Assembly (NCBI GenBank): GCA_038216085.1
Contig: JBBQQI010000002.1
Coordinates: 374-64,373 of the forward strand
Source of the DNA: Gaiellales bacterium
Lineage (GTDB): Bacteria; Actinomycetota; Thermoleophilia; Gaiellales; Gaiellaceae
DNA: 64,000 nt
Direction: 5' to 3'
This document shows, in pieces, positions 1 to 64,000 of the stretch (position 1 is its first letter; the number at the start of each line of letters is the position of its first letter). A program made the translations under genes and the position numbers. The notes under the pieces were generated by a model. The model made no database searches. It was not told the DNA's origin and worked only from the letters and a program-made list of their open reading frames with translations.

Positions 1-58
1 CCGTCGTAAGTGAAGCGAACGCGTCGGTCGGTCACGTTCGTAGTTTGTGTAGCGTCGC

Positions 59-877
59 GTGATGAGCAACCGCGTCGCGATCCTCGGAGCAGGCCGTCTG
101 GGCGGGTCGCTCCTGCGCGGGTTTCTCAGCTCCGACTGGCGCAATCCGAGCGAGCTCGTTGTGACGAGTCGTCGTGCCGAGCGGCGCGCGGAGCTCCACG
201 AGGGCTACGGAGTCGAGGCGACGGCAGACAACGCAGCGGCTGTCGACGGCGCCGCGCTCGTGATCGTCGCCGTCAAGCCGCAGGACATGGCAACCGTCCT
301 GGCGGAGATCTCGCCTGCGGTCGACTCGCAGCAGACGATCCTCTCCGTCGCCGCGGGCACGAGGACGGCGTCGATCGAGGCGCACCTGCCCGACGGCGCC
401 CGCGTGGTGCGCGCGATGCCGAATGCGCCGGCGCTCGTCCACGAAGGGATCGCGGGCCTCTGCGGGGGCGCCCACGCCCGCGACGAGGACCTCGAGCTCG
501 CGACGGAGGCGCTCGGGCATCTGGGCGCAGTGGTGCGGGTCGCCGAGGACGACATGGACGCCGTGACCGCGCTTTCGGGGTCGGGCCCGGCCTACTTTGC
601 GCTGCTCGCTGAGGCGATGATCGAGGCCGGTCTGCTGCTCGGCCTCAGCCGCGACGTCTCGACGCGCCTCGTCGTGCAGACGATGTTCGGGAGTGCGCTG
701 CTCCTACGCGACGAGCAGATGCATCCGGTCGAGCTTCGCGAGGCGGTGACCTCGCCCGGCGGGACGACCACGCGGGCGATCAGGGAGCTCGAGCGCTCCG
801 GCGTCCGCGCTGCGTTCCTGAACGCGATCACCGCCGCGACGGAGCGCTCCCGCGAGCTCTCCGACGAGTCGCAGTAG
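59..877 (+). CDS. proC: pyrroline-5-carboxylate reductase
   Basis: 272-aa ORF with an N-terminal Rossmann motif (VAILGAGRLGG) and the PNAPALV and TSPGGTT motifs typical of ProC. GTG59 and ATG62 are alternative starts. Confidence 0.9.
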   Translation: MMSNRVAILGAGRLGGSLLRGFLSSDWRNPSELVVTSRRAERRAELHEGYGVEATADNAAAVDGAALVIVAVKPQDMATVLAEISPAVDSQQTILSVAAGTRTASIEAHLPDGARVVRAMPNAPALVHEGIAGLCGGAHARDEDLELATEALGHLGAVVRVAEDDMDAVTALSGSGPAYFALLAEAMIEAGLLLGLSRDVSTRLVVQTMFGSALLLRDEQMHPVELREAVTSPGGTTTRAIRELERSGVRAAFLNAITAATERSRELSDESQ

Positions 878-2350
878 CTAACGCAGTTCGGCGATGCCGA
901 GGGCGAGCAGGTCGCGCGCTTCGTCGATCGAGTCGCCGCGCAGCTCTGCGACCTCTCTGCGGTCGAGCTCGAATGCCCGCGAGACCCGATCGATCGCGCG
1001 CCCGAGCGTCAGACCACCGTCGAGCACGGCGATCACCTCGGCCACGTCGGGGTCGAGCTCGTACTCGACGTTCGTGCCCTCGTCGAGCACGAGCACCGTG
1101 TCGGGCTCGCGCGAGCCCGGATCGAGCAGCCGCTCGACGCGCACGTCGGGCGCGAGCACGATCGTCTGCTCGAGCAGCCCGGTGTCGTCGATCCCGTCGA
1201 GCCGCGCGTGCGAGGCGAACACTCGCTCGATCTGCTCGCTGGCGAATTCGAGGTCGTCCGCGTCGACCGTGTCGATGCGGATCACGTTCTCGTCGGCGTC
1301 GCGCTTGTGCAGCAAAACTGCGCCCTCGCTCACCCAACCGACGTCGAGCGCGTCGAAGTACGCGGTCCACTCGTCGAGCGCCGCGCCGTAGGCGTCGGCG
1401 TCATCGGAGAGATGCTCGTTCCAACCGGCAGCGTGATCCAGCGGGTCGGAACCGGCGAGGCTGAGGATCCAGGTGTCGCAGCCGGAGCCGTCCAGCCATC
1501 CGTCGAGCCGAACGTCCGGTTCTTCCTCGTCCGGCCCGACCCAGCTGACGAGCAGCGTCGCAAACCCGTCGTCGGCGAGTGAGGCCGCCGCCTGTTTGAC
1601 GACGCGTTCGGAGAGCTCGTCGGCGGGCAGTCCGCCGTCGCGGTACTGCCACTTGGATTCGGGCGAGACGACGTACGGCGCGTTGCACGTGATCAGGTCG
1701 AATGTCTCCCCGGTGACGGGCTCGAAGAGGCTGCCGAGCCGGGTCTCGACGTTGTCGAGCTCGTTCAGCGCCGCGTTGATCTCCGTGAACGCCAGTGCCC
1801 GCTCGTTGATGTCCGTTGCGATCACCTGGTCGCTGTGGCGCGCGGCGAGCAGTGCGTGCACGCCGTTCCCGGTGCCGACGTCGAGCGCGCGCGCGAAGTG
1901 CCGGCGCGGCGTCAGCGCGGCGAGCCACGAAGCGGTCGGGGTATAGGGCGCGACGTAACCGACGGGGTCGTCCGCGCCGCGCGCGAAGCCGTCGAACGCC
2001 ATGTAGAGCTCCTCGGCCGGGACGATGCGCGCCCGCGGGACGAGCTCCGTGCCGTCAACCTCCGCGAGCCGTGTCGTCAGCAAAGCATCGACGCCGCCCT
2101 GCTCGAGCGCGGCAACCGCATCCGAGAGCGGCACGCTCAGCTGCAGAAGGAAGAGCCGGATCGTCGTCGCGAGCGGCGATTCGGGGAGCCGGCGCTCGTA
2201 GACGGGCACTTCGCTGAGATCGGTCGAGGCTCCATCCTCTCCCAGCAGGTCGGCGACGGAGTCTTCGTCGTAGCCGACGTTGCGCAACGCTGCGCCCAGC
2301 CGCTCGGCTGCGGCTCGGTCGGGATTGGGCTCGAAGCGTTCGCTGCTCAT
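878..2350 (-). CDS. class I SAM-dependent methyltransferase (small-MTase/HemK-like core with N-terminal extension)
   Basis: ORF 878..2653 trimmed to the ATG at 2348-2350 (MSSERFEP...). It has motif I DVGTGNG and an NPPY-like NAPYV. The upstream 100 aa of the ORF are low-complexity and overlap the divergent GAF gene. Confidence 0.7.
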   Translation of the reverse strand: MSSERFEPNPDRAAAERLGAALRNVGYDEDSVADLLGEDGASTDLSEVPVYERRLPESPLATTIRLFLLQLSVPLSDAVAALEQGGVDALLTTRLAEVDGTELVPRARIVPAEELYMAFDGFARGADDPVGYVAPYTPTASWLAALTPRRHFARALDVGTGNGVHALLAARHSDQVIATDINERALAFTEINAALNELDNVETRLGSLFEPVTGETFDLITCNAPYVVSPESKWQYRDGGLPADELSERVVKQAAASLADDGFATLLVSWVGPDEEEPDVRLDGWLDGSGCDTWILSLAGSDPLDHAAGWNEHLSDDADAYGAALDEWTAYFDALDVGWVSEGAVLLHKRDADENVIRIDTVDADDLEFASEQIERVFASHARLDGIDDTGLLEQTIVLAPDVRVERLLDPGSREPDTVLVLDEGTNVEYELDPDVAEVIAVLDGGLTLGRAIDRVSRAFELDRREVAELRGDSIDEARDLLALGIAELR

Positions 2351-2405
2351 CGTGAACCGGCGGCCGAGACTAGCGGGATTGCCCGACCTCGGATTGACTA
2401 GGCGC

Positions 2406-2882
2406 ATGAACGACAGCGGTACGCCGGCGTTCGAGGACGCCATCACCGTGTGGCAGCTCACGCAGCGTCTCTGCGAGGCGCTCGACCGCGAGGTCGGCGG
2501 GGTCGGCTGCATCGTCTCGCGCGTGATCGGCGACGTGCTCGTCCAGGTTGCCGAGCATGCTCCTGACGGGCGCATCTTCCAGCTCGGCCGCGGCTTTCTC
2601 GTCTCGCAGTTCCCGACGACTGGCGAGGTGCTCCGTAGCGGGCGCGCGCGCATGGTCTCGGTCGACCAGAGCGATCCGGACCCCGCAGAGGTCGGCGTGC
2701 TCGACGACCTGGCGATGAAAGCTGTGCTGATGCTCTCGCTGCGGGACGGCGAGACGGCGTGGGGCCTCGTCGAGCCCTACCGGCTCGAGCCGGCCCGCTT
2801 CACCGACGCAGAGATCGCGCACGCCCAACAGATCGTCTCGCAGGCGGAGCGCGTGCTGCCAGCCTACGTGTACCCCTCTTGA
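2406..2882 (+). CDS. GAF domain-containing protein
   Basis: ORF 2280..2882 trimmed to ATG 2406 (MNDSGTPAF...). The ~158-aa single-domain protein has a GAF-like pattern (WGLVEPYR...FTDAEI). Confidence 0.55.
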   Translation: MNDSGTPAFEDAITVWQLTQRLCEALDREVGGVGCIVSRVIGDVLVQVAEHAPDGRIFQLGRGFLVSQFPTTGEVLRSGRARMVSVDQSDPDPAEVGVLDDLAMKAVLMLSLRDGETAWGLVEPYRLEPARFTDAEIAHAQQIVSQAERVLPAYVYPS

Positions 2883-2922
2883 CAACGCATCGACGTTCGT
2901 CTATACATCGACGAGTGTCGAT
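2879..2922 (+). promoter_or_regulatory. putative ars promoter with ArsR-type operator
   Basis: TTGACA (2879-2884), a 17-nt spacer and TATACA (2902-2907). The palindrome ATCGAC-gagt-GTCGAT (2907-2922) overlaps the -10/TSS, and a further ATCGACG copy lies at 2889-2895. The element sits directly upstream of arsR. Confidence 0.5.
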
Positions 2923-2937
2923 CTGTGACCAGACGCG

Positions 2938-3279
2938 ATGACGGTGCTCGAGACAGCCGCGTGCTGTTCGCCACTGACGGCGACGACTCTCGGTGACGAC
3001 GAGGCCGAGGCCGCGGCTGCTGTGTTCCGCGCCCTTAGCGACCCGGCTCGTGTGCGGATCGTCAATCTGCTCGCAACGAGCAGCGGTCCGGTGTGCATCT
3101 GCGAGCTGATCGAGCCGATCGGCCTCTCGCAGCCGACGATCTCGCATCACATGAAGAAGCTGGTCGACGCCGGCCTGCTCGAGCGTGAGCAGGACGGCAA
3201 ATGGGCCTACTACTCAATCAATCCGGCTGCGATCGAGAAGCTTGCTGCGGTCGCCGACCTCAAGGGAGCGTGCTGCTGA
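2938..3279 (+). CDS. arsR: ArsR/SmtB family metalloregulator
   Basis: Winged-HTH signature (LSDPARVRIVNLL...CICEL...LSQPTISHHMKKLVDAGLL) with an ELCVCD-like CIC site and a C-terminal CC pair. Confidence 0.85.
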   Translation: MTVLETAACCSPLTATTLGDDEAEAAAAVFRALSDPARVRIVNLLATSSGPVCICELIEPIGLSQPTISHHMKKLVDAGLLEREQDGKWAYYSINPAAIEKLAAVADLKGACC

Positions 3280-4091
3280 TGACCACCGCAGCGAACGATC
3301 TGCGTGAACAGGTGCGGGAGCGCTACGCCGAGTCCGCCCGGGCCGTTTCGGATTCGTCAGGCTGCGGCAGCGGTTCGTGCTGCGCCGACGACACCGGCTC
3401 TGCGACGTTCGGCGAGGCCCTCTACGACGCAAAGCAGCGCGGCGAGTTGCCCGACGCCGCGGCGCTCGCCTCACTCGGTTGCGGGAACCCGACCGCGGTC
3501 GCCGACCTGCGCGAGGGCGAGGTCGTTCTCGATCTGGGCTCCGGCGGCGGCATCGACGTGATCCTCTCCGCCAAGCGCGTCGGGCCGACGGGGCTCGCCT
3601 ATGGGCTCGACATGACCGACGAGATGCTGGCGCTTGCGCGTGCAAACGCGGCGACGGCTTCGCTCTCGAACGCGATCTTCCTCAAGGGCGTGATCGAGGA
3701 GATCCCGTTGCCCGCGGCGTCGGTCGACGTGATCATCTCGAACTGCGTCATCAATCTCTCGGTCGACAAGGCAGCGGTGCTGATCGAGATGGCGCGCGTC
3801 CTGAGGCCCGGCGGTCGGATCGGGATCTCCGACGTTGTCGCCGAGGACCGGCTGAGCCCGGCCGAGCGCGCCGAGCGTGGCAGCTACGTCGGTTGCATCG
3901 CGGGTGCGCTCTCGAAGTCCGAGTACGAGGAAGGTCTGAGCGCGGCCGGTTTCGACGAGGTGAGCGTTACCTTCACGCACGAGGTGGCCGAGGGCATGCA
4001 CGGCGCGATCGTCAAGGCGCTGAAGACGACGACGCCCGAGCGGCGCGGGCTACCGGTGATCGAAGCCGCGACCCGAGCCGGCTGTTGCTGA
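3279..4091 (+). CDS. arsM: arsenite S-adenosylmethionine methyltransferase
   Basis: The ATG overlaps the arsR stop (ATGA). N-terminal Cys pairs ([14 protein letters not shown]), SAM motif [11 protein letters not shown] and a C-terminal CC. Typical ArsM architecture. Confidence 0.85.
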
Positions 4092-4101
4092 CGGGCTCGG
4101 C

Positions 4102-4494
4102 GTGAGCAACGTGCTCTTCGTGTGCGTTGCGAACAGCGGCCGCTCGGTGCTGGCGGAGCGGCTCTTCCGCGAGGAGGCAGGCGATCGTCACGAGGCGCGC
4201 TCAGCCGGGAGCGCGCCCGGCACCGCCGCACATCCCGTCGTGGTCGACGCGCTCGACGAGCTCGGCATCGGCGCGCGCGACCACACGCCGCGACTCCTCG
4301 ACGGCGAGCTCGTGGACTGGGCTGACGTCGTCGTCGCGACCTGCGACGACGCCTGCCCCGTCGTGCCCGGGAAGCGGTACATGAATTGGCAGCTGCCCGA
4401 TCCAAAAGGGCGCCCGCTCGAGGATGTGCGGGCCCTTCGCGACGACATCCGTGCCCGGGTCGCGGAGCTCGTCCGCGAGCTCGACGCGGGCTGA
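4102..4494 (+). CDS. arsC: arsenate reductase, LMW-PTP family
   Basis: P-loop CVANSGRS at the N-terminus, 130 aa, in ars context. Confidence 0.8.
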   Translation: MSNVLFVCVANSGRSVLAERLFREEAGDRHEARSAGSAPGTAAHPVVVDALDELGIGARDHTPRLLDGELVDWADVVVATCDDACPVVPGKRYMNWQLPDPKGRPLEDVRALRDDIRARVAELVRELDAG

Positions 4495-4504
4495 TTGCCG
4501 CGAT

Positions 4505-4840
4505 TCAACCGCCGACGAGCTTGACCTCGTAGCCGCCGGCCCGCAGCCGTTCTGCGACCTTGTCGCGGTGATCTCCCTGGAGCTCGACCGCTCCGTTCTT
4601 GACGGCGCCGCCCGAGCCGCAGTGGCGCTTCAGGTCGCTCGCGACCTCAGCGAGGTGCGACGGCGGGAGCCCACGCACGACGGTCACCGTCTTGCCGCGG
4701 CGGCCGCTCTTGTCGCGGAACACGCGCACGACACCGTCGCGCGGAAGCTCCGGCCCGCTTGAGGTCGTCGCGCGCTCAGGCGCCGCCCGCTTGCGCCGGT
4801 CGCCGTCGCCGGTCGAGTACACGAGGCGGCTGTTGGACAT
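4505..4840 (-). CDS. yciH: SUI1/YciH family translation initiation factor
   Basis: ORF trimmed to the ATG at 4838-4840 (MSNSRLVYSTG...). It has the SUI1 core GKTVTVVRGL...LKRHCGSGGAV...ELQGDHRDKV. Confidence 0.8.
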   Translation of the reverse strand: MSNSRLVYSTGDGDRRKRAAPERATTSSGPELPRDGVVRVFRDKSGRRGKTVTVVRGLPPSHLAEVASDLKRHCGSGGAVKNGAVELQGDHRDKVAERLRAGGYEVKLVGG

Positions 4841-4909
4841 CGGGCCTCGATCGTATGTGGGCGGGGCCGCTCGCCCCGCCCACATCGGAACTCGGTCAGG
4901 CAGCGCTGA

Positions 4910-5239
4910 TCAGGCAGCGAGGCGCTTGCGCGCCTTCTGGACCGTCGGGAGCGCGGTCTTCGTCCTTGCGAGCGCGCGTGCACGCACGTCGACGGAGGCC
5001 GGCTTCGCGGCGATCGTGATCTCCTCGCCCGTGGCGGGGTTGCGTCCCTTGCGGGACTTCGTCGCAGGCTTCAGGCGAACCGTCAGCTGAACGAGGCTGC
5101 CGATCTTCACCTTCTCCGCATTGGAGATCTCCTCGAGGACAACCTCCTCGAGGGCGGCGAGGACTCGCTTCGCATCGGCACGGGTCAGGTCGGCACGCTC
5201 GGCGACGGCGTCGGCGAGCTGCAGTTGGGTCAGGGGCAT
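4910..5239 (-). CDS. hup: HU family nucleoid-associated DNA-binding protein
   Basis: HU fold signature (...KVKIGSLVQLTVRLKPATKSRKGRNPATGEEITIAAK) plus a short basic C-terminal tail. Confidence 0.85.
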   Translation of the reverse strand: MPLTQLQLADAVAERADLTRADAKRVLAALEEVVLEEISNAEKVKIGSLVQLTVRLKPATKSRKGRNPATGEEITIAAKPASVDVRARALARTKTALPTVQKARKRLAA

Positions 5240-5332
5240 GTGGTCTCCTCAGTCGAGTGGAGCCGAGGATTGAAGCGACTCTGGCGGACGGGACCGCGGT
5301 TTACCCGCCAAAGGCCGTCAACCGAGGGTCGG

Positions 5333-5620
5333 TCAACCGCCGCTTCGCAGGAACCGTCCGGCGCCGTCTCTGGGCAGATTCGTGCTGCGGCCGGGCTGCC
5401 CGCCGCGCCGGCGTGGGCGGTACCCGTGCCGTTGATACATCGCGGACGCGCATCCGTACATCCGCCGGATCGTCGCGTGGCTCGGTAGGTCGTCGATTCC
5501 CGCGCGCAGCTCGCGCACCGTCGGGATGCGCAGATGGCGGCGGTGGTAGAGGTCGAGCGCGTAGGCGACGAGCTCGTCGTTCCATTCGCCTCCGGCGTTC
5601 GACCAGCCGGCTCGAGTCAT
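5333..5620 (-). CDS. small protein with a homing-endonuclease-associated (HNH_repeat-like) motif
   Basis: The pattern W-x-DEL-x...PTVRELR...LPSHATIRRMYG...A resembles the W..e.i...Gr.Pt..e....ps...i.r.FGsw repeat. The C-terminal half is R/G-rich and dubious. Confidence 0.35.
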   Translation of the reverse strand: MTRAGWSNAGGEWNDELVAYALDLYHRRHLRIPTVRELRAGIDDLPSHATIRRMYGCASAMYQRHGYRPRRRGGQPGRSTNLPRDGAGRFLRSGG

Positions 5621-5634
5621 CCGCGCAGGCTAAT

Positions 5635-5651
5635 GCTTTACTTTGTATAGC
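5635..5651. promoter_or_regulatory. 17-bp palindrome site S1 (GCTTTA-CTTTG-TATAGC)
   Basis: AT-rich imperfect palindrome in the divergent region between the small ORF and gltB. One mismatch to GCTTYA-N5-TRAAGC. Confidence 0.45.
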
Positions 5652-5702
5652 GCAACTCCGTATGGCGAAAAGCTTGGCGCGAGTTGCGCGCGAGTCTCCA
5701 TT

Positions 5703-5719
5703 GCTTTACTCTTTGAAGC
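5703..5719. promoter_or_regulatory. 17-bp palindrome site S2 (GCTTTA-CTCTT-TGAAGC)
   Basis: Exact match to GCTTYA-N5-TRAAGC. It lies 68 bp (centre to centre) from S1 and about 30 bp upstream of the gltB start. Confidence 0.5.
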
Positions 5720-5751
5720 ATTAGACTAGAGCCAGGCGGGAGGTGGAGCCG

Positions 5752-8700
5752 ATGAAAGCGACGGGGCTCTACGACCCGGCCTACGAACATGACGCATGCG
5801 GCGTCGCATTCGTGGCGCGGCTCGACGGCGTGCAGACCCACGAGGCGATCAGGCGTGCGCTGACTGCGCTCGAGAACCTCGAGCATCGCGGGGCGGCCGG
5901 CGCCGACGCAGAGACCGGCGATGGCGCGGGGATCCTCGTGCAGATGCCGGACGCATTTCTGCGCAGCGTGTCGGGGATCGCGCTCCCGCCCGCCGGCACC
6001 TATGGCGTTGCCGTCTGCTTCCTGCCGCAGGAGCGAGCGCGGAGGCTCGAGCTCGAGCGCGTGCTGGAGGAAGTCGTCGCCGAGGAGGGCCAGACCGTGC
6101 TCGGCTGGCGTGACGTGCCCGTCGACAGCCGACATGTGGGATCGCACGCACGCCTCTTCGCGCCGTGCATCCGGCAGCTCTTCGTCGCCGCCTCGCCCGA
6201 GCTTGCGAACGACGCGGCGGCGTTCGAGCGGCGGCTCTACGTGATCCGGCGCGTCGCCGAGGGCCGCGCCGGGCTCGTGCTGCCGAGCTTCTCGGCGCGC
6301 ACGCTCGTCTACAAGGGGATGCTGACCTCCCCGCAGCTCGGGCGCTTCTTCCCCGACCTGGCCGACGAGCGCTTCGCAAGCGCGCTCGCGCTCGTGCACT
6401 CCCGCTTCTCGACGAACACATTCCCGAGCTGGGAGCTCGCCCATCCCTATCGCATTATCGCGCACAACGGTGAGATCAACACGCTGCGCGGCAACGTCAA
6501 CTGGATGCGCGCACGCGAGTCGCAGCTCGCCTCGGAGCTCTTCGGCGACGACATCGAGAAGGTTCTGCCGGTCGTCCGGCCGGGCGGCTCCGACACCGCG
6601 GTATTCGACAACGTGCTCGAGCTGCTCGTCCTCTCGGGCCGCTCACTGCCGCACGCGCTGATGATGATGGTGCCCGAGGCGCACGCCGGCCGGGCGGATG
6701 TCTCCGACGAGCTGCGCGGCTTCTACGCGTTCCACGACTGCCTGACGGAGGCCTGGGACGGCCCGGCGGCGATCGCGTTCACCGACGGACGCCTGATCGG
6801 CGCGACGCTCGACCGCAACGGCCTGCGGCCAGGGCGCTGGCTGGAGACGCGCGACGGCTGGGTCGTGCTCGCCTCCGAGGCCGGTGTGCTGGAGATCCCG
6901 ATCGAGAACGTCCTGCGCAAGGGACGGCTGCAGCCGGGCAAGCTGTTCGTCGTCGACCTCGAGCAAGGCCGGATCGTCCCGGACGGCGAGCTGAAGCAGC
7001 AGGTCGCGACGCGCAAGCCGTACGCCGAGTGGTTCGAGCGGGAGCACGTGCGACTCGCCGACCTGCCGAAGCGCACGACGCGCCGGGCGCCGGCGGAGCC
7101 GCTGCGCCGGCTGCAGCTCGCGTTCGGCTACTCGCAGGAGGACATGAAGGTGATGCTGGCGCCGCTCGCCGTCAACGCCGAGGAGGCGATCGGCTCGATG
7201 GGGAACGACACGCCCCTCGCGGCGCTCTCCGACCGGCGGCCGCTTCTCTACTCCTACTTCAAGCAGCTCTTCGCGCAGGTCACGAACCCGCCGATCGACT
7301 CGACCCGTGAGGCGATCGTGATGAGCGTCCAGTCGCTCGTCGGCTCCGAGCGCAACCTCCTCGACGAAACGCCCGAGCACGCGCGGCAGCTCGTGATCGA
7401 GAATCCGATCCTGCGTGACTCGCAGCTCGAGAGCCTGCGTCAGGTCGACTCCGAGATCTTCAAGGCGCACACCCTCGACGTCACGTGGCCAGTCGAGGAA
7501 GGGCCGGCCGGTCTCGAGCGCGCGCTCGAGCGCCTGTGCGCAGACGCCGATGTTGCCCTTGCGCAGCGGGCGAACATCCTGATTCTCTCCGACCGCGCCG
7601 CCGGCGCCGGGCGCGCGCCGATTCCGTCGCTGCTCGCGGTCGGCGCGGTGCACCACCATCTCGTTCGCGCCGGTACCAGGCTGCAGGCAGGCCTCGTCGT
7701 CGAGTCCGGCGAGCCGCGCAGCGTGCAGAGCGTCGCCGTGTTGATCGGCTACGGCGCCGCGGCCGTGAACCCGTACCTGATGCTCGCGACGATCGGGCAG
7801 CTCGTCGACGAGGGGCGGATCGAGCTTTCGCGCGAGGAGGCCGAGGAGCGCGCGATCAAGGCGGTCGGCAAGGGCCTCCTGAAGGTGATCTCGAAGATGG
7901 GCATCTCGACGATCTCGTCCTATTGCGGTGCGCAAGTCTTCGAAGCTGTCGGGCTCTCTTCGGCGCTCATCGAGCGCTACTTCACCGGCACGGCGTCGCG
8001 GATCGGCGGCATCGGCCTCGCCGAACTCGCCGAGGGCGTCCTCGTGCGCCACGCCCGTGCCTACCCGGGCACGCCCGGCGAGCTGCTGCCCGTCGTCGGG
8101 CTCTTTGCCTGGCGGCGAGACGGCGAGCATCACCAATGGAATCCTGAGACGATCGCGTTGCTCCAGCACGCAGTGCGCGGGGGCGGCCGGCAGACCTACG
8201 ACGAGTTCGCGGCGGCCGTCAACGCCGAGAGCGCCCGGCGCTCCACCCTGCGCGGCCTGCTGCGCTTCCGGGTCGCCGCGGGCGGAGCGATCCCGCTCGA
8301 GCAGGTCGAACCGGCCGCCGACATCGTTAAGCGCTTCTCGACCGGTGCGATGTCGCTCGGCTCGCTCTCGCGCGAAGCTCACGAGACGCTCGCCGTCGCG
8401 ATGAACCGCATCGGCGGACGTTCCAACACCGGCGAGGGCGGCGAGGATCCGGAGCGGTTCGGCGACGAGCGCCGGTCGAAGATCAAGCAGGTCGCATCCG
8501 GCCGCTTCGGCGTCAACATCGACTACCTGACGAACGCCGACGAGCTCCAGATCAAGATGGCGCAGGGCGCGAAGCCCGGCGAGGGCGGACAGCTGCCCGG
8601 ACACAAAGTCGACCGGTACATCGCTGGCGTGCGGCTGACCACTCCGGGCGTCGGGCTGATCTCCCCGCCGCCGCACCACGACATCTACTCGATCGAGGAT

Positions 8701-10251
8701 CTCAAGCAGCTGATCTACGACCTGCGCTGCGCCAACCCCGACGCGCGCATCTCGGTCAAGCTCGTCGCCGAGGTCGGCGTCGGCACGGTCGCTGCGGGCG
8801 TTGCGAAATCGAACGCCGACCACGTGCTGATCTCCGGGCACGACGGCGGCACCGGCGCTTCGCCGATCTCGTCGATCCTGCACGCGGGCGTGCCCTGGGA
8901 GATCGGGCTCGCGGAGACTCAGCAGACGCTCGTGCTCAACGACCTCCGTTCGCGCATCTGGGTGCAGACCGACGGACAGCTGAAGACCGGCCGCGACGTC
9001 GTCGTCGCCGCGCTCCTCGGCGCCGACGAGATGGGATTCGCCACCGCCCCGCTGATCGCAACGGGCTGCGTGATGATGCGCGCCTGCCATCTGAACACCT
9101 GCCCGGTCGGGATCGCGACCCAGGACCCCGAGCTGCGCACGCGGTTCCGCGGCCAGCCGGAGCACGTGATCGAGTTCTTCTTCCTCGTCGCCGAGGACGT
9201 GCGGCGGCTCATGGCCTCGCTCGGCGTCGCCCGATTCGAGGATCTTGTCGGCCGCGTCGACCTGCTCGAGCCCGACGACGCGCTCGAGCACTGGCAGGAA
9301 CGCGGTATCGACATCTCGAATCTCCTGCGCGCACCCGATGTGCCTGCGGGCACGCCGCTCCGGCGCGTCGAGTCGCAGGCCTCGCCGCTCGGTGGGGCAC
9401 TCGACTGGGCGTTGATCGACGCCGCGCGCTGCTCTCTGGAGGATGGCGTGACGGTCAGCGCCAGTTTCGCGGTGCGCAACGTCGACCGGACGATCGGCGG
9501 GCTGCTCTCACACCACGTCACGAAGCTCCACGGCCGCGCGGGGCTGCCGCCCGGGACGATTCGCTTCGACCTGCGCGGCTCGGCCGGGCAGTCGTTCGGC
9601 GCTTGGCTCGCACCGGGGATCGAACTGACCCTGACCGGCGAGGCCAACGACTACGCGGGCAAGGGCCTCTCGGGCGGGACGATCGCCGTGCGGCCGCCGC
9701 TCGAGGCGACCTTCCCGGCCGAGGAGAACGTGATCGTCGGCAACACCGTCCTCTACGGCGCAACCGCGGGGCGCGCGTTCTTCCGCGGCGTCGCAGGCGA
9801 GCGGTTCGCCGTCCGCAACTCGGGCGCAGACGCCGTCGTGGAAGGTGTCGGCGACCACGGCTGCGAGTACATGACCGGCGGTCACGTCATCGTGCTCGGC
9901 CCGACGGGCCGCAACTTCGCCGCCGGGATGAGCGGCGGGATCGCCTACGTCCTCGACGAGGACGGCGCGTTCGCAAGCCGCTGCAACCGCCAGCTCGTCG
10001 GATTGGACCCGCTCGAGGCGGAAGACGAGGCGATCGTGCTCGCGCTCGTGCAGGAGCACGCCGACCGCACCGGCTCGACGGTCGCGGCGCGGCTGCTCGC
10101 AGACTGGAGCGCGGCGAGTTTCGTGAAGGTGATCCCGCACGACTACAAGCGCGCGCTCGCCGAGCTCGGCGACGAGATTCGCTATCACGACCATCCCGTC
10201 TCGGCAGGCGGCGTCGGCTTCGTGACCAAGGAATCCGAGGAAGCCGCCTGA
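5752..10251 (+). CDS. gltB: glutamate synthase large subunit
   Basis: Ntn-amidotransferase N-terminus (HDACGVAFV), the FMN/4Fe domain and the C-terminal GXGXG domain are all recognisable. I prefer ATG 5752 (SD GGAGGTGGAG 5739-5748) over GTG 5743. Confidence 0.96.
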
Positions 10252-11705
10252 TGGGCAAGATCGGGGCGTTCCTGAACGTCCGCCGCGCCGAGGCGCCCGA
10301 GCGTGCGCCGGCCGAGCGCATCGGCGACCTCCGTGAGTTCATCGGGACACTCCCGCTCGTCGAGCTTCGTGAGCAGGCGTCGCGGTGCATGGAGTGCGGC
10401 GTGCCCTTCTGCCACAGCGGCTGCCCGCTCGGGAACCTGATTCCCGACTGGAACGACCTCGTCTACCGGGACCGGTGGGCCGAGGCGAGCGAGCAGCTGC
10501 ATCGCACGAACAACTTTCCCGAGTTCACCGGCCGGCTCTGTCCGGCGCCGTGCGAGGCGGCCTGCGTGCTCGAGATCAACGAGGGTGATGCCGTCTCGAT
10601 CAAGCAGATCGAGCTCGCGATTGTCGACCGAGCCTGGGACGAGGGCTGGATCGTCCCGCAGCCGCCTGCTCGCGCGACGGGCCGGCGCGTCGCTGTCGTC
10701 GGCGCCGGCCCTGCGGGGCTCGCGTGCGCGCAACAGCTCGCGCGGGCCGGAGAGCACGTGACGGTCTACGAGCGCGACGAGGCAGCAGGCGGGCTGATCC
10801 GGTTCGGCGTGCCCGAGTTCAAGATCGAGAAGCGCCTCGTCGAGCGTCGTGTCCAGCAACTCGTCGCCGAAGGCGTCGAGTTTCGGTTCGGCGTCGACGT
10901 CGGCACCGACCTCGAGGTCGAGGAGCTTCGCTCGCGCCACGACGCCGTCGTGCTGGCGATCGGGTCGCGCGTGCCGCGCGACCTGCCGGCGCAGGGGCGC
11001 GAGCTCCGCGGTGTGCACTTCGCGATGGAGTACCTCGCAGAGCGGGCGCGCGTGATCGCCGGAACGGCCCCGGCGACTATCTCGGCCGCCGGCAGGCACG
11101 TCGTCGTGATCGGCGGCGGTGATACCGGCGCCGACTGCGTGCGGCACGCCCACCGCGAAGGCGCCGCGTCGGTGACGCAGATCGAGCTGCTCGGCGAACC
11201 GCCCGCGGCGCGCCCCGATGAGCTCACACCGTGGCCGCTCTGGCCGATGAAGCTGCGCACCTCCTATGCGCTCAAGGAAGGCGGCGAGCGCGACTTCTCG
11301 ATCTCGACCACGCGGTTCGATGGGCGTGACGGCGCTGTCGAACGGATCGTCTGGCAGCACAACACCGGCAGCCCGCCGTTCGATCTCGTCCCGGGGACCG
11401 AGGAGTCGCGTCCAGCCGACCTCGTGCTGCTCGCGATGGGGTTCCTTGGCCCCGAGCCGGCGCTCCTCGACGGGCTCGGCCTCGACCGGGACGCGCGCGG
11501 CAATGTCGCCGCCGCACGATTCGCCACCTCGCGGGCCGGGGTCTTCGCGGCCGGTGACGCGCGGCGCGGGCAGTCGCTGATCGTGTGGGCGATCGACGAG
11601 GGTCGTCGCTGCGCCGAGGTGGTGCGGCAGTGGCTCGACGCGGGCGCTGGGTCACGCGAACAGCCCACTTTTGTTTCGATAGCTTCGAGTCGCGGCACGG
11701 AGTAG
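10251..11705 (+). CDS. gltD: glutamate synthase small subunit (NADPH)
   Basis: The ATG overlaps the gltB stop (TGATG). It has Fe-S Cys clusters (CMECGVPFCHSGCP, CPAPCEAAC) and the dinucleotide motif VAVVGAGPAGLA. The upstream part of ORF 9603..11705 is R-rich junk. Confidence 0.95.
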   Translation: MGKIGAFLNVRRAEAPERAPAERIGDLREFIGTLPLVELREQASRCMECGVPFCHSGCPLGNLIPDWNDLVYRDRWAEASEQLHRTNNFPEFTGRLCPAPCEAACVLEINEGDAVSIKQIELAIVDRAWDEGWIVPQPPARATGRRVAVVGAGPAGLACAQQLARAGEHVTVYERDEAAGGLIRFGVPEFKIEKRLVERRVQQLVAEGVEFRFGVDVGTDLEVEELRSRHDAVVLAIGSRVPRDLPAQGRELRGVHFAMEYLAERARVIAGTAPATISAAGRHVVVIGGGDTGADCVRHAHREGAASVTQIELLGEPPAARPDELTPWPLWPMKLRTSYALKEGGERDFSISTTRFDGRDGAVERIVWQHNTGSPPFDLVPGTEESRPADLVLLAMGFLGPEPALLDGLGLDRDARGNVAAARFATSRAGVFAAGDARRGQSLIVWAIDEGRRCAEVVRQWLDAGAGSREQPTFVSIASSRGTE

Positions 11706-11715
11706 ACTGCGGGCC

Positions 11716-12084
11716 ATGAAACGGACGATGAACGACACACACGATGAGGGCTGCGCAGTTGCGGCGACCGCCGAGATCATCGCGACCAAGTGGACGCCGC
11801 TGATCATTCACGACCTCTCCGAAGGCGCCCGGCGCTTCATGCAACTCGAGCACGCCTGCCCGGGAATCAGCCCGCGGACGCTCTCCGAACGCCTCGACAT
11901 GCTGGAGCGGCAGGGTGTGGTGATCCGTCGCAGCTATCCGGAATCGCCGCCGCGGGTCGAGTACGAGCTGACGGAAAAGGGACGCGCGCTGCTGCCGATC
12001 GTCAGGGAGATGCGCCGCTTCGGGCGCGCCTGGATGATCACCCAGCCCGTGAAACGCCGGCGCGCTCCGGCAGCACGCCGCTGA
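11716..12084 (+). CDS. HxlR family transcriptional regulator
   Basis: Signature C-x...GKW-like (IATKWTPLIIHDL), ARRFMQLE...ISPRTLSERL..LE..G...R, and PPRVEYELTEKG. Confidence 0.8.
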   Translation: MKRTMNDTHDEGCAVAATAEIIATKWTPLIIHDLSEGARRFMQLEHACPGISPRTLSERLDMLERQGVVIRRSYPESPPRVEYELTEKGRALLPIVREMRRFGRAWMITQPVKRRRAPAARR

Positions 12085-12099
12085 CGCAGTAGCGTTATC

Positions 12100-12116
12100 G
12101 CTTCAAGTTCTGAAGC
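12100..12116. promoter_or_regulatory. 17-bp palindrome site S3 (GCTTCA-AGTTC-TGAAGC)
   Basis: Perfect palindromic arms. It abuts a TTGACA -35-like hexamer (12117-12122) upstream of the BCAA leader. Confidence 0.5.
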
Positions 12117-12154
12117 TTGACAACATCACAACCTGCGTGCACACTGCGTCTTCG

Positions 12155-12259
12155 ATGACTCGTGAAGCCCTGACGATGCCGACGACCAAGCCGCTTGCGG
12201 CGACGTCGGCGCTCGGGCTCGTTCTTCTTCTCACGGTCATTCTCATTCTCCCCCTCTAG
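12155..12259 (+). CDS. BCAA-rich leader peptide (34 aa, MTREALTMPTTKPLAATSALGLVLLLTVILILPL)
   Basis: Hand-translated sORF, below the ORF-track cutoff. Eleven of the last 15 codons are Leu/Val/Ile. Its stop lies inside the hairpin tctccccc-tcta-gggggaga (12247-12266). It sits 100 nt upstream of the leuA-ilv operon. Confidence 0.55.
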   Translation: MTREALTMPTTKPLAATSALGLVLLLTVILILPL

Positions 12260-12360
12260 GGGGAGAACACGCTCACGCGGCAGTCAAACGCCGCACACGC
12301 CCACCGTAAAACGGAAGTAGTGCGTCTCCATTTCGGAACGACGCCGGCGAGGAGCATGGA

Positions 12361-13500
12361 ATGCGCAGGATCAAGATCTTCGACACGACACTGAGAGACG
12401 GAGAGCAATCGCCGGGCATCGCGCTGCGCCCGGAGGAGAAAGCAGAGATCGGTCGCGCCCTCGAACTGCTCGGAGTCGACATCATCGAGGCCGGCTTCGC
12501 CGCCTCGTCCCCCGGCGACTTCGCAGGCGTCGCAGCGGTCGCCCAGGCCGTCACGCGCGTCACCGTCGCCTCCCTCGCCCGCACGACGCAGGCCGACATC
12601 GACGCCGCCGCCCGCGCGCTGCGCGGCGCGCCCCGAAGTCGGATCCACATCTTCATGGCGACGAGCGCGCTCCACATGGAGCGGAAGCTCGGCCTGACCC
12701 CGGACGAGGTGCTCGAGCGGATCCACTGGGCGGTCGCCTATGCCGTCAAATGCGCGGACGAGGTCGAGTTCTCGGCTGAGGACGCGACCCGCTCCGACCG
12801 CGCATTCCTCGCCTCCGCCTGCCGCACGGCGATCGCAGCCGGCGCCACGATCGTCAACCTGCCCGACACCGTCGGCTTCTCGACGCCCGACGAATACGCG
12901 CGCATGTTCGACGACCTGCGCGAGCGCTGCCCCGAGCTGAACGACGTCGAGTTGTCGGTGCACTGCCACGACGACCTCGGGCTCGCGGTCGCGAACTCGC
13001 TCGCCGGCATCTCGGCGGGAGCGACCCAGGTCGAGTGCACGATCAACGGCATCGGCGAGCGCGCGGGCAACGCTGCGCTCGAAGAGATCGTGATGGCGCT
13101 TCGTGTCCGCTCCGACGTCTACGACGCGGCGACGGAGGCCGATCCGAGCATGATCCGCGACGCCTCCAGTCTCGTCGCCGAGCTGACCGGGTACGACGTG
13201 GCGCGCAACAAGCCGATCGTCGGCGCGAACGCCTTCGCGCACGAGGCCGGCATCCATCAGGACGGGATGCTCAAGGACTCCTCGACCTACCAGATCATCG
13301 ACCCGGCCGAGCTCGGCGTCGCGATGTCGCTGCCGCTCGGCAAGCACTCCGGGCGCCACGCCTTCGCGCGTGCGTGCGCCGCAGCGGGCATCTCGCTCGA
13401 CCCGGCCGAGATCGCCGCGGCCTTCCGCCGCTTCAAACAGCTCGCCGACACCGGCGTCGCTCCATCCATCGACGACGTCTTTCAGGAGGTCCGTGCATGA
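12361..13500 (+). CDS. leuA: 2-isopropylmalate synthase family protein, short form lacking the C-terminal LeuA_dimer regulatory domain
   Basis: It has [42 protein letters not shown] and [10 protein letters not shown]. It ends at 379 aa, just after the [10 protein letters not shown]...FKQLAD region. SD GAGGAG lies 6 nt upstream. Confidence 0.8.
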
Positions 13501-14432
13501 GCCCCGAAAACACGAAGATCGTTGCGTGCCTGGCGGGCGACGGTGTCGGCCCCGAGCTGATGGCCGCCGCGACGCGGGCGCTCGACCGCGTCGCGCATCT
13601 GCACTCACTCGAGGTCGACGACGTCCACCTGCCCTTCGCAGGCGAGGCGATGACGCGGTCGGGCCATCCTCTGCCACCGGAGACGCGCAACGGTTACCGC
13701 GGCGTCGACGCGATCCTCGTCGCTTCCCGGCACGAGCCGGCGTTCGAAGGGGTGAAGGCAGACCTCGAGCTCGCGTGGCGCATCGCGCGCGTGCACCTCG
13801 GCGAGCGCGCCGACGTCGTCGTGATCGCACCGATGGGCGCCTGGGCAGACGCGATCGCCGTCGAGCGCGCGTTCTCGTGCGCCTCGACACGACGGGGGCG
13901 CGTCACCGCCGTCAGCACCGACGACAGCTGGTACGCGTTCGTCGAGCGGGAGCAGGGCCGCTGGCCCGGCATGCAGGCCGAGCGGCTCGGTCTCGGCGAG
14001 GCGATCGTGCGGTTGAAGGAGCGCCCGGAGGAGATCGACGTCGTCGTCACGGAGTCCCACCTCCTCGACGGCCTCGTCGAGTCCGCATCGCATTTCGCCG
14101 GCTCGAAGGCGTCGGTCGCCCACGGCTGGATGCCCGACAGCGGGCCTGGGGTGTTCGCGCCGGGCGAGAGCGAGTCCGACGACAACGGCGGGTTCGACGC
14201 CGCGGATCCGACCGGCATGCTGCTGACCGCGTCATTGCTGCTCGGCGAGGGACTGAAGCGCCGCGCGGCCTCGCGCACGCTCGAGCGGGCAGTCGGCACT
14301 GCGGCCGCGCGCAACGGGTCGCTCCCGCGCGAGACGCGCAGCTTCACCGATGCCGTGATGGCGTTGCTGCCGGAGACGCGCACCGACGTCGAGCACTTTG
14401 ATGAGGTATGGCGCGATGAGGTCTGGCGTTGA
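13497..14432 (+). CDS. divergent isocitrate/isopropylmalate dehydrogenase-family paralog (catalytic motifs degenerate)
   Basis: The ATG overlaps the leuA stop (ATGA). The N-terminus KIVACLAGDGVGPEL is collinear with LeuB at 24866, but DKANV, ENTFGDILSD and HGSAPDIAG are replaced by STDDS, ESHLLDGLVE and PGESESDDNG. Confidence 0.6.
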   Translation: MSPENTKIVACLAGDGVGPELMAAATRALDRVAHLHSLEVDDVHLPFAGEAMTRSGHPLPPETRNGYRGVDAILVASRHEPAFEGVKADLELAWRIARVHLGERADVVVIAPMGAWADAIAVERAFSCASTRRGRVTAVSTDDSWYAFVEREQGRWPGMQAERLGLGEAIVRLKERPEEIDVVVTESHLLDGLVESASHFAGSKASVAHGWMPDSGPGVFAPGESESDDNGGFDAADPTGMLLTASLLLGEGLKRRAASRTLERAVGTAAARNGSLPRETRSFTDAVMALLPETRTDVEHFDEVWRDEVWR

Positions 14433-16159
14433 GCAAGGGAACCAACCGGATGCTGGGATCCGACGCGATCCTCCGCTCGCTCGAGCTCGAGGGGGTGGAC
14501 GTCGCCTTCGGAATCCCCGGGGGCGCGATCCTTCCGACCTACGACGCGATTGCCCGCGGCACGACGGTGCGCCACGTGCTCGCGCGGCACGAGCAGGGCG
14601 CCGGCCACATGGCCGAGGGCTATGCGCGCGCCTCCGGCAAGGTCGGCGTCGCGATCGCGACCTCGGGGCCCGGCGCGACGAACCTCGTGACGCCGATCGC
14701 CGATGCGTGGATGGACTCGACACCGCTCGTCTGCATCACCGGTCAGGTGCGCACGTCGCTGATCGGCACCGACGCGTTCCAGGAGATCGACGCGACCGGC
14801 ATCACGATGCCGATCGTCAAGCACTCGTGGCTCGTGCAGGACGTCGAGGAGCTGCCCGGCGTGCTGAAGGCCGCATTCCACATCGCGCGCACCGGCCGGC
14901 AGGGCCCGGTGCTTGTCGACGTCGCCAAGGACGTGCAGGAAGCCGTCTTCGACTTCAACTATCCGGACGAGGTCGACCTGCCGGGCTGGCGGCCGCCCTC
15001 GAAGGTGAATGCGCGCCAGATCGGGGAAGCGGCGCGCGCGATCGCGGCCGCCGAGCGGCCGATCGTCTACGCCGGCGGCGGCGTCCTGAACGGCGAGGCC
15101 TGCGCAGAGCTCTTGCGCCTCGTCGACGAGGGCAACCTGCCGACGGTCGTGACGCTGATGGGCAAGGGCTGCCTGCCCGACTCGCACCCGCAGAACTACG
15201 GCGCGCCCGGAATGCACGGCTCGAAGTTCGCCAACTGGGCGCTGAACAAGGCTGACCTCGTGATCGCGGTGGGCTCCCGCTTCGACGATCGCGTCACCGG
15301 CAAGCTGAGCGCATTCGCGCCCGGCGCTCGCGTGATCCACTTCGACGTCGATGCCGCCGAGGTCGGGAAGATCCGCCACGCGGAGATCCCGGTCGTCGGC
15401 CCACTCGCCGTCGCCCTTGCACACCTCGCCGACGCCCTGAACGCGCTCGGGACCGAACCGAGGTATGCGCCGTGGCTGCGCCAGCTCGACGAATGGCGCG
15501 AGCGCTACCCGTTCCGCTACAGCCGCGAGGAGGGGGTGGTGAAGCCGCAGACGGCGGTCGAGGCGCTGCGCGACCTGACGGCCGGGCGCGACGACCTGAT
15601 CTGGACGACGGGTGTCGGCCAGCATCAGATGTGGGCGATGCAGTACCTGCAGTGCGACAAGCCGCGCTCGTTCATCACGTCGGGCGGCCTCGGGACGATG
15701 GGGTACGGGATTCCGGCCGCGATCGGCGCCAAGGCCGCTCGCCCCGACGCAACCGTCGTCTGCATCGACGGCGACGGCTGTTTCCAGATGACGTGCCAGG
15801 AGCTCGCGACGGCGGCGCTCGAGCGTCTGCCGATCGTCGCCGTCGTGCTGAACAATGGCTGGCTCGGGATGGTGCGCCAGTGGCAGGAGATGTTCTACGA
15901 CGAGCGCTTCGCGCAGACGCATCTCACGCAGCAGGTGCCCGAGTACGCACAGCTCGCGGAGGCCTACGGCTGCGCAGGGTTCACCGTCGAGCACGACGAC
16001 CAGCTCGAGACCGCGTTGACGACGGCATTCGACTGCGGGCGCACCGCAGTCGTCGATGTGCGCTGCGACCCGGCCGAGAAGGTCTTCCCGATGATCCCGG
16101 CGGGCGCCGCGGCGGTCGACGTGATCGAGGCGCCCGACGAAGAAACGGTGTCGGCGTGA
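14429..16159 (+). CDS. ilvB: acetolactate synthase large subunit
   Basis: ThDP enzyme motifs are present (GIPGGAILP, HEQGAGHMAEGYAR, GLGTMGYGIPAAIGA, GDGCFQM). TTG 14429 overlaps the upstream stop, and ATG 14450 is an alternative start. Confidence 0.95.
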   Translation: MSKGTNRMLGSDAILRSLELEGVDVAFGIPGGAILPTYDAIARGTTVRHVLARHEQGAGHMAEGYARASGKVGVAIATSGPGATNLVTPIADAWMDSTPLVCITGQVRTSLIGTDAFQEIDATGITMPIVKHSWLVQDVEELPGVLKAAFHIARTGRQGPVLVDVAKDVQEAVFDFNYPDEVDLPGWRPPSKVNARQIGEAARAIAAAERPIVYAGGGVLNGEACAELLRLVDEGNLPTVVTLMGKGCLPDSHPQNYGAPGMHGSKFANWALNKADLVIAVGSRFDDRVTGKLSAFAPGARVIHFDVDAAEVGKIRHAEIPVVGPLAVALAHLADALNALGTEPRYAPWLRQLDEWRERYPFRYSREEGVVKPQTAVEALRDLTAGRDDLIWTTGVGQHQMWAMQYLQCDKPRSFITSGGLGTMGYGIPAAIGAKAARPDATVVCIDGDGCFQMTCQELATAALERLPIVAVVLNNGWLGMVRQWQEMFYDERFAQTHLTQQVPEYAQLAEAYGCAGFTVEHDDQLETALTTAFDCGRTAVVDVRCDPAEKVFPMIPAGAAAVDVIEAPDEETVSA

Positions 16160-16668
16160 GCAGTCACACGATTTCCGTGCGGCTGGAAAACAAGCCGGGT
16201 GCGCTGGCGCGCGTCTCGCAGCTCTTCTCGCGTCGTGGCTACAACATCCAGAGCCTCGCGGTCGGCCCGACCGAGAGCCCGGACATCTCGCGCTTGACGC
16301 TGCGCGTCGACTGCGAGGAGCACTCGCTCGAGCAGATCGAGAAGCAGATGCACAAGCTCGTCAACGTCCTGCGCGTGACCGAGCTTCGCCCCGAAGAGGC
16401 GGTCGAGCGTGAGCTGGCCCTGATCACCGTCGCCGCGCCACCCGAGCGCAGGCCGGAGCTGATCGCGCTCAGCCAGGTGGCCGGCGCGCAGGTCGCCGAC
16501 GTCGGCCGCGACGCCGTCACCTTCGAGATCGTCGGACGTCCCGATCAAATCGACGCGTTCGAAGAGCTCGTTCGTCCGTACGGTGTGCGCGAGCTCGCGC
16601 GGACGGGCCGCATCGGCCTGCGCCGCACGAGCTCGTCCCGCCGCTTCCCGTCACCCGCACTCGCATAG
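16156..16668 (+). CDS. ilvN: acetolactate synthase small (regulatory) subunit
   Basis: The GTG overlaps the ilvB stop (GTGA). ACT domain [33 protein letters not shown]. Confidence 0.9.
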
Positions 16669-16684
16669 AGAGGACTATTCACTG

Positions 16685-17686
16685 ATGGCAGAGATCCACA
16701 AGACCGGCGATCCTTCCCTGCTCGGGAAGGTTGCGATCCTGGGCTACGGAAGCCAGGGTCACGCGCACGCGCTCAACCTGCACGACTCCGGCGTCGAGGT
16801 CGAGGTCGGCCTCCGCGAAGGCAGCCCGTCGTGGGCGGCCGCCGAGGAGGCGGGACTCACCGTGCGGAGTACGGCCGACGCGGTGCGCGGCGCGCAGCTC
16901 GTCGCATTTCTCGTGCCCGACGGCGCACAGCCGGCGCTGTTCGAGCAGGAGGTCGCGCCGAACCTCGAGCCGGGCGCGGCGCTGCTCTTCGCGCACGGGT
17001 TCAACGTGCACTACGAGCGGATCGCACCGCCCGCGGGCCACGACGTGATCATGGTCGCTCCGAAAGGCCCGGGGCACGTCGTGCGCCGCCTCTACACAGA
17101 GGGCTACGGCACGCCGGCCGTCGTCGCCGTTGCGCAGGACGCGAGCGGCCAGGCGCGGGAGCTCGCGTTCGCCTACGGTGCCGCGCTCGGCGCTGCGCGG
17201 GCGGGCATGGTCGAGACGACGTTCCAGGAAGAGACCGAGACCGACCTCTTCGGCGAGCAGACGGTGCTCTGTGGCGGCGTCACACAGCTGATCCAGCTCG
17301 GGTTCGAGACGCTCGTCGAGGCCGGCTACCAGCCCGAGGTCGCCTACTACGAATGCCTGCACGAGCTGAAGCTGATCACCGACCTGATCTGGGAGGGCGG
17401 GATCGAGCGGATGCACTACTCGATCTCCGACACCGCCGAGTACGGCTCGCACGCGATCGGCCCCAAGGTCGTCGACGAGCACGTGCGCGAGAACATGCGC
17501 GCCGTCCTCGGGGCGATCCAAAACGGGACGTTCGCGCGCGACTGGGTCGCCGAGATGGACCGCGGCCAGCCGGTGCTGGACGAGTACCGCGCGAAGCTCG
17601 CGGAGACGCAGATCGAGCAGGTCGGTGCGCGGCTCCGTGCGCTGAACGTGCGGGAAGAGGCCGCGGAGGTTCATGGCGTCGGTTGA
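16685..17686 (+). CDS. ilvC: ketol-acid reductoisomerase
   Basis: It has [26 protein letters not shown] and [11 protein letters not shown]. Start is ATG 16685. Confidence 0.95.
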
Positions 17687-18970
17687 CGTACCGGTTGCGC
17701 TCCTCGGCTACGGCACGGTCGGTGCCGCCGTCAGCCGGCTGCTGACCGATTCCGCAGACGACATCGAACGGGCCACGGGCCACCGCCTGCGTGTGGTGAA
17801 GGCACTCGTGCGCGATCCCGGGAAGGAGCGTGATTACCCGCCTCCGAGCGGGACGCTCACCACGGACATCCGCGACGTGCTCGATGACCCGTCGATCGCC
17901 GTCGTCGCGGAAGTGATGGGTGGGGTCGAGCCGGCCGGTGACTACGTGCTCGAGCTTCTGCGCAGCGGCAAGCACGTCGTCACGGCGAACAAGCAGCTCG
18001 TCGCCCGCAGAGGCGCCGAGCTGTTTTCTGCTGCTTCGTCCGCGGGCGTGCAGCTGCGCTTCGAGGCGAGCGTCTGCGCTGCGATCCCGGTGATCAAGGT
18101 GCTGCGCGAGTCGCTCGTCGTCACGAACGTCCACAGCGTGCTCGGGATCGTCAACGGGACCACGAACTTCGTGCTGACCGAGATGGAGGCAGGGAAGACC
18201 TACGCCGAGGCGCTCGCCGAAGCGCAGTCGCTCGGCTACGCCGAGGCCGACCCCACCGACGACGTCTCGGGCGCCGACGCGGCCGCGAAGATGGCGATCC
18301 TCGCGACCGTCGCGTTCAACTCACGCGTCGAGCTCGCCGACGTGACCTACCGCGGGATCGTCGAGGTCGACCCGCTCGACGTCGCCGCGGCGCGCGAACT
18401 CGAGATGGTGATCAGGCTCGTCGGCACGGCGCGCCTCGTCGACGGAGCGTTCGACGTGCGCGTCCAGCCTGCACTCGTCGACAAGCGGCACCCGCTCGCG
18501 AAGGTGAACGGCGCTTTCAACGCTGTGATGCTGCAGGGCGACGCGATTCGCGAGATCACGCTCGAAGGCCCGGGCGCCGGCGGGCTCGAGACGGCGTCGG
18601 CGGTGATCGCGGACATGGCGAGCGTGATCGGGACGATGGGCACGGGCTTCCTGCAGAACGATGCGGCCTGGCGCGAGCTGCCGCGCCTCGCCGACGGCGA
18701 GAGCCGCTCGCCGTACTACTTCCGCCTCTCGGTCGACGACCGGCCCGGCGCGCTTGCGCGGGTCGCCGAGGAGCTCGCCGAGCGCGAGATCTCGATCGCG
18801 CGCCTGCTTCAGCACCAGAACGGCAACGGCGCCTCGATCCACGTCGTCACGCACGAGGCGCGCAGCGGTTCGCTCGACGACGCGCTCGTCGCGATGGACT
18901 CACTCGACGACGTGCGCAGCCGCTCTCTTCCGTTGCCGGTGATCTCCGACCGCGGGGTTGTGGAGCTCGG

Positions 18971-18980
<10 letters not shown>
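17673..18980 (+). CDS. hom: homoserine dehydrogenase
   Basis: It has [15 protein letters not shown] and GIVNGTTNF motifs plus a C-terminal ACT domain. It overlaps the ilvC end by 14 nt. Confidence 0.9.
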
Positions 18981-19920
<940 letters not shown>

Positions 19921-19921
<1 letters not shown>

Positions 19922-20784
19922 TGGTGCGCGCCCCCGCCTCGACCGCGAATCTCGGCCCCGGCTTCGACACGGCCGCCGCCGCTCTCGATCTCTGGAATGA
20001 GCTGCACGTCGTCGAGGGCAGTTCGATCGACATCGGCGCAGTTGAAATCAGCGGCGAAGGCGCCGACGAGCTGCCGCGCGACGAGCGCCACCTGACGGTG
20101 CGGGCGTTCTCGCTCTTCGCCTCGCCCGAGGGTCACAGCTTCCGCTTCGTCAACCGCATCCCGCTCGAGCGCGGCCTCGGCTCGAGCGCCGCGGCAATCG
20201 CCCTCGGCCTCGTCGCCGGTGCGGCGGTCGCGGGCAAGGCGGCGACGCTCGAAGAGCTGCTCGAGGCGGGCGAGCCGCTCGAGGGCCACGCCGACAACCT
20301 GGCGGCCGCACTCTGGGGCGGCGTCTGCCTCGCCTGGCGTCGCGACGGACGCATCACCGCGGCCCGCATCGCAGACGACATGCCGCTTGCCCCCATCGTC
20401 GCCGTGCCGTCGGAGCGCACGAGCACCAAGGGCTCGCGTGCCGCGCTACCCGCGAGCGTCGCGCATTTGGACGCAGCGGCGAACGCGGCGAGTGCAGCGC
20501 TGCTCGGGGCCGCGATCGCAGCGGGCAACGCCGAGCTCCTTGCCGAGTCGTTCCACGACCTCCTGCACGAGCCCTACCGGTCGTCAGCACTCCTGCGGCT
20601 CCTGCGCGACGAGGCGCCGGACGGCGCGCTTGGCGTCACCCTCTCCGGGTCCGGCCCATCCGTCGTCGTCTGGGCGCGGCAGCAGGACGCTGCGTGCGTC
20701 GCGGCGGAGCTCGAGCGCATCGTTCCCGCCGACACGAAGGTGCTGCCGCTCGCGGTTGCCCCGGAAGGAGCCACCATTCAGTGA
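19921..20784 (+). CDS. thrB: homoserine kinase
   Basis: GHMP kinase with [13 protein letters not shown] and [12 protein letters not shown]. The ATG shares a base with the thrC TGA. Confidence 0.9.
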
Positions 20785-22466
20785 GCGTCTACGGCAAGAG
20801 CAGCCCGGCCAAGCGTCACAGCGCGGCACTCACCGACGGCCCCGACCGGGCGCCGGCGCGCGCGATGTTGAAAGGCGTCGGCTTCACGGACGCCGATCTC
20901 GCGAAGCCGCTCGTCGGCGTCGCGACGACCTGGATCGAGACGATGCCGTGCAACCTCAACCAGCGGCTGCTCGCGAACTACGTCAAGCAGGGCATTCGCC
21001 GCGCGGGCGGCACGCCGCTCGAGTTCAACACGATCGCCGTCTCCGACGGCGTCTCGATGGGGACGACCGGGATGCGCGCGTCGCTCGTCTCGCGCGAGGT
21101 GATCGCCGACTCGATCGAGCTCGTCGCGCGCGGCCACCTGCTCGACGGCCTCGTCTGCCTCGTCGGCTGCGACAAGACGATCCCGGCGGCCGTGATGGCG
21201 CTCGCGCGCCTCGACCTGCCCGGGCTCGTGCTCTACGGCGGGTCGATCGCACCCGGCCGCTACCGCGGCAGGGACGTGACGATCCAGGACGTCTTCGAGG
21301 TGGTCGGCGCGCACGCGGCCGGCAAGGTCAGCGAGGCGGAGGTGCACGCGCTCGAGAGCGTCGCGTGCCCGGGCGCAGGCGCCTGCGGCGGCCACTTCAC
21401 CGCGAACACGATGGCGACCGCGCTCGACTTCCTCGGCGTCAGCTCGCCCGGCCTGAATGAGATCCCGGCGAATCACCCGGGCAAGCCGCAGGCCGCCGTG
21501 CGGGCAGGTGAGCTCGTGATGAAGCTCGTCGAGTCGGACACGCGCCCGTCGCAGGTCCTGACGCGCGAGTCGATCGAGAACGCGATCGCTGCGATCGCTG
21601 GCACCGGCGGCTCGACGAACGGCGTGCTGCACCTCCTCGCGATCGCGCGCGAAGCGGGCATCGACCTCGAGATCGACGACTTCGACACGATTTCTGCGAA
21701 GACGCCGATCGTCGCGGACATCAAGCCGGGCGGCCGCTTCGTCGCGACTGACCTGTTCAAGGCTGGCGGTGTCTCGCTGATCGCGCGTGAGCTGATCGGC
21801 GCAGGCGTGATGCACGAGAATGTGCGCGGTGTCGACGGCCGCTCGCTGCGCGAGGTCGCAGACGGCGCCTTCGAGCAGCAGGGCCAGGAGGTGGTCGTCA
21901 GCTGGGACGAGCCGTTGAAGCCGAGCGGCGGGCTCGCGATCCTGCACGGCAACCTGTCGCCCGACGGATGCGTCGTCAAGCTCGCGGGGCACGAGCGGCT
22001 CCTCCATCGCGGCCCCGCGCGCGTCTTCGATTCCGAGGAGCAGTGCTTCGCCGCAGTGAAGGAGCGCTCGATCCGCCCCGGCGACGTGGTCGTGATCCGC
22101 TACGAGGGGCCTGCCGGCGGCCCCGGGATGCGCGAGATGCTGCACGTGACCGCAGCGCTCGTCGGCGAAGGGCTCGGCGACGAGGTGGCGCTGATCACCG
22201 ACGGCCGCTTCTCGGGCGCGACGCATGGGCTGATGGTCGGCCACATCGCCCCCGAAGCGTTCCGCGGCGGCCCGATCGCCGACCTGCGCGACGGCGACAC
22301 GGTTGTGATCGATGTCGAGAACCGGCGCCTCGACATGGAGGTCGACGCCGGCGTGCTGGCAGCGCGGCGCGCAGAGTGGCAGCAGCCGGAGCCTCGTTAC
22401 ACGACCGGCGTCTTCGCCAAGTACGCGGCGATCGTGCGCTCAGCCGCCGAGGGTGCGACGACGTGA
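20781..22466 (+). CDS. ilvD: dihydroxy-acid dehydratase
   Basis: The GTG overlaps the thrB stop (GTGA). IlvD/Edd motifs are present ([30 protein letters not shown]). Confidence 0.95.
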
Positions 22467-22468
22467 GG

Positions 22469-23626
22469 TCAGGCTCGCTCCAGCAGCTTCCTGATCGCGC
22501 GCGTCGCCTGGCCGATTCGCTGCTCGTTCTCGACGAGCGCGAAGCGCACGTGACCGTCACCACCTTCCCCGAATCCGATCCCCGGGCTGACCGCGACGCC
22601 GGCCTCTCGCGCCAGGCGCAGGGCGACCTCGAGAGATCCGAGCGCACGGTACGGCTCGGGGATCGGTGCCCACACGAACATCGTCCCGCGTGGCGGTTCG
22701 ACCGGCCAACCCGCCCGGTCGAGGCCGCTGCACAGCGCGTCGCGGCGGCGGCGGTAGACCTCGCAGACCTCGGCGGGGTAGTCGGATGCCTGCCGGAGCG
22801 CGACCGTGGCGGCGATCTGGATCGGCTGGAACGTTCCGTAGTCGAGGTAGGACTTCAGCTTCGCGAGCGCCGCGACGACCTCCGGGCAGCCGACGACGAA
22901 GCCAACGCGCCAGCCGGCCATCGAGAAGGACTTGGTCAGGCTGTAGAGCTCGACCGCGCACGTTGCGGCGCCGTCGGCCGCGAGCACGGACGGCGGCCGG
23001 TGCCCGTCGAACGCCACGTCGGCGTAGGCGAAGTCGTGCACGAGCACGAAGTCGTGCTCGCGCGCGAGGTCGACGAGGCGCTGCATGTCGGCCCCGGTCG
23101 CAACAGCGGTCGTCGGGTTGTGCGGGAAGGAGACGATCACGACGCGCGGCTTCGCCGCGCGGACGGCGTCGGCGATCGCATCGATCCCGTCGGCAGCAAG
23201 CGGCGTGACGACCGTCGCGCCGGCCAGGCGCGGCGCAACCCGGTGGATCGGATAGGCCGGGGTCGGCACGACCACGGTGTCGCCGGGCGCCGCCAGCACC
23301 CACATCAGATGCGCCAGCCCTTCCTTGGCGCCGATCGTGCTCACGACCTGGGTCTCCGGGTCGAGGTCGACCCCGAAGGAGCGCTCGTAGTGCTCAGCGA
23401 CGGCCAGGCGAAGCTGCGCGATGCCGCGGCTCGCCGAGTAACGGTGGTTGGCCGGCTTGAGGGCCGCCTCGCGCAGCTTCTCGACCGCGACCGCCGGCGA
23501 CGGGAGATCGGGATTGCCGAAGCCGAGGTCGACGATGTCCCTGCCCTCGTGCCGCAGCTCGCGCTTCAACTGGTCGACCGTCGCGAAGACGTAGGGCGGC
23601 AGGTCGTCGATCCGGTAAAACTTCAT
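22469..23626 (-). CDS. class I/II pyridoxal-phosphate aminotransferase (AlaT/LL-DAP-aminotransferase-like)
   Basis: It has MKFYRIDDLPPYVF...DLGFGNPD, the SLTKSFSMAGWRVG PLP-lysine motif, and NPTT. The start is ATG 23624-23626, with an alternative at 23653. Confidence 0.85.
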   Translation of the reverse strand: MKFYRIDDLPPYVFATVDQLKRELRHEGRDIVDLGFGNPDLPSPAVAVEKLREAALKPANHRYSASRGIAQLRLAVAEHYERSFGVDLDPETQVVSTIGAKEGLAHLMWVLAAPGDTVVVPTPAYPIHRVAPRLAGATVVTPLAADGIDAIADAVRAAKPRVVIVSFPHNPTTAVATGADMQRLVDLAREHDFVLVHDFAYADVAFDGHRPPSVLAADGAATCAVELYSLTKSFSMAGWRVGFVVGCPEVVAALAKLKSYLDYGTFQPIQIAATVALRQASDYPAEVCEVYRRRRDALCSGLDRAGWPVEPPRGTMFVWAPIPEPYRALGSLEVALRLAREAGVAVSPGIGFGEGGDGHVRFALVENEQRIGQATRAIRKLLERA

Positions 23627-23636
23627 TTCGGAAAGT
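23620..23636. promoter_or_regulatory. 17-bp palindrome site S4 (ACTTCA-TTTCG-GAAAGT)
   Basis: Degenerate copy of the motif in the 25-bp gap between the aminotransferase and thrC-like 1. It overlaps the aminotransferase start codon, so this is the weakest instance. Confidence 0.3.
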
Positions 23637-23651
23637 ATTGTAGGAGAGCCC

Positions 23652-24869
23652 ATGGCTGTTGAAACGCTCAGATGTCGAGTCTGTGAAGCGGAATACCCCG
23701 CCGTCGCAAGCGGGGTGTGCGTTCGCTGCTTCGGTCCCCTCGAGCCCGTCTACGACTGGGATGCGGTCGCGCGCGCGGTCAGCCGCGAGAGCATCGCGGC
23801 AGGGCCGGCGTCCCTCTGGCGCTACGAGGCGCTCCTGCCGACGGCAGCTCCTGCAGACGCCGCCGGCGGGCCGGGGTGGACGCCGCTCGTGCGCGCGCCA
23901 CGGCTCGCGCAGGCGCTCGGGATCGCCGAGTTGTTCCTGAAGCTCGACCACTCAAACCCGACGCACTCCTTCAAGGACCGCGTCGTCGCCGTCGCCGCCG
24001 CCAAGGCCGCCGAGCTCGGCCTCGAGACGCTCGCGTGCGCATCGACCGGCAACCTCGGGAACGCCGTCGCCGCCCGCGCGGCCGCGAGCGGGATGCGCTC
24101 CGTCGTCCTCTATCCGGAGACCGTCGAGCCGGAGAAGCTGCTTGCGACCGCGGTGTACGGCGGCGAGATGTACGCCGTCCGCGGCACCTACGACGACTGC
24201 TCGCGCCTCGTGGTCGAGCTGGCCGGCGAGCTCGACTGGGCGTTCGTGAACGTGAACCTGCGCTCGTACTACGCAGAGGGATCGAAGACGCTTGCGTTCG
24301 AGATCGCCGAGCAGCTCGGCTGGCAGCTGCCGGACGCGGTCGTGGCGCCGGTCGCATCCGGGTCGCTCTTCACGAAGCTCTGGCAGGGGTTCGAGCAGTT
24401 CGGGCGTCTCGGCCTGGTCGACGGTGATAGCCCGCGCATCTACGGCGGGCAGGCCGAAGGCTGTGCGCCTGTCGCGCACGCCTATGCCGAAGGCCGGCCG
24501 GTCTCGCCGATCCGTCCCGCGACGATCGCGCACTCGCTCGCGATCGGAGCGCCCGCCGACGGCGACCTGGCGATCGCAACCGCGCATGCATCTGGCGGGA
24601 CGATCTACGCCGTCGCCGAGGACGACATCGGCGCGAACATGTCGCTCCTCGCAGGAACCTGCGGTGTCTTCGGCGAGACCGCCGCCGGTGTGACGATCGG
24701 CGCGTTGCGCGCGGCGGCCGCCTCCGGTGAGATCGGCGAGGGAGACCGCGTCGTCGCGCTGATCACCGGCTCGGGATTGAAGACGCCCCAGGTGGTCGAC
24801 GTCCGCGAGGGCACACACATCGACGCCGACGTCGACGAGCTGCTTGCCGGGCTCGGGGTCAGCGTATGA
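23652..24869 (+). CDS. threonine synthase-like PLP enzyme with N-terminal Cys4 zinc ribbon (paralog 1)
   Basis: It has CRVCEAEY...CVRCFG, then NPTHSFKDRVV (PLP Lys) and CASTGNLGNA. 405 aa with SD AGGAG upstream. The stop overlaps the leuB start (ATGA). Confidence 0.75.
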   Translation: MAVETLRCRVCEAEYPAVASGVCVRCFGPLEPVYDWDAVARAVSRESIAAGPASLWRYEALLPTAAPADAAGGPGWTPLVRAPRLAQALGIAELFLKLDHSNPTHSFKDRVVAVAAAKAAELGLETLACASTGNLGNAVAARAAASGMRSVVLYPETVEPEKLLATAVYGGEMYAVRGTYDDCSRLVVELAGELDWAFVNVNLRSYYAEGSKTLAFEIAEQLGWQLPDAVVAPVASGSLFTKLWQGFEQFGRLGLVDGDSPRIYGGQAEGCAPVAHAYAEGRPVSPIRPATIAHSLAIGAPADGDLAIATAHASGGTIYAVAEDDIGANMSLLAGTCGVFGETAAGVTIGALRAAAASGEIGEGDRVVALITGSGLKTPQVVDVREGTHIDADVDELLAGLGVSV

Positions 24870-25894
24870 GCGCGCTGATCGCATGCCTGCCGGGCGACGG
24901 CATCGGCCCCGAGGTGCTCGAACAGGGCGTGCGCGTGCTCGAGAGCCTGCCGGTCGACGTCGAGATCGTTCGGCTCCCGTTCGGCGGAGCAGCGATCGAC
25001 GAGCACGGCGACCCGCTGCCGCAGGAGACGCTCGCAGCGTGCCGAACCGCGCAGGCGGTGCTGCTCGGCGCGGTCGGCGGCCCCAAGTGGGACGGCGGCG
25101 CCGTGCGTCCCGAGCAGGGGCTGATCGGCCTGCGGAAGGCGCTCGATGTCTACGCGAACCTGCGACCTGCCCGTCTGGGCGACGTCGATCTCGTGATCGT
25201 CAGGGAGCTCGTCGGCGGTCTCTACTACGGCGCCCGGGGCGTGCGCGAGGACGGGACGGTCTTCGACACGTGCGAGTACCACCCGTCGCAGGTCGAGCGG
25301 ATCGCACGGCGCGCGTTCGCGATCGCGGCCGGTCGCAGCCGTTCGCTCGTGTCGGTCGACAAGGCGAACGTGCTCGACACTTCACGACTCTGGCGCCGCG
25401 TCGTCACCGAGGTGTCGCAAGAGTTTCCGGAGATCGAGTTGCGGCACGCGCTCGTCGACAGCTTCGCGATGGAGGTCGTGAGCTCGCCCGAGCGCATCGA
25501 CGTGGTCGTGACCGAGAACACCTTCGGCGACATCCTTTCCGACGTCGCCGCGGCCGTCACGGGCGGGCTCGGGCTTGCTGCCTCCGCCAGTCTCGGCGAT
25601 GCAGGCCCCGGCATCTTCGAGCCGGTTCACGGCTCCGCGCCCGACATCGCAGGTACAGGCGCCGCCAACCCCGCGGCGATGCTCCGCTCGGTCGCGCTGC
25701 TGCTCGAGCACGGGCTCGGGCGCCCCGACCTCGCGACCGCCGTCGCAGCGGCCGTCGACGAGGCGCTCGTCTCGCGCCCGACGCGGGACGCCGGCGGTAA
25801 CGCCACGACCACCGACTTCGGCGACGCGGTGCTCGCGTCGCTCGACCGCATCGTTTCGACGAAGGAGGAAGCATGGAACGCCGCCGTGACGTGA
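24866..25894 (+). CDS. leuB: 3-isopropylmalate dehydrogenase
   Basis: Intact motifs: LPGDGIGPEV, NLRP, VRELVGGLYYG, DKANV, ENTFGDILSD and HGSAPDIAGTGAANP. Confidence 0.93.
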   Translation: MSALIACLPGDGIGPEVLEQGVRVLESLPVDVEIVRLPFGGAAIDEHGDPLPQETLAACRTAQAVLLGAVGGPKWDGGAVRPEQGLIGLRKALDVYANLRPARLGDVDLVIVRELVGGLYYGARGVREDGTVFDTCEYHPSQVERIARRAFAIAAGRSRSLVSVDKANVLDTSRLWRRVVTEVSQEFPEIELRHALVDSFAMEVVSSPERIDVVVTENTFGDILSDVAAAVTGGLGLAASASLGDAGPGIFEPVHGSAPDIAGTGAANPAAMLRSVALLLEHGLGRPDLATAVAAAVDEALVSRPTRDAGGNATTTDFGDAVLASLDRIVSTKEEAWNAAVT

Positions 25895-26049
25895 TCACCG
25901 AGGCCGACCGGTCGCCGAGGACCGAGCCTCTGACTGTCTGCGCCTGCACGGTCCCGGTCCCCGAGGTGCGCGCGCTCCGCAAGGGCGCCGCACGGACGCA
26001 CTGCTCGACGTGCGGGCTGCCCGTCCGCCTGGATTTCGCGATCCGGTGA
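25873..26049 (+). CDS. candidate 58-aa Cys4 zinc-ribbon small protein bridging leuB and pheA
   Basis: Hand-translated ([58 protein letters not shown]). A strong SD GAAGGAGGA lies 3-5 nt upstream. It overlaps the leuB end by 22 nt, and its stop overlaps the pheA GTG (GTGA). Confidence 0.35.
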   Translation: MERRRDVITEADRSPRTEPLTVCACTVPVPEVRALRKGAARTHCSTCGLPVRLDFAIR

Positions 26050-26873
26050 GCTTGACGGTTGGATATCCAGGCCCGCCCGGCAGCCACAGTGGCGCAGCCG
26101 CGTCGGTGCTCGTGCCGGATGCGGCCGACTCGATCGGCCTGCCGAGCTTCACCGCGGTCATCTCCGCCGCTGAAGCGGCGGAGGTGACGCTCGGTGTCCT
26201 GCCGATTGAGAGCTCGCTCGTCGGCCCGATCGCAGAGACTCACGACCTGCTCTACGGCTCTGCGCTCTCGATCATCCGTGAGGCGACCCTGCCGATTCGT
26301 CACTGCCTGCTCGGCGTGCCGGGCGCGCGCCTCGACCGCGCGACCGCGGTCTGGTCGCATCCGGCCGCGTTCGACCAGTGCCGCGAGCTGCTCGGAGACT
26401 GGGACGTGGGCTGTGTCCCGATGGCGACGACTGCGGATGCTGCGCGCAGCGTGGCCGAGGCGTGCGACCCGTCACAGCTTGCGATTGCGAGCAGCGAGGC
26501 GGCCGCCAACTACGGGCTCGAGGTCGTCGCCGACGACGTCGGCGACCAGCCGGCCGCGTTCACCCGCTTCGTCGCGCTCGCTCCGTATACGCAGCTCGCG
26601 GGTGGCGACGGCTGGCGCACGGCGCTCTCGTTCGTGACCGACCACCAGCCCGGCGCCCTGTTTCGCGCGCTAGGGCCGCTCGCCCGGAACGGCGTCAACC
26701 TGCGGCAGCTCGTCTCGCGGCCGTTGCCGAACTCTCCGTGGCGCTACCGCTTCGACGTCATCCTGGACGGGCACGTCTTCGACCCGTCGGTACGGCCCGC
26801 ACTGGCCGAGCTGCGCGCGTTGACTCGCGAGCTGCGGCTGTTCGGCTCCTATGCGGCCGAGGTCGCGCGGTGA
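26046..26873 (+). CDS. pheA: prephenate dehydratase
   Basis: PDT domain ([18 protein letters not shown]) plus a C-terminal ACT domain ([19 protein letters not shown]...NLRQLVSRP). GTG 26010 is an alternative start. Confidence 0.85.
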
Positions 26874-28267
26874 GCGGGACGACGCTCTTCCGCAAGATCT
26901 GGGATACGCACGTCGTCGAGGCGCCCGACGCTGCGCCTACGTTGCTCTACGTCGACCTGCACCTGGTACACGAGGTGACGAGCCCGCAGGCGTTCGAAGG
27001 GCTTCGCCTGGCGGGCAGGACGGTGCGCCGCCCCGACTTGACGGTCGCGACGATGGATCACAACGTCCCGACGCTCGACGGGCCGATTGCCGACCCGCTT
27101 GCGCGCGCCCAGCTCGAAGCGTTGCGCGCGAACTGCGACGAGTTCGGCGTGCGGCTCTTCGCGACGGGCAGTGGGCGCGAGGGAATCGTGCACGTGATCG
27201 GCCCCGAGCTCGGCGTGTCGCAGCCGGGGATGACGCTCGTCTGCGGCGACAGCCACACCTCGACCCACGGCGCGTTCGGTGCGCTCGCGTTCGGGATCGG
27301 AACCTCCGAGGTCGAGCATGTGCTCGCGACGCAGACGCTGCAGCAGGCGTTGCCGAAGACGATGCAGGTGGCGTTCGACGGCGACTTGCCGTTCGGCCTC
27401 TCGGCGAAGGACCTGGTGCTCGCCGCGATCGGGCAGCTGGGCGTCGCGGGCGGCCAGGGCTTCGTGCTCGAGTACACCGGCGCGGCGATCGAGGCGCTCA
27501 GCATGGAGGGGCGGATGACGGTCTGCAACATGTCGATCGAGGCGGGCGCGCGGGCCGGGATGATCGCGCCCGACGACGTGACGTTCGCCTACCTCGAGGG
27601 TCGGCCTGCCGCCCCCACGGGCGCGGCGTGGGAACGCGCGCTCGAGCAGTGGCGCTCGCTCCGCACCGACGACGACGCGTCCTACGACGCGGTCACGACG
27701 GTCGACCTTTCGCAGCTGAAGCCGCAGGTGACGTGGGGGACGAACCCGGGCATGGTCGCGTCCGTGGACGGGGTCGTGCCGGATCCGGCCGACTACGACG
27801 ACGCCGACGAGCGTGACGCCGTCGAGCGGGCGCTGAGCTACATGGACCTGACGCCGGGCACGCCGCTCGTCGAGGTCAGGATCGACAAGGTCTTCATCGG
27901 CTCGTGCACGAACGCGCGCATCGAGGACCTGCGGACGGCTGCCAAGGTCGTCGCCGGCCGCCGTGTCGCATCCGGGGTGCAGGCGATCGTCGTCCCCGGC
28001 TCTGCGCAGGTGAAGCTGCAGGCGGAGCAGGAAGGGCTGCACGACGTGTTCGAGTCGGCCGGTTTCGAGTGGCGGCGCGCCGGCTGCTCGATGTGTCTCG
28101 GCATGAACCCGGACGTGCTCGCCGCCGGTGAGCGCTGCGCCTCCACCTCGAACCGCAACTTCGAAGGCCGCCAGGGCGCGGGCGGGCGCACGCATCTCGT
28201 CAGCCCGGCGATGGCTGCCGCAGCTGCCGTCAGCGGCCACTTCACAGACGTGCGGGAGCTCGTATGA
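26870..28267 (+). CDS. leuC: 3-isopropylmalate dehydratase large subunit
   Basis: The GTG overlaps the pheA stop (GTGA). Aconitase-family motifs are present ([26 protein letters not shown]). Confidence 0.95.
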
Positions 28268-28857
28268 ACGCGTTGTGCTCGGTCACCGGCAGCGTCGCGA
28301 TCCTCGACCGCCCCGATGTCGACACGGATCAGATCATCCCGAAGCAGTTCCTGAAGCGCATCGAGCGCTCCGGCTACGGCGAGTTTTTGTTCTTCGACTG
28401 GATGAAGGATCCCGACTTCGAGTTGAACGGGCCCGAAGCCCAGGGTGCGAGCATCCTGCTCGCCGGGCGGAACTTCGGCTGCGGCTCATCGCGCGAGCAT
28501 GCGGCGTGGGCGCTCGAGGACTTCGGGTACCGCATCGTGCTCGCGCCGTCGTTCGGCGACATCTTCCACACGAACGCCGTCAAGACGGGCCTCGCGCCGA
28601 TCGTCCTCCAGCCGGACGAGATCTTGCAACTGCGGACGGCGCTCGAGTCACGCAACGAGCTGACGGTCGACCTGGAGAGCCTGACGATCGCCCATCCCGG
28701 CGGGTTGCGTCTCTCCTTCCCGTTCGACCCGTACGCCCAGCAGACGCTCGTACACGGTCTGGACGACATCGCGCGGACGCTGCTCCGCGATGGTGTGATC
28801 GCGCAGTTCGAGTCGTCGCATGAGTCGCGCTTCGACGCTCGTTCGCTGCCCGCCTGA
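28264..28857 (+). CDS. leuD: 3-isopropylmalate dehydratase small subunit
   Basis: ATGA overlap with leuC. It has [13 protein letters not shown] and [13 protein letters not shown]. Confidence 0.93.
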
Positions 28858-29161
28858 CGAAGCCAGGGCCGCACGCGTTGGTCTTCGACACCTTCTGACG
28901 GTTCGAACGGTGTCGGCCGGTCATCAAGATTTCGTACACCTTGATTGGGATGGCCGCGCCGTGAAACTCATACACGTGAACCTCACGCTTGACGGTAGCG
29001 ATCGTCGTTCCCGATGGTTCTTGGCCGCTCCAGACGGTAATACGTTGTCCGCTTTTTTGGGGATCAACATCTGCGCAGTTGCGCAGTTTCTTCGCGGTCG
29101 GGTGAAAGAATATACATTCGCCGCTGGGGTGTTGCGCGATCCCAGCCAACCCCAGTCTGTC

Positions 29162-31624
29162 TCAGCCCGTATTACGCAGCGCCGCCGCGATGCCCGCGAT
29201 CGAACGGAGCAGCGGCAACTGCGCGGCGGCGTCGCCTGCGCGGTGGCGGCGGAGGAGCTCGACCTGCAGCGCGTTCATCGGGTCGACGTACGGATTGCGC
29301 AGGTCGACCGAGCGGCGGAGCATCGGCTGGCGCTCGAGCAGCCGCGACACGCCGGTCGCCGCGAGCACGCCGGCGACCGTGCGCGCATGCTCGGCCTCGA
29401 TCGTCTCGAAGAGCGCCCGGTCGCGCACGAGCGGCAGGTAGCCGCGGGCGATCGACAGGCTCGACTTCGCAAGGGTCATCTCGAGGTTGTCGACGACCGT
29501 GCGGAAGAACGGCAGGCGTTCGTAGAGGTCGCGCAGCGTCGAAAGCCCGGCCTCGGCGAACGCAGTCCCGCAACCGAACCACGCGGGGAGGAGCACACGG
29601 TTCTGCGTCCACGCGAACACCCAGGGAATCGCCCGCAGCGACGCCAGGTAATCGACGTCGTCCGGCCGGCGGGCCGGGCGTGACGCGATCTCGAGCAACG
29701 CCAGTTCGTCGACCGGCGTGAAGGCGCGGAAGAACTCGACGAACGCGTCGTCCTCCCAGACGAACGCGCGGTAGGCCCGCCGCGAGCTCGCCGCGAGCCG
29801 ATCGAGGATCGCGCGGTCGTCGGGCCGCGGTGGTGGCGAGAGCACTTCGGGGAAGGTCGCGATCAGCGTCCCCGCGAGAGCCGCCTCGAGGTTCTGGCGC
29901 GCGAGCCCCTCGAGGCCGTACTTGAACGAGACCGTCTCTCCCTGCTCGGTCACTTTCACCCGGCCCGGCGGATGTCCCGGCGGCTGCGAGACGATCGCGG
30001 CGTGCGTCGGGCCGCCTCCGCGCCCGGCGCTGCCGCCGCGCCCGTGGAAAATCGTCAGCTCGACGCCGTGCCGCTCGGCAACGGCGGCGAGCCCCTCCTG
30101 TGCGCGATAGATCGCCCACTGCGCGGCCAGGTAGCCGCTGTCCTTGCCGGAGTCCGAGTAGCCGACCATCACCTCGGCCGCGCCGCCGCGGTCGTCGACA
30201 CGCTGCGCGAACCGTTCGTCCGCGAGCAGCTCGTCGAGGATCGCCGGCGCGCGCTCGAGGTCGTCGACGGTCTCGAAGAGCGGGACGATCGCGAGCGGCT
30301 CGCTGGTCAGCTCGAGCGCGCGCACGACGTCGGCGGCCGAGCTCGTGCCCGAGACGATCAACGTGTCGAGCGCGGCCGAGCCGTGACGGCCGCGCGCAGC
30401 CTCTGCCGCTGCGACTGCGTCACGCGCGCGTTTCGATGCAAGGTCGCGCGCGTGCAGGCGGATGTCGAGCTTGGCGACGTGGAAGCCGAACACCTCGACC
30501 ATCCGCGCAAGGCGGGCGACGCGCCCGTTCGCGACGCGCTCGCCGCCGTTTGCAGTCAGGCTCTGCCGGATCACGCGCAGGTCGTCGAGCAGCTCGCTCG
30601 CGTCGCGGTAGCCGTCGTTGCCGAGCCGCCACCACATGAACGACAGCTTGCGCCGGTAGGGCTCGAGCTGGTTCCGCGCGCCGATCTCCGCCGCATACGC
30701 CGGCAGGGCGAGCGCGTCGCGCTCGAGTGATCGCTCGAGCTCGTCGGAGACGGTGACGAGCGACCGTGCCGCGGCGATCTCGACCGCGAGCGCGCGCACC
30801 TCGTCGCGGTACCGCGCGAACGCCAGCTCCCGGGCGCGCTGCAACGCCTCGTCGATCGAGGCCGGCCCTGCCGCGGGGTTGCCGTCCATGTCGCCGCCCA
30901 CCCAGGTGCCGAACGCGAGCGGGGACGGTCCGCCCGGCACCCGCTCACGCCAGTCACGGAGCACGTCCGTCGCGGCGGAGATCAGGCTGTGTTCGAAGAA
31001 CCACAGCACGTGCCGGATCTCGTCGGAGATGCGCAGGCGGTCGTGCCGCACCTCGTCGGTCTGCCAGAGCAGCGTCACCTCCTCGGCGATGCGCTCCTCT
31101 GCCTCGCGCCGCTCGGCGGGAGAGACGCGCGCGTCATCGAGCACGACCAGTTGCGCCCGGATTCGAATGTGCGCGAGCAGCACGCTTCGGCGAGTGGTCT
31201 CGGTCGGGTGCGCCGTCAGCACGAGCCGGATCGACGTGCGGCCCGCGCGGCGCTCGAGCGCCGCGGGCTCCACCGCTTCGAGCTGCCGGAACGCGTCGTC
31301 GAGCGATTCCCTCGAGGGCCGGCCGTCGTGGGCGTCCTCGCGCCGGCGCCGCAGGCGGTGATGCTGCTCGGCGAGGTTCGCGAGCTGGAAGTAGAGACCG
31401 AACGCGCGGAGCACGAGGGCCTGCGCCTGCGGATCGGCGCCGGCGAGCTCGGTTGCGTGCTCTGCGGGGCCGGTGCTGCGCGCGGCCCGCGCCACACGCC
31501 GGATCGTCTCGACGAGCTCGAGCAGCCACGGCCCCTCCTGCTCGACGAGCACGCGCCCGAGGATCGTGCCGAGCAGGCGCACGTCGTGCCGAAGCGGCGC
31601 GGCGCTGTCACTCGGCAGGCTCAC
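29162..31624 (-). CDS. ppc: phosphoenolpyruvate carboxylase
   Basis: 820 aa with VLTAHPTE, GYSDSGKDSG, FHGRGGSAGRGGGP and the canonical C-terminal RNTG. Confidence 0.95.
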   Translation of the reverse strand: MSLPSDSAAPLRHDVRLLGTILGRVLVEQEGPWLLELVETIRRVARAARSTGPAEHATELAGADPQAQALVLRAFGLYFQLANLAEQHHRLRRRREDAHDGRPSRESLDDAFRQLEAVEPAALERRAGRTSIRLVLTAHPTETTRRSVLLAHIRIRAQLVVLDDARVSPAERREAEERIAEEVTLLWQTDEVRHDRLRISDEIRHVLWFFEHSLISAATDVLRDWRERVPGGPSPLAFGTWVGGDMDGNPAAGPASIDEALQRARELAFARYRDEVRALAVEIAAARSLVTVSDELERSLERDALALPAYAAEIGARNQLEPYRRKLSFMWWRLGNDGYRDASELLDDLRVIRQSLTANGGERVANGRVARLARMVEVFGFHVAKLDIRLHARDLASKRARDAVAAAEAARGRHGSAALDTLIVSGTSSAADVVRALELTSEPLAIVPLFETVDDLERAPAILDELLADERFAQRVDDRGGAAEVMVGYSDSGKDSGYLAAQWAIYRAQEGLAAVAERHGVELTIFHGRGGSAGRGGGPTHAAIVSQPPGHPPGRVKVTEQGETVSFKYGLEGLARQNLEAALAGTLIATFPEVLSPPPRPDDRAILDRLAASSRRAYRAFVWEDDAFVEFFRAFTPVDELALLEIASRPARRPDDVDYLASLRAIPWVFAWTQNRVLLPAWFGCGTAFAEAGLSTLRDLYERLPFFRTVVDNLEMTLAKSSLSIARGYLPLVRDRALFETIEAEHARTVAGVLAATGVSRLLERQPMLRRSVDLRNPYVDPMNALQVELLRRHRAGDAAAQLPLLRSIAGIAAALRNTG

Positions 31625-31635
31625 GGTTTCAGCGT

Positions 31636-31800
31636 TAGAGGCTTGATGTGGATCTCATGCACTCGCGGATAGTGACTCAGACACGTCACAGCTCGCCCGG
31701 GTCGGGCTTGGACATAGTCACCGCTATGCGCTTCGCCCGCCCGAACGAGCTGCTTGGTCTGAGCCATCCCGCAAGCACCCCAATCCACATCAAGCCTCTA
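31636..31800. repeat. 165-bp element bounded by a perfect 18-bp inverted repeat (tagaggcttgatgtggat / atccacatcaagcctcta)
   Basis: The arms are at 31636-31653 and 31783-31800, and the interior has further rod-like pairing. Read as a 16-bp TIR, the element is flanked by TA on both sides. It fills the thrC-like 2 to ppc spacer. Confidence 0.6.
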
Positions 31801-33015
31801 CGAATCGAGGCCGAGTGCCGCGAGCACCTCGCGGGCATCGGGGGCGATCGCCTGCGCACTGCCGACGCCGGCGAGGTCGAGCTGCGGCCGCGACCCGGTG
31901 ACGACGAGCACCACGCGCGACCCGGCCTCGATCTCGCCGCGGCGGATCGCCTCGACGAGTGCGCCAAACGCCGCGCCGCCCGCGCAATCGGCCTCGATCC
32001 CGACTGTCTCGGTGAGCAGAGCGGTGTGCGCCGCAATCGCCTCTTCGGACACCGCGTGGACGGCGCCTCCCGTTGCGCGCGCGGCGCCGAGTGCGAGGTC
32101 GCCGTGTGACGGGTTACCGACCGCGAGCGACGGCACACCGGTGCTCGCCTCGACGCGGGAGATGCTGCGGTCGCCGGCGAAGGCGTCGGCGATCGGGCTC
32201 GATCCCTGTGACTGCCCTGCGAAGAGGCGCGGCACGGGCACGTGCGAGAGGCCGGCGCGCGTCAGCTCCGAGAAGCCCTGCGCGAGCTTCGAGAACAACG
32301 TCCCGCTTGCGGCGGGGCAGACGACGGCGTCGGGGAGCTGCCACTCGAGCTGTTCGGCGATCTCGAAGGAGATCGTCTTCGCACCCTCGCTCGCGTAGGG
32401 ATGGAGATTGCCGCTGACGAAGCCCCATGGGAAGAGCGCGCCGAGCTCGAGCTCGAGGCGGCGGCAGTCGTCGTAGGTGCCCGAGACGGCAAAGACGCGG
32501 GCGCCCGGGTGACGCGCGGCAACGGTCCCGGCGCCGACGCCGGCAGGTGCGAGCACCATCGCCTCGAGCCCGGTGGCGGCCGCCGCGGCGGCGACGGCGT
32601 CGCCGAGGTTGCCCGTCGACGAGCAGCAGACAGTCGTCAACCCGTGCTCGAGGGCCGCCGAGACCGCAAGGGTCGCGATCCGGTCCTTGTAGGAGCGGGT
32701 CGGGTTCTCGCCTTCGAGCTTCAGCAGCAGGTCGATCCCGAGCAGGTCCGAGAGCGAGTCGACGCGCTCGAGCGGCGTCCAGCCCGCCTGGACGCCCATG
32801 GCGGCTGCTGTGGGCAAGAGCGCCGAGTAGCGCCACAGCGAGGGCGGCCCGGCCGCCACCGATGCGGGGCTCACGAGGCGGCCGATCCGCCGCCAGTCGT
32901 AGGCCACGTCCGTCGGGCCGTCGCAGCGCCGGCACGCGTCGAGCGGCTCGAGCTCGGTCACCTCTTCGCAGACGCGGCAGCGCAATGCGGTGGAGCCGTG
33001 CGAGAACGGGCTCAT
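31798..33015 (-). CDS. threonine synthase-like PLP enzyme with N-terminal Cys4 zinc ribbon (paralog 2)
   Basis: It has CRVCEEV...CRRCDG, NPTRSYKDRIA and CSSTGNLGDA. I prefer ATG 33013-33015 (SD GGGGGA) over TTG 33036. Confidence 0.75.
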   Translation of the reverse strand: MSPFSHGSTALRCRVCEEVTELEPLDACRRCDGPTDVAYDWRRIGRLVSPASVAAGPPSLWRYSALLPTAAAMGVQAGWTPLERVDSLSDLLGIDLLLKLEGENPTRSYKDRIATLAVSAALEHGLTTVCCSSTGNLGDAVAAAAAATGLEAMVLAPAGVGAGTVAARHPGARVFAVSGTYDDCRRLELELGALFPWGFVSGNLHPYASEGAKTISFEIAEQLEWQLPDAVVCPAASGTLFSKLAQGFSELTRAGLSHVPVPRLFAGQSQGSSPIADAFAGDRSISRVEASTGVPSLAVGNPSHGDLALGAARATGGAVHAVSEEAIAAHTALLTETVGIEADCAGGAAFGALVEAIRRGEIEAGSRVVLVVTGSRPQLDLAGVGSAQAIAPDAREVLAALGLDS

Positions 33016-33183
33016 CTGCTGCAGTCCCCCGTCCAAATTGTGGAACCTAACCGGGGGGACGGGTGTGTCCGGCTAGGCCAGTCGCGCGCAGGCGATGGCC
33101 GAAATGAGAAAAACCGGCTTCATCGTCGCTGCGGGGCGCATGCGGAGAAGTCTACAGCGACGGCGGCAAAACCTCAACTACTC

Positions 33184-33200
33184 GCTTCAGTTTGTGTAGT
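33184..33200. promoter_or_regulatory. 17-bp palindrome site S5 (GCTTCA-GTTTG-TGTAGT)
   Basis: The left half is exact and the right half matches 4/6. It overlaps a putative -10 TAGTAT (33197-33202) of the PII-amtB leader. Confidence 0.4.
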
Positions 33201-33247
33201 ATCGGACTCGTCCGGTCGCCGCTGCAGGCGGCCGGCAGAGGCATCGA

Positions 33248-33292
33248 GGCCTCGGAAGCACCGTTTTTTGGTGCTCCCGAGGCCTTTTTTTT
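33248..33292 (+). terminator. strong intrinsic terminator inside the PII-amtB leader (candidate attenuator)
   Basis: A 15-position stem (ggcctcggaagcacc / ggtgctcccgaggcc, 14 bp with one A.C mismatch), loop gtttttt, then T8 (33285-33292). It ends 24 nt before the PII start codon. The upstream gene is divergent, so this terminates no upstream CDS. Confidence 0.7.
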
Positions 33293-33315
33293 GTGTCCAA
33301 ACGGGAGGTGGAGCG

Positions 33316-33669
33316 GTGGTGAAGGTCGAGGCGATTGTGATCCGTGAGCGGGTGGAGACGGTGATCGACGCGGTGGAGCAGGCGACCGGGCACGTCGGTG
33401 TGACCGTGATCGAGGCGATCGGTCATGGCCGCGAGCGTGGCGTCACGCACGAGTACCGCGGCCGGGTGTTCGAGTCCCGGTTCCTGCCGAAGGCGATGCT
33501 CGTCTTCGTCGTCGCCGACTCGCTGGCCGACGGCGCGATCGCAGCGATCGTCGATGCGGCGCGGAGCGGGAACGAGTCGGGCGACGGGCTCTGCTGGGCC
33601 TCGCCCGTGTCGAGTGTGATGCACAACCGGACGGGCGTCAGCCTGGAGGAGGTTGGTGTCGGTGCCTAA
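33316..33669 (+). CDS. glnB: P-II family nitrogen regulatory protein
   Basis: Hand-delimited from ORF 32242..33669: VKVEAIVIRERVETVIDAVEQATGHVGVTVIEAIGHGRERGVTHEYRGRVFESRFLPK... SD GGGAGGTG lies at 33303-33310, with GTG at 33316 or 33319. Confidence 0.85.
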   Translation: MVKVEAIVIRERVETVIDAVEQATGHVGVTVIEAIGHGRERGVTHEYRGRVFESRFLPKAMLVFVVADSLADGAIAAIVDAARSGNESGDGLCWASPVSSVMHNRTGVSLEEVGVGA

Positions 33670-35065
33670 GAACCATGACTTGCTGATTGCCGCGTCGACC
33701 ATCTGGGTCGTGATCACGGCGGTGCTCGTGATGTTCATGCAGGCCGGTTTCGCGTTCCTGGAAGCCGGGCTGACGAGGATGAAGAACGCCGGGCACATCG
33801 CCGGCAAGAACGTGCTGATTTTCGGCATCTGCTCGATCGTCTACTGGGCGGTCGGCTTCGGAATCGCCTTCGGCGACGGCAACGGCCTCGTCGGGACGGC
33901 TGGGTTCTTCCCGTCGGTCGTCGCGCTGACCTCGGTCGGGAAGGCGCCGTTTGACTGGTTCTCGGAGATACCGGGGGCGGCCGGCTATTTGTTCGAGGTC
34001 GTCTTCGCCGGCGTCTCGCTCGCGATCGTCTGGGGCGCCATGGCCGAGCGGGCCAAGCTCTGGGTCTACTTCGTCTTCGGCGTCTGGTTCACGATCACCT
34101 ACTCAATCGTCTCGCACTGGATCTGGTCGCCGCACGGCTGGCTGTTCAAGCACGGCATGCAGGACTTCGCCGGCTCGACGGTCGTCCACTACCAAGGCGC
34201 ACTCGCAGCACTGGCGGGCGCACTGATCCTGGGGCCGCGGATCGGCAAGTTTGGCACCGACGGGCGCGCGAACCCGATCCCGGGCCACAACATCCCGTAC
34301 GCCGTCCTCGGCACGCTGATCCTCTGGTTCGGCTGGTTCGGGTTCAACCCGGGCTCGACCCTGTCGGTCGACTACGGCGGCTTCGGCTACTTCGCCTACG
34401 TCGCGCTGACGACGAACATCGCCGCGGCCGCGGGTGCGGTCACCGGCATGTGCGTCGCCTGGGTCAAGCTCGGCAAGCCCGACATCTCGATGATGCTGAA
34501 CGGCGCGCTCGGCGCGCTGGTGGCGATCACCGCCGCCAGCGGCTTCGTCGCGCCGTGGGCGGCGATCCTGATCGGCGTCGGCTCCGGCTTCATCGCCGTC
34601 TTCGGCGTGATCTTCGTCGAGCGGATCGGGATCGACGACCCGATCGGCGCGGTCGCAGTGCACGGGATGTCAGGTGTCTGGGGCACGCTTGCGACCGGCA
34701 TCTTCGCCGTCCCGCTGCTGGCGAAGAACCTCGCAACCGGCACAGGCGGGCTCGTCTACACGGGGTCCTTCCACCAGCTCGGCATCCAGGCGCTCGGCCT
34801 CGTCGCCGTTGGGGCGTTCACGTTCTCGACGTCGTTCGGCGCGCTCTTCGTGATGCACAAGGTCTGGGGGATCCGCGTCGCACCCGAGGTGGAGACCGGC
34901 GGCCTCGACGTTCACGAGCACGGCATGTGGGGCTACCCCGAGTTCTACATCCCGGTTCCGGGCGGCTACGGCACCGATACCCATAGCCATCTCGGGACGG
35001 GCGGGGGGCGGTCGCAGCACACGCCGCTCGCCGTGCACGCGCCGACAACGGTCGGGGAGTCCTGA
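33653..35065 (+). CDS. amtB: ammonium transporter
   Basis: Amt/Rh motifs are present (MQAGFAFLEAG, DFAGSTVVHYQGA, AVHGMSGVWG) with about 11 TM segments. The start overlaps the PII end. Confidence 0.93.
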   Translation: MVSVPKNHDLLIAASTIWVVITAVLVMFMQAGFAFLEAGLTRMKNAGHIAGKNVLIFGICSIVYWAVGFGIAFGDGNGLVGTAGFFPSVVALTSVGKAPFDWFSEIPGAAGYLFEVVFAGVSLAIVWGAMAERAKLWVYFVFGVWFTITYSIVSHWIWSPHGWLFKHGMQDFAGSTVVHYQGALAALAGALILGPRIGKFGTDGRANPIPGHNIPYAVLGTLILWFGWFGFNPGSTLSVDYGGFGYFAYVALTTNIAAAAGAVTGMCVAWVKLGKPDISMMLNGALGALVAITAASGFVAPWAAILIGVGSGFIAVFGVIFVERIGIDDPIGAVAVHGMSGVWGTLATGIFAVPLLAKNLATGTGGLVYTGSFHQLGIQALGLVAVGAFTFSTSFGALFVMHKVWGIRVAPEVETGGLDVHEHGMWGYPEFYIPVPGGYGTDTHSHLGTGGGRSQHTPLAVHAPTTVGES

Positions 35066-35070
35066 ACATG

Positions 35071-35113
35071 GGGGAGGGGGCGGACGTCTCGGCTACGAGT
35101 CCGTTCCCTCCCC
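35071..35113. terminator. GC-rich hairpin between convergent amtB and moaD-like genes
   Basis: ggggaggg/ccctcccc (35071-78 / 35106-13) plus an inner cggac/gtccg stem. There is no U-tract. Confidence 0.4.
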
Positions 35114-35115
35114 TG

Positions 35116-35385
35116 CTACCCGCCGGCGACCGCCGGCAGCAGCAGGATCGTCGCCGCCGGCGAGACGGCCGCGTCGAGGCCGCCGAGCAGGCGGATGTCG
35201 TCGCCATCGACGAACACGTTCAGGTAGCTCGGCACGCCGTCGCCTTCAAGGAGCCGGCTCTCGAGGGCCGGGTGGATCGACACCAGCGCGCTCAGCGCCT
35301 CGCGCACCGTCGCCGCCTCGACCGCGACGGTGCGGTTGCCTGCGGCGTCGGGTCTCAGCACCGGGGGTATGCGGATCTGTGCCAC
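35116..35385 (-). CDS. MoaD/ThiS family sulfur-carrier-like protein (C-terminal GG)
   Basis: 89 aa with a beta-grasp pattern (IRIPPVLR...VFVDGDDI...ILLLPAVAGG-stop). GTG start. Confidence 0.75.
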   Translation of the reverse strand: MAQIRIPPVLRPDAAGNRTVAVEAATVREALSALVSIHPALESRLLEGDGVPSYLNVFVDGDDIRLLGGLDAAVSPAATILLLPAVAGG

Positions 35386-35388
35386 CTC

Positions 35389-35405
35389 GCTTCAAAAGAT
35401 AAAGC
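35389..35405. promoter_or_regulatory. 17-bp palindrome site S6 (GCTTCA-AAAGA-TAAAGC)
   Basis: Exact match to the motif. It lies in the 41-bp divergent gap between the moaD-like gene and the response regulator. Confidence 0.5.
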
Positions 35406-35426
35406 ATTGGCGAAAGGAGCGCGACG

Positions 35427-35963
35427 ATGGACGACCGCCTGCACGTCCTGATCGCCGAGGACGAGACGATCATTCGCCTCGACCTGCGGCAGCTGCTCGA
35501 GGAGGAGGGGCTCGTCGTCTGCGCCGAAGCGCGCGACGGGCTCGAAGCGATCGAGCTCGCGCGCGAGACCGAGCCGGATCTCGCGATTCTCGACGTGAAG
35601 ATGCCGAACCTGGACGGCATCGAGGCCGCGCGCCGCATCTACGCCGAGCGCCCGATTCCGATCGTGATGCTGACTGCGTACTCCGACCCGCCGCTCGTCG
35701 ACCGGGCGATCGGGGCAGGCGTCTTCGGCTACCTCGTGAAGCCGTTTCGCGCGGGCGACATCGTGCCCGCCGTGCGCGCCGCCGTCGCTCGCCACGAGGA
35801 GCTGCTGGCCTCCCGGCGGGACCGTGGCCGCGCCGGCCTGCCGATCGATGTCGATGTCCGCTCGGGCTCGGGAGGCGTCCACTCGTTGCGCCTCCGCCGC
35901 GGTCCGGACGGCGCGCTCAACGTGACACTCAGCCAGCCGGAGCGCGATTCCAAAACTTCATAA
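35427..35963 (+). CDS. response regulator, PdtaR-like receiver with a non-ANTAR C-terminal tail
   Basis: The receiver (VLIAEDETIIRLDL...DLAILDVKMPNLDG...VMLTAYSD...GYLVKPF) is followed by ~55 aa (LPIDVDVRSGSGGVHSLRLRRGPDGALNVTLSQP) with no ANTAR signature. Confidence 0.8.
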   Translation: MDDRLHVLIAEDETIIRLDLRQLLEEEGLVVCAEARDGLEAIELARETEPDLAILDVKMPNLDGIEAARRIYAERPIPIVMLTAYSDPPLVDRAIGAGVFGYLVKPFRAGDIVPAVRAAVARHEELLASRRDRGRAGLPIDVDVRSGSGGVHSLRLRRGPDGALNVTLSQPERDSKTS

Positions 35964-35971
35964 TGTAAAGT
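35955..35971. promoter_or_regulatory. 17-bp palindrome site S7 (ACTTCA-TAATG-TAAAGT)
   Basis: Symmetric variant (A/T at the outer positions). It overlaps the response-regulator stop codon and lies 8 nt upstream of the argB-like ATG. Confidence 0.4.
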
Positions 35972-35979
35972 GAGAGCTG

Positions 35980-36642
35980 ATGAGGCTCACGGTCGTCAAA
36001 TGCGGTGGTGCCGCACTGGCCAGGGAGCCGTTCGTCCTCGACCGCTTCGTGGAGCCGGGGAAGGGAGCCTGTGTCGTGCACGGCGCGGGCGGACGCATCT
36101 CTGCGGCTCTCGGCCGCGCGGGCATCGAGTCTCGTTTCGTCGGCGGGCGGCGCGTGACGAGCGAGGAGGCGCTGCCGCTCGTCCGCGAGGCGTTCGGCCG
36201 GGAGAACGGCGAGCTCTGCCGGCAGATCGGCGCGCGGGCCCACGGCCTGATGGGCGACGACCTGGGCCTCGAAGCCGACCTGCTGCCGGGGTTCGGCCGG
36301 GTGGGGATGCTGCGGCCGATCGTCCCCCCGAGTCTCTGGCGCCTGCTCGAGATCAAGCGCGTGCCGGTGATCGCTCCGCTCGCGCGCGGCCCGCTGAACG
36401 TCAATGCCGACGATGCTGCCGCCGTCCTGTCGATCGCGCTGTGCGCGGACCGGCTCGTCTTCGTCTCCGACGTCGCGGGCGTGATCGTCGACGGCGAGGT
36501 GGTCGAGGAGCTGTCTGCACAGGACATCGCCGGGCTGAACGGCGCGCTGAGCGGCGGGATCCTCCCGAAACTCGAAGCGGCGCTCGCCGCCGCACGCGAA
36601 GGAGTCCGCGCCGAGGTCGGCGCGACGCTCGTCGTCGCATAG
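35980..36642 (+). CDS. amino-acid kinase family protein, acetylglutamate kinase-like (short, 220 aa)
   Basis: It has VVKCGGA, VVHGAGGRI, GGRRVT, NVNADDAAA and GGILPKLEAALAAA, which are collinear with ArgB motifs. No other arg genes are nearby. Confidence 0.7.
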   Translation: MRLTVVKCGGAALAREPFVLDRFVEPGKGACVVHGAGGRISAALGRAGIESRFVGGRRVTSEEALPLVREAFGRENGELCRQIGARAHGLMGDDLGLEADLLPGFGRVGMLRPIVPPSLWRLLEIKRVPVIAPLARGPLNVNADDAAAVLSIALCADRLVFVSDVAGVIVDGEVVEELSAQDIAGLNGALSGGILPKLEAALAAAREGVRAEVGATLVVA

Positions 36643-36658
36643 CTTTACGTTTTGAAGT
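36642..36658. promoter_or_regulatory. 17-bp palindrome site S8 (GCTTTA-CGTTT-TGAAGT)
   Basis: One mismatch to the motif. It overlaps the argB-like stop codon and lies upstream of the cobA remnant and ask. Confidence 0.45.
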
Positions 36659-36691
36659 ATTGCCAGTACGATTTCCGATCCGCAGGAGACC

Positions 36692-36950
36692 ATGGCAACC
36701 TTAGAGTCCTGCGAGATCCTTATCTATGACCGGCTCGTCTCCGGCGAGCTCGTCGCGAAGGCAACTGGAGACATCTGATCGCACGTGAAGGTATGACCCA
36801 ACGCGAGGTGAACGAGCTGCTCGTCGAGCACGGCGCGCGCTTTGGCTGCACTCGCCGAGGCGGGCGTCCCCTACGAGGTCGTGCCCGTCTCGGTGCTGAC
36901 CGCCGCGCCCGCCCTCGTCGGGCATTCCGCTCACCCATCGCGGAACCTCG
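36692..36950 (+). pseudogene. remnant of a uroporphyrinogen-III C-methyltransferase (TP_methylase, cobA/cysG-like) gene
   Basis: Three frame-shifted fragments are recognisable: SCEILIYDRLVSGELV, TQREVNELLVEHGAR and AGVPYEVVP..S.LTAAPAL.G(I/H)(P/S).(T/H)(H/P). The total is about 260 bp, against roughly 750 bp for an intact gene, and local GC is lower. Confidence 0.55.
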
Positions 36951-36972
36951 GCGCAGGTGACGTGAGCCGTTC

Positions 36973-38229
36973 ATGACGACCGAGGCATCGAATCGGCGGG
37001 AGACCGCCAAGCTCGTCGTCCAGAAGTTCGGCGGCTCGTCGCTCGCGACGCCCGAGCGAATCCGCCACGTCGCAGACCGGGTCGCAGCGACCGCGCGCAC
37101 TGGAGTCGCGGTCTGCGTCGTCGTCTCGGCGATGGGCAAGACGACCGACGACCTGCTCGAGCTCGCGGCGGAGGTCTCCGGCGATCCGCATCCGCGCGAG
37201 GTCGACATGCTACTCGCCGCCGGCGAGCAGATTTCGATCGCGCTGCTGACGATGGCGCTGTCAGACCGCGGGCTACCCGCGGTGTCGCTGACGGGGCCGC
37301 AGGCCGGGATCCTCACTGACGGCAGCCACAGGAACGCGCGGATCATCGGCATGCGCGCGGATCGGGTTGCGGCCGCGATCGAGCGTGGGGAGATCCCGAT
37401 TGTCGCCGGCTTCCAGGGTCTCTCGCAGGATCTCGACGTGACGACGCTCGGTCGCGGGGGCTCGGACACGACGGCGGTCGCGCTCGCCGCCGCGCTCGGC
37501 GCAGACGTCTGCGAGATCTACACGGACGTCGACGGCGTATACACAGCCGACCCGCGTCTCGTGCCGAACGCGCGCAAGCTCAGCCGCGTCTCCTACGACG
37601 AGATGCTCGACCTCGCGGCGTGTGGCGCGCGCGTGTTGATGCTCCGCTCGGTCGAGTACGCACGTAAGACTGGTGTCTCACTCCACGTCAGGTCATCCTT
37701 CAGCGAGGATGAAGGGACCTGGGTAGACGACGAATGGGATGCAGTGGAACACGCGATCATCTCGGGCATCGCGCACGACACGAGCGAGGCGAAGGTGACG
37801 CTCTTCGCGGTCCCAGACCAGCCGGGGGTCGCCGCCACCGTCTTCCGGCCGCTGGCCGACGCTGCGATCAACGTCGACATGATCGTGCAGAACGTGTCGG
37901 AGCAGGGGCACACCGACATCTCGTTCACCCTCCCTGAGGAGGACCTCTCGCGGGCGACGACGATCCTCGAGGGCGTTGCGAGCCGCCTCTCGGCTGCGGG
38001 CGTGGTCGCCGATCGCGGCATCGGCAAGGTCTCGCTGATCGGCGCCGGCATGAAGAGCGACCCGGGTGTTGCCGCCGACATGTTTGAGGCGCTCTCGGAG
38101 GCCGGTATCAACATCCAGATCATCTCGACCTCGTCGATCCGCATCTCCTGCGTGATCGAGGAGGACGCCGTCGGCGCCGCCGTGAACGCGGTGCACGAGC
38201 GTTTCCAGCTGCACCTGCGCGAGCCCTGA
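36973..38229 (+). CDS. lysC: aspartate kinase
   Basis: It has [10 protein letters not shown] and [11 protein letters not shown], with two C-terminal ACT domains ([30 protein letters not shown]). Confidence 0.93.
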
Positions 38230-38313
38230 GCGCGCGCCGGCCTCGCTGAGTGACGCAAACGGAACCGGTGACGTATCCTGAGAGATGGATATCGACGCCA
38301 CCGAGGAGGAGAC

Positions 38314-38733
38314 GTGCGCTCGAGATTGATGCTCGGGATCGTTGCGGCCGCGCTCGTGGCCGGCGCAGCAGTCGGTGACGTCGCCGCAAGCTCACAACCA
38401 GGGCGGATCTCAGGAGTGACGCAGATCAGCTTCGGTTGTCCAGGGCCCGTGCGCGAGGGAGCTCCACCCTGCGAACGTTGGACTCGGTTCCCGCACGCGC
38501 GCTTTGAGATCGCCCGGCTGGCCGCCAACGACAGGCCAATCCAGGGCACTCAAAAGATCATCTCGTCCGGCGACCGCGGCCAGTTCACAGTCGCAGTGCC
38601 GAGCGGGCGGTATCTGCTGCGGCCGCTCCCTCAGGAGCACACTCGCGGTGGCGCGCCGATCCGGGTCGCGGTCGAACGAGCCAGGACGAGCTGGGCGCTC
38701 GTTCGGTTCGGCGGCTACCCCCAGATGCTCTGA
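38314..38733 (+). CDS. secreted hypothetical protein (signal peptide, carboxypeptidase-regulatory-like beta motif)
   Basis: The GTG start is preceded by GAGGAGGAG. It has the signal peptide MRSRLMLGIVAAALVAGAAVG and the motif [16 protein letters not shown]. It lies almost entirely antisense to the ackA 3' extension. Confidence 0.5.
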   Translation: MRSRLMLGIVAAALVAGAAVGDVAASSQPGRISGVTQISFGCPGPVREGAPPCERWTRFPHARFEIARLAANDRPIQGTQKIISSGDRGQFTVAVPSGRYLLRPLPQEHTRGGAPIRVAVERARTSWALVRFGGYPQML

Positions 38734-39795
38734 GTCTCGCGGGCGATTCGGCTGTGTCTCGCGGTCGAATGACTGAAGGCCGACGGTTGCCCGCACCGCG
38801 CGGGCGACCACCACGTCCTCGCGCGACGGCACGACCGTGACACGCACGCGCGAAGAGCTCACGGCGATCTCGGTCTCTCCTCGAGCGTGCCGGTTCGCCT
38901 CCTCGTCGAGCACGACACCGAGGAATGCGAGTCGCCCGCAGATCGCGGCGCGCACCCGGATCGAGTGCTCTCCCACGCCGGCTGTGAAGACGAGCGCATC
39001 GATCCCCTCCAGGGCTGTCGCCATGCTCGCGACCGCCTGGGCGACGCGGTAGCAATAGATGTCCAGCGCGAGCTGTGAATCGCTGGAGGCCGTCCGTTCC
39101 AGCTCTGCGACATCGCCGCTGCCGGCGAGAGCGGTCAAGCCCGACTCGTGCTCGAGCGCGTGGTCGAGCTCCGCGAGCGCCACTCCATGACGGAGCAGGT
39201 AGAGCAGGGCGCCGGGATCGAGCGAGCCGGCACGGGTCGCCATCGGCACCCCCTCGAGTGGTGTGAAGCCCATCGTCGTGTCGACCGAGCGCCCGTCCCG
39301 AACTGCGGTCACGGACGAGCCGCCACCGAGGTGGCAGACGACCAGCCGGGGGACGCGAACGCGCTCCGACGCCCACTCGACCGAGAGCCCGTGGAAGCCG
39401 AAGCGGCGGATGCCGCGGGCGCGGAAGCGCTCGGGCAGCAGATACGTCCTCGCCAGGGCCGGCAGGGTCGAGTGGAACGCGGTGTCGAAGACAGCGACGT
39501 GCGGCACGCCGGGAAGGCGCTTCCTTGCCTTACGGATCGCCTCGACAGCCGGCTTGTTGTGCAGCGGCGCCAGCTCGACCAGCCCGGCGAGCTCCGCCGC
39601 CACGTCGTCGTCGATCACGGTCGGTGTCGAGAACCGGTCCCCGCCGTGGACGACGCGGTGCCCGACTGCTACGACACTGGGCGCCTCGGCGAGCGATTCG
39701 ATCACCCGTGAGTCGTCGTGCTCGTCGACGATGGCGAGCTTGAGACTGGTCGAGCCGGCGTTGACGACGAGGACGTCGCGTGTCAGTCGGGCCAC
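38410..39795 (-). CDS. ackA: acetate kinase (core ~340 aa plus ~120-aa low-complexity C-terminal read-on)
   Basis: It has [34 protein letters not shown] and FTAGVGE. The conserved end ...[14 protein letters not shown] is followed by R/P/D-rich sequence down to the stop at 38410. Confidence 0.85.
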
Positions 39796-42148
39796 GTCCA
39801 GTCGCGGATCTCGGGATCGTCGTCACCGTAAACGCGTGTGTAGGCCCGTGCGGCGATGCGGCGCTCCTGCATCTGTTGGCGCAGGTGCGCAGCACGGGCG
39901 GTGAGCCCCGGCACACGGTCGATCACGTCGATCACGAGGTGGAAGCGATCGAGGTCGTTCAGCATCACCATGTCGAACGGCGTCGTCGTCGTTCCCTCCT
40001 CTTTGTACCCACGCACGTGGAGGTTGTGGTGGTTCGTTCGCCGATAGGCCAGGCGATGGATCAGCCACGGATACCCGTGGTAAGCGAACACGATCGGCTT
40101 GTCCTGCGTGAACAACGCGTCGAACTCCGCGTCGGACAGGCCGTGCGGATGCTCCGTGTCGGGCTGCAGGCGCATCCGATCGACGACGTTGACGACACGC
40201 ACCTTCAGCGTCGGCAGGTGCTCGCGCAGGATCGCCGTCGCGGCGAGCGTCTCGAGCGTCGGGATGTCGCCGCAGCAGCCCATCACGACGTCGGGCTCTG
40301 CGCCGTCGTCGTTGGACGCCCACTCCCAGATCCCGGCGCCGCGCGTGCAGTGGATGACGGCGTCGTCGATCGAGAGATAGTTCAACGCAGGCTGCTTGCC
40401 GGCGACGATCACGTTGACGTAGTTGCGCGAGCGCAGACAATGGTCGGCGACGGACAGCAACGTGTTCGCGTCGGGCGGCAGGTAGACGCGGATTACTTCC
40501 GCCTTTTTGTTGACGACGTGGTCGATGAACCCGGGATCCTGGTGGGAGAAGCCGTTGTGATCCTGGCGCCAGACGTGCGACGACAGCAGGTAGTTGAGCG
40601 ACCCGATCGGTCGCCTCCAGGGGATCTGACGCGTCACCTTCAGCCACTTCGCATGCTGGTTGAACATCGAGTCGACGATGTGGATGAACGCCTCGTAGCA
40701 ATTGAAGAGGCCGTGCCGACCGGTCAAGAGGTACCCCTCGAGCCAGCCCTGGCACTGGTGCTCGGACAGCACCTCCATCACGCGTCCGTCGGGGGCGAGC
40801 CCCTCGTCGGTGACCTTGGTCTCGGCGTCCCACGCGCGCGCGGTTACCCCGAACACGTCGCCGAGCCGGTTCGATGCCGTCTCGTCCGGGCCGAAGAGCC
40901 GGAAGGTCTGCGCGTTTTTAACGATCACGTCGCGGAGGAACGCGCCGAGCGCGCGGGTCGGCTCAGTGAAGGTCGTGCCGGGGCGCTCGACCTCGACGGC
41001 GTAGTCGCGGAAATCCGGCAGGACCAGATCCTGGAGAAGCTCGCCGCCGTTCGCGTGTGGGTTGGCGCTCATGCGCCGGTCGCCGTCGGGCGCGAGTGCC
41101 CGCAGCTCCGGACGAAGCGCGCCCCGATTGTCGAACAGCTCGTCGGGGCGGTAGCTGCGCAACCAGTCCTCGAGGATCTTCCGGTGGCACGCATCCTCGC
41201 GCGCGCCGAGGACCGGCACCTGATGCGCTCGCCAGGTGCCCTCGATCTGGACGCCGTCAACCTCTCGCGGCCCGGTCCAGCCCTTCGGCGTCCTGAGCAC
41301 GAGCATCGGCCAGGCCGGTCGCTCCGTGTTTCCTCCGGTCCTCGCTGCAGCCTGGATCGACCGGATGTCGTCGAGCGCGTCGTCGAGCGCGGCGGCGAAC
41401 CGCTGGTGGGCGTCCGCCGGCGGCTCGTCGAGCTCGCTCGTGACGATCAACGGCCGCCAGCCGTAGCCCTCGAACAACGACGTCAGCTCGCGCTCGGGGA
41501 TTCGGGCGAGCACGGTCGGGTTCGCGATCTTGTAGCCGTTCAGGTGCAGCACGGGCAGCACTGCTCCGTCGGTGACGGCGTTCAGGAACTTGTTCGAATG
41601 CCAGCTCGTCGCGAGCGGGCCCGTTTCGGCTTCGCCGTCGCCGACGACGCAGGCGACGACGAGATCCGGGTTGTCGAAGGCCGCGCCGAAAGCGTGCGAG
41701 AGCGCGTAGCCGAGCTCGCCTCCCTCATGGATCGACCCGGGCGTCTCGGGAGCGACATGGGACGGGATCCCGCCCGGGAACGAGAACTGGCGGAAGAGCG
41801 AGCGCATTCCCGCCTCGTCCTCCGAAATGCCGGGATAGAGCTCCGAGTACGTGCCCTCCAGGTAGGCGTTCGCAACCAGGCCGGGTCCGCCGTGCCCCGG
41901 ACCGGTGATGTAGATCGCGGAGAGATCGAGGGCCTTGATCGCGCCATTCAGGTGCGCGTAGACGAAGTTGAGGCCGGGCGTCGTGCCGAAGTGGCCGAGC
42001 AGGCGCGGGTTGACGTGCGCCTCCAGCGGCTCCTTGAGGAGCGGGTTGTCGAGCAGGTAGATCGGTGACCCACCGACAGGTAGTTGGCCGCGCGCCAGTA
42101 GGCGTCGAGCAGCGCGACCTCCTGCGGGGCGAGCGCGGAGGAGCTCAC
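39783..42148 (-). pseudogene. xfp: xylulose-5-P/fructose-6-P phosphoketolase, reading frame broken near codon 28
   Basis: The N-terminus ([30 protein letters not shown] 41948..42148) and the remainder (...[33 protein letters not shown]...[17 protein letters not shown]..., ORF 39783..41807 plus its open upstream frame) are in different frames. Five nt (caccg, 42063-42067) sit where one codon is expected. Confidence 0.75.
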
Positions 42149-42167
42149 GCCTGTCTCCGCCGGCGGA

Positions 42168-42676
42168 TCACGGGCGGGAGGCTACGCCTTCACCGGCGAG
42201 CACGCGCGCCACGGCAACCGCCCAGGCTGTGACGGCGTACCACTCGCGGTAGTCGCCTGCCGGCACCCTCAACGCGCCCGCGAGCGCCCGTTCCGCCAAC
42301 CCGAGCTCGTCCCGCTCGAGCTTGCCGCCGAAGAGCTGATGGTCGCGAGCATGCGTTGTCGCAGTGAGGTCGGTCGCGTCGAACGAGTCGCTCGCCGCCG
42401 GATGCGGTGGGGATCCGATCGGCCCGCAGCTGAACAGCCAGACCGGCCGAGTCCTCAGCAGCTCGGCATGCTCGTCGACGAAGTTGCGAGCCGTGCGTAG
42501 CCAACTTCCGACGTAGATCGCGCTGCCAAGGACGAATGCGTCGTACGGCATCACCGTGTCGACGTCTTCCATCCGCCGAACCTCGGTGTCGAGGCCTTGT
42601 GCCTCGAGCACCTCACCGATCGAGCGTGCGATTTCCTCCGTGGCGCCGTGCTTGCTGGCGTATGCGACGAGAACAG

Positions 42677-42680
<4 letters not shown>
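42168..42680 (-). CDS. flavodoxin-domain protein
   Basis: It has MTVLVAYASKHGATEEIA...DAFVLGSAIYVGSW, matching the flavodoxin_5/HemG-like pattern. The start overlaps the malic enzyme stop. Confidence 0.8.
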
Positions 42681-44155
<1,475 letters not shown>

Positions 44156-44177
44156 GCTCACACGTCCCGTCCGGCGC

Positions 44178-44378
44178 TCAGCGCCACCGGCACGTGCACA
44201 GGGCGCGAGGCCGGTGGCAGACGGGGCAGGAGGCACCGGGAAACGTCAGTCTCTTCTTTGCGACCCCGGCGTTCGTCATCAGGTACGCCGCAGCGGCGAC
44301 CAGAGCAGCGGTCACCAGAGGGTCGGCTGGGAGAGGCGTCATCTCTAAAAGTGTTGCGTCCATCGTCGCGGCCGACAT
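44178..44378 (-). CDS. possible small membrane protein with C-terminal CxxC...CxC
   Basis: The C-terminal 66 aa of ORF 44178..44690 (MSAATMDATLLEMTPLPADPLVTAALVAAAAYLMTNAG...CPVCHRPRALCTC). The upstream part of that ORF is antisense to the LuxR gene. There is no homology support. Confidence 0.2.
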   Translation of the reverse strand: MSAATMDATLLEMTPLPADPLVTAALVAAAAYLMTNAGVAKKRLTFPGASCPVCHRPRALCTCRWR

Positions 44379-44444
44379 CGGTAGACCTGTGGGTTCGAGG
44401 TGCGGATTAGCCGCATGCCGTAGAAAGTACGAATCCGGGTCGGT

Positions 44445-44693
44445 GTGGTTTCCGATGACGGTCTGCTGTCGATCGCCGATCGTGACTGCATGATCGAAGA
44501 AGCACTGACCGAGCGAGAGCGGACCACTGCAGTCCTGCTCGCGTACGGCCACACCAACCGCGACGTGGCACAGAGGCTCAACGTCTCTGTTCGCACTGCG
44601 GAATCCGAGCGCGCGCGGCTGATGCGCAAGCTCGGTCTCGCGCGCCGTGCAGAGCTCGTTCGCTGGGCGTTGGAACGCGGCCTCCTCCACTGA
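44445..44693 (+). CDS. small LuxR/GerE-type HTH protein (solo DNA-binding domain)
   Basis: LTERERTTAVLLAYGHTNRDVAQRLNVSVRTAESERARLMRKLG is a GerE HTH. ATG 44490 is an alternative start. Confidence 0.65.
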   Translation: MVSDDGLLSIADRDCMIEEALTERERTTAVLLAYGHTNRDVAQRLNVSVRTAESERARLMRKLGLARRAELVRWALERGLLH

Positions 44694-44847
44694 GCGTCAA
44701 TGTGCTGCGCATCAATGTGGGAAAGCCGAAGGGGGTTTCCGCGGCAGCCACGATGGCCCAGGCGCCGGCCGCGCAGACACTGCTGACAACAAGCAACGGT
44801 CGAAAGCGCGGAGACGAGCATCGGCCCGGATGGAAGGAGAAGGAAAC

Positions 44848-45483
44848 ATGCGTAAGTTCCTGGAGATCGGAGGGCTCGTCGCCGCTGCAGTCCTGATCGC
44901 GTTCGGCGTTGCCGCCATCGTGATGGGGATCAACGGCCGGAGCACCGTCCGTGACAGCCTCAAGCTCGAGCAGATCGTCGGCACGCCCGACATGACCCCG
45001 TCGGCGATTGCCGCCGAGGCGAAGAAGGCGGGCCTGCCCGCTTCCATCAAGCTGCCGACGGTTGACGTCGCCGGCAAGCCGATCAACTCCGGCGCGAGGG
45101 CGAGGGCATTCGCGAGCTACATGCGGATCCACGCGCTCGAGGCGACCGATGGCGTTACGTTCTCGCAGATGCCGCGGTTCGCGACGGCCGACGGCAAGGG
45201 CACGAACGACCCGGCCACGGCCCTGCTGGCAAACGGCCGGCCCGTCGACAACGCCGCCCGTAACGTCTGGGTCACCGAAACGGCCCTGGCGACGGCGCTG
45301 AACACGAGCTACATGGCCGAGCAGCTCTCGCTCTTCGGCCTCGTCGTCGGCATCGCCCTGCTGCTCTCCGGGATCGGGTTTGCGATCCTGGCGGTCGGTG
45401 GAGCCCTGCGGAACCCCGAGACTGCGCTGAAGATGTTCGCGAAGCGCAGTGCCGGCGTCCGGAAGCCGGTCGCGACGGCATAA
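44848..45483 (+). CDS. hypothetical membrane protein (N- and C-terminal TM helices)
   Basis: ATG 44848 is preceded by GGAAGGAGAAGG. It has TM1 LEIGGLVAAAVLIAFGVAAIVMG and TM2 LFGLVVGIALLLSGIGFAILAV. Confidence 0.6.
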   Translation: MRKFLEIGGLVAAAVLIAFGVAAIVMGINGRSTVRDSLKLEQIVGTPDMTPSAIAAEAKKAGLPASIKLPTVDVAGKPINSGARARAFASYMRIHALEATDGVTFSQMPRFATADGKGTNDPATALLANGRPVDNAARNVWVTETALATALNTSYMAEQLSLFGLVVGIALLLSGIGFAILAVGGALRNPETALKMFAKRSAGVRKPVATA

Positions 45484-45508
45484 CAGCCACACCCGACCGA
45501 GATCTGTC

Positions 45509-45540
45509 GAAGGGCCGCAACCGCGGCCCTTCGTCGTTTA
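45509..45540. terminator. bidirectional terminator-like hairpin
   Basis: gaagggccgc-aacc-gcggcccttc (10-bp stem) followed by T-rich gtcgttta. It lies between convergent genes. Confidence 0.6.
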
Positions 45541-45550
45541 CTTCGTCGTT

Positions 45551-46201
45551 TTACGAGTCGTCTTCGAGCAGCCCTTGCGTGATTGCGTACCGAACGAGCT
45601 CTGCGCGGCTCGAGAGATGGAGCTTCTGCATGATGTGGGCACGGTGGGTCTCGGCGGTGCGCACCGAGATGAAGAGTTGCTTGGCGATCTCCTGGTTCGT
45701 GTGGCCGAGCGCCAGGAGCCGCAGGACTTCCCGCTCGCGTTCCGACAGCGGATCCTCCTCCGCCTTGCGCGCAGCGTCGGCATCGGCTGCGATCAGCCGC
45801 GCGCCGAGCTTCGGGTGGACATAGCGGTCGCCGCGCGCGACCTCGCGCACTGCGGCGACGACCTCGATGTCGGCCGCTTCCTTCAGGACGTAGCCGCTGG
45901 CGCCCGCGGCGAACGCCTCGCGGACGTAGCGGGGGTCGTCCTGCATCGACAGGACGAGGATCTTCAGCTCGGGTTGCTCCTTCAAAAGCGTCGGGATCAC
46001 GTCCAGGCCGTTCCCGTCCGGCATCACGACGTCCATCAGGATGACGTCCGGTTTCAGGGAACGCGCTTCGAAGATGGCTTCTCGTCCGGAGCCCGCCTCG
46101 CCGACCGGTTCGATGTCCGGCTCCTGGTCGAGCAGCAGGCGGATACCGGTCCGCACCACGGCGTGGTCGTCCACGATCAGCACCCTCACCGGCGGATCCA
46201 T
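45551..46201 (-). CDS. NarL/FixJ (DosR-like) family response regulator
   Basis: Receiver (VLIVDDHAVVR...VILMDVVMPDGNG) plus a GerE HTH (LSEREREVLRLLALGHTNQEIAKQLFISVRTAETHR). Confidence 0.9.
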   Translation of the reverse strand: MDPPVRVLIVDDHAVVRTGIRLLLDQEPDIEPVGEAGSGREAIFEARSLKPDVILMDVVMPDGNGLDVIPTLLKEQPELKILVLSMQDDPRYVREAFAAGASGYVLKEAADIEVVAAVREVARGDRYVHPKLGARLIAADADAARKAEEDPLSEREREVLRLLALGHTNQEIAKQLFISVRTAETHRAHIMQKLHLSSRAELVRYAITQGLLEDDS

Positions 46202-46309
46202 CGCGTGACCTTAGCCCGTCGGCCCCGGCGAGCTATACCAAAAACCCCGCAAACAGCCCACGGTGCTACGCCGATGCCGAGCGGGCCGCCACGTCCTACC
46301 GTTCGGCTC

Positions 46310-46606
46310 ATGAGCGGGACAATCGCGGTTCTCTGGACACTCTACGGGCACGTCTACTCGGGTCGCCTGGAGATCATCGGCGACCGGCTGGAGCTTCGGA
46401 CGCGCAGTCGCACGTGCTCGATTCCGTTCAGCGACATCGTCAGCGCTGCGATCGAGCGCGGCGCGACGGTTCGGATCCACGGCCTGCCCGTGCTCAGGTT
46501 GACCCTGGCCGGGGGCGAGACAGTCGGCATCGCCAGCCTGCAAGGGATCGGAACTCTGCACGAGCTCACCGCACACGTCGTCCCCGCCGCCGCCTCAACC
46601 ATCTAG
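46310..46606 (+). CDS. small hypothetical protein (98 aa)
   Basis: The C-terminal segment of ORF 45449..46606, from ATG 46310 (MSGTIAVLWTLYGHVYSGRLEIIGDRLELR...). It has protein-like composition, unlike the upstream part. It shares a CTAG stop with the convergent kinase gene. Confidence 0.4.
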   Translation: MSGTIAVLWTLYGHVYSGRLEIIGDRLELRTRSRTCSIPFSDIVSAAIERGATVRIHGLPVLRLTLAGGETVGIASLQGIGTLHELTAHVVPAAASTI

Positions 46607-48267
46607 AAGCTCGAGCCGGAAAGCGGCACCTCCGCCGCGAGCGTCGTGCCGGACTCCGGCGACGACTCGACCGCCAGCGTCCCGCCGACGATCGCGAGCC
46701 GTTCGCGCATGCCGAGCAGCCCAAGGGCGTCCTTCCGGATCGTTTCCGGGTCGAACCCGCGACCGTCGTCGTCGATCGTGGCGGCGACGGTGCGGCCGCG
46801 GCTCGACACGACGATGCTCACGTGCTCGGCGCCGGCGTGCTTGACGACGTTCGTCAGCGCCTCCTGGACGACGCGGTACAGAGTCGTCTCGATCTCGGGG
46901 AGCATGCGTGCGGACACGCTCGTCTCGACGACCGTCTCGATCCCGCTGCGCTCGGAGAACGTCTCGGCGAGGCGTTGCAATGCGGGCACGAGGCCGAAGT
47001 CGTCGAGCGCAGCCGGCCTTAGCTCGACAGCGAGCGCACGCACGTCCTGCAGCGCCTGGACGACGAGCGCGCGCACGTCGGCTTCGGCGCGCTCCGCGTC
47101 TGCCTCGTTGCTCGACGCCCGAATTGCCTTCAGCCCGAGCAGGATCGAGGTCAAGGCCTGCCCGGTCTCGTCGTGCAGCTCGAGCGCGAGCCGCCGTCGC
47201 TCGAGCTCCTGTGCCTCGACGACCCGGCGGACGGTGTCTCTCGCAACACGCTGCGAGAGCGAGACGGCGGCCGCAGCGCGCGCGGCGAAGATCTCGGCAA
47301 GCCGCACGTCTTCGTCGGTGAAACGGGCGTCGGCGCCGAGCTTGTCGTGCAGGACGACGATTCCGATCGCGCGCCCTCGCGCGATCAGCGGGACATAGAG
47401 CCCGGTGCGCACGCCCATCCCCCGCACCTCGTCCTGATCGACCTCGGGGTCGTCGAGGAGAGAGTCGACGCGTGTGCTGTGCCGGCGCTCGAGCACCCGG
47501 CCGCTCTTCGAGCGTTCGCGACTGAACCGTTGACCGTCGAGCGCGGGCCCCGACGACGCGTCGGCGTCGGCCGCGGCCACCAGCAGGTCCCCGTCGGGCG
47601 CCTCGGGCAACGCGATCAGGGCGAGGCGGGCGCCGATCAGCTCTCGGAGGCGGGCGCACACAAGCGCGAGCAGACGATCGAGATCCATCTCCTCGACGAG
47701 CGAGCGGACGACCTCGTGCAGGGTCTCGAGCTGCCGCGACCAACGCGTTGCAGACTCGTAGAGTCGCGCGTTCTCGACCGCGACAGCGGCCTGCGCCGCC
47801 AGCAGCCCGACGATTTCCTCGTCCTCGACGGTGAACTCGCCGCCGCCGTCCTTCTCGGTCAGATAGAGGTTTCCGAACGCCTCTCCGCGCAGCATCACCG
47901 GCACGCCGAGGAACGAGTTCATCGGGGGGTGGTTCGGAGGGAAGCCGACCGACCGCGGGTCGTCGCCGAGGCGTGCGAGCCGGAGCGCAGTCGCGTCCCG
48001 GATCAGCACTCCGAGGATGCCACGGCCGTGCGGGAGCTCGCCGATCGCGGCGTGCTGCTCGGCGTCGAGGCCGGTCGTCACGAACCGCTCGAGCCCACCG
48101 CCCGGCTCGCCGATCACGCCGAGGGCGGCGTAGCGCGCGTCGGTCAGCGAGGCGGCGGTCTCGACCAGCTTCTGCAGCAGCCCGTCGAGCGAGAGCTCCG
48201 AGTTGAGCGCGAGGCTCGCCTGGAAGAGATCCCGCAGCCGACCGTCGTCCCGCGTCGTGGCCATCAA
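46603..48267 (-). CDS. tandem-GAF sensor histidine kinase (DosS/DosT-like, HisKA_3 + HATPase_c)
   Basis: Two GAF domains (GVPVMLRGEAFGNLYLTEK; VPLIARGRAIGIVVLHDK), the H-box LALELHDETGQALTS, and the ATPase motifs VQEALTNVVKHA and DDGRGF. Confidence 0.9.
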   Translation of the reverse strand: MMATTRDDGRLRDLFQASLALNSELSLDGLLQKLVETAASLTDARYAALGVIGEPGGGLERFVTTGLDAEQHAAIGELPHGRGILGVLIRDATALRLARLGDDPRSVGFPPNHPPMNSFLGVPVMLRGEAFGNLYLTEKDGGGEFTVEDEEIVGLLAAQAAVAVENARLYESATRWSRQLETLHEVVRSLVEEMDLDRLLALVCARLRELIGARLALIALPEAPDGDLLVAAADADASSGPALDGQRFSRERSKSGRVLERRHSTRVDSLLDDPEVDQDEVRGMGVRTGLYVPLIARGRAIGIVVLHDKLGADARFTDEDVRLAEIFAARAAAAVSLSQRVARDTVRRVVEAQELERRRLALELHDETGQALTSILLGLKAIRASSNEADAERAEADVRALVVQALQDVRALAVELRPAALDDFGLVPALQRLAETFSERSGIETVVETSVSARMLPEIETTLYRVVQEALTNVVKHAGAEHVSIVVSSRGRTVAATIDDDGRGFDPETIRKDALGLLGMRERLAIVGGTLAVESSPESGTTLAAEVPLSGSSF

Positions 48268-48355
48268 GCGCCAAGGCTACTCACGAGGTCAGCGGAGCGC
48301 CCCGCGGACCGAGTGAAGCGGCGGAGGGCGCGGGGTCGCGCTCTCCGCCGGGGGC

Positions 48356-48847
48356 TCAGAAGGCGATCGCCGACGCGCTCGCAGCTTCGACGCGGGCCTG
48401 TTGCGCCTGCTCGCCGTGGACGACGAGCACGGGGCAGGGAGCGTGGTGCAGGACGTAGGTCGAAACGCTGCCGTGCAGGAGCCGGCCGAGACGTCCCCAG
48501 CCGTGCGCCCCGATCACGACGAGCCTCGCCTCGCGGCTCTTTGCCGCCTCGCAGATCGCGTCGCCCGCGGGGATTCCTTCGAGTGGGAGTGTCTCGCACG
48601 TGAGCCCCGCCGTCGCCAGCCGGTGCTCGAGCTCCGAGAGCAACTGCCGGGCGTGCTCAGCCTCCAGCTTCTTCAGGTCGGCGGCGATCTCGCCGTACCC
48701 GTAGACGCCGCCGTAGGTCGGCAGTGCCGTGTGTGCGACCGAGGCGACGATCAGCGGCGCGTCGAGCGCACGCGCCAGCTCAATTGCTTCCAACGTTGCT
48801 GCCTCCGCGGACGGAGAGCCGTCGGTCGCGAGCAGTATGGGCCTCAT
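48356..48847 (-). CDS. universal stress protein
   Basis: ORF trimmed to the ATG at 48845-48847, preceded by AAAGGAGGA. It has ILLATDGS...LVVIGAHGWGRLGRLLHGSVSTYVLHHAPCPVLVV. Confidence 0.85.
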   Translation of the reverse strand: MRPILLATDGSPSAEAATLEAIELARALDAPLIVASVAHTALPTYGGVYGYGEIAADLKKLEAEHARQLLSELEHRLATAGLTCETLPLEGIPAGDAICEAAKSREARLVVIGAHGWGRLGRLLHGSVSTYVLHHAPCPVLVVHGEQAQQARVEAASASAIAF

Positions 48848-49000
48848 CTGGTGTCCTCCTTTTGGCGGGTCGCCGCGAGTGTCCGTCTCGCAGGCCAAGC
48901 GCGAATCCGGGGAGGCGCGGGAGCGGCGTCGTAGTTATCCGCAACACCTGCGCGGTCGACCGCCGATCCACGAACCGGCCGAACCGGCGAATATGCCCCG

Positions 49001-51649
49001 ATGACCTCGACGGCCGACCTCCCCGTGCCGGCTGCAGAAGACGTCGTCCTGCGGGACGGCTCCACCCTGCGCCTTCGCATGCCGACCGCGGGCGACGAGA
49101 CGATGCTCATCGACTTTTTTCGCGCGCTGTCGCCGGACAGCAGATACCTCCGCTTTCACGGCGCGACGATGATCGACCAGAGGACCGTCGCCGGGGCGCT
49201 CGAGACGGACTGGCCCACACGCGGCTCGCTGCTTGGAGAGCTTGCAGACGAAGCGGGGGTCGTCCGCCCGGTTGCGCTCGCAACCTATGTCCGCCTGCAC
49301 GACCCCTTGCGGGCCGAGGTCGCCTTCGCGGTCGCGGACGACCTGCACGGCCGAGGGATCGGGACGCGCCTGCTCGAGCGCCTCGCCGCGCATGCATCGT
49401 CGGCTGGGATCGACGAGTTTGTGGCCGAGGTGCTCTCACAGAACGGCGCCATGCTGCGGGTATTCGACGACGCCGGCTTCGAGACGGCGCGGACGTCGCA
49501 GTCTGGCGTGATCGAGGTGGTGCTTCGCCTTCGCTCTGCAGCCTCGCGTGTCGCCGAGCACCGCGACCAACGCGACCACATCGCAGTCTCGGCATCGCTC
49601 GAGCCGTTCTTCAACCCCGGCTCGGTCGCCGTCGTCGGTGCATCTCCGCGGCGCGGCACGATCGGCGGCGAACTCTTCCGCAACATCCTGGCGGCCGATT
49701 TCACCGGTGCGGCCTATCCGGTGAACCGCGGCGCGGAGCCGGTCGGCGGCGTCGCGGGCTACGCGACCTTCGCCGACGTGCCGGTGACCGTCGACCTGGC
49801 GATGATCTGCGTGCCCGGCGGTGCCGTGCTCGAGTCGGCCCGCGCTGCGCTCGAGTCGGGCGTCAAGGCCCTCTGCGTCATCTCGGCCGGCTTCGCGGAG
49901 ACCGGTGCGGAGGGGATGGCGCGGCAGAACGACCTGCTGGCGCTCGTGCGTGCGCATGGTGCGCGTCTCGTGGGGCCGAACTGCCTCGGCATCGCCTCGA
50001 CGGCGCAGCGCCTGAACGCGACGTTCGCCCGCCGTGCGCTTCCCGCCGGCCGGTCAGCGTTCTCGTCGCAGAGCGGCGCGCTCGGGCTGGCGCTCCTCGA
50101 GGAGGCCGACGCGCGCGGTCTCGGTCTCTCGAGCTTCGTCTCGATCGGCAACAAGGCGGACGTCTCCTCGAACGACCTGCTCGAGTACTGGGAAGAGGAC
50201 GACGAGACGGACCTGATCCTGCTCTACCTGGAATCGTTCGGCAATCCGCGGAAGTTCGCGCGCGTCGCGGGGCGCGTTGCCCGCTCGAAGCCGATCCTCG
50301 CGATGCGAAGCGGCACGAGCCGCGCCGGCGCGCGCGCCGCGAGCTCCCACACCGCCGCGCTTGCGAGCTCGGACGCTGCTGTCGACGCGCTGTTCTGGCA
50401 GGCAGGCGTCCTGCGTGCCGGCACCCTCGAGGAGCTGCTCGATGCCGCGGTGCTCTTCTCCACCCAGCCGCTGCCCCGAGGGAACCGCGTCGCCGTGCTC
50501 ACCAATGCCGGCGGCCTGGGCATCCTCTGCGCCGACGCCTGCGAAGGCGTCGGGCTCGTGCTGCTCGAGCTCACCGAAGAGACGAGAGCCGCACTGCGAC
50601 TGATCAGCCCCGAGGAGGCCAGCCTCGACAACCCGATCGACCTGCTCGGCTCTGCGACGGCCGCGACGTACGAGGCAGCGCTCCCCACGATCCTCGCTGA
50701 TCCCGGCATCGACGCCGTGATCGCCCTCTTCGTGCCACCCGTGGTCGCGACCGCAGACGACGTCTCCGCCGCCATTGCACGCGCGGCCCGCGGCGCCGAG
50801 AAGCCCGTCGTGCCGGTCGTGATGAGCGCCGACGGCGCTCCCGCCGGCAGCTTCTCGTACCCGGAGTCGGCTGCGCACGCGCTGGGCCTCGCCGCGCGCC
50901 GCGCGGCCTGGCTGCGCCGGCCGTCCGGAGCCGTCCCCGAGCTCGACCGGATCGATCGCCGCGCGGCAGGCACTGTGCTCTCGACCGCGCTCGCGGCGGC
51001 GGACGACGTCTGGCTCACACCGGGCGAGACCCGGGCGCTGCTCGTCGCATACGGGTTGCCGCTCGTCGAGGAGCGTTACGCGGCGACGCCCGACGCGGCG
51101 CTCGCCGCCGCCCACGAGCTCGGGTTCCCAGTCGTTGTCAAGACCGCGGCAGCGGGCGCGCACAAGACCGAGTCGGGCGGCGTGCACGTCGACCTGCGAG
51201 ACGTCGAGAGCATCACCAGCGCGGCGGCTCAGATCGGCGGGCCGATGATCGTCCAGCAGTATGTGAAGGGTGGCGTTGAGCTGCTCGCAGGCGCGATCCA
51301 GGACCCGGTGTTCGGCCCACTCGTCGCATTCGGCCCGGGCGGTGTGCTCGCCGAGCTGATCGGCTCGACGAGGCTTGCGCTCGCGCCGCTCGCCGATGTC
51401 GACGCCGACGAGCTCGTCTCGAGCGGCAAGGCCGGACTGCTCGTTGCAGGCTGGCGCGGCGCCGAGCCCGCCGACCGTGCAGCGCTCACCGACCTGGTGC
51501 ACCGGCTCGCGCGCCTCGCCGCCGACCACCCCGAAGTGGCAGAGCTCGATCTCAACCCCGTGATCGCCGGTCCCGGTGGCTGTGTCGCCGTGGATGCGCG
51601 CGTCAGAGTCTGCCGCCCGAGCGCGGCGCACCAGCCCAAGACCTGGTGA
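49001..51649 (+). CDS. GNAT acetyltransferase fused to an NDP-forming acyl-CoA synthetase (CoA-binding + ATP-grasp); Pat-like
   Basis: An N-terminal GNAT (VADDLHGRGIGTRLLE), then FFNPGSVAVVGAS (CoA-binding), GPNCLGI, SQSGALG, and a C-terminal ATP-grasp (FPVVVKTAAAGAHKTESGGV). Confidence 0.85.
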   Translation: MTSTADLPVPAAEDVVLRDGSTLRLRMPTAGDETMLIDFFRALSPDSRYLRFHGATMIDQRTVAGALETDWPTRGSLLGELADEAGVVRPVALATYVRLHDPLRAEVAFAVADDLHGRGIGTRLLERLAAHASSAGIDEFVAEVLSQNGAMLRVFDDAGFETARTSQSGVIEVVLRLRSAASRVAEHRDQRDHIAVSASLEPFFNPGSVAVVGASPRRGTIGGELFRNILAADFTGAAYPVNRGAEPVGGVAGYATFADVPVTVDLAMICVPGGAVLESARAALESGVKALCVISAGFAETGAEGMARQNDLLALVRAHGARLVGPNCLGIASTAQRLNATFARRALPAGRSAFSSQSGALGLALLEEADARGLGLSSFVSIGNKADVSSNDLLEYWEEDDETDLILLYLESFGNPRKFARVAGRVARSKPILAMRSGTSRAGARAASSHTAALASSDAAVDALFWQAGVLRAGTLEELLDAAVLFSTQPLPRGNRVAVLTNAGGLGILCADACEGVGLVLLELTEETRAALRLISPEEASLDNPIDLLGSATAATYEAALPTILADPGIDAVIALFVPPVVATADDVSAAIARAARGAEKPVVPVVMSADGAPAGSFSYPESAAHALGLAARRAAWLRRPSGAVPELDRIDRRAAGTVLSTALAAADDVWLTPGETRALLVAYGLPLVEERYAATPDAALAAAHELGFPVVVKTAAAGAHKTESGGVHVDLRDVESITSAAAQIGGPMIVQQYVKGGVELLAGAIQDPVFGPLVAFGPGGVLAELIGSTRLALAPLADVDADELVSSGKAGLLVAGWRGAEPADRAALTDLVHRLARLAADHPEVAELDLNPVIAGPGGCVAVDARVRVCRPSAAHQPKTW

Positions 51650-51762
51650 GCCGCCGACTCGTGCCGACTCACGGAGAAACCCCTTAGCGAGTCAGTGCCG
51701 GCCCCGATTCCCCGCGGCCGGCCCGCGGAGATGCTCGTGCCAAACCAATCAGGAGGCGCGAC

Positions 51763-52866
51763 ATGAAAGCGCTCGTCTACCACGGCCCCGGCCTGCGTGC
51801 CTGGGAAACGGTCCCTGACCCGGTGCTCGTCGATCCGACGGATGTAATCGTCGAGATCAGCGCATCGACAATCTGCGGGACCGACCTGCACATCCTCAAA
51901 GGCGACGTGCCCGAGGTGACTCCCGGGACGATCCTCGGCCACGAGGCCGTCGGCATCGTCCTCGAGGTGGGCGCGGCGGTGACGACGATCGAGCCCGGTG
52001 ACAGGGTGCTCGTGTCGTGCATCACCTCGTGCGGCCGCTGCCGTTTCTGCAAGGAGGGCCATTACGGACTCTGCACCGGAGGAGGCGGCTGGATCTTCGG
52101 ACACACGATCGACGGCCTTCAGGCGGAACGCGCTCGCGTGCCGTTCGCAGACACCTCGGTCTACAAGGTCCCGGACGGATTGACCGACGAGGACGTTCTT
52201 TTCCTGGCCGACATCCTGCCGACAGCCTTCGAGGTCGGCGTGCTGAACGGCGGCGTCCAGCCCGGTGACACTGTCGCCGTCGTCGGGGCAGGCCCCATCG
52301 GGCTCGCGACGATCATGACTGCGAAGCTGTTCACGCCCGGTCACATCATCGCGATCGACCTGGCCGACGCCCGGCTCGAGAAGGCACTCGAGTTCGGCGC
52401 AGACACGACGATCAACAACAGCCGCGACGACGCCGTGGCCCTCATCATGGAGCTGACCGAAGGGCTCGGAGTCGACGTCGCCGTCGAAGCAGTCGGGACG
52501 CCCGAGACGTTCGAGCTCTGCGCTGCGATCGTCCGTCCGGGGGGCCGCGTCGCGAACGTCGGCGTCCACGGCCACGCGGCAACGCTGCATCTCGAGACGC
52601 TGTGGATCCGCGACATCACGATCACAACCGGCCTCGTCGACACCACGACGACGCCGCAACTGATGAAGCTGATCCAGGAGCACCGGCTCGACCCAACTCC
52701 GTTCGCAACGCATCGGTTCGGCCTCGCGGACACCGAGCAGGCCTACGACGTGTTCGCGGCCGCAGCCGAGACGAATGCACTGAAGGTCGTCTTGACGGCT
52801 GAGCCAGTTCCGGCGCTGCCGACGAAGAAGGCAGCGGCGACGCTCGAACCGGCCGGCGTCAGCTGA
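51763..52866 (+). CDS. zinc-dependent alcohol dehydrogenase (MDR family)
   Basis: It has STICGTDLH, GHEAVG, the structural zinc site CGRCRFCKEGHYGLC, and the Rossmann motif VVGAGPIGL. SD CAGGAGG. Confidence 0.9.
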   Translation: MKALVYHGPGLRAWETVPDPVLVDPTDVIVEISASTICGTDLHILKGDVPEVTPGTILGHEAVGIVLEVGAAVTTIEPGDRVLVSCITSCGRCRFCKEGHYGLCTGGGGWIFGHTIDGLQAERARVPFADTSVYKVPDGLTDEDVLFLADILPTAFEVGVLNGGVQPGDTVAVVGAGPIGLATIMTAKLFTPGHIIAIDLADARLEKALEFGADTTINNSRDDAVALIMELTEGLGVDVAVEAVGTPETFELCAAIVRPGGRVANVGVHGHAATLHLETLWIRDITITTGLVDTTTTPQLMKLIQEHRLDPTPFATHRFGLADTEQAYDVFAAAAETNALKVVLTAEPVPALPTKKAAATLEPAGVS

Positions 52867-53539
52867 CCGGTGGTCGCAGGGAGCGCTCCGGCGCTCCCTG
52901 CCGCCCGTGCATCGTTGCGAGCCGGCGGTCGAGCGGTTCGTCGAGATGCGCCGCGACGATGTCGGCTCCGGGTGCGACGAGCCGGGATTGCACGCTGGCC
53001 GGCTCGGCGATCCCGACGACGAGCGCGAAGCCGCATCGTCTCCCCGCCCGAACGCCGGCTGGTGTGGTCTCGGAGAGAGCCGCGTCGCCGGGCTCGGCGG
53101 AGACCAGCCGCAGCGCGGCAAGCAATGTGTCCGGCGCCGGTTCGACCGGGAGATCTTGCGACACGATCTGGTTGCCGTCGAGGTATCCCTCGACGAGATT
53201 GGCGAGCCCTGCGTGCCGGATGCCTCGGCTTGCGAGAAACGCGCGTACACCGGCGAGCCTCGGCTTTGCGTGCACGTGTGCGTAGTAGTCGACGCGTGGG
53301 TCGAATCGAGGGAAGTGTCCACCCGTGCGCTCGATGCGATTTGCAATGAACTCGTTGAACGTCAGCTCCCACGCCGCTGAGTGTGCAGCCGAGGTTCCGG
53401 CAAGCACGCCGTCGAGGCTGAAGAGGCACGCAGTGATGTCGGGGCTCAAGCCGAGCAGCCACGGGACCTCCCAGGTCGGAACGAGTAGATCAGACGTCCA
53501 TGAGGCGACGTGCCGCTCGAGAGCGATCTGTTCGAGCAC
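52859..53539 (-). CDS. HAD superfamily beta-phosphoglucomutase-like protein with degenerate catalytic motifs
   Basis: It is collinear with beta-PGM-type HADs, but motif I reads FSLDGVL (DxD changed to SxD), the motif III region reads VEPAPD (K changed to E), and the motif IV region reads LSETT. Confidence 0.65.
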   Translation of the reverse strand: MLEQIALERHVASWTSDLLVPTWEVPWLLGLSPDITACLFSLDGVLAGTSAAHSAAWELTFNEFIANRIERTGGHFPRFDPRVDYYAHVHAKPRLAGVRAFLASRGIRHAGLANLVEGYLDGNQIVSQDLPVEPAPDTLLAALRLVSAEPGDAALSETTPAGVRAGRRCGFALVVGIAEPASVQSRLVAPGADIVAAHLDEPLDRRLATMHGRQGAPERSLRPPVS

Positions 53540-53593
53540 GCGCGTTCCCGACGCGGAGCGAGGTCTGGCTGCGGCTGTCGAAGCGTACGGCCC

Positions 53594-54022
53594 TTAGAAA
53601 CGTCCGCCCGGCCAGGCGACCCCGGCGTAGCGCTCGACGACCGGGCCGGCCGGCGGCGGCACGAGACAGAAGAACTCGGTCTCCACGACACTACCCGGGA
53701 AGATTCGTGCGAACGGGTCCTGGTCGAAGAGCGACGGGTCAGTCGCAACGGTGACCGCCCCGCCATAGTTGACGGAGTCGAGCGCGAGGGTCGTGAGACA
53801 GACGAGCGTATCGCCGAGCAGCGGGATCCACCAGGCGAGCGCATCCCGACGAACACCCTGTACCTCGGGCGTGTCGTAGGGCAGCTTCGCCTGGTCATCC
53901 GCGATTGCGCACACGTGCGCCCACGAGCGTACCGGCTCGCCGGCGAAGCAGCGCGGGTCGGCTCTGAAGCGGCGCCCTGGAGCGCCGAGCTCCCGCGACA
54001 GCGTGATGCCGTCCCAGGCCAA
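53594..54022 (-). CDS. hypothetical protein, possibly SMI1/KNR4 (SUKH)-like
   Basis: ORF 53594..54130 trimmed to TTG 54020-54022 to avoid overlap with the redoxin gene. The pattern W..I...LG.....F...WIPLLGDTLVCL..LD...YGGAV resembles SUKH-1. This is weak. Confidence 0.35.
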   Translation of the reverse strand: MAWDGITLSRELGAPGRRFRADPRCFAGEPVRSWAHVCAIADDQAKLPYDTPEVQGVRRDALAWWIPLLGDTLVCLTTLALDSVNYGGAVTVATDPSLFDQDPFARIFPGSVVETEFFCLVPPPAGPVVERYAGVAWPGGRF

Positions 54023-54039
54023 CCGGGACGATCCCTGGT

Positions 54040-54537
54040 TCAGCTGAGCTCCCAGTCGCTGCGGGTCGCCATCGAGATCGTGCGCATGTCTTGGCGGATC
54101 TCTTCGAGAGTCGGTCGGCCCCAGTACCAATAGCCGTTGTAGGCACGGTGAACCCGGAGATCTGGAAAGAGCGTGAACGCGGTGGGCCGGTATGGATCGT
54201 GGACCGAGTCGGTTGTCTCGCGCAGCTTGAGTTGGTCGAGGTAGACGCGCTGGTGGTCGGAGAGGAACGTGAACCGCGCACCGAGCCCGGCGCGAAAGGC
54301 GGACTGCACCTCAGGAGGGTCGACGCTGATCGCCACGATCTTGCTGTAGGCCACCTCGAACTCGTCCTGCAGTCGCACGAGCTCGCGGAAGTAGTGCTGC
54401 TCCTTGGGGCACCACCAGCCGCGCGAGAAGAAGAGCGCAACGGGGTCGCCGCCTGCGAGCTCGGACAGTGTCCGACCGCGGCCGGTGTGATCGGGAAGGG
54501 CGAGATCCGGGAAGACGGCGAGCTCGTCAAGAGCCAT
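54040..54537 (-). CDS. redoxin/AhpC-TSA family thioredoxin-fold protein
   Basis: It has PVALFFSRGWWCPKEQHYF...KIVAISVD. I prefer the ATG at 54535-54537 because AGGAGG lies 8 nt upstream. Confidence 0.7.
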   Translation of the reverse strand: MALDELAVFPDLALPDHTGRGRTLSELAGGDPVALFFSRGWWCPKEQHYFRELVRLQDEFEVAYSKIVAISVDPPEVQSAFRAGLGARFTFLSDHQRVYLDQLKLRETTDSVHDPYRPTAFTLFPDLRVHRAYNGYWYWGRPTLEEIRQDMRTISMATRSDWELS

Positions 54538-54712
54538 GCGGCGACCTCCTGGCATCGACGGTCCAAGCGTGGTCGCCGCACATCGGGCAGCGCTCCGGAG
54601 GCCCGATGACGTGCACGCCGTACGAGCACGTCGCGCACAAGAAGGAGCGCCGCTGTGGACGCGGCGGCGGCGCGGCGGCGGTCAGGAGCCTTGCAGCGAC
54701 GAGTGGACGCAT
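54527..54712 (-). CDS. small rubredoxin-like zinc-ribbon protein
   Basis: It has FLCATCSYGV...PERCPMCGDHAW (CxxC...CPxCG). 61 aa, overlapping both neighbours by a few nt in an operon-like arrangement. Confidence 0.4.
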   Translation of the reverse strand: MRPLVAARLLTAAAPPPRPQRRSFLCATCSYGVHVIGPPERCPMCGDHAWTVDARRSPHGS

Positions 54713-55905
54713 GCCGGTTCAGTCTCGGCGGGGGTGCGAGCGTTACGAAGGAGGGTCAGCGAGATGAGCGGGAAAACGATCACGGACAGCAGGCCGGCGG
54801 CGACGAGCGCGACGTAGTTCGTCGGCCTGATCAGGCCGAGGTCGACGCCGATCTGCCCGGCGACGACGGGGATGCTCAGCGACGTCGCCTGCAGGAGCGC
54901 CGCGGCGACGATCTGGCTTCTCTGTTGCGCGAGCGGCCGATACATCAACGCCGGCAGACCGCGCACGAGTAGCAGGGCGCCGAGGAAGATCGGGACGCGA
55001 GTCAGTGCGGCGCTGCTGTGGAAGAGGCTTGTGACGTCAAGCTTGATTCCGGTCGAGACGAAGAAGAACGGGACGAAGATCCCGAAGCCGGCAGCCTCGA
55101 GCTTCCCGTGGAAGAACGCGTGAGTCATCGACTCGTCCCGGTCGACGAGCTTCAGCGTCGCGCCGGCCAGGAACGCGCCGAGGATGGCTTCGAGCCCGAA
55201 CTTCGACGCGAGCGCGACGAACAGCGTCAGCAGCAGGAACGCGCCACGCACGCGGATCTCCGCGGTCGTGTCCTGGAGGCGGAGCAGTGTCTCCGACAGC
55301 CGCGCCGAGCGTTGGAGGCCGAGGATCGTAACGCCCACGGCCACCGCGAAGACGAAGAAGCCGATCAGCAGCACGAGCTTGCCGCCGAGACTGCCGGTGT
55401 GGCCGGAGAAGAACAGCGAGAGGAGCACGATTGGCATCACCTCGGCGATCGAAGCGCCTGCGACGACGAGCTGGCCGAACGGCGTCGAGGTCTCTCCCGC
55501 GTCCTTGAGGATCGGCAGAATGACGCCGAGGCCGGTCGCAGAGAGCACGATGGCGATCAGCAGCGGCGATTTCACGAGCCCGCCGCTCTTGAGCCCATAG
55601 CCGACGGCGAGCGCGAGGCCGAACGAGAACGCGAAGCCTGCGCCTGTCAGGCGCAGCAGGCGCCCGCGCAGGCCGTTGAAGTCGATCTCGAGGCCCGCGA
55701 GGAGCAGCAGGAACGCGAGCCCGATCAGGCTCAACACCCGGACCGGCTCATCGCTTGTCGCCCAGCCAAGCCCCTGCGGGCCGATCACGATCCCTAGCAG
55801 GATCTCGATCACGATCGCGGGCAGCCGCAGCCGCGCGAGGCCGATGCCGAGGGGCGCGACGACCGCCACCGCGGCAACGAGCGCGACTGAGGTGAACGAC
55901 ACCAA
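54682..55905 (-). CDS. cation:proton antiporter (CPA2/Kef-type Na_H_Exchanger)
   Basis: About 12 TM segments, with LPAIVIEILLGIVIGPQGLG and LLLLAGLEID typical of the family. Confidence 0.9.
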   Translation of the reverse strand: MVSFTSVALVAAVAVVAPLGIGLARLRLPAIVIEILLGIVIGPQGLGWATSDEPVRVLSLIGLAFLLLLAGLEIDFNGLRGRLLRLTGAGFAFSFGLALAVGYGLKSGGLVKSPLLIAIVLSATGLGVILPILKDAGETSTPFGQLVVAGASIAEVMPIVLLSLFFSGHTGSLGGKLVLLIGFFVFAVAVGVTILGLQRSARLSETLLRLQDTTAEIRVRGAFLLLTLFVALASKFGLEAILGAFLAGATLKLVDRDESMTHAFFHGKLEAAGFGIFVPFFFVSTGIKLDVTSLFHSSAALTRVPIFLGALLLVRGLPALMYRPLAQQRSQIVAAALLQATSLSIPVVAGQIGVDLGLIRPTNYVALVAAGLLSVIVFPLISLTLLRNARTPAETEPACVHSSLQGS

Positions 55906-55935
55906 CTCGTTATGGTGTCGCGACGCGGCGATTCG

Positions 55936-57810
55936 TTACGTGGAACGAGCCCCGGGGGCTCGGTCGATCTCGTAGGCGGCGGTGATCAGCCCGATGTGGC
56001 TGAACGCTTGCGGGAAGTTGCCGAGTTGCTCACCGGACGCGGTGTCGATCTCCTCGGCCAGCAGCCCGAGGTCGTTGGCGTAGCCGGCCAGCTGCTCGAA
56101 GAGCTGCTCGGCACGCTCGATCTCGCCGGCCTGTGCAAGGCATGAGACGAGCCAGAACGAGTAGATCACGAAGGTCCCCTCCTCGCCGGTCAGGCCGTCG
56201 GCGTTCAGGCCATCCTCGTTGCGGTAGCGAAGGACGAGGCCGTCCTCAGTCAGCTCGCGGGCGATCGCCTCGATCGTCGAGCGCATCCGCTCGTCAGTAG
56301 CCGGCAGGAAGCCTACGATCGGCATCAGAAGCTGCGCCGCGTCGAGCTCGCCCGAGCCGAACGACTGCGCGTATGCCTGCTGCTCCTCGCTCCAGCCGCG
56401 CTCGAGGATGGCGTCGCGCACGGCGTCGCGCGCCTTCGTCCACTCGGCCGTCCTCGCATGCTCGCCGAGTGAGGGAGCGAGCTTGACAGCGCGGTCGAGG
56501 GCGACCCAGCAGAGGACCTTCGAGGAGAGATGGTGGCGCGGCTCGCCGCGCATCTCCCACATGCCCGCGTCGGTCTCCGACCAGCGCTCGGCGGCCTGGT
56601 CCGCGAGGTAGGCGACGAAGCCTTGGATCTCCGGGTGCAGCTCGCCGAGCTGCTCACGGTAGACGTAGAGAGCGTCGAGCAGCTCGCCGTAGACGTCGAG
56701 CTGTGTCTGCCCCCACGCGCCGTTGCCGACACGTACCGGCTGCGAGTCCCGCCAGCCGGCGAGGTGGGGCAGCTCGCGCTCGGTCAAGTCGTGCTCGCCA
56801 CCGATCCCGTACATGATCTGGAGCGACGCGCCGCCGCCCGCGGAGCTCGTCATGAAGGACACGAACTCCTCGGCCTCGTCGCTGCAGCTTCCGATGTAGA
56901 GCGCCTGCAGCGTCAGGCTCGCATCGCGGATCCAGGAGTAGCGGTAGTCCCAGTTGCGCTCGCCGCCGACCGTCTCGGGCAGCGACGTCGTCGGCGCGGC
57001 AACGATCGCGCCGGTCGGACGGTACGTCAGGCCCTTGAGCACGCGCGAGCTTTCGCGCACGAGCTCCCTGTGCGGCCCCTCGTAGACGTCGTGCTCCGCC
57101 TCCCAGGAGCGCCATCCTGCGGCGGTGTCTTCGATCCGAGCGGCGACGGCGCCCGGCGCGGTCGCCGCCGGCGGCTCGTGAGCCTCGGTCGGGATCCAGC
57201 GCAGAGAGAAGCCAACCTGCTCGCCGGCCGAGACGCTGAACGTGGCCTGCATCGTCACGTCCTCGATCTCGACAGGAACGCCTGCGCGGACGGTGATCCG
57301 ATTCGGGCCGCCGAACGTGAGGCCGCCGTCGCCCTCCTTGCGGAACAGCGGGCGCACGAGACCGTACTCGGTGCGCGGTGCGAGCTCGAAGACGAGCTCC
57401 ACCTCGCCCGAGATGCCCTCGACGCTCCGCACCAACTCGCGCGGCGCGTCGAACCCCAGGTCGTGCCCGCGCTGGCCGACCGCGAAGACGAGCGCGTCGG
57501 TGACCTTCGCGGTTCCGGTGTCGGTCGTGAAGGTCGTCTCGATCACGAGCGTCCCGGGGAGGTAGCGGCGTTTGCTCGTGAACGCTCCGGACGGCCGGAT
57601 CGACCAGTGGCCGGCCGCCGGGTCGAGGATGCGCCCGAACACGGAGCTGCTGTCGTACCGGGGGAGGCAGAGCCAGTCGATCGAGCCATCCCTGGCAACG
57701 AGCGCGGCCGAGTTGCAGTCGGCCAGGAGCCCGTACTCCGCGATCGGCTGCGAGCCGCGCGTCGCGCCTGCGGGTACAAACTCCGCAGCGTCAGCTGTCG
57801 TTGTCGCCAT
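55936..57810 (-). CDS. glycoside hydrolase family 15 (glucoamylase/trehalase-like)
   Basis: It has YGLLADCNSAALVARDGSIDWLCLPRYDS, WDYRYSWIRDAS and GNFPQAFSHIGLI. Confidence 0.9.
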   Translation of the reverse strand: MATTTADAAEFVPAGATRGSQPIAEYGLLADCNSAALVARDGSIDWLCLPRYDSSSVFGRILDPAAGHWSIRPSGAFTSKRRYLPGTLVIETTFTTDTGTAKVTDALVFAVGQRGHDLGFDAPRELVRSVEGISGEVELVFELAPRTEYGLVRPLFRKEGDGGLTFGGPNRITVRAGVPVEIEDVTMQATFSVSAGEQVGFSLRWIPTEAHEPPAATAPGAVAARIEDTAAGWRSWEAEHDVYEGPHRELVRESSRVLKGLTYRPTGAIVAAPTTSLPETVGGERNWDYRYSWIRDASLTLQALYIGSCSDEAEEFVSFMTSSAGGGASLQIMYGIGGEHDLTERELPHLAGWRDSQPVRVGNGAWGQTQLDVYGELLDALYVYREQLGELHPEIQGFVAYLADQAAERWSETDAGMWEMRGEPRHHLSSKVLCWVALDRAVKLAPSLGEHARTAEWTKARDAVRDAILERGWSEEQQAYAQSFGSGELDAAQLLMPIVGFLPATDERMRSTIEAIARELTEDGLVLRYRNEDGLNADGLTGEEGTFVIYSFWLVSCLAQAGEIERAEQLFEQLAGYANDLGLLAEEIDTASGEQLGNFPQAFSHIGLITAAYEIDRAPGARST

Positions 57811-58135
57811 TCGCGCTCACCTCCACATAGACCTTGATTGCATCACGGTTCTCGGTCAGCTCGCGGATCATCTGCTCGTAGTTCTCGAGCCCGGCGATCG
57901 GCGTCGTGAGCAGCAGCTCGAGCCAGCCGGGATAGATCGCCTCGACCTTGATCAGGTCGTCGACGCCGCTGCGAAAATCGGCGGGTGCGGCGTTCACGAG
58001 CACGCCGCGGCCGTCGGGGACGGCGGTGAGCTCCGGCTCCGGGATCTCCCGGCGGTCGAGTTGGGCTTTCCTGGGTGAAGGGCTAGAGCTTTCATGGTTC
58101 TTCGGTCTCCCGTGTCCGCCCGTTACAGCCGCCAT
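57791..58135 (-). CDS. hypothetical protein (114 aa)
   Basis: Only the C-terminal part of ORF 57791..58624 is protein-like (VLVNAAPADFRSGVDDLIKVEAIYPGWLELLL...). The start is the ATG at 58133-58135, and the gene overlaps the GH15 start by 20 nt. Confidence 0.35.
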   Translation of the reverse strand: MAAVTGGHGRPKNHESSSPSPRKAQLDRREIPEPELTAVPDGRGVLVNAAPADFRSGVDDLIKVEAIYPGWLELLLTTPIAGLENYEQMIRELTENRDAIKVYVEVSANGDNDS

Positions 58136-58193
58136 GACCTCACCGACGATGCCGTTCGTCCCGCTCGAGACCTGCGCCCAAAGCTCGCCAGGA

Positions 58194-58634
58194 TCAGCGG
58201 ACGGTTGCCCCGTTCGGCCGCACGACGAGCCAGACACCGCCGAACTCGCTGACGTTCTGACAGAGGACCTGCAGCGGCTGCCGATCGCCGACGTAGTAGT
58301 AGAGCGGCTTGCCGGCGTAGGTGACTTGCCGGCTCGCGTCACTTCGCCGGACGGTGCCCAGCAACGACGCTGAGACCCCGCGGCCCGCGCTCGGCCGATG
58401 CGTGACGATGTATGGAGGCCACGCTTTCGCGCAGACACCTCTGCAGGTGCTGCGTCCTTGCGCGTCTCGCGTGAACGCATAGAGCGCAAAGCCACGTCCG
58501 TCGAACAGGATCCGACCGTAGGTCGAAGCGTGGACAGTGACCGTCGACTGGGCTCGCGAGCCCGAGGACATCGCGTTCGTGGCAAGCAGAAGCCCGGCGA
58601 CCGCGAGCAACGCGAGAGAGACAAGGGCGCGCAT
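58194..58634 (-). CDS. secreted protein of the Yx(FWY)xxD-motif lipoprotein family (COG4315-like)
   Basis: It has a signal peptide (MRALVSLALLAVAGLLLA), then GRILFDGRGFALYAF, CAKAWPP and GKPLYYYVGD. Confidence 0.75.
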   Translation of the reverse strand: MRALVSLALLAVAGLLLATNAMSSGSRAQSTVTVHASTYGRILFDGRGFALYAFTRDAQGRSTCRGVCAKAWPPYIVTHRPSAGRGVSASLLGTVRRSDASRQVTYAGKPLYYYVGDRQPLQVLCQNVSEFGGVWLVVRPNGATVR

Positions 58635-58709
58635 GCTGGTCAGTCTCTGGGGCCGGCGATTCCATACGTCCGCCGCCGAGGATCAGATGCCGTCGGAGCC
58701 GCCTGACTC

Positions 58710-61700
58710 TTGTCAATGACGCCGCGCGGGAGGAGAATCGGTCGCATGCGGGGCTGGCTCAAAAGTCAGGTGCGCTGGCGGACAGCCGTGGTGGCGCTCG
58801 CCGTAGGCCTCTTCGCCTACGGCGGCGTCACCTCGATGGACACCACGTTGCGCGCGCTCCACGCGCCCAACCGGCCGGCGTACGGAATCTCGTCGCTCGC
58901 ACCGGTCACGTTCCACCCGAAGCAGGACGCGGCAGGGCAGGTCGTCCAGGTCTGGCGCCAGGCCGACGCCGACTGGAAGAGCTCGCGTCCTCACACACCG
59001 CTGTCTGTGAACGGCGTTCTGGCCGTCTACCTGGGTTTCGACCTGCTCCTGATCCTCGCCTACGGCATCGGGCTCACGATTGTGGCAGCGAAGCTCGCTG
59101 ATCGGATCGAGAAGCTCGGCGCGGCTGTCGAAGCGACGCCGCGCCGCCAGACCGAGATCAAGCTCGCAGTCGACAGCCTGCGGATTGCGACCTGGCTCAT
59201 CGTGGCCGCCGCGATCGCTGACGTGATCGAGAATCTCGGTTACGCGGTGCTCGGAAGGACGACCGCCGACGACTGGTCGCCGCACGGCGGCCCCGTGCTT
59301 CACGCGGTCTTCTGGTTCACGTACGCCGCGTCGTGGTCGAGGTTCGCGCTCCTGATTGTCGCGCTCGTCGCAATCCTGGTCGGGCTGCTCTGGAAGGTGA
59401 GCCTCGACCCCGCGGTGACGTTCGGCGCGGGCTGGCAGACGATCATCGTGCTGCGGGCGCCGATCGCTCTACTCGGTGCCTGGACGTTCCTCCTCTTCGG
59501 GCCGATCACCGCCGACCAAGGCGCGGACTCGATGCTCCGCTGGCAGACCGATTGGTGGGAGCTGCTCGTCACTGTTCTGCTCGCGTTCCTCTTCGGTGCG
59601 GCGTTGTGGCTCGTCTCCCGCAAGCTGCTGCTGACGACGGTCGGAAGCCAGCCAAGCACCAGCATCACGATCGGCGCCGCCGCTGTTGGCGCTGTGCTGA
59701 TCGCTGTGGGCGCGGCGATCGCCCTCCTTGGTTGGCACTGGGCGAGCGTCGGCACCGCGTTCGGGCTCGGTGCCGCCTGTCTCGCGCTCGCGGGGCTCAA
59801 CCGCTTCGCGACGCCGCTCGATGCCGAGCCGCGGCCGGCGCAGGACACCACCAGCGCGTGGGCCTACGTGCTCTTCGGCGCACCGCTCGTGCTGCTCGGC
59901 CTCGCCCTGCAGAGGCCGTCGCTCGTCGAGTGGCTCTACGCCGAGCATGCGTCGTACTTCGTCCTCGTTGGCGCCGCCGTACTCGCCCAGGTTGTCGGTT
60001 GGATCGTGATGGCAGTCGGTTACGGCCTCCGCGCGAACAGTTGGACGGCGCGGGGATCGGCTGCGCTCTGGGTGCTCCTGCCAGGAGCGCTCGTCGGCTT
60101 CACGCTCGCGGTCTGGCTCGCGCCGCTCTCGTTTCCGCCGCTCCTCGGCCCGGTCGGCGTTGCCCTTGCGTTCCTGCTCACGGCCTCCGCCGTCGGGTTT
60201 GGGCTCTCGTGGCTCGCCGAGCGCTACCCGCCGCCGCCTGCGTTCGCGCTTCTGCATCTGCGCCGCACGCCCGTATTCGCGCTGCTCATGGTGTGGGCGA
60301 TCATCGCCGGCTCAACGCAGAGCGGAACGTACTTCGACGTGCGCACGCTTCCCGGTGCGCCCGCCACGCAGAGCGTCGACCAGACGTTCCAGAGCTGGGT
60401 GGCTCGACTGCATTTCGACGCGGCGACGCATCAGAGCGGCCTGGCGCGCGGGCTGAAGCCCGCCGTGCCGTTGGTGTTCGTCTCGACCGCCGGCGGCGGC
60501 ATCCGCGCGTCCTACTGGACCGCACTCGCGTTGCAGTGCATGTTTGAGTCCGCGAACGACGCCACGTGCGGCGCGCCGGCGCCCAAGGTCGACGCGCGGC
60601 GGTCGTTCTTCGCCGCGAGCGGCGTCTCCGGCGGCAGCGTGGGTCTTGCCGACTACGTCGCGCACGTCGTGTCCGGCGAGCACCGTGTCGACTGGCCGGC
60701 CGTGCACGCAGGCGACGACGAGGCGTCATCGATGCTCGCCTGGCTCTTCTTCGCAGATCTGCCCTCGGCGCTCGTCTCACGCACCGGTGGTTCCGACCGC
60801 GCGGAAATGCTCGAGCGTACGTGGGAGAGGTCGTGGAAGAACGGCGCGCTCGCTCGCCCGCTCGGCACGGCTGACGCGATCACGAAGGACGGCCCGCCGG
60901 TGCCGCTGCTCCTGCTGAACGGCACGCGCGTCCAAGACGGTTGCCGCCTGATCTCTTCGAATCTCGAAACGTCGGCGGTTGCCGGCCTGCCGGACACGAC
61001 GAACCTCGTGAGCGACTGCCTGACGATCCGGCCGTTCCGTGACCGCGGCGCGCAGCCAGGATGGACGTTCGGCGCGAGCGAGGACCTGCACGCGCTGCTC
61101 TGCGACTCCGACGTGCGACTGTCCACGGCAGCGCTCCTCTCCGCGCGCTTCCCGTGGGCGTCCCCGTCGGGGCGTGTCGCGCCCTGCGACGCTCGCAAGG
61201 GCATGCTCACGCCGGCGAACGTCGTCGACGGCGGCTACTTCGACACGTCGGCGGCGGGAACGATCGCCGAGCTGTGGGACGCATTGCAGCCGGCGGTGCA
61301 GCAATTCAATGCGCAGCGGAGTTACTGCTTGGTACCGCTGCTCGTCGAGCTCGACAACCACTACGCCGGCTACCCGGCGCCGCTCGCGAAGCGTCCCTGG
61401 GAGACGAATGTCCCGATCTCGACTGTCAAGGCGGCTCGCGACGCACGCGAGGCCGACTCGCGCCAGGCCGCGGCGCTCGCCTTCAGCGGCACGCTGCCCG
61501 GCGGGCGCGACGTCGTGTGGCGCAGCAACGGCGTCGAGCATGTGCACAAGGCGAACGACCCCGTCACGCGGCTCTCCGAGCTCCGCCCGGCCGCGCATCC
61601 CGGCACCGAGGCGCCACTTGGCTGGGACCTCTCGAAGGCGTCGATCGCCGACCTGACCGACGAGATGACGCTGCCCTCGCCGGCGAACAACCCGGCGCAG

Positions 61701-61754
61701 CTCGGTCTGATCCAGGACTGGCTGCGCCCGAACGCGTTGGCCTGCGCGAAGTGA
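58710..61754 (+). CDS. polytopic membrane domain (~520 aa) fused to a patatin-like phospholipase domain
   Basis: About 10-12 predicted TM helices in the N-terminal half. The C-terminal half has the oxyanion motif STAGGGIRAS, the nucleophile elbow GVSGGS (GxSxG) and the dyad Asp in VVDGGYFDTS. Start is TTG 58710 or ATG 58716. Confidence 0.8.
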   Translation: MSMTPRGRRIGRMRGWLKSQVRWRTAVVALAVGLFAYGGVTSMDTTLRALHAPNRPAYGISSLAPVTFHPKQDAAGQVVQVWRQADADWKSSRPHTPLSVNGVLAVYLGFDLLLILAYGIGLTIVAAKLADRIEKLGAAVEATPRRQTEIKLAVDSLRIATWLIVAAAIADVIENLGYAVLGRTTADDWSPHGGPVLHAVFWFTYAASWSRFALLIVALVAILVGLLWKVSLDPAVTFGAGWQTIIVLRAPIALLGAWTFLLFGPITADQGADSMLRWQTDWWELLVTVLLAFLFGAALWLVSRKLLLTTVGSQPSTSITIGAAAVGAVLIAVGAAIALLGWHWASVGTAFGLGAACLALAGLNRFATPLDAEPRPAQDTTSAWAYVLFGAPLVLLGLALQRPSLVEWLYAEHASYFVLVGAAVLAQVVGWIVMAVGYGLRANSWTARGSAALWVLLPGALVGFTLAVWLAPLSFPPLLGPVGVALAFLLTASAVGFGLSWLAERYPPPPAFALLHLRRTPVFALLMVWAIIAGSTQSGTYFDVRTLPGAPATQSVDQTFQSWVARLHFDAATHQSGLARGLKPAVPLVFVSTAGGGIRASYWTALALQCMFESANDATCGAPAPKVDARRSFFAASGVSGGSVGLADYVAHVVSGEHRVDWPAVHAGDDEASSMLAWLFFADLPSALVSRTGGSDRAEMLERTWERSWKNGALARPLGTADAITKDGPPVPLLLLNGTRVQDGCRLISSNLETSAVAGLPDTTNLVSDCLTIRPFRDRGAQPGWTFGASEDLHALLCDSDVRLSTAALLSARFPWASPSGRVAPCDARKGMLTPANVVDGGYFDTSAAGTIAELWDALQPAVQQFNAQRSYCLVPLLVELDNHYAGYPAPLAKRPWETNVPISTVKAARDAREADSRQAAALAFSGTLPGGRDVVWRSNGVEHVHKANDPVTRLSELRPAAHPGTEAPLGWDLSKASIADLTDEMTLPSPANNPAQLGLIQDWLRPNALACAK

Positions 61755-61759
61755 CCGAA

Positions 61760-61835
61760 TGGGCCGGGTAGGGCTCGAACCTACGACCTTGGGATGAAAG
61801 AGTCCGGCTGCTCTAACCCTCAGAGACGTATTCCA
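61760..61835 (-). other. tRNA-derived fragment / pseudo-tRNA (intact T-arm and 3' acceptor strand only)
   Basis: The minus strand reads ...gagggttagagcagccgg...aggtc-gtagg-ttcgagc-cctac-ccggccc-a. The T-arm, variable loop and a D-arm-like stretch are recognisable. No complementary 5' acceptor strand (gggccgg) and no 5-bp anticodon stem can be formed. Confidence 0.45.
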
Positions 61836-61890
61836 AGCGGGGAAGACTCGTCTACGGTTTCATTGTCCAACCACATCGAAGGAGGACTCC

Positions 61891-62187
61891 ATGTCGGTCA
61901 AGTTTGGTCTGCTCGCTCTCCTGGAAGCCAAGCCCGATAAGGGCGACGACCTCGGTCGGTTCCTCGAGAGCGGTCGCGCGCTCGCGGTCGCGGAAGAGGG
62001 GACCGTGACCTGGTACGCGTTCAAGCTCAGCGACACGACGTATGGGATCTTCGATACGTTCGAGACCGAGGCTGCGCGCCAGGCACATCTGAACGGAGAG
62101 ATCCCGAAGGCGCTCGGCGAGGTCGGTCCCGACCTACTCGCCAAGGACCCCGACATTCGCCCGCTTGGCATCGTCGCGAGCAAGTAG
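61891..62187 (+). CDS. antibiotic-biosynthesis-monooxygenase (ABM/YgiN-like) domain protein
   Basis: 98 aa with a ferredoxin-like ABM pattern (GTVTWYAFKLSDTTYGIFDTFETEAARQAHLNG). SD GAAGGAGGA. GC is lower than the window average. Confidence 0.7.
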   Translation: MSVKFGLLALLEAKPDKGDDLGRFLESGRALAVAEEGTVTWYAFKLSDTTYGIFDTFETEAARQAHLNGEIPKALGEVGPDLLAKDPDIRPLGIVASK

Positions 62188-62638
62188 ACAGAGCGAGGGC
62201 TCGGACAGTGTGGACGTGAGTGGGCACCGTTCGATTCCTCGGCCATGAGCAGGGGCGAAGAGCGTGCGCCCGACGCGCTGTGTGCAGCGGGCTTGCCATC
62301 CGCTGCTGGCGTCTGACGCGCTGGTCGGCCTCAGCGTCGCCGACTTCCTGGACAGGGGGCATGTACGCCCGTCGCGGATCTCGCCGAAGCGCTGCAGTGG
62401 CCGAAGGGAAGTTGTTTGTCGTCCGATCGAAAACAAGAAGAGGCTCTTGTGCAGCCTCGTCTTTCAGTGGAGGGAACTTGGCGTTGCGCAAACCACGTCG
62501 TTGCGGGTATTCCGCTGAGCCTTCAATGAGGTGGGCGGTCCGCACGAATCTCTTTCCGACGCGAAACCCTATGCAAGACTCCGAGCGCGGCGCACAATGC
62601 AAACGCAGGTGCCTCTTGATTTCGGATGCTGTTGCCTC

Positions 62639-62667
62639 TTGACACTTCCCACAGGCTGTCTTAGGTT
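62639..62667 (+). promoter_or_regulatory. putative sigma-70-type promoter
   Basis: TTGACA (62639-62644), an exact 17-nt spacer and TAGGTT (62662-62667). It lies about 70 nt upstream of the 62737 CDS. Confidence 0.35.
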
Positions 62668-62736
62668 CAGATCTGTCGGAATCCAAGAGGCTCTGCCTTT
62701 TGCGGCAGGCACGGTCTCCTGTCAAAGGGAGGCTAG

Positions 62737-63561
62737 ATGTTCATTCAGTTCCTTTCCGCGTGCGTAGCCACCACACGGATGTGCGCCGGCCGGATAGCGC
62801 GTCCGGGATTTGTAGTGACCACAACCGTCGCCGCTATGGCAGCCAGCGTTATCGCTGTCGGCCCGGCGGTCGGGACGGCACGCGCGGCAACTTGCCCAGA
62901 GGACGGCATCTTCTGGTCGATGCTCAGCGGTGGCACTCGAGTGCTTGCGTTCGGCTCGCGCCAGCAGATCACGCTCAGCAGCCAGACGTTGAAATGCGTA
63001 ACTGCAGCCGATGGCCAAGCCGGGACGGGTCAGACCTCAAGGATCCTCCTCGGAGGTCAAGCGAACAACTGGGTCGAGGTCGGCGCGCTCACGCAGTACT
63101 GCCCCTCAGGCTCTCAATGCAACCGCGCGTTCTTCGAGTACGCCGTCGTCGGCACCTACAACTACCAGCAGCGCTACGCGTTCAGCTGCCTCAACCCTGG
63201 CACACGTCACACCTGGAGCATCGAGCGAAAACAGCTTGGAGGCACATGGGCTGGATACCTCTCCTGCTACACCTCGCAGCCCTTCGTGCAGGTTGATAGC
63301 ACGACACCCAACCTCGGCTACAACACAGGCTTCGCCGAAGGCGAAGGCTTCGAACGCGGCTTTAGCAATACCTATTGGGGAGACGAGGCGCCGATGGCGG
63401 AGACGCATTCGGTGATGCAGTACCAAAATGCCTACCAGGGCGCTTGGCTCGCCTCCGGCGACCTCTCCTGCCGGCTCGACGACTCTCTTCGCTGGGACGG
63501 CTCCTGGCTTGCATCGGACTCGTTCCAGATCGTCGAAAACCATCGCGGAACCGGCTGCTAG
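62737..63561 (+). CDS. orphan secreted Cys-rich protein
   Basis: SD AAGGGAGG. It has an N-terminal hydrophobic signal (...TTTVAAMAASVIAVGPAVGTARAA) and 9 Cys after the predicted signal-peptide cleavage site. I recognise no family, and GC is reduced. Confidence 0.6.
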   Translation: MFIQFLSACVATTRMCAGRIARPGFVVTTTVAAMAASVIAVGPAVGTARAATCPEDGIFWSMLSGGTRVLAFGSRQQITLSSQTLKCVTAADGQAGTGQTSRILLGGQANNWVEVGALTQYCPSGSQCNRAFFEYAVVGTYNYQQRYAFSCLNPGTRHTWSIERKQLGGTWAGYLSCYTSQPFVQVDSTTPNLGYNTGFAEGEGFERGFSNTYWGDEAPMAETHSVMQYQNAYQGAWLASGDLSCRLDDSLRWDGSWLASDSFQIVENHRGTGC

Positions 63562-63592
63562 TCGGGCCTCAGAACCGGAAGGAGCACTCAAC

Positions 63593-64000
63593 ATGTTCGA
63601 CGCACACAATAAGAAGCCCACCCGCGTGGTATCCGTGCTCGTTGTGTTCGTGGCCGTGGGTTACGCCTTGTACGCCGGCCTCGCAACCGATGCGCGCTCG
63701 ACGGGAGTAGCGGCAAACGCGCCTTCACGAACCCTACGCGGCCCGGGCGGGATCTCCGAGATGCCGTTCACCGACGCTCGCGTCGTTGCAAGTGTCGACA
63801 AGGCAAGGCCGGAGCTTCCATTCCGGCCGAGCGCACCCTTCTCGCTGGGCACGCCCGAAGCCGTCTACGTCCACGAGGACTACCGACCGCAGGCCCTCGG
63901 CCTGATCTACCGGAGCGCTTCGCTCGGACACTTCATCGTGACTCAGGAGCCGGTTGCAATGCCGCACAACGAGCAGGTAGCGGGCCTACAGCAGCTTGCC
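63593..64000 (+). CDS. hypothetical membrane-anchored protein (5' partial, runs off the window)
   Basis: Hand-translated from ATG 63593, preceded by GGAAGGAG (MFDAHNKKPTRVVSVLVVFVAVGYALYAGL...). The frame is open to 64000. It is absent from the ORF track because there is no stop. Confidence 0.5.
   Translation, partial: MFDAHNKKPTRVVSVLVVFVAVGYALYAGLATDARSTGVAANAPSRTLRGPGGISEMPFTDARVVASVDKARPELPFRPSAPFSLGTPEAVYVHEDYRPQALGLIYRSASLGHFIVTQEPVAMPHNEQVAGLQQLA

Follow-up and report, generated by a model that had tools for sequence, protein, structure and literature searches.

A 17-bp palindrome recurs at nine sites in the window, the 64-kb stretch of DNA analysed here; it is conserved in related genomes, lies close to inferred promoters and co-occurs with a gene for an HxlR/DUF24-family protein at positions 11716–12084. 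Judged from sequence, the motif is probably the operator of a dimeric winged-helix factor, for which this protein is the most likely candidate. Such a circuit, which would connect nine promoters of amino-acid and nitrogen genes, is undescribed but of a conventional kind.

The first-pass annotation had reported eight of the palindromes (S1–S8) under the consensus GCTTYA-N5-TRAAGC, and all eight were located at their reported positions. S2, S3 and S6 match the consensus exactly (5703, 12100 and 35389), whereas dinucleotide shuffles of the window yield 0.01 exact matches. S1 and S8 carry one mismatch, S5 and S7 two and S4 three; when up to two mismatches are allowed, 13 matches are observed in the window against 2.4 expected. 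The list of eight was nevertheless incomplete. Rescanning the window with a weight matrix built from 38 sites, taken solely from other genomes, recovers S1–S8 and a ninth, putatively autoregulatory site at 11667–11683, all at 19.7 bits or more, while the next-highest score is 13.8 bits. Over 1.94 Mb (the window and related loci), 28 sites score at least 19 bits compared with 0.9 in composition-preserving shuffles, which were performed inside 40-nt blocks and thus keep local AT islands. Enrichment outside coding regions is likewise found: 40 of the 44 sites scoring at least 15 bits in these 1.94 Mb are intergenic, while only ~9% of this sequence is non-coding. The non-coding share of the window is 8.7% in the gene map, and all nine sites lie there or at gene junctions, S4 and S7 overlapping and S8 abutting start or stop codons. 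All nine are confined to 5.6–36.7 kb; the matrix scan of the window places no site at the ars, HU, SUI1 or proC genes or at the carbon and stress genes at 38–64 kb.

The collected sites refine the consensus to RCTTYA-N5-TRWAGY, with half-site centres about one helical turn apart. C2, T3, A15 and G16 are constant in all of them, bases for which the search matrix itself selects, and 42 of 47 sites have T at position 4. The matrix that located sites in relatives was itself derived from the window, and orthologous sites are non-independent observations. The source genome belongs to a soil actinobacterium of the Gaiellaceae (Thermoleophilia) with ~70% GC.

In the window, the sites adjoin gltBD, hxlR, the leu/ilv/hom/thr genes, PII-amtB, an amino-acid kinase gene and ask, as well as the aminotransferase and ThrC-like genes with leuB-pheA-leuCD, and the pair of a ThiS-like gene and a response regulator. 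S1 (5635–5651, minus strand, GCTTTACTTTGTATAGC; minus-strand reading GCTATACAAAGTAAAGC-ATTAG) precedes the ATG of an ORF of 95 aa (5333–5620) by 14 nt. S2 (5703–5719, plus strand, GCTTTACTCTTTGAAGC), 68 bp downstream of S1, is the candidate gltBD operator; it includes the inferred −10 TACTCT (5707–5712), and the inferred −35 of the gltB promoter is TTGCGC (5684–5689, plus strand). The ninth site (plus strand, ACTTTTGTTTCGATAGC) is followed by 19 nt, TAGACT (11703–11708), 7 nt and the ATG of the hxlR-like gene (plus strand), which encodes a winged-helix regulator of 122 aa (Pfam PF01638, E 2.9e-28) and lies between gltBD and the leu/ilv operon. S3 (12100–12116, plus strand, GCTTCAAGTTCTGAAGC) abuts the −35 of the inferred promoter TTGACA-N17-CACACT (12117–12145, plus strand) of the leader-leuA-ilv-hom-thr operon, whose Leu/Ile/Val-rich leader peptide of 34 aa is followed by the CCCCCTCTAGGGGGAG hairpin (12155–12259, plus strand). 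S4 (23620–23636, unstranded, ACTTCATTTCGGAAAGT) separates the divergent aminotransferase gene, whose ATG (23626–23624) falls inside the site, from the first ThrC-like gene (ATG 23652). S5 (33184–33200, plus strand, GCTTCAGTTTGTGTAGT) overlaps the inferred −10 TAGTAT (33197–33202) of the PII-amtB leader. S6 (35389–35405, unstranded, GCTTCAAAAGATAAAGC) is flanked by the minus-strand ThiS-like gene (GTG start at a distance of 3 nt) and the receiver-only response regulator (ATG at 21 nt). S7 (35955–35971, plus strand, ACTTCATAATGTAAAGT) overlaps the stop codon of the response-regulator gene and lies 8 nt ahead of the ATG of the 220-aa amino-acid kinase. S8 (36642–36658, plus strand, GCTTTACGTTTTGAAGT) directly adjoins the stop codon of the kinase gene and precedes a 28-aa uORF (36693–36779) as well as ask (36973).

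Conservation upstream of orthologous genes, which the first-pass annotation had set as a test, is observed in close relatives for gltB, the hxlR-like gene, the Leu/Ile/Val leader, the first ThrC-like gene, PII-amtB, the receiver-only response regulator, the amino-acid kinase gene and ask. S1 has no orthologue in the relatives examined, where a uORF occupies the region instead. The 17-mer of S2 is identical in five loci (L082, L083, L161, L163, L164) and nearly so in L088 (CCTTTACTCTTTGAAGT) and L095 (GCTTTAGTCTTTGAAGC), which show two changes and one change, respectively; in seven aligned genomes with diverged flanks, the TTGC of the gltB promoter is invariant and precedes TACTCT by exactly 17 nt. 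The hxlR site starts 49–50 nt before the ATG in the window, L081, L082, L083, L101, L102, L113 and L163, and 76 nt before it in L091. S3 is kept together with TTGACA and N17-CA(C/G)ACT in L081, L082, L102, L113 and L161–L164; some loci with an S3 orthologue have a second site upstream. S4 has an orthologue at L005:25, and S5 is kept in L001, L003, L004, L005, L008 and L050; other Gaiellales carry TTGACG-N17/18-TAGnnT ahead of the same PII-amtB leader. S6 recurs in L003, L005, L008 and L050, S7 at L003:12257 (7 nt ahead of the ATG), and in L050 a site precedes the GTG start of ask by 6 nt. Together with the intergenic enrichment, this orthologous conservation supports the proposed uncharacterised nitrogen and amino-acid regulon. 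Its description as a global nitrogen regulon may be wrong, because in relatives sites also stand ahead of genes for 1-Cys peroxiredoxin, Lon and carbonic anhydrase (as well as leuC) and the candidate regulator retains the redox cysteines of HypR.

Relative to the inferred core promoters, the sites are placed at about −9 (gltB), −17 (PII), −41 (hxlR, centre of the site, if the hxlR mRNA is leaderless) and −45 (leu leader). The gltB site is found within the −35/−10 pair, the hxlR site 19 nt upstream of the −10, and the leu-leader site, as first described, against a −35 that proves to be a conserved TTGACA. The PII site covers the −10 in the clade of the window (in the window itself the −10-like TAGTAT, again as described), whereas in L009 and L010 it takes the −35 position and precedes the −10 by ~15 nt. 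Promoter positions were inferred from alignments, which leaves the distances to transcription starts, and hence the call of repression, uncertain; a strict sigma-70 consensus scan returned no promoter at any of the inferred positions, including gltB and the leu leader. Position thus differs between targets yet is conserved among the orthologues of each target, and for this reason we favour an operator, in agreement with the earlier proposal of a dimeric factor.

The same proposal had pointed to the HxlR protein, and the conserved site upstream of its gene and the co-occurrence of this gene with the gltB site argue for this candidate. Its nearest solved homologues are HypR/YybR, HxlR, YodB and QsrR. 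Cys13 and Cys48 align with Cys14 and Cys49 of HypR and are kept at ≥98% in 120 orthologues. Across the best 120 relatives the protein is 80–94% identical, with invariant HTH and wing; these relatives are mostly metagenome sequences, and the named ones are Gaiellaceae. Nine of 12 hxlR loci (window included) carry the site at a fixed offset upstream; of the remaining three, L161 and L164 were scanned at ≥11 bits only and L162 has too little upstream DNA in its contig. A gltB site is accompanied by an adjacent hxlR gene in the window, L082, L083, L161, L163 and L164, and is absent in nine loci in which the ≥4 kb of sequence available beyond gltD contain no hxlR. L095 is an exception, with a gltB site but without adjacent hxlR, and in L098 and L124 a site upstream of the peroxiredoxin gene also lacks an hxlR neighbour.

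These last three loci would fit a different reading, in which the operator belongs to a regulator encoded outside the window, such as an AmtR-like TetR or an Lrp-type protein. The hxlR gene, adjacent to two target operons, could then simply be one of the regulated genes. CTATA-N5-TATAG, the sequence of some sites (L081:4945, S1), resembles the AmtR box CTAT-N6-ATAG, and amtB-PII and gltBD are classic targets of AmtR or GlnR. We regard this reading as possible but rather unlikely: the arms of the motif are spaced one base further apart than those of the AmtR box, the T at position 4 predominates, and no TetR, OmpR-type, MerR or Lrp domain occurs among the annotated proteins of the window. Moreover, the fixed-distance site upstream of hxlR and the co-occurrence of this gene with the gltB site are as predicted for an autoregulated cognate factor.

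A core promoter element, comprising a −10 and an upstream element for a housekeeping or alternative sigma factor, perhaps of a −24/−12-like 6+5+6 type, is improbable. The right arm and downstream bases do often form TANNNT (TAAAGT, TATAGT, AAGTAT, TAGTAT), several sites stand 6–8 nt before starts without Shine-Dalgarno sequences (ask in L050; in both the window and L003, the kinase gene), and the 6-5-6 layout mimics a sigma-54 promoter. However, placement varies against the conserved −35/−10 elements (the gltB site lies inside them, the leu-leader site precedes TTGACA, the hxlR site precedes TAGACT by 19 nt, and the sites of L009 and L010 occupy the −35 position), the sites show two-fold symmetry with invariant CT and AG, the other promoter regions of the window have none, and GG-N10-GC is missing; moreover, Actinobacteria are not known to possess sigma-54. 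That the motif works as RNA, folding within 5′ UTRs or at cistron junctions into a short hairpin with a stem of 6 bp and a loop of 5 nt, is very improbable; the first-pass annotation had already ranked the hairpin as less likely. S3 would form a perfect 6-bp stem, S2 and S8 stems with G-U pairs, and sites occur near start codons, but pairing counts effectively refute the hairpin: of the 47 sites, only 8 can form all six pairs, 22 have a broken pair 4-14 and 15 a broken pair 5-13. In addition, the gltB, hxlR and leu-leader sites coincide with the inferred transcription start or precede it, and no Rfam family matches. Intergenic DNA is relatively AT-rich in a 70% GC genome and the sites were picked by eye, yet chance clustering of such sequence has a negligible probability and is refuted by the block shuffles, by the recovery of the same sites with the other-genome matrix and by 17-mers that are invariant while their flanks diverged.

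Most biosynthetic targets (gltBD, PII-amtB, ask, the response regulator and the kinase gene) have the AT-rich site over the inferred −10 or transcription-start region, where bound factor would exclude RNA polymerase and presumably repress. At its own promoter and at the Leu/Ile/Val leader promoter, either activation or repression would be compatible with the placement. By analogy to HypR, YodB and QsrR, and given that both redox cysteines of HypR are retained, we propose that the factor may sense thiol oxidation or alkylation. GltBD, IlvD and LeuCD belong to enzyme families with iron-sulfur clusters. Through a thiol signal, redox or electrophile stress would be linked with nitrogen assimilation, iron-sulfur-dependent amino-acid synthesis and a peroxiredoxin; we found no precedent in the literature for control of amtB and gltBD by a redox sensor.

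The best solved homologue is HypR (YybR), a MarR/DUF24 (HxlR-family) redox regulator of B. subtilis (E 1.3e-20). Its box GTATCAAAATTGATAC, a palindrome of ~16 bp, is also present at the promoter of hypR itself (PMC3351151). This box is a 7-2-7 repeat with a sequence unrelated to the present motif, and HypR controls one flavin oxidoreductase as an activator binding at −53 to −95, whereas here at least nine sites in 31 kb lie at nitrogen and amino-acid genes and are mostly placed over the core promoter. The YodB box is TACT-N7-AGTA (PMC8063818). Palindromic boxes of 15–17 bp have precedent in the family (YodB, HypR). [quoted passage not shown] The QsrR box, GTATA-N5-TATAC, shares the 5+5+5 layout of CTTYA-N5-TRAAG. 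The half-site sequences of these repressors differ from the present motif, however, and their regulons serve detoxification (azoreductases, nitroreductases, dioxygenases) rather than central nitrogen and amino-acid metabolism. Core targets (amtB-glnK/PII, gltBD) are shared with AmtR (TetR family, Corynebacterium) and GlnR (OmpR family, Streptomyces and Mycobacterium). AmtR represses through a palindromic box, CTAT-N6-ATAG, that is one base shorter than the present motif and has A where the motif has T, and GlnR boxes are direct repeats, unlike the palindrome described here; in contrast to both systems, no TetR or OmpR-type DNA-binding regulator is encoded beside the sites, and the regulon also spans branched-chain amino-acid, threonine and aspartate-family genes. 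CodY of Firmicutes, a global regulator and mostly a repressor at promoters, likewise links the biosynthesis of branched-chain and other amino acids to nitrogen metabolism through an AT-rich 15-bp palindrome, but differs in its GAF plus wHTH family, its box (AATTTTCWGAAAATT), its phylum and its effectors, branched-chain amino acids and GTP.

All eight copies of the 17-bp palindrome GCTTYA-N5-TRAAGC that the first-pass annotation had placed at S1 (5635–5651), S2 (5703–5719), S3 (12100–12116), S4 (23620–23636), S5 (33184–33200), S6 (35389–35405), S7 (35955–35971) and S8 (36642–36658) were confirmed at these positions. The window contains three exact copies, compared to 0.01 expected from dinucleotide shuffles, and 13 matches with up to two mismatches, compared to 2.4 expected. 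GC content is ~70% across the entire window, where the motif copies belong to the islands richest in AT. When S1–S8 are combined into a symmetrised matrix, these sites score 19.8–27.6 bits, and the runner-up, at 11.3 bits, is a ninth site (ACTTTTGTTTCGATAGC, 11667–11683) located just 5′ of a gene of the HxlR family. A matrix derived exclusively from 38 sites of other genomes recovers S1–S8 and the ninth site at 19.7 bits or more, with the runner-up in the window at 13.8 bits. The motif is a 17-bp inverted repeat, in which C2 and T3, mirrored by A15 and G16, show no variation across the 47 sites collected, an invariance for which the search matrix itself selects; position 4 is T in 42 of the 47, and the spacer is T-rich. 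The half-site centres are 10–11 bp apart, about one helical turn, as in the 15–20 bp (pseudo)palindromes that serve as operators of HxlR/DUF24 regulators.

We mapped the genes of the window by GC3 and annotated them by Pfam; relatives of AmtB place the window in the Gaiellaceae (Thermoleophilia, Actinomycetota), with a best match of 90–91% amino-acid identity. The gene order starts with proC, a methyltransferase gene, an ArsR–ArsM–phosphatase cluster, SUI1 and HU, ahead of S1 and S2, which are followed by gltB and gltD. The ninth site precedes the HxlR-family gene, and S3 precedes a 34-aa Leu/Ile/Val-rich leader peptide, a leuA-like gene, ilvB(N)C, hom, the gene of a pyridoxal-phosphate-dependent (PALP) enzyme, thrB and ilvD. 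After an aminotransferase gene on the minus strand, S4 is followed by a first ThrC-like gene, leuB, pheA and leuCD; after ppc and a second ThrC-like gene, both on the minus strand, S5 is followed by PII and amtB. S6 lies between a ThiS-like gene on the minus strand and a receiver-only response regulator, S7 precedes a gene for a 220-aa amino-acid kinase, and S8 precedes a 28-aa uORF and ask. The stretch from 38 to 64 kb carries carbon and stress genes, including those for acetate kinase, phosphoketolase, flavodoxin and malic enzyme as well as a USP protein and a LuxR response regulator accompanied by a GAF histidine kinase. The matrix scan found no copy of the motif at any of these carbon and stress genes, so that the motif is specific to operons of nitrogen assimilation and amino-acid synthesis and not a general promoter feature.

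Several neighbouring features were recorded alongside the sites. By our own comparison, the motif-free cluster at 38410–48793 (acetate kinase, phosphoketolase, flavodoxin, malic enzyme, LuxR-type response regulator, GAF histidine kinase and universal stress protein) resembles the mycobacterial DosR regulon. A 95-aa ORF beside S1 has no Pfam match. The response regulator at 35427–35963, with S6 and S7 on either side, combines a receiver domain with a C-terminal tail of ~60 aa that lacks a Pfam match, and is kept in three of the numbered loci from related genomes and metagenomes (L003, L005 and L008). A ThiS/MoaD-like small protein (35116–35385, minus strand) is encoded near the two ThrC-like PLP enzymes (23652–24869, plus strand; 31798–33036, minus strand), both of which carry N-terminal CxxC...CxxC motifs; each of the three genes adjoins operator sites. 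This combination of a ThiS/MoaD-like protein with CxxC-bearing ThrC-like enzymes suggests amino-acid synthesis dependent on a sulfur-carrier protein.

Conservation was assessed in 1.94 Mb of sequence, comprising 80 amtB loci from genomes, 80 gltD loci from metagenomes, four contigs with HxlR orthologues and the window. At 19 bits or more, 28 sites are found in this set versus 0.9 in shuffles performed within 40-nt blocks that preserve AT islands; sites in relatives were sought with a matrix seeded from the window, and orthologous sites are not independent observations. At 15 bits or more, 40 of 44 sites are intergenic, with a non-coding share of only ~9% in the window, and three of the four 'coding' sites are sites just 5′ of hxlR that overlap the end of gltD. 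Orthologous sites were found for S2, S3, S4, S5, S6, S7 and the hxlR site. The S2 17-mer GCTTTACTCTTTGAAGC is identical in L082, L083, L161, L163 and L164 and differs by one or two changes in L088 and L095. Relatives also carry the motif at further targets, namely a 1-Cys peroxiredoxin (L009, L098, L124), Lon (L083), leuC (L099) and a beta-carbonic anhydrase whose gene lies downstream of amtB (L053). The motif is limited to the lineage closest to the window; most of the other Gaiellales loci examined have no copy.

The position of the sites within promoters allows us to distinguish between an operator, a core promoter element and an RNA structure. A promoter was first suspected because the right arm followed by AT often reads TANNNT and because several start codons without a Shine-Dalgarno sequence have a site 6–8 nt away. 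When sigma-70 promoters and terminators were sought with a strict E. coli-type consensus, none of the gltB, hxlR/leu and PII-leader regions gave a hit, so that promoter positions derive solely from phylogenetic footprints. In the gltB alignment, an invariant TTGC lies exactly 17 nt 5′ of a TACTCT located centrally within the invariant site, while the flanks have diverged. At PII-amtB, the site overlaps TAGTAT in the clade of the window and lies 15 nt 5′ of TAGGCT or TAAGGT in L009 and L010; other Gaiellales have an ordinary TTGACG-N17/18-TAGnnT ahead of the same PII leader RNA. The Leu/Ile/Val leader site directly adjoins a conserved TTGACA-N17-CA(C/G)ACT, with a second site upstream in some loci; at hxlR, 19 nt separate the site from TAGACT or TACACT, which in turn stands 7 nt before the ATG. 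Depending on the target, the site centre thus lies at roughly −9, −17, −36, −45 or −41, with values of about −41 at hxlR and about −45 at the leu leader by these footprints, and the position is constant among the orthologues of each target. An offset that varies between targets yet is fixed among orthologues is the behaviour of a transcription-factor site.

The separate conserved −35/−10 pairs at differing offsets in the orthologous alignments argue against a special core promoter, including one with a sigma-54-like 6+5+6 layout. A sigma-54 promoter proper (−24 GG/−12 GC) is further rejected by the missing GG/GC pair and by the varying position of the sites relative to the predicted transcription starts. 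For an RNA hairpin, six-position pairing is possible in only 8 of the 47 sites, which excludes this reading, and the sites have no Rfam match. Across the whole window, no Rfam family was found at gathering thresholds and no tRNA was detected; at permissive settings, the PII leader and the S8–ask region likewise gave nothing meaningful. Three genes, hxlR (11703–11716), the amino-acid kinase gene (35966–35980) and ask in L050 (L050:17267–17279), carry a TANNNT hexamer 6–8 nt before the start codon, have no Shine-Dalgarno sequence and appear to be leaderless; in L050 the site lies 6 nt before the GTG start codon of ask, which suggests a leaderless mRNA.

Other leaders next to the sites contain potential RNA structures or small ORFs. 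The PII-amtB leader (33207–33315) consists of a P1 hairpin and a very stable intrinsic terminator (GAGGCCUCGG...CCGAGGCC, then U8), with a fold z-score of −4.5. It is kept across many Gaiellales whichever promoter precedes it (L001, L003–L005, L008–L012, L022, L026, L029, L030, L032, L037, L038, L041, L048, L052 and L053), belongs to no Rfam family and is a candidate for an undescribed attenuator or riboswitch of ammonium-transport genes. The region 12155–12259 encodes the 34-aa leader peptide MTREALTMPTTKPLAATSALGLVLLLTVILILPL, followed by a CCCCCTCTAGGGGGAG hairpin and the leuA-like gene, and looks like a classical Leu/Ile/Val attenuation leader added to operator S3. A gltB uORF of 20–21 aa (e.g. 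MDGADFLITKIVGKFARPRQR) is present at L082:5381–5443, L083:5468–5533, L088:787–852, L161:3894–3959, L163:3873–3938 and L164:3860–3925; a conserved hairpin (GCTAGCCGG...CCGGACTAGC) and then the gltB Shine-Dalgarno sequence come after it. In the window this uORF is absent, as is the hairpin's 5′ half; S1 and the 95-aa ORF fill the space. The 314-nt gap between S8 and ask (36659–36972) contains the 28-aa uORF (36693–36779), which has a good Shine-Dalgarno sequence, and additional DNA of ambiguous coding character.

We propose the HxlR-family protein encoded at 11716–12084 (plus strand, 122 aa) as the candidate cognate factor of the operator, on the basis of (i) location, (ii) a site at its own promoter, (iii) co-occurrence with the gltB site, (iv) conservation and (v) family precedent. 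The protein contains an HxlR-like winged-helix domain (PF01638, 98 bits versus a cutoff of 20.8), its nearest solved relatives in the PDB are HypR/YybR, PG_0823, HxlR, YodB and QsrR, and its gene is flanked by two target operons. A site 5′ of the hxlR ATG is present in the window and eight relatives, starting 49–50 nt before the ATG except in L091 (76 nt); L161 and L164 have no such site in a scan down to 11 bits, and the upstream DNA available for L162 is too short. All six loci that show both the DNA upstream of gltB and an adjacent hxlR have the gltB site, and it is missing from nine loci in which 4 kb or more follow gltD without an hxlR gene; L095, with a gltB site and no adjacent hxlR, is the sole exception. 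Among the best 120 hits, hxlR-bearing contigs and amtB loci had no contig in common. Across the best 120 clusters, the regulator is 80–94% identical with an invariant recognition helix and wing, an unusual conservation as judged from these alignments. The annotation of the window revealed no other DNA-binding regulator near the sites. The ArsR protein was rejected as part of an ars operon, the LuxR response regulator as part of the DosR-like cluster, and the response regulator between S6 and S7 because its single recognised domain is a receiver and a DNA-binding domain is missing. L010 encodes a paralogue (L010:9457–9741, minus strand) that is 64% identical to the HxlR-family protein, lacks the two cysteines described below and has no upstream site; in the same genome, the motif occupies the −35 position of the PII promoter.

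The site overlaps the predicted −10 or start region at gltB, PII-amtB, the kinase gene and ask, and probably at the response regulator and S8; a dimer bound there would block RNA polymerase and hence repress transcription. In relatives, the conserved 20–21-aa uORF begins 1 nt after the gltB site, an arrangement in favour of transcription starting at the operator's 3′ edge. For the hxlR and leu-leader sites, either activation or repression would be compatible with the position. Cys13 and Cys48 of the candidate regulator, conserved to at least 98% in 120 orthologues, align to Cys14 and Cys49 of HypR, which form the intersubunit disulfide that switches HypR (PMC3351151). By analogy with these switch cysteines, a thiol-based signal is plausible and would agree with peroxiredoxin and Lon as targets. 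GltBD, IlvD and LeuCD are iron-sulfur enzymes, and a fit of the thiol signal with these targets is speculative. A broader proposal, which we put forward tentatively and regard as rather unlikely, is that a HypR-like two-Cys thiol switch, and not a nitrogen sensor of the GlnR or AmtR type, might act as master regulator in the Gaiellaceae lineage of the window, controlling ammonium uptake by PII-amtB and glutamate synthase as well as the aspartate-family pathway, the branched-chain pathway and amino-acid synthesis that depends on sulfur carriers; it would at the same time act on a peroxiredoxin and Lon. If this were true, a DUF24-family protein would exert direct redox or electrophile control over central nitrogen and amino-acid anabolism, much of it iron-sulfur-dependent.

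Thermoleophilia, and Gaiellaceae especially, are abundant soil actinobacteria with few cultured representatives. We found no literature on gene regulation in these bacteria, including promoters or regulators of Gaiella, none connecting glutamate synthase or nitrogen control with a protein of the HxlR family, and no evidence in this lineage for the GlnR or AmtR systems described in other actinobacteria. The target set is unexpected for a DUF24-family protein. Together with a named candidate regulator, the motif and its nine copies within a single locus constitute a concrete, testable model for the control of ammonium uptake, glutamate synthase and amino-acid biosynthesis in Gaiellaceae. If the HxlR/DUF24 assignment and the redox cysteines hold, the role of the family widens from small detoxification regulons to central anabolism; if the assignment fails, the motif is still a useful regulon marker for annotating metagenome-assembled genomes of Gaiellaceae.

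The motif had been described in the first-pass annotation as unlike known boxes, which holds for the TnrA/GlnR, actinobacterial GlnR, AmtR, CodY and ARG boxes. The TnrA/GlnR box of the MerR family (TGTNA-N7-TNACA) has the same 17 bp, whereas the half-sites here are CTTYA and TRAAG, and the window encodes no MerR domain. Actinobacterial GlnR boxes (gTnAc-n6-GaAAc) are direct repeats and not inverted repeats as observed here; regarding an OmpR-type regulator, the only nearby response regulator in the window is receiver-only. In the AmtR box CTAT-N6-ATAG, a consensus taken from the first-pass annotation, the CT–AG distance is 10 nt instead of 11 nt and A replaces T of the present motif; Pfam detected no TetR domain among the proteins of the window. 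Neither the CodY box nor the ARG box matches the motif. The 5+5+5 layout is the same as that of QsrR, which binds GTATA-N5-TATAC. Members of the HxlR/DUF24 family bind palindromes of 15–17 bp over two consecutive major grooves, also at their own promoters (PMC8063818, PMC3351151), with TACT-N7-AGTA as the YodB box (PMC8063818) and GTATCAAAATTGATAC as the HypR box (PMC3351151); HypR acts as an activator when bound upstream and is a probable repressor of its own gene (PMC3351151). Measured against these systems, our comparative analysis provides a solid comparative-genomics lead to what would be a new regulon with a new box, governed by a regulator family and a mode of action that are already known and involving no new type of mechanism.

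Follow-up and report, generated by a model that had tools for sequence, protein, structure and literature searches.

The PII-amt locus of this Gaiellales bacterium raises the question of why an intrinsic transcription terminator is located directly ahead of the genes that it would be expected to silence. The window, i.e. the whole 64-kb stretch of DNA that was analyzed (64,000 nt), displays an intergenic region at positions 33037–33315 with a minus-strand gene for a thrC-like PLP enzyme on one side and a plus-strand gene for a PII-family protein on the other. The PII gene starts with a GTG codon at 33316. An earlier note, made from the sequence alone and termed here the sequence-only reading, described in this region a −10-like hexamer, a small hairpin whose 3′ arm is part of the 5′ arm of a terminator, a single A·C mismatch in the terminator stem, a U8 tract that ends 10 nt before the Shine-Dalgarno sequence of the PII gene, and an upstream gene that is divergent. 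All of these were recovered at their positions (Table 1).

Table 1. Genes and leader elements of the PII-amt locus in the window
Feature	Position	Strand	Basis or remark
thrC-like PLP enzyme gene	31798–33036	−	Upstream, divergent
−10-like hexamer TAGTAT	33197–33202	+	Sequence
Match to covariance model R1	33206–33255	+	66.5 bits, E 2.3e-10
P1 hairpin	33212–33235	+	9 bp including one U·G; hexaloop GCUGCA at 33221–33226; −19.5 kcal/mol
P2 hairpin GAGGC-AUCGAG-GCCUC, predicted anti-terminator	33238–33253	+	Hexaloop at 33243–33248; −8.6 kcal/mol
Terminator stem-loop	33248–33284	+	14 bp and one A·C mismatch, 7-nt loop; −28.6 kcal/mol
U8 tract	33285–33292	+	Sequence
Shine-Dalgarno sequence GGGAGG of the PII gene	33303–33308	+	Sequence; 10 nt downstream of the U tract
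PII-family gene, first putatively regulated gene	33316–33669	+	117 aa; PF00543, 55 bits
Ammonium transporter gene, overlaps the PII stop codon	33653–35065	+	PF00909, 375 bits; TIGR00836, 395 bits
Receiver protein gene, two genes downstream of amt	35427–35963	+	Pfam: only PF00072

The terminator 5′ arm, GGCCTCGGAAGCACC (33248–33262), and 3′ arm, GGTGCTCCCGAGGCC (33270–33284), enclose the loop GTTTTTT (33263–33269). The arms form 14 pairs over 15 stem positions, and the mismatched bases are at 33256 and 33276. The GC-rich stem-loop is followed directly by the U tract, as is characteristic of intrinsic terminators. The T8 is the sole run of seven or more T residues on either strand of the window, which has a GC content of 69.3%, and the hairpin ahead of it is the strongest T-run-associated hairpin in the 64 kb. 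The earlier note had remarked that U-tract terminators of such quality are uncommon in genomes this rich in GC. A simple terminator scan of the window did not list 33248–33292, probably because of the internal mismatch in the stem.

Upstream of the terminator are two tandem hairpins, P1 and P2, which are separated by a 2-nt linker. The arms of P1 are CCGGUCGCC and GGCGGCCGG. The sequence-only reading had placed this first hairpin correctly but had given it a bulge and a pentaloop, and had concluded that the canonical dual-hexaloop ANTAR substrate was not satisfied. The stem is unbulged and its loop is a hexaloop, GCUGCA, as is the loop of P2, AUCGAG; both have a G at position 4 (G4) which is invariant in related sequences. 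With the pentaloop shown to be a misreading, the objection falls away. P2 has a stem of 5 bp. Its 3′ arm (33249–33253) together with the last base of its loop falls within the 5′ arm of the terminator, the common stretch being 33248–33253. P2 and the terminator are mutually exclusive.

Positions 33205–33300 fold at −56.7 kcal/mol (z = −6.1), and none of 200 shuffled sequences is as stable (RNAfold). For a nascent RNA that ends at position 33262, i.e. before the terminator 3′ arm exists, the minimum-energy structure consists of P1 and P2. The terminator is approximately 20 kcal/mol more stable than P2 and wins once its 3′ arm is made. Thus the default state is termination, and read-through requires that P2 be held closed. 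The position of the TAGTAT hexamer predicts a transcription start at approximately 33209, a few bases ahead of P1.

Homologues of the PII protein bear the name P-II in Gaiellaceae and Thermoleophilia MAGs, and the protein assigns the window to this group. When each GTDB species was represented by one genome, a scan provided 80 loci with close PII homologues. In 46 of the 80 loci there is an intergenic leader before PII-amt with the parts in the same order as in the window, which gives 47 leaders with the window included. The order is a −10-like hexamer, a P1 of variable sequence, a near-invariant rAGGC-N6-GCCUC, a terminator, T5–8 and a Shine-Dalgarno sequence. The terminator 5′ arm opens with the GCCUC of P2 throughout these 47 leaders, and the upper stem and loop of the terminator are unrelated between clades. 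Of 72 distinct leaders, 67 have a TANNNT hexamer whose last base is 16–20 nt ahead of loop 1, and in three others this distance is 12 nt; such a spacing points to a likely transcription start just before P1.

A covariance model of P1 and P2, i.e. of the antiterminator conformer, was built on 44 leaders and termed R1. The next best R1 score in the 64-kb window after that of the leader is 18.8 bits, and a second copy was therefore not found there. In the loci the model detects 23 copies outside of the seed, and a repeat search adds three weaker ones (E 0.014–0.034). Copies beyond the seed precede glutamine synthetase I (GSI), glutamine synthetase II (GSII) and GNAT-PII-amt operons. The total is 73 copies in the 529 kb of the window and the 80 loci, and every one is on the coding strand. 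All 73 are followed by a hairpin and a T4–8 run and, 45–134 nt on, by a nitrogen-assimilation operon: PII-amt (47 copies), GSI-GNAT-PII-amt (13), GSII-PII-amt (nine), GSI-PII-amt (two), GNAT-PII-amt (one) and GSI alone (one). These gene assignments were checked with Pfam. In most copies the U tract is 10–25 nt from the Shine-Dalgarno sequence. Loci without an R1 match are mostly truncated contigs, and four of the remainder carry visible variants; two variants, L001 and L002, have a linker of approximately 18–19 nt. The arrangement in the 46 related loci and in the R1 copies, all with a terminator, strongly backs the proposal of the earlier note that the leader acts by conditional antitermination.

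That note had named conservation and covariation of the hairpins in orthologous leaders as a check of its proposal; conservation is found for both hairpins and covariation for P1. In the 44-sequence alignment, both partners of a P1 pair are replaced among the relatives at eight of the nine positions, and the C-G pair that closes the loop is invariant. Pairing and covariation in this alignment exceed those of all 500 column shuffles and of all slid registers. Among the 70 distinct copies, 90% of cells are paired and the covariation score is 0.328; the shuffles give 76% and 0.105, and none of the 500 attains the observed score. When the 3′ partners are slid by 1–3 columns, pairing is 39–45% and the score 0.034–0.112. 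Three G-C pairs of P2 (GGC/GCC) are invariant, and the sole double change is from G-C to A-U in two sequences. The pairing of P2 is supported mainly by the logic of the design, its covariation being almost nil.

The closing pairs of both hairpins are an invariant C-G in the 70 distinct copies. Loop 1 is a hexaloop in 68 of the 70 and has the consensus G-N-N-G-N-A, with G1 in 63 of the 68, G4 in all 68, A6 in 54 and A1 in only two. Loop 2 is a hexaloop in all 70. The A1 and G4 that had been pointed out in this loop of the window are also typical of the copies: A1 is present in 61 (G in seven and U in two) and G4 in 70, with Y3 in 70 and R5 in 69.

An ANTAR target is defined by a pair of hairpins whose stems have no fewer than 3 bp, by hexanucleotide loops that carry A1 and G4, and by a P2 that overlaps a terminator, and the closing pairs matter as well (PMC3369931). 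The Gaiellales leaders display tandem hairpins with a short linker in all 73 copies (9 bp, 5 bp and 2 nt in the window), hexanucleotide loops and G4 in both hairpins, A1 in loop 2, and a terminator hairpin with a T run in every copy; in the window the 3′ half of P2 is within the terminator 5′ arm. The exception is position 1 of loop 1, which in the window is G rather than A. Since published actinobacterial sets conserve this position in only a little over 50%, the G1 of loop 1 is read as a variant and not as an exclusion from the ANTAR targets.

Conservation is focused on both hexaloops and the pairs that close them, the stems are free to covary, and P2 competes with the terminator. On these grounds the PII-amt leader is probably an attenuator of transcription that acts in cis and belongs to the ANTAR-target type. 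Under this model transcription would start near 33209, just before P1, and the nascent leader would fold into P1 and the weak P2. When the regulator is absent, the terminator 3′ arm would displace P2 and the polymerase would halt at U8, giving an RNA of approximately 84 nt with PII-amt off. Under nitrogen limitation, a regulator that binds RNA and has been activated would grip both hexaloops and the closing C-G pairs. As the likeliest candidate we consider a REC-ANTAR response regulator that would act as a dimer, resemble PdtaR, NasT or GnfR in kind, and be encoded elsewhere in the genome. Its binding would keep P2 closed, so that no terminator forms and the polymerase enters PII-amt. For this leader we infer where transcription starts, that nitrogen is the signal, which protein acts and in which direction it regulates. 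The presence of the same switch ahead of glutamine synthetase operons in related Gaiellales indicates that it marks a nitrogen-assimilation regulon.

The leaders share several properties with known systems. As in the eut leaders of Enterococcus faecalis, which are regulated by EutV/EutW (PMC3369931), there are tandem hexaloop hairpins with an essential G4 and a conserved closing C-G, and the 3′ half of P2 is also used by an intrinsic terminator, in its 5′ arm. P2 also fits the Enterococcus eut 13-mer AGCAANGRRGCUY (PMC3369931) with one extra G-C pair. Unlike the eut leaders, loop 1 in Gaiellales starts with G, P1 is GC-rich and 7–12 bp in length, the linker is 2–4 nt rather than 5–12, the targets are PII-amt and glutamine synthetase genes instead of genes for ethanolamine use, and the regulator gene does not lie next to them.

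The Geobacter GnfR target CAGGCAANGGCGCC occurs in nif and glnK-amtB leaders (PMC2995071). P2 is essentially identical to this sequence, and the leader of locus L040 carries GAGGCAAUGGCGCC. In Geobacter too, the conserved CAGGCAANGGCGCC overlaps a terminator in the leaders of nitrogen genes that include glnK-amtB, and this terminator is under the control of a REC-ANTAR protein (PMC2995071), the kind of regulator that is proposed for Gaiellales. Geobacter belongs to another phylum, and its promoters are sigma-54 and GnfM-dependent, whereas the Gaiellales leaders have a −10 of the TANNNT type. The Gaiellales set contains no nif genes, and no gnfK/gnfR-like pair is found beside the targets.

The nasF leader of Klebsiella oxytoca, read by NasR, and the NasT systems likewise pair nitrogen-related genes with two A1/G4 hexaloop hairpins and use protein-dependent antitermination. 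They differ in that nitrate or nitrite is sensed, through a NIT domain or a NasS partner, and the targets are nitrate-assimilation genes. The ANTAR RNAs surveyed in actinobacteria and mycobacteria (PMC8164766) belong to the same phylum as the Gaiellales leaders and follow the dual-hexaloop definition, with positions 1 and 4 partly conserved there also. Their regulators are PdtaR-like, as are the REC-ANTAR proteins on Gaiellaceae-like contigs described below. However, most RNAs of that set overlap a ribosome binding site or a start codon and work at the level of translation, few are coupled to a terminator, and the bit scores are low, at 15–19 (PMC8164766). Gaiellales are absent from the set, and the Gaiellales copies all have a canonical terminator and a coherent gene set.

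The sequence-only reading stated that no attenuator had been described for actinobacterial genes of this type. With respect to Gaiellales this stands, as literature searches gave no description of such an attenuator, or of the regulation of nitrogen assimilation, in this order. It does not extend to other groups. In Firmicutes and Deltaproteobacteria, PII, amt and glutamine synthetase genes are already known to have ANTAR leaders, and for Actinobacteria such leaders had been predicted in a general way: targets have been predicted upstream of these genes in several phyla (PMC3369931; commentary PMC3369936), and low-scoring matches near actinobacterial amt genes are listed in the published survey (PMC8164766). 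The Gaiellales leaders are thus a whole new clade of ANTAR-type members with a small sequence variant, the G1 of loop 1.

As to the regulator, no ANTAR domain was found in the 64-kb window or in 465 kb of the 80 related loci by tblastn with PdtaR and an ANTAR consensus, or by six-frame hmmsearch, the sensitivity of the latter being limited by the make-up of its ANTAR profile. This absence around the target operons indicates that the regulator is unlinked. One match in a search with the receiver protein encoded downstream of amt pointed to a large family of REC-ANTAR proteins, 189 aa long, in soil metagenomes. In L083, an 815-kb MAG contig, a REC-ANTAR gene adjoins a gene for a GAF-HisKA_2 kinase, and at a distance of 7.5 kb an R1 motif with a score of 36.4 bits (E 2e-5) and a terminator precedes GSII. 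The affiliation of L083 with Gaiellaceae or Gaiellales is deduced from its GSII, which is 84–91% identical to the GSII of loci with these titles. Two metagenome contigs, L111 and L121, display a REC-ANTAR gene and a motif before GSII at a distance of 4–7 kb. The REC-ANTAR proteins of these three Gaiellaceae-like contigs match PF03861 (64.8 bits). On these three contigs the motif and a REC-ANTAR gene thus occur together, and a protein of the L083 type may read the leader, with nitrogen status as the putative signal. The proteins found are PdtaR-like, which counts against a nitrogen role; mycobacterial PdtaR acts on translation and is not known as a nitrogen regulator.

The REC-ANTAR gene of L083 has a conserved neighborhood (L083 8346–10807; also in L084 and L085) of an ABC transporter, a 455-aa glutamine synthetase paralogue, GAF-HisKA_2, REC-ANTAR, ClpS and a SnoaL-like protein. 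The 455-aa glutamine synthetase was considered as a target and rejected; it has no motif, and the motif of L083 precedes GSII instead.

The absence of an ANTAR gene near any target operon, together with the G at position 1 of loop 1, would also be compatible with an attenuator operated by a non-ANTAR RNA-binding protein. Two such proteins can be named, namely the atypical PII itself in a feedback loop, and the product of the 35427–35963 gene, an ANTAR-less PdtaR paralogue encoded near the operon in the close relatives of the window. The REC domain of this paralogue is closest to PdtaR (PDB 1S8N, E 4e-35, for the REC part only). It was rejected as an ANTAR regulator, since PF00072 is its only Pfam match and, in the AlphaFold2 model, the REC domain is followed by a beta unit of three strands and not by a helical ANTAR domain. 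The beta unit is conserved, approximately 35 aa long, and has a pLDDT of 75–82. An attenuator of this kind is nevertheless unlikely. Synteny of the gene is confined to the closest relatives, whereas the motif reaches much more distant Gaiellales, and nothing points to RNA binding by the C-terminal unit. Furthermore, P2 matches sequences that are bound by bona fide ANTAR proteins, and REC-ANTAR genes do occur on contigs with the motif. A related conjecture, which we regard as rather a long shot, is that G1 in loop 1 and A1 in loop 2 reflect asymmetric recognition. Taken with the fact that a widespread PdtaR paralogue with a small beta unit instead of ANTAR is encoded beside the operon in this genus, this could mean that the reader is a heterodimer of a REC-ANTAR and an ANTAR-less protein or a new RNA-binding output domain. 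If this were true, it would constitute a Gaiellales-specific variant of the ANTAR mechanism that controls the whole nitrogen-assimilation regulon.

The family of the 35427–35963 product has a chain length of approximately 173–178 aa and the beta-unit motif PI[DE]V[DE]VRSxSGxV[YW]PLRLxRxxDGxLxV. It comprises more than 120 clusters in soil metagenomes, which are KO-labelled NasT/PdtaR though they are without an ANTAR domain. An amino-acid-kinase gene is next after it in the window.

The predicted default product of the ANTAR-type attenuator is a short terminated transcript, and promoter, P1 and terminator could accordingly be viewed as a stand-alone trans-acting small RNA of approximately 84 nt, e.g. 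a sponge for the regulator, with the operon having its own promoter. In the Enterococcus eut system, RNAs that bear ANTAR sites do sequester the regulator. The positions of the motif make this reading decidedly unlikely: all 73 copies are co-oriented with nitrogen genes at the short distances given above, the interval between U tract and Shine-Dalgarno sequence leaves no room for a second promoter in most copies, and in two loci (L062 and L077) a second copy is inside the operon, between GSII and PII. Sequestration would, in addition, be compatible with attenuation in cis.

A structured, conserved leader coupled to a terminator also resembles the design of riboswitches, and the gene set suggests a nitrogen metabolite such as glutamine or 2-oxoglutarate, whose aptamer would control the terminator directly. 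Glutamine riboswitches (glnA RNA and the Downstream-peptide motif) are, like the Gaiellales leaders, cis-regulatory RNAs ahead of nitrogen-assimilation genes, but they have a different fold, bind the ligand directly, and are found in cyanobacteria and marine taxa. A search of the whole window against Rfam gave no family at gathering score, the glutamine riboswitch families included, and these were absent around the site even at E up to 10, where the only matches were chance-level ones to microRNA, ctRNA and Guanidine-III families. The Guanidine-III match, at 33198–33237 on the minus strand opposite P1, has 14 bits versus a gathering score of 36 and was dismissed as a chance product of the GC-rich hairpin. 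Moreover, conservation is restricted to the two terminal loops and closing pairs, the length and sequence of the P1 stem vary freely, neither a junction nor an internal loop that could form a pocket is conserved, and linker insertions of approximately 18–19 nt are tolerated (L001 and L002). Direct sensing by the RNA is thus very improbable.

A constitutive terminator or insulator without regulatory role, or a chance hairpin, is scarcely credible, since the strength of the terminator is all that speaks for it, while the divergent upstream gene leaves nothing to terminate, the element is located between a conserved −10 hexamer and a Shine-Dalgarno sequence, its structure is conserved with covariation over 70 distinct sequences, and, at −28 kcal/mol and with U8, a terminator that acted constitutively would shut down nitrogen-assimilation genes that are essential. 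Attenuation by a leader peptide was considered as well and rejected; the only ATGs in the leaders are within loop 2 of the AAUGG type and have no Shine-Dalgarno sequence.

Other actinobacteria have DNA-binding regulators of nitrogen metabolism, GlnR and AmtR. An ANTAR-type attenuator ahead of PII-amt suggests that in Gaiellales ammonium uptake and assimilation are governed by antitermination after initiation, perhaps alongside DNA-binding regulators. Gaiellales are abundant and almost uncultured soil actinobacteria, and the leader provides a simple sequence marker of their nitrogen regulon (PII-amt, GSI, GSII and GNAT). The survey of actinobacteria found few ANTAR RNAs coupled to a terminator (PMC8164766). 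The Gaiellales set adds dozens of clean, terminator-overlapping ANTAR-type RNAs from a high-GC phylum where these have been reported to be rare, and helps to calibrate ANTAR search models, including their tolerance of G1 in loop 1.

Promoter-proximal conservation extends beyond the −10 hexamer. Many leaders display TTGnnn and, after it in the spacer, CCGTCC. The clade of the window instead has two CTTCA repeats approximately 11–14 nt apart and just 5′ of TAGTAT (region 33150–33202). These elements are possible transcription-factor sites, in which case control of initiation would be layered on the attenuator.

The two loci with an internal copy, L062 (1595–1663 and 2901–2948) and L077 (129–175 and 2898–2945), have two attenuator copies per operon, one ahead of GSII and the other between GSII and PII-amt. 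With a double attenuator, the distal genes could be subject to graded control.

One sub-clade (L050, L053, L063, L070, L076 and L079) displays a mini-ORF between the terminator and PII, and L073 and L075 have the same leader as this sub-clade. The translated peptides are MKQRGRRR, MAKRGRRR and MKRGRR, each ending at a stop codon; the peptide of L079, MQTGGLR followed by a stop, is less similar. The mini-ORF is located approximately 20–50 nt upstream of the PII start (locus position 3001) and has its own Shine-Dalgarno sequence, and its stop codon mostly overlaps the PII ATG (ATGA). It may provide translational coupling or encode an arginine-rich leader peptide.

The PII protein of the window is atypical, as its 55 bits against PF00543 are accompanied by scores far under the NCBIfam cut-offs for GlnB/GlnK. 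From a comparison by eye, we take it to have Phe at the site of the modified Tyr51 of E. coli GlnB. The PII gene is located before amt at this locus and not after it.

The thrC-like enzyme displays a Cys-rich N-terminus. Its gene and a gene for a ThiS/SAMP-like protein ending in GG (35116–35385, minus strand) flank the oppositely oriented PII-amt, and this synteny of thrC-like, PII-amt and ThiS/SAMP-like genes is kept in close relatives. The two flanking genes could encode a sulfur-carrier-dependent amino-acid synthase pair.
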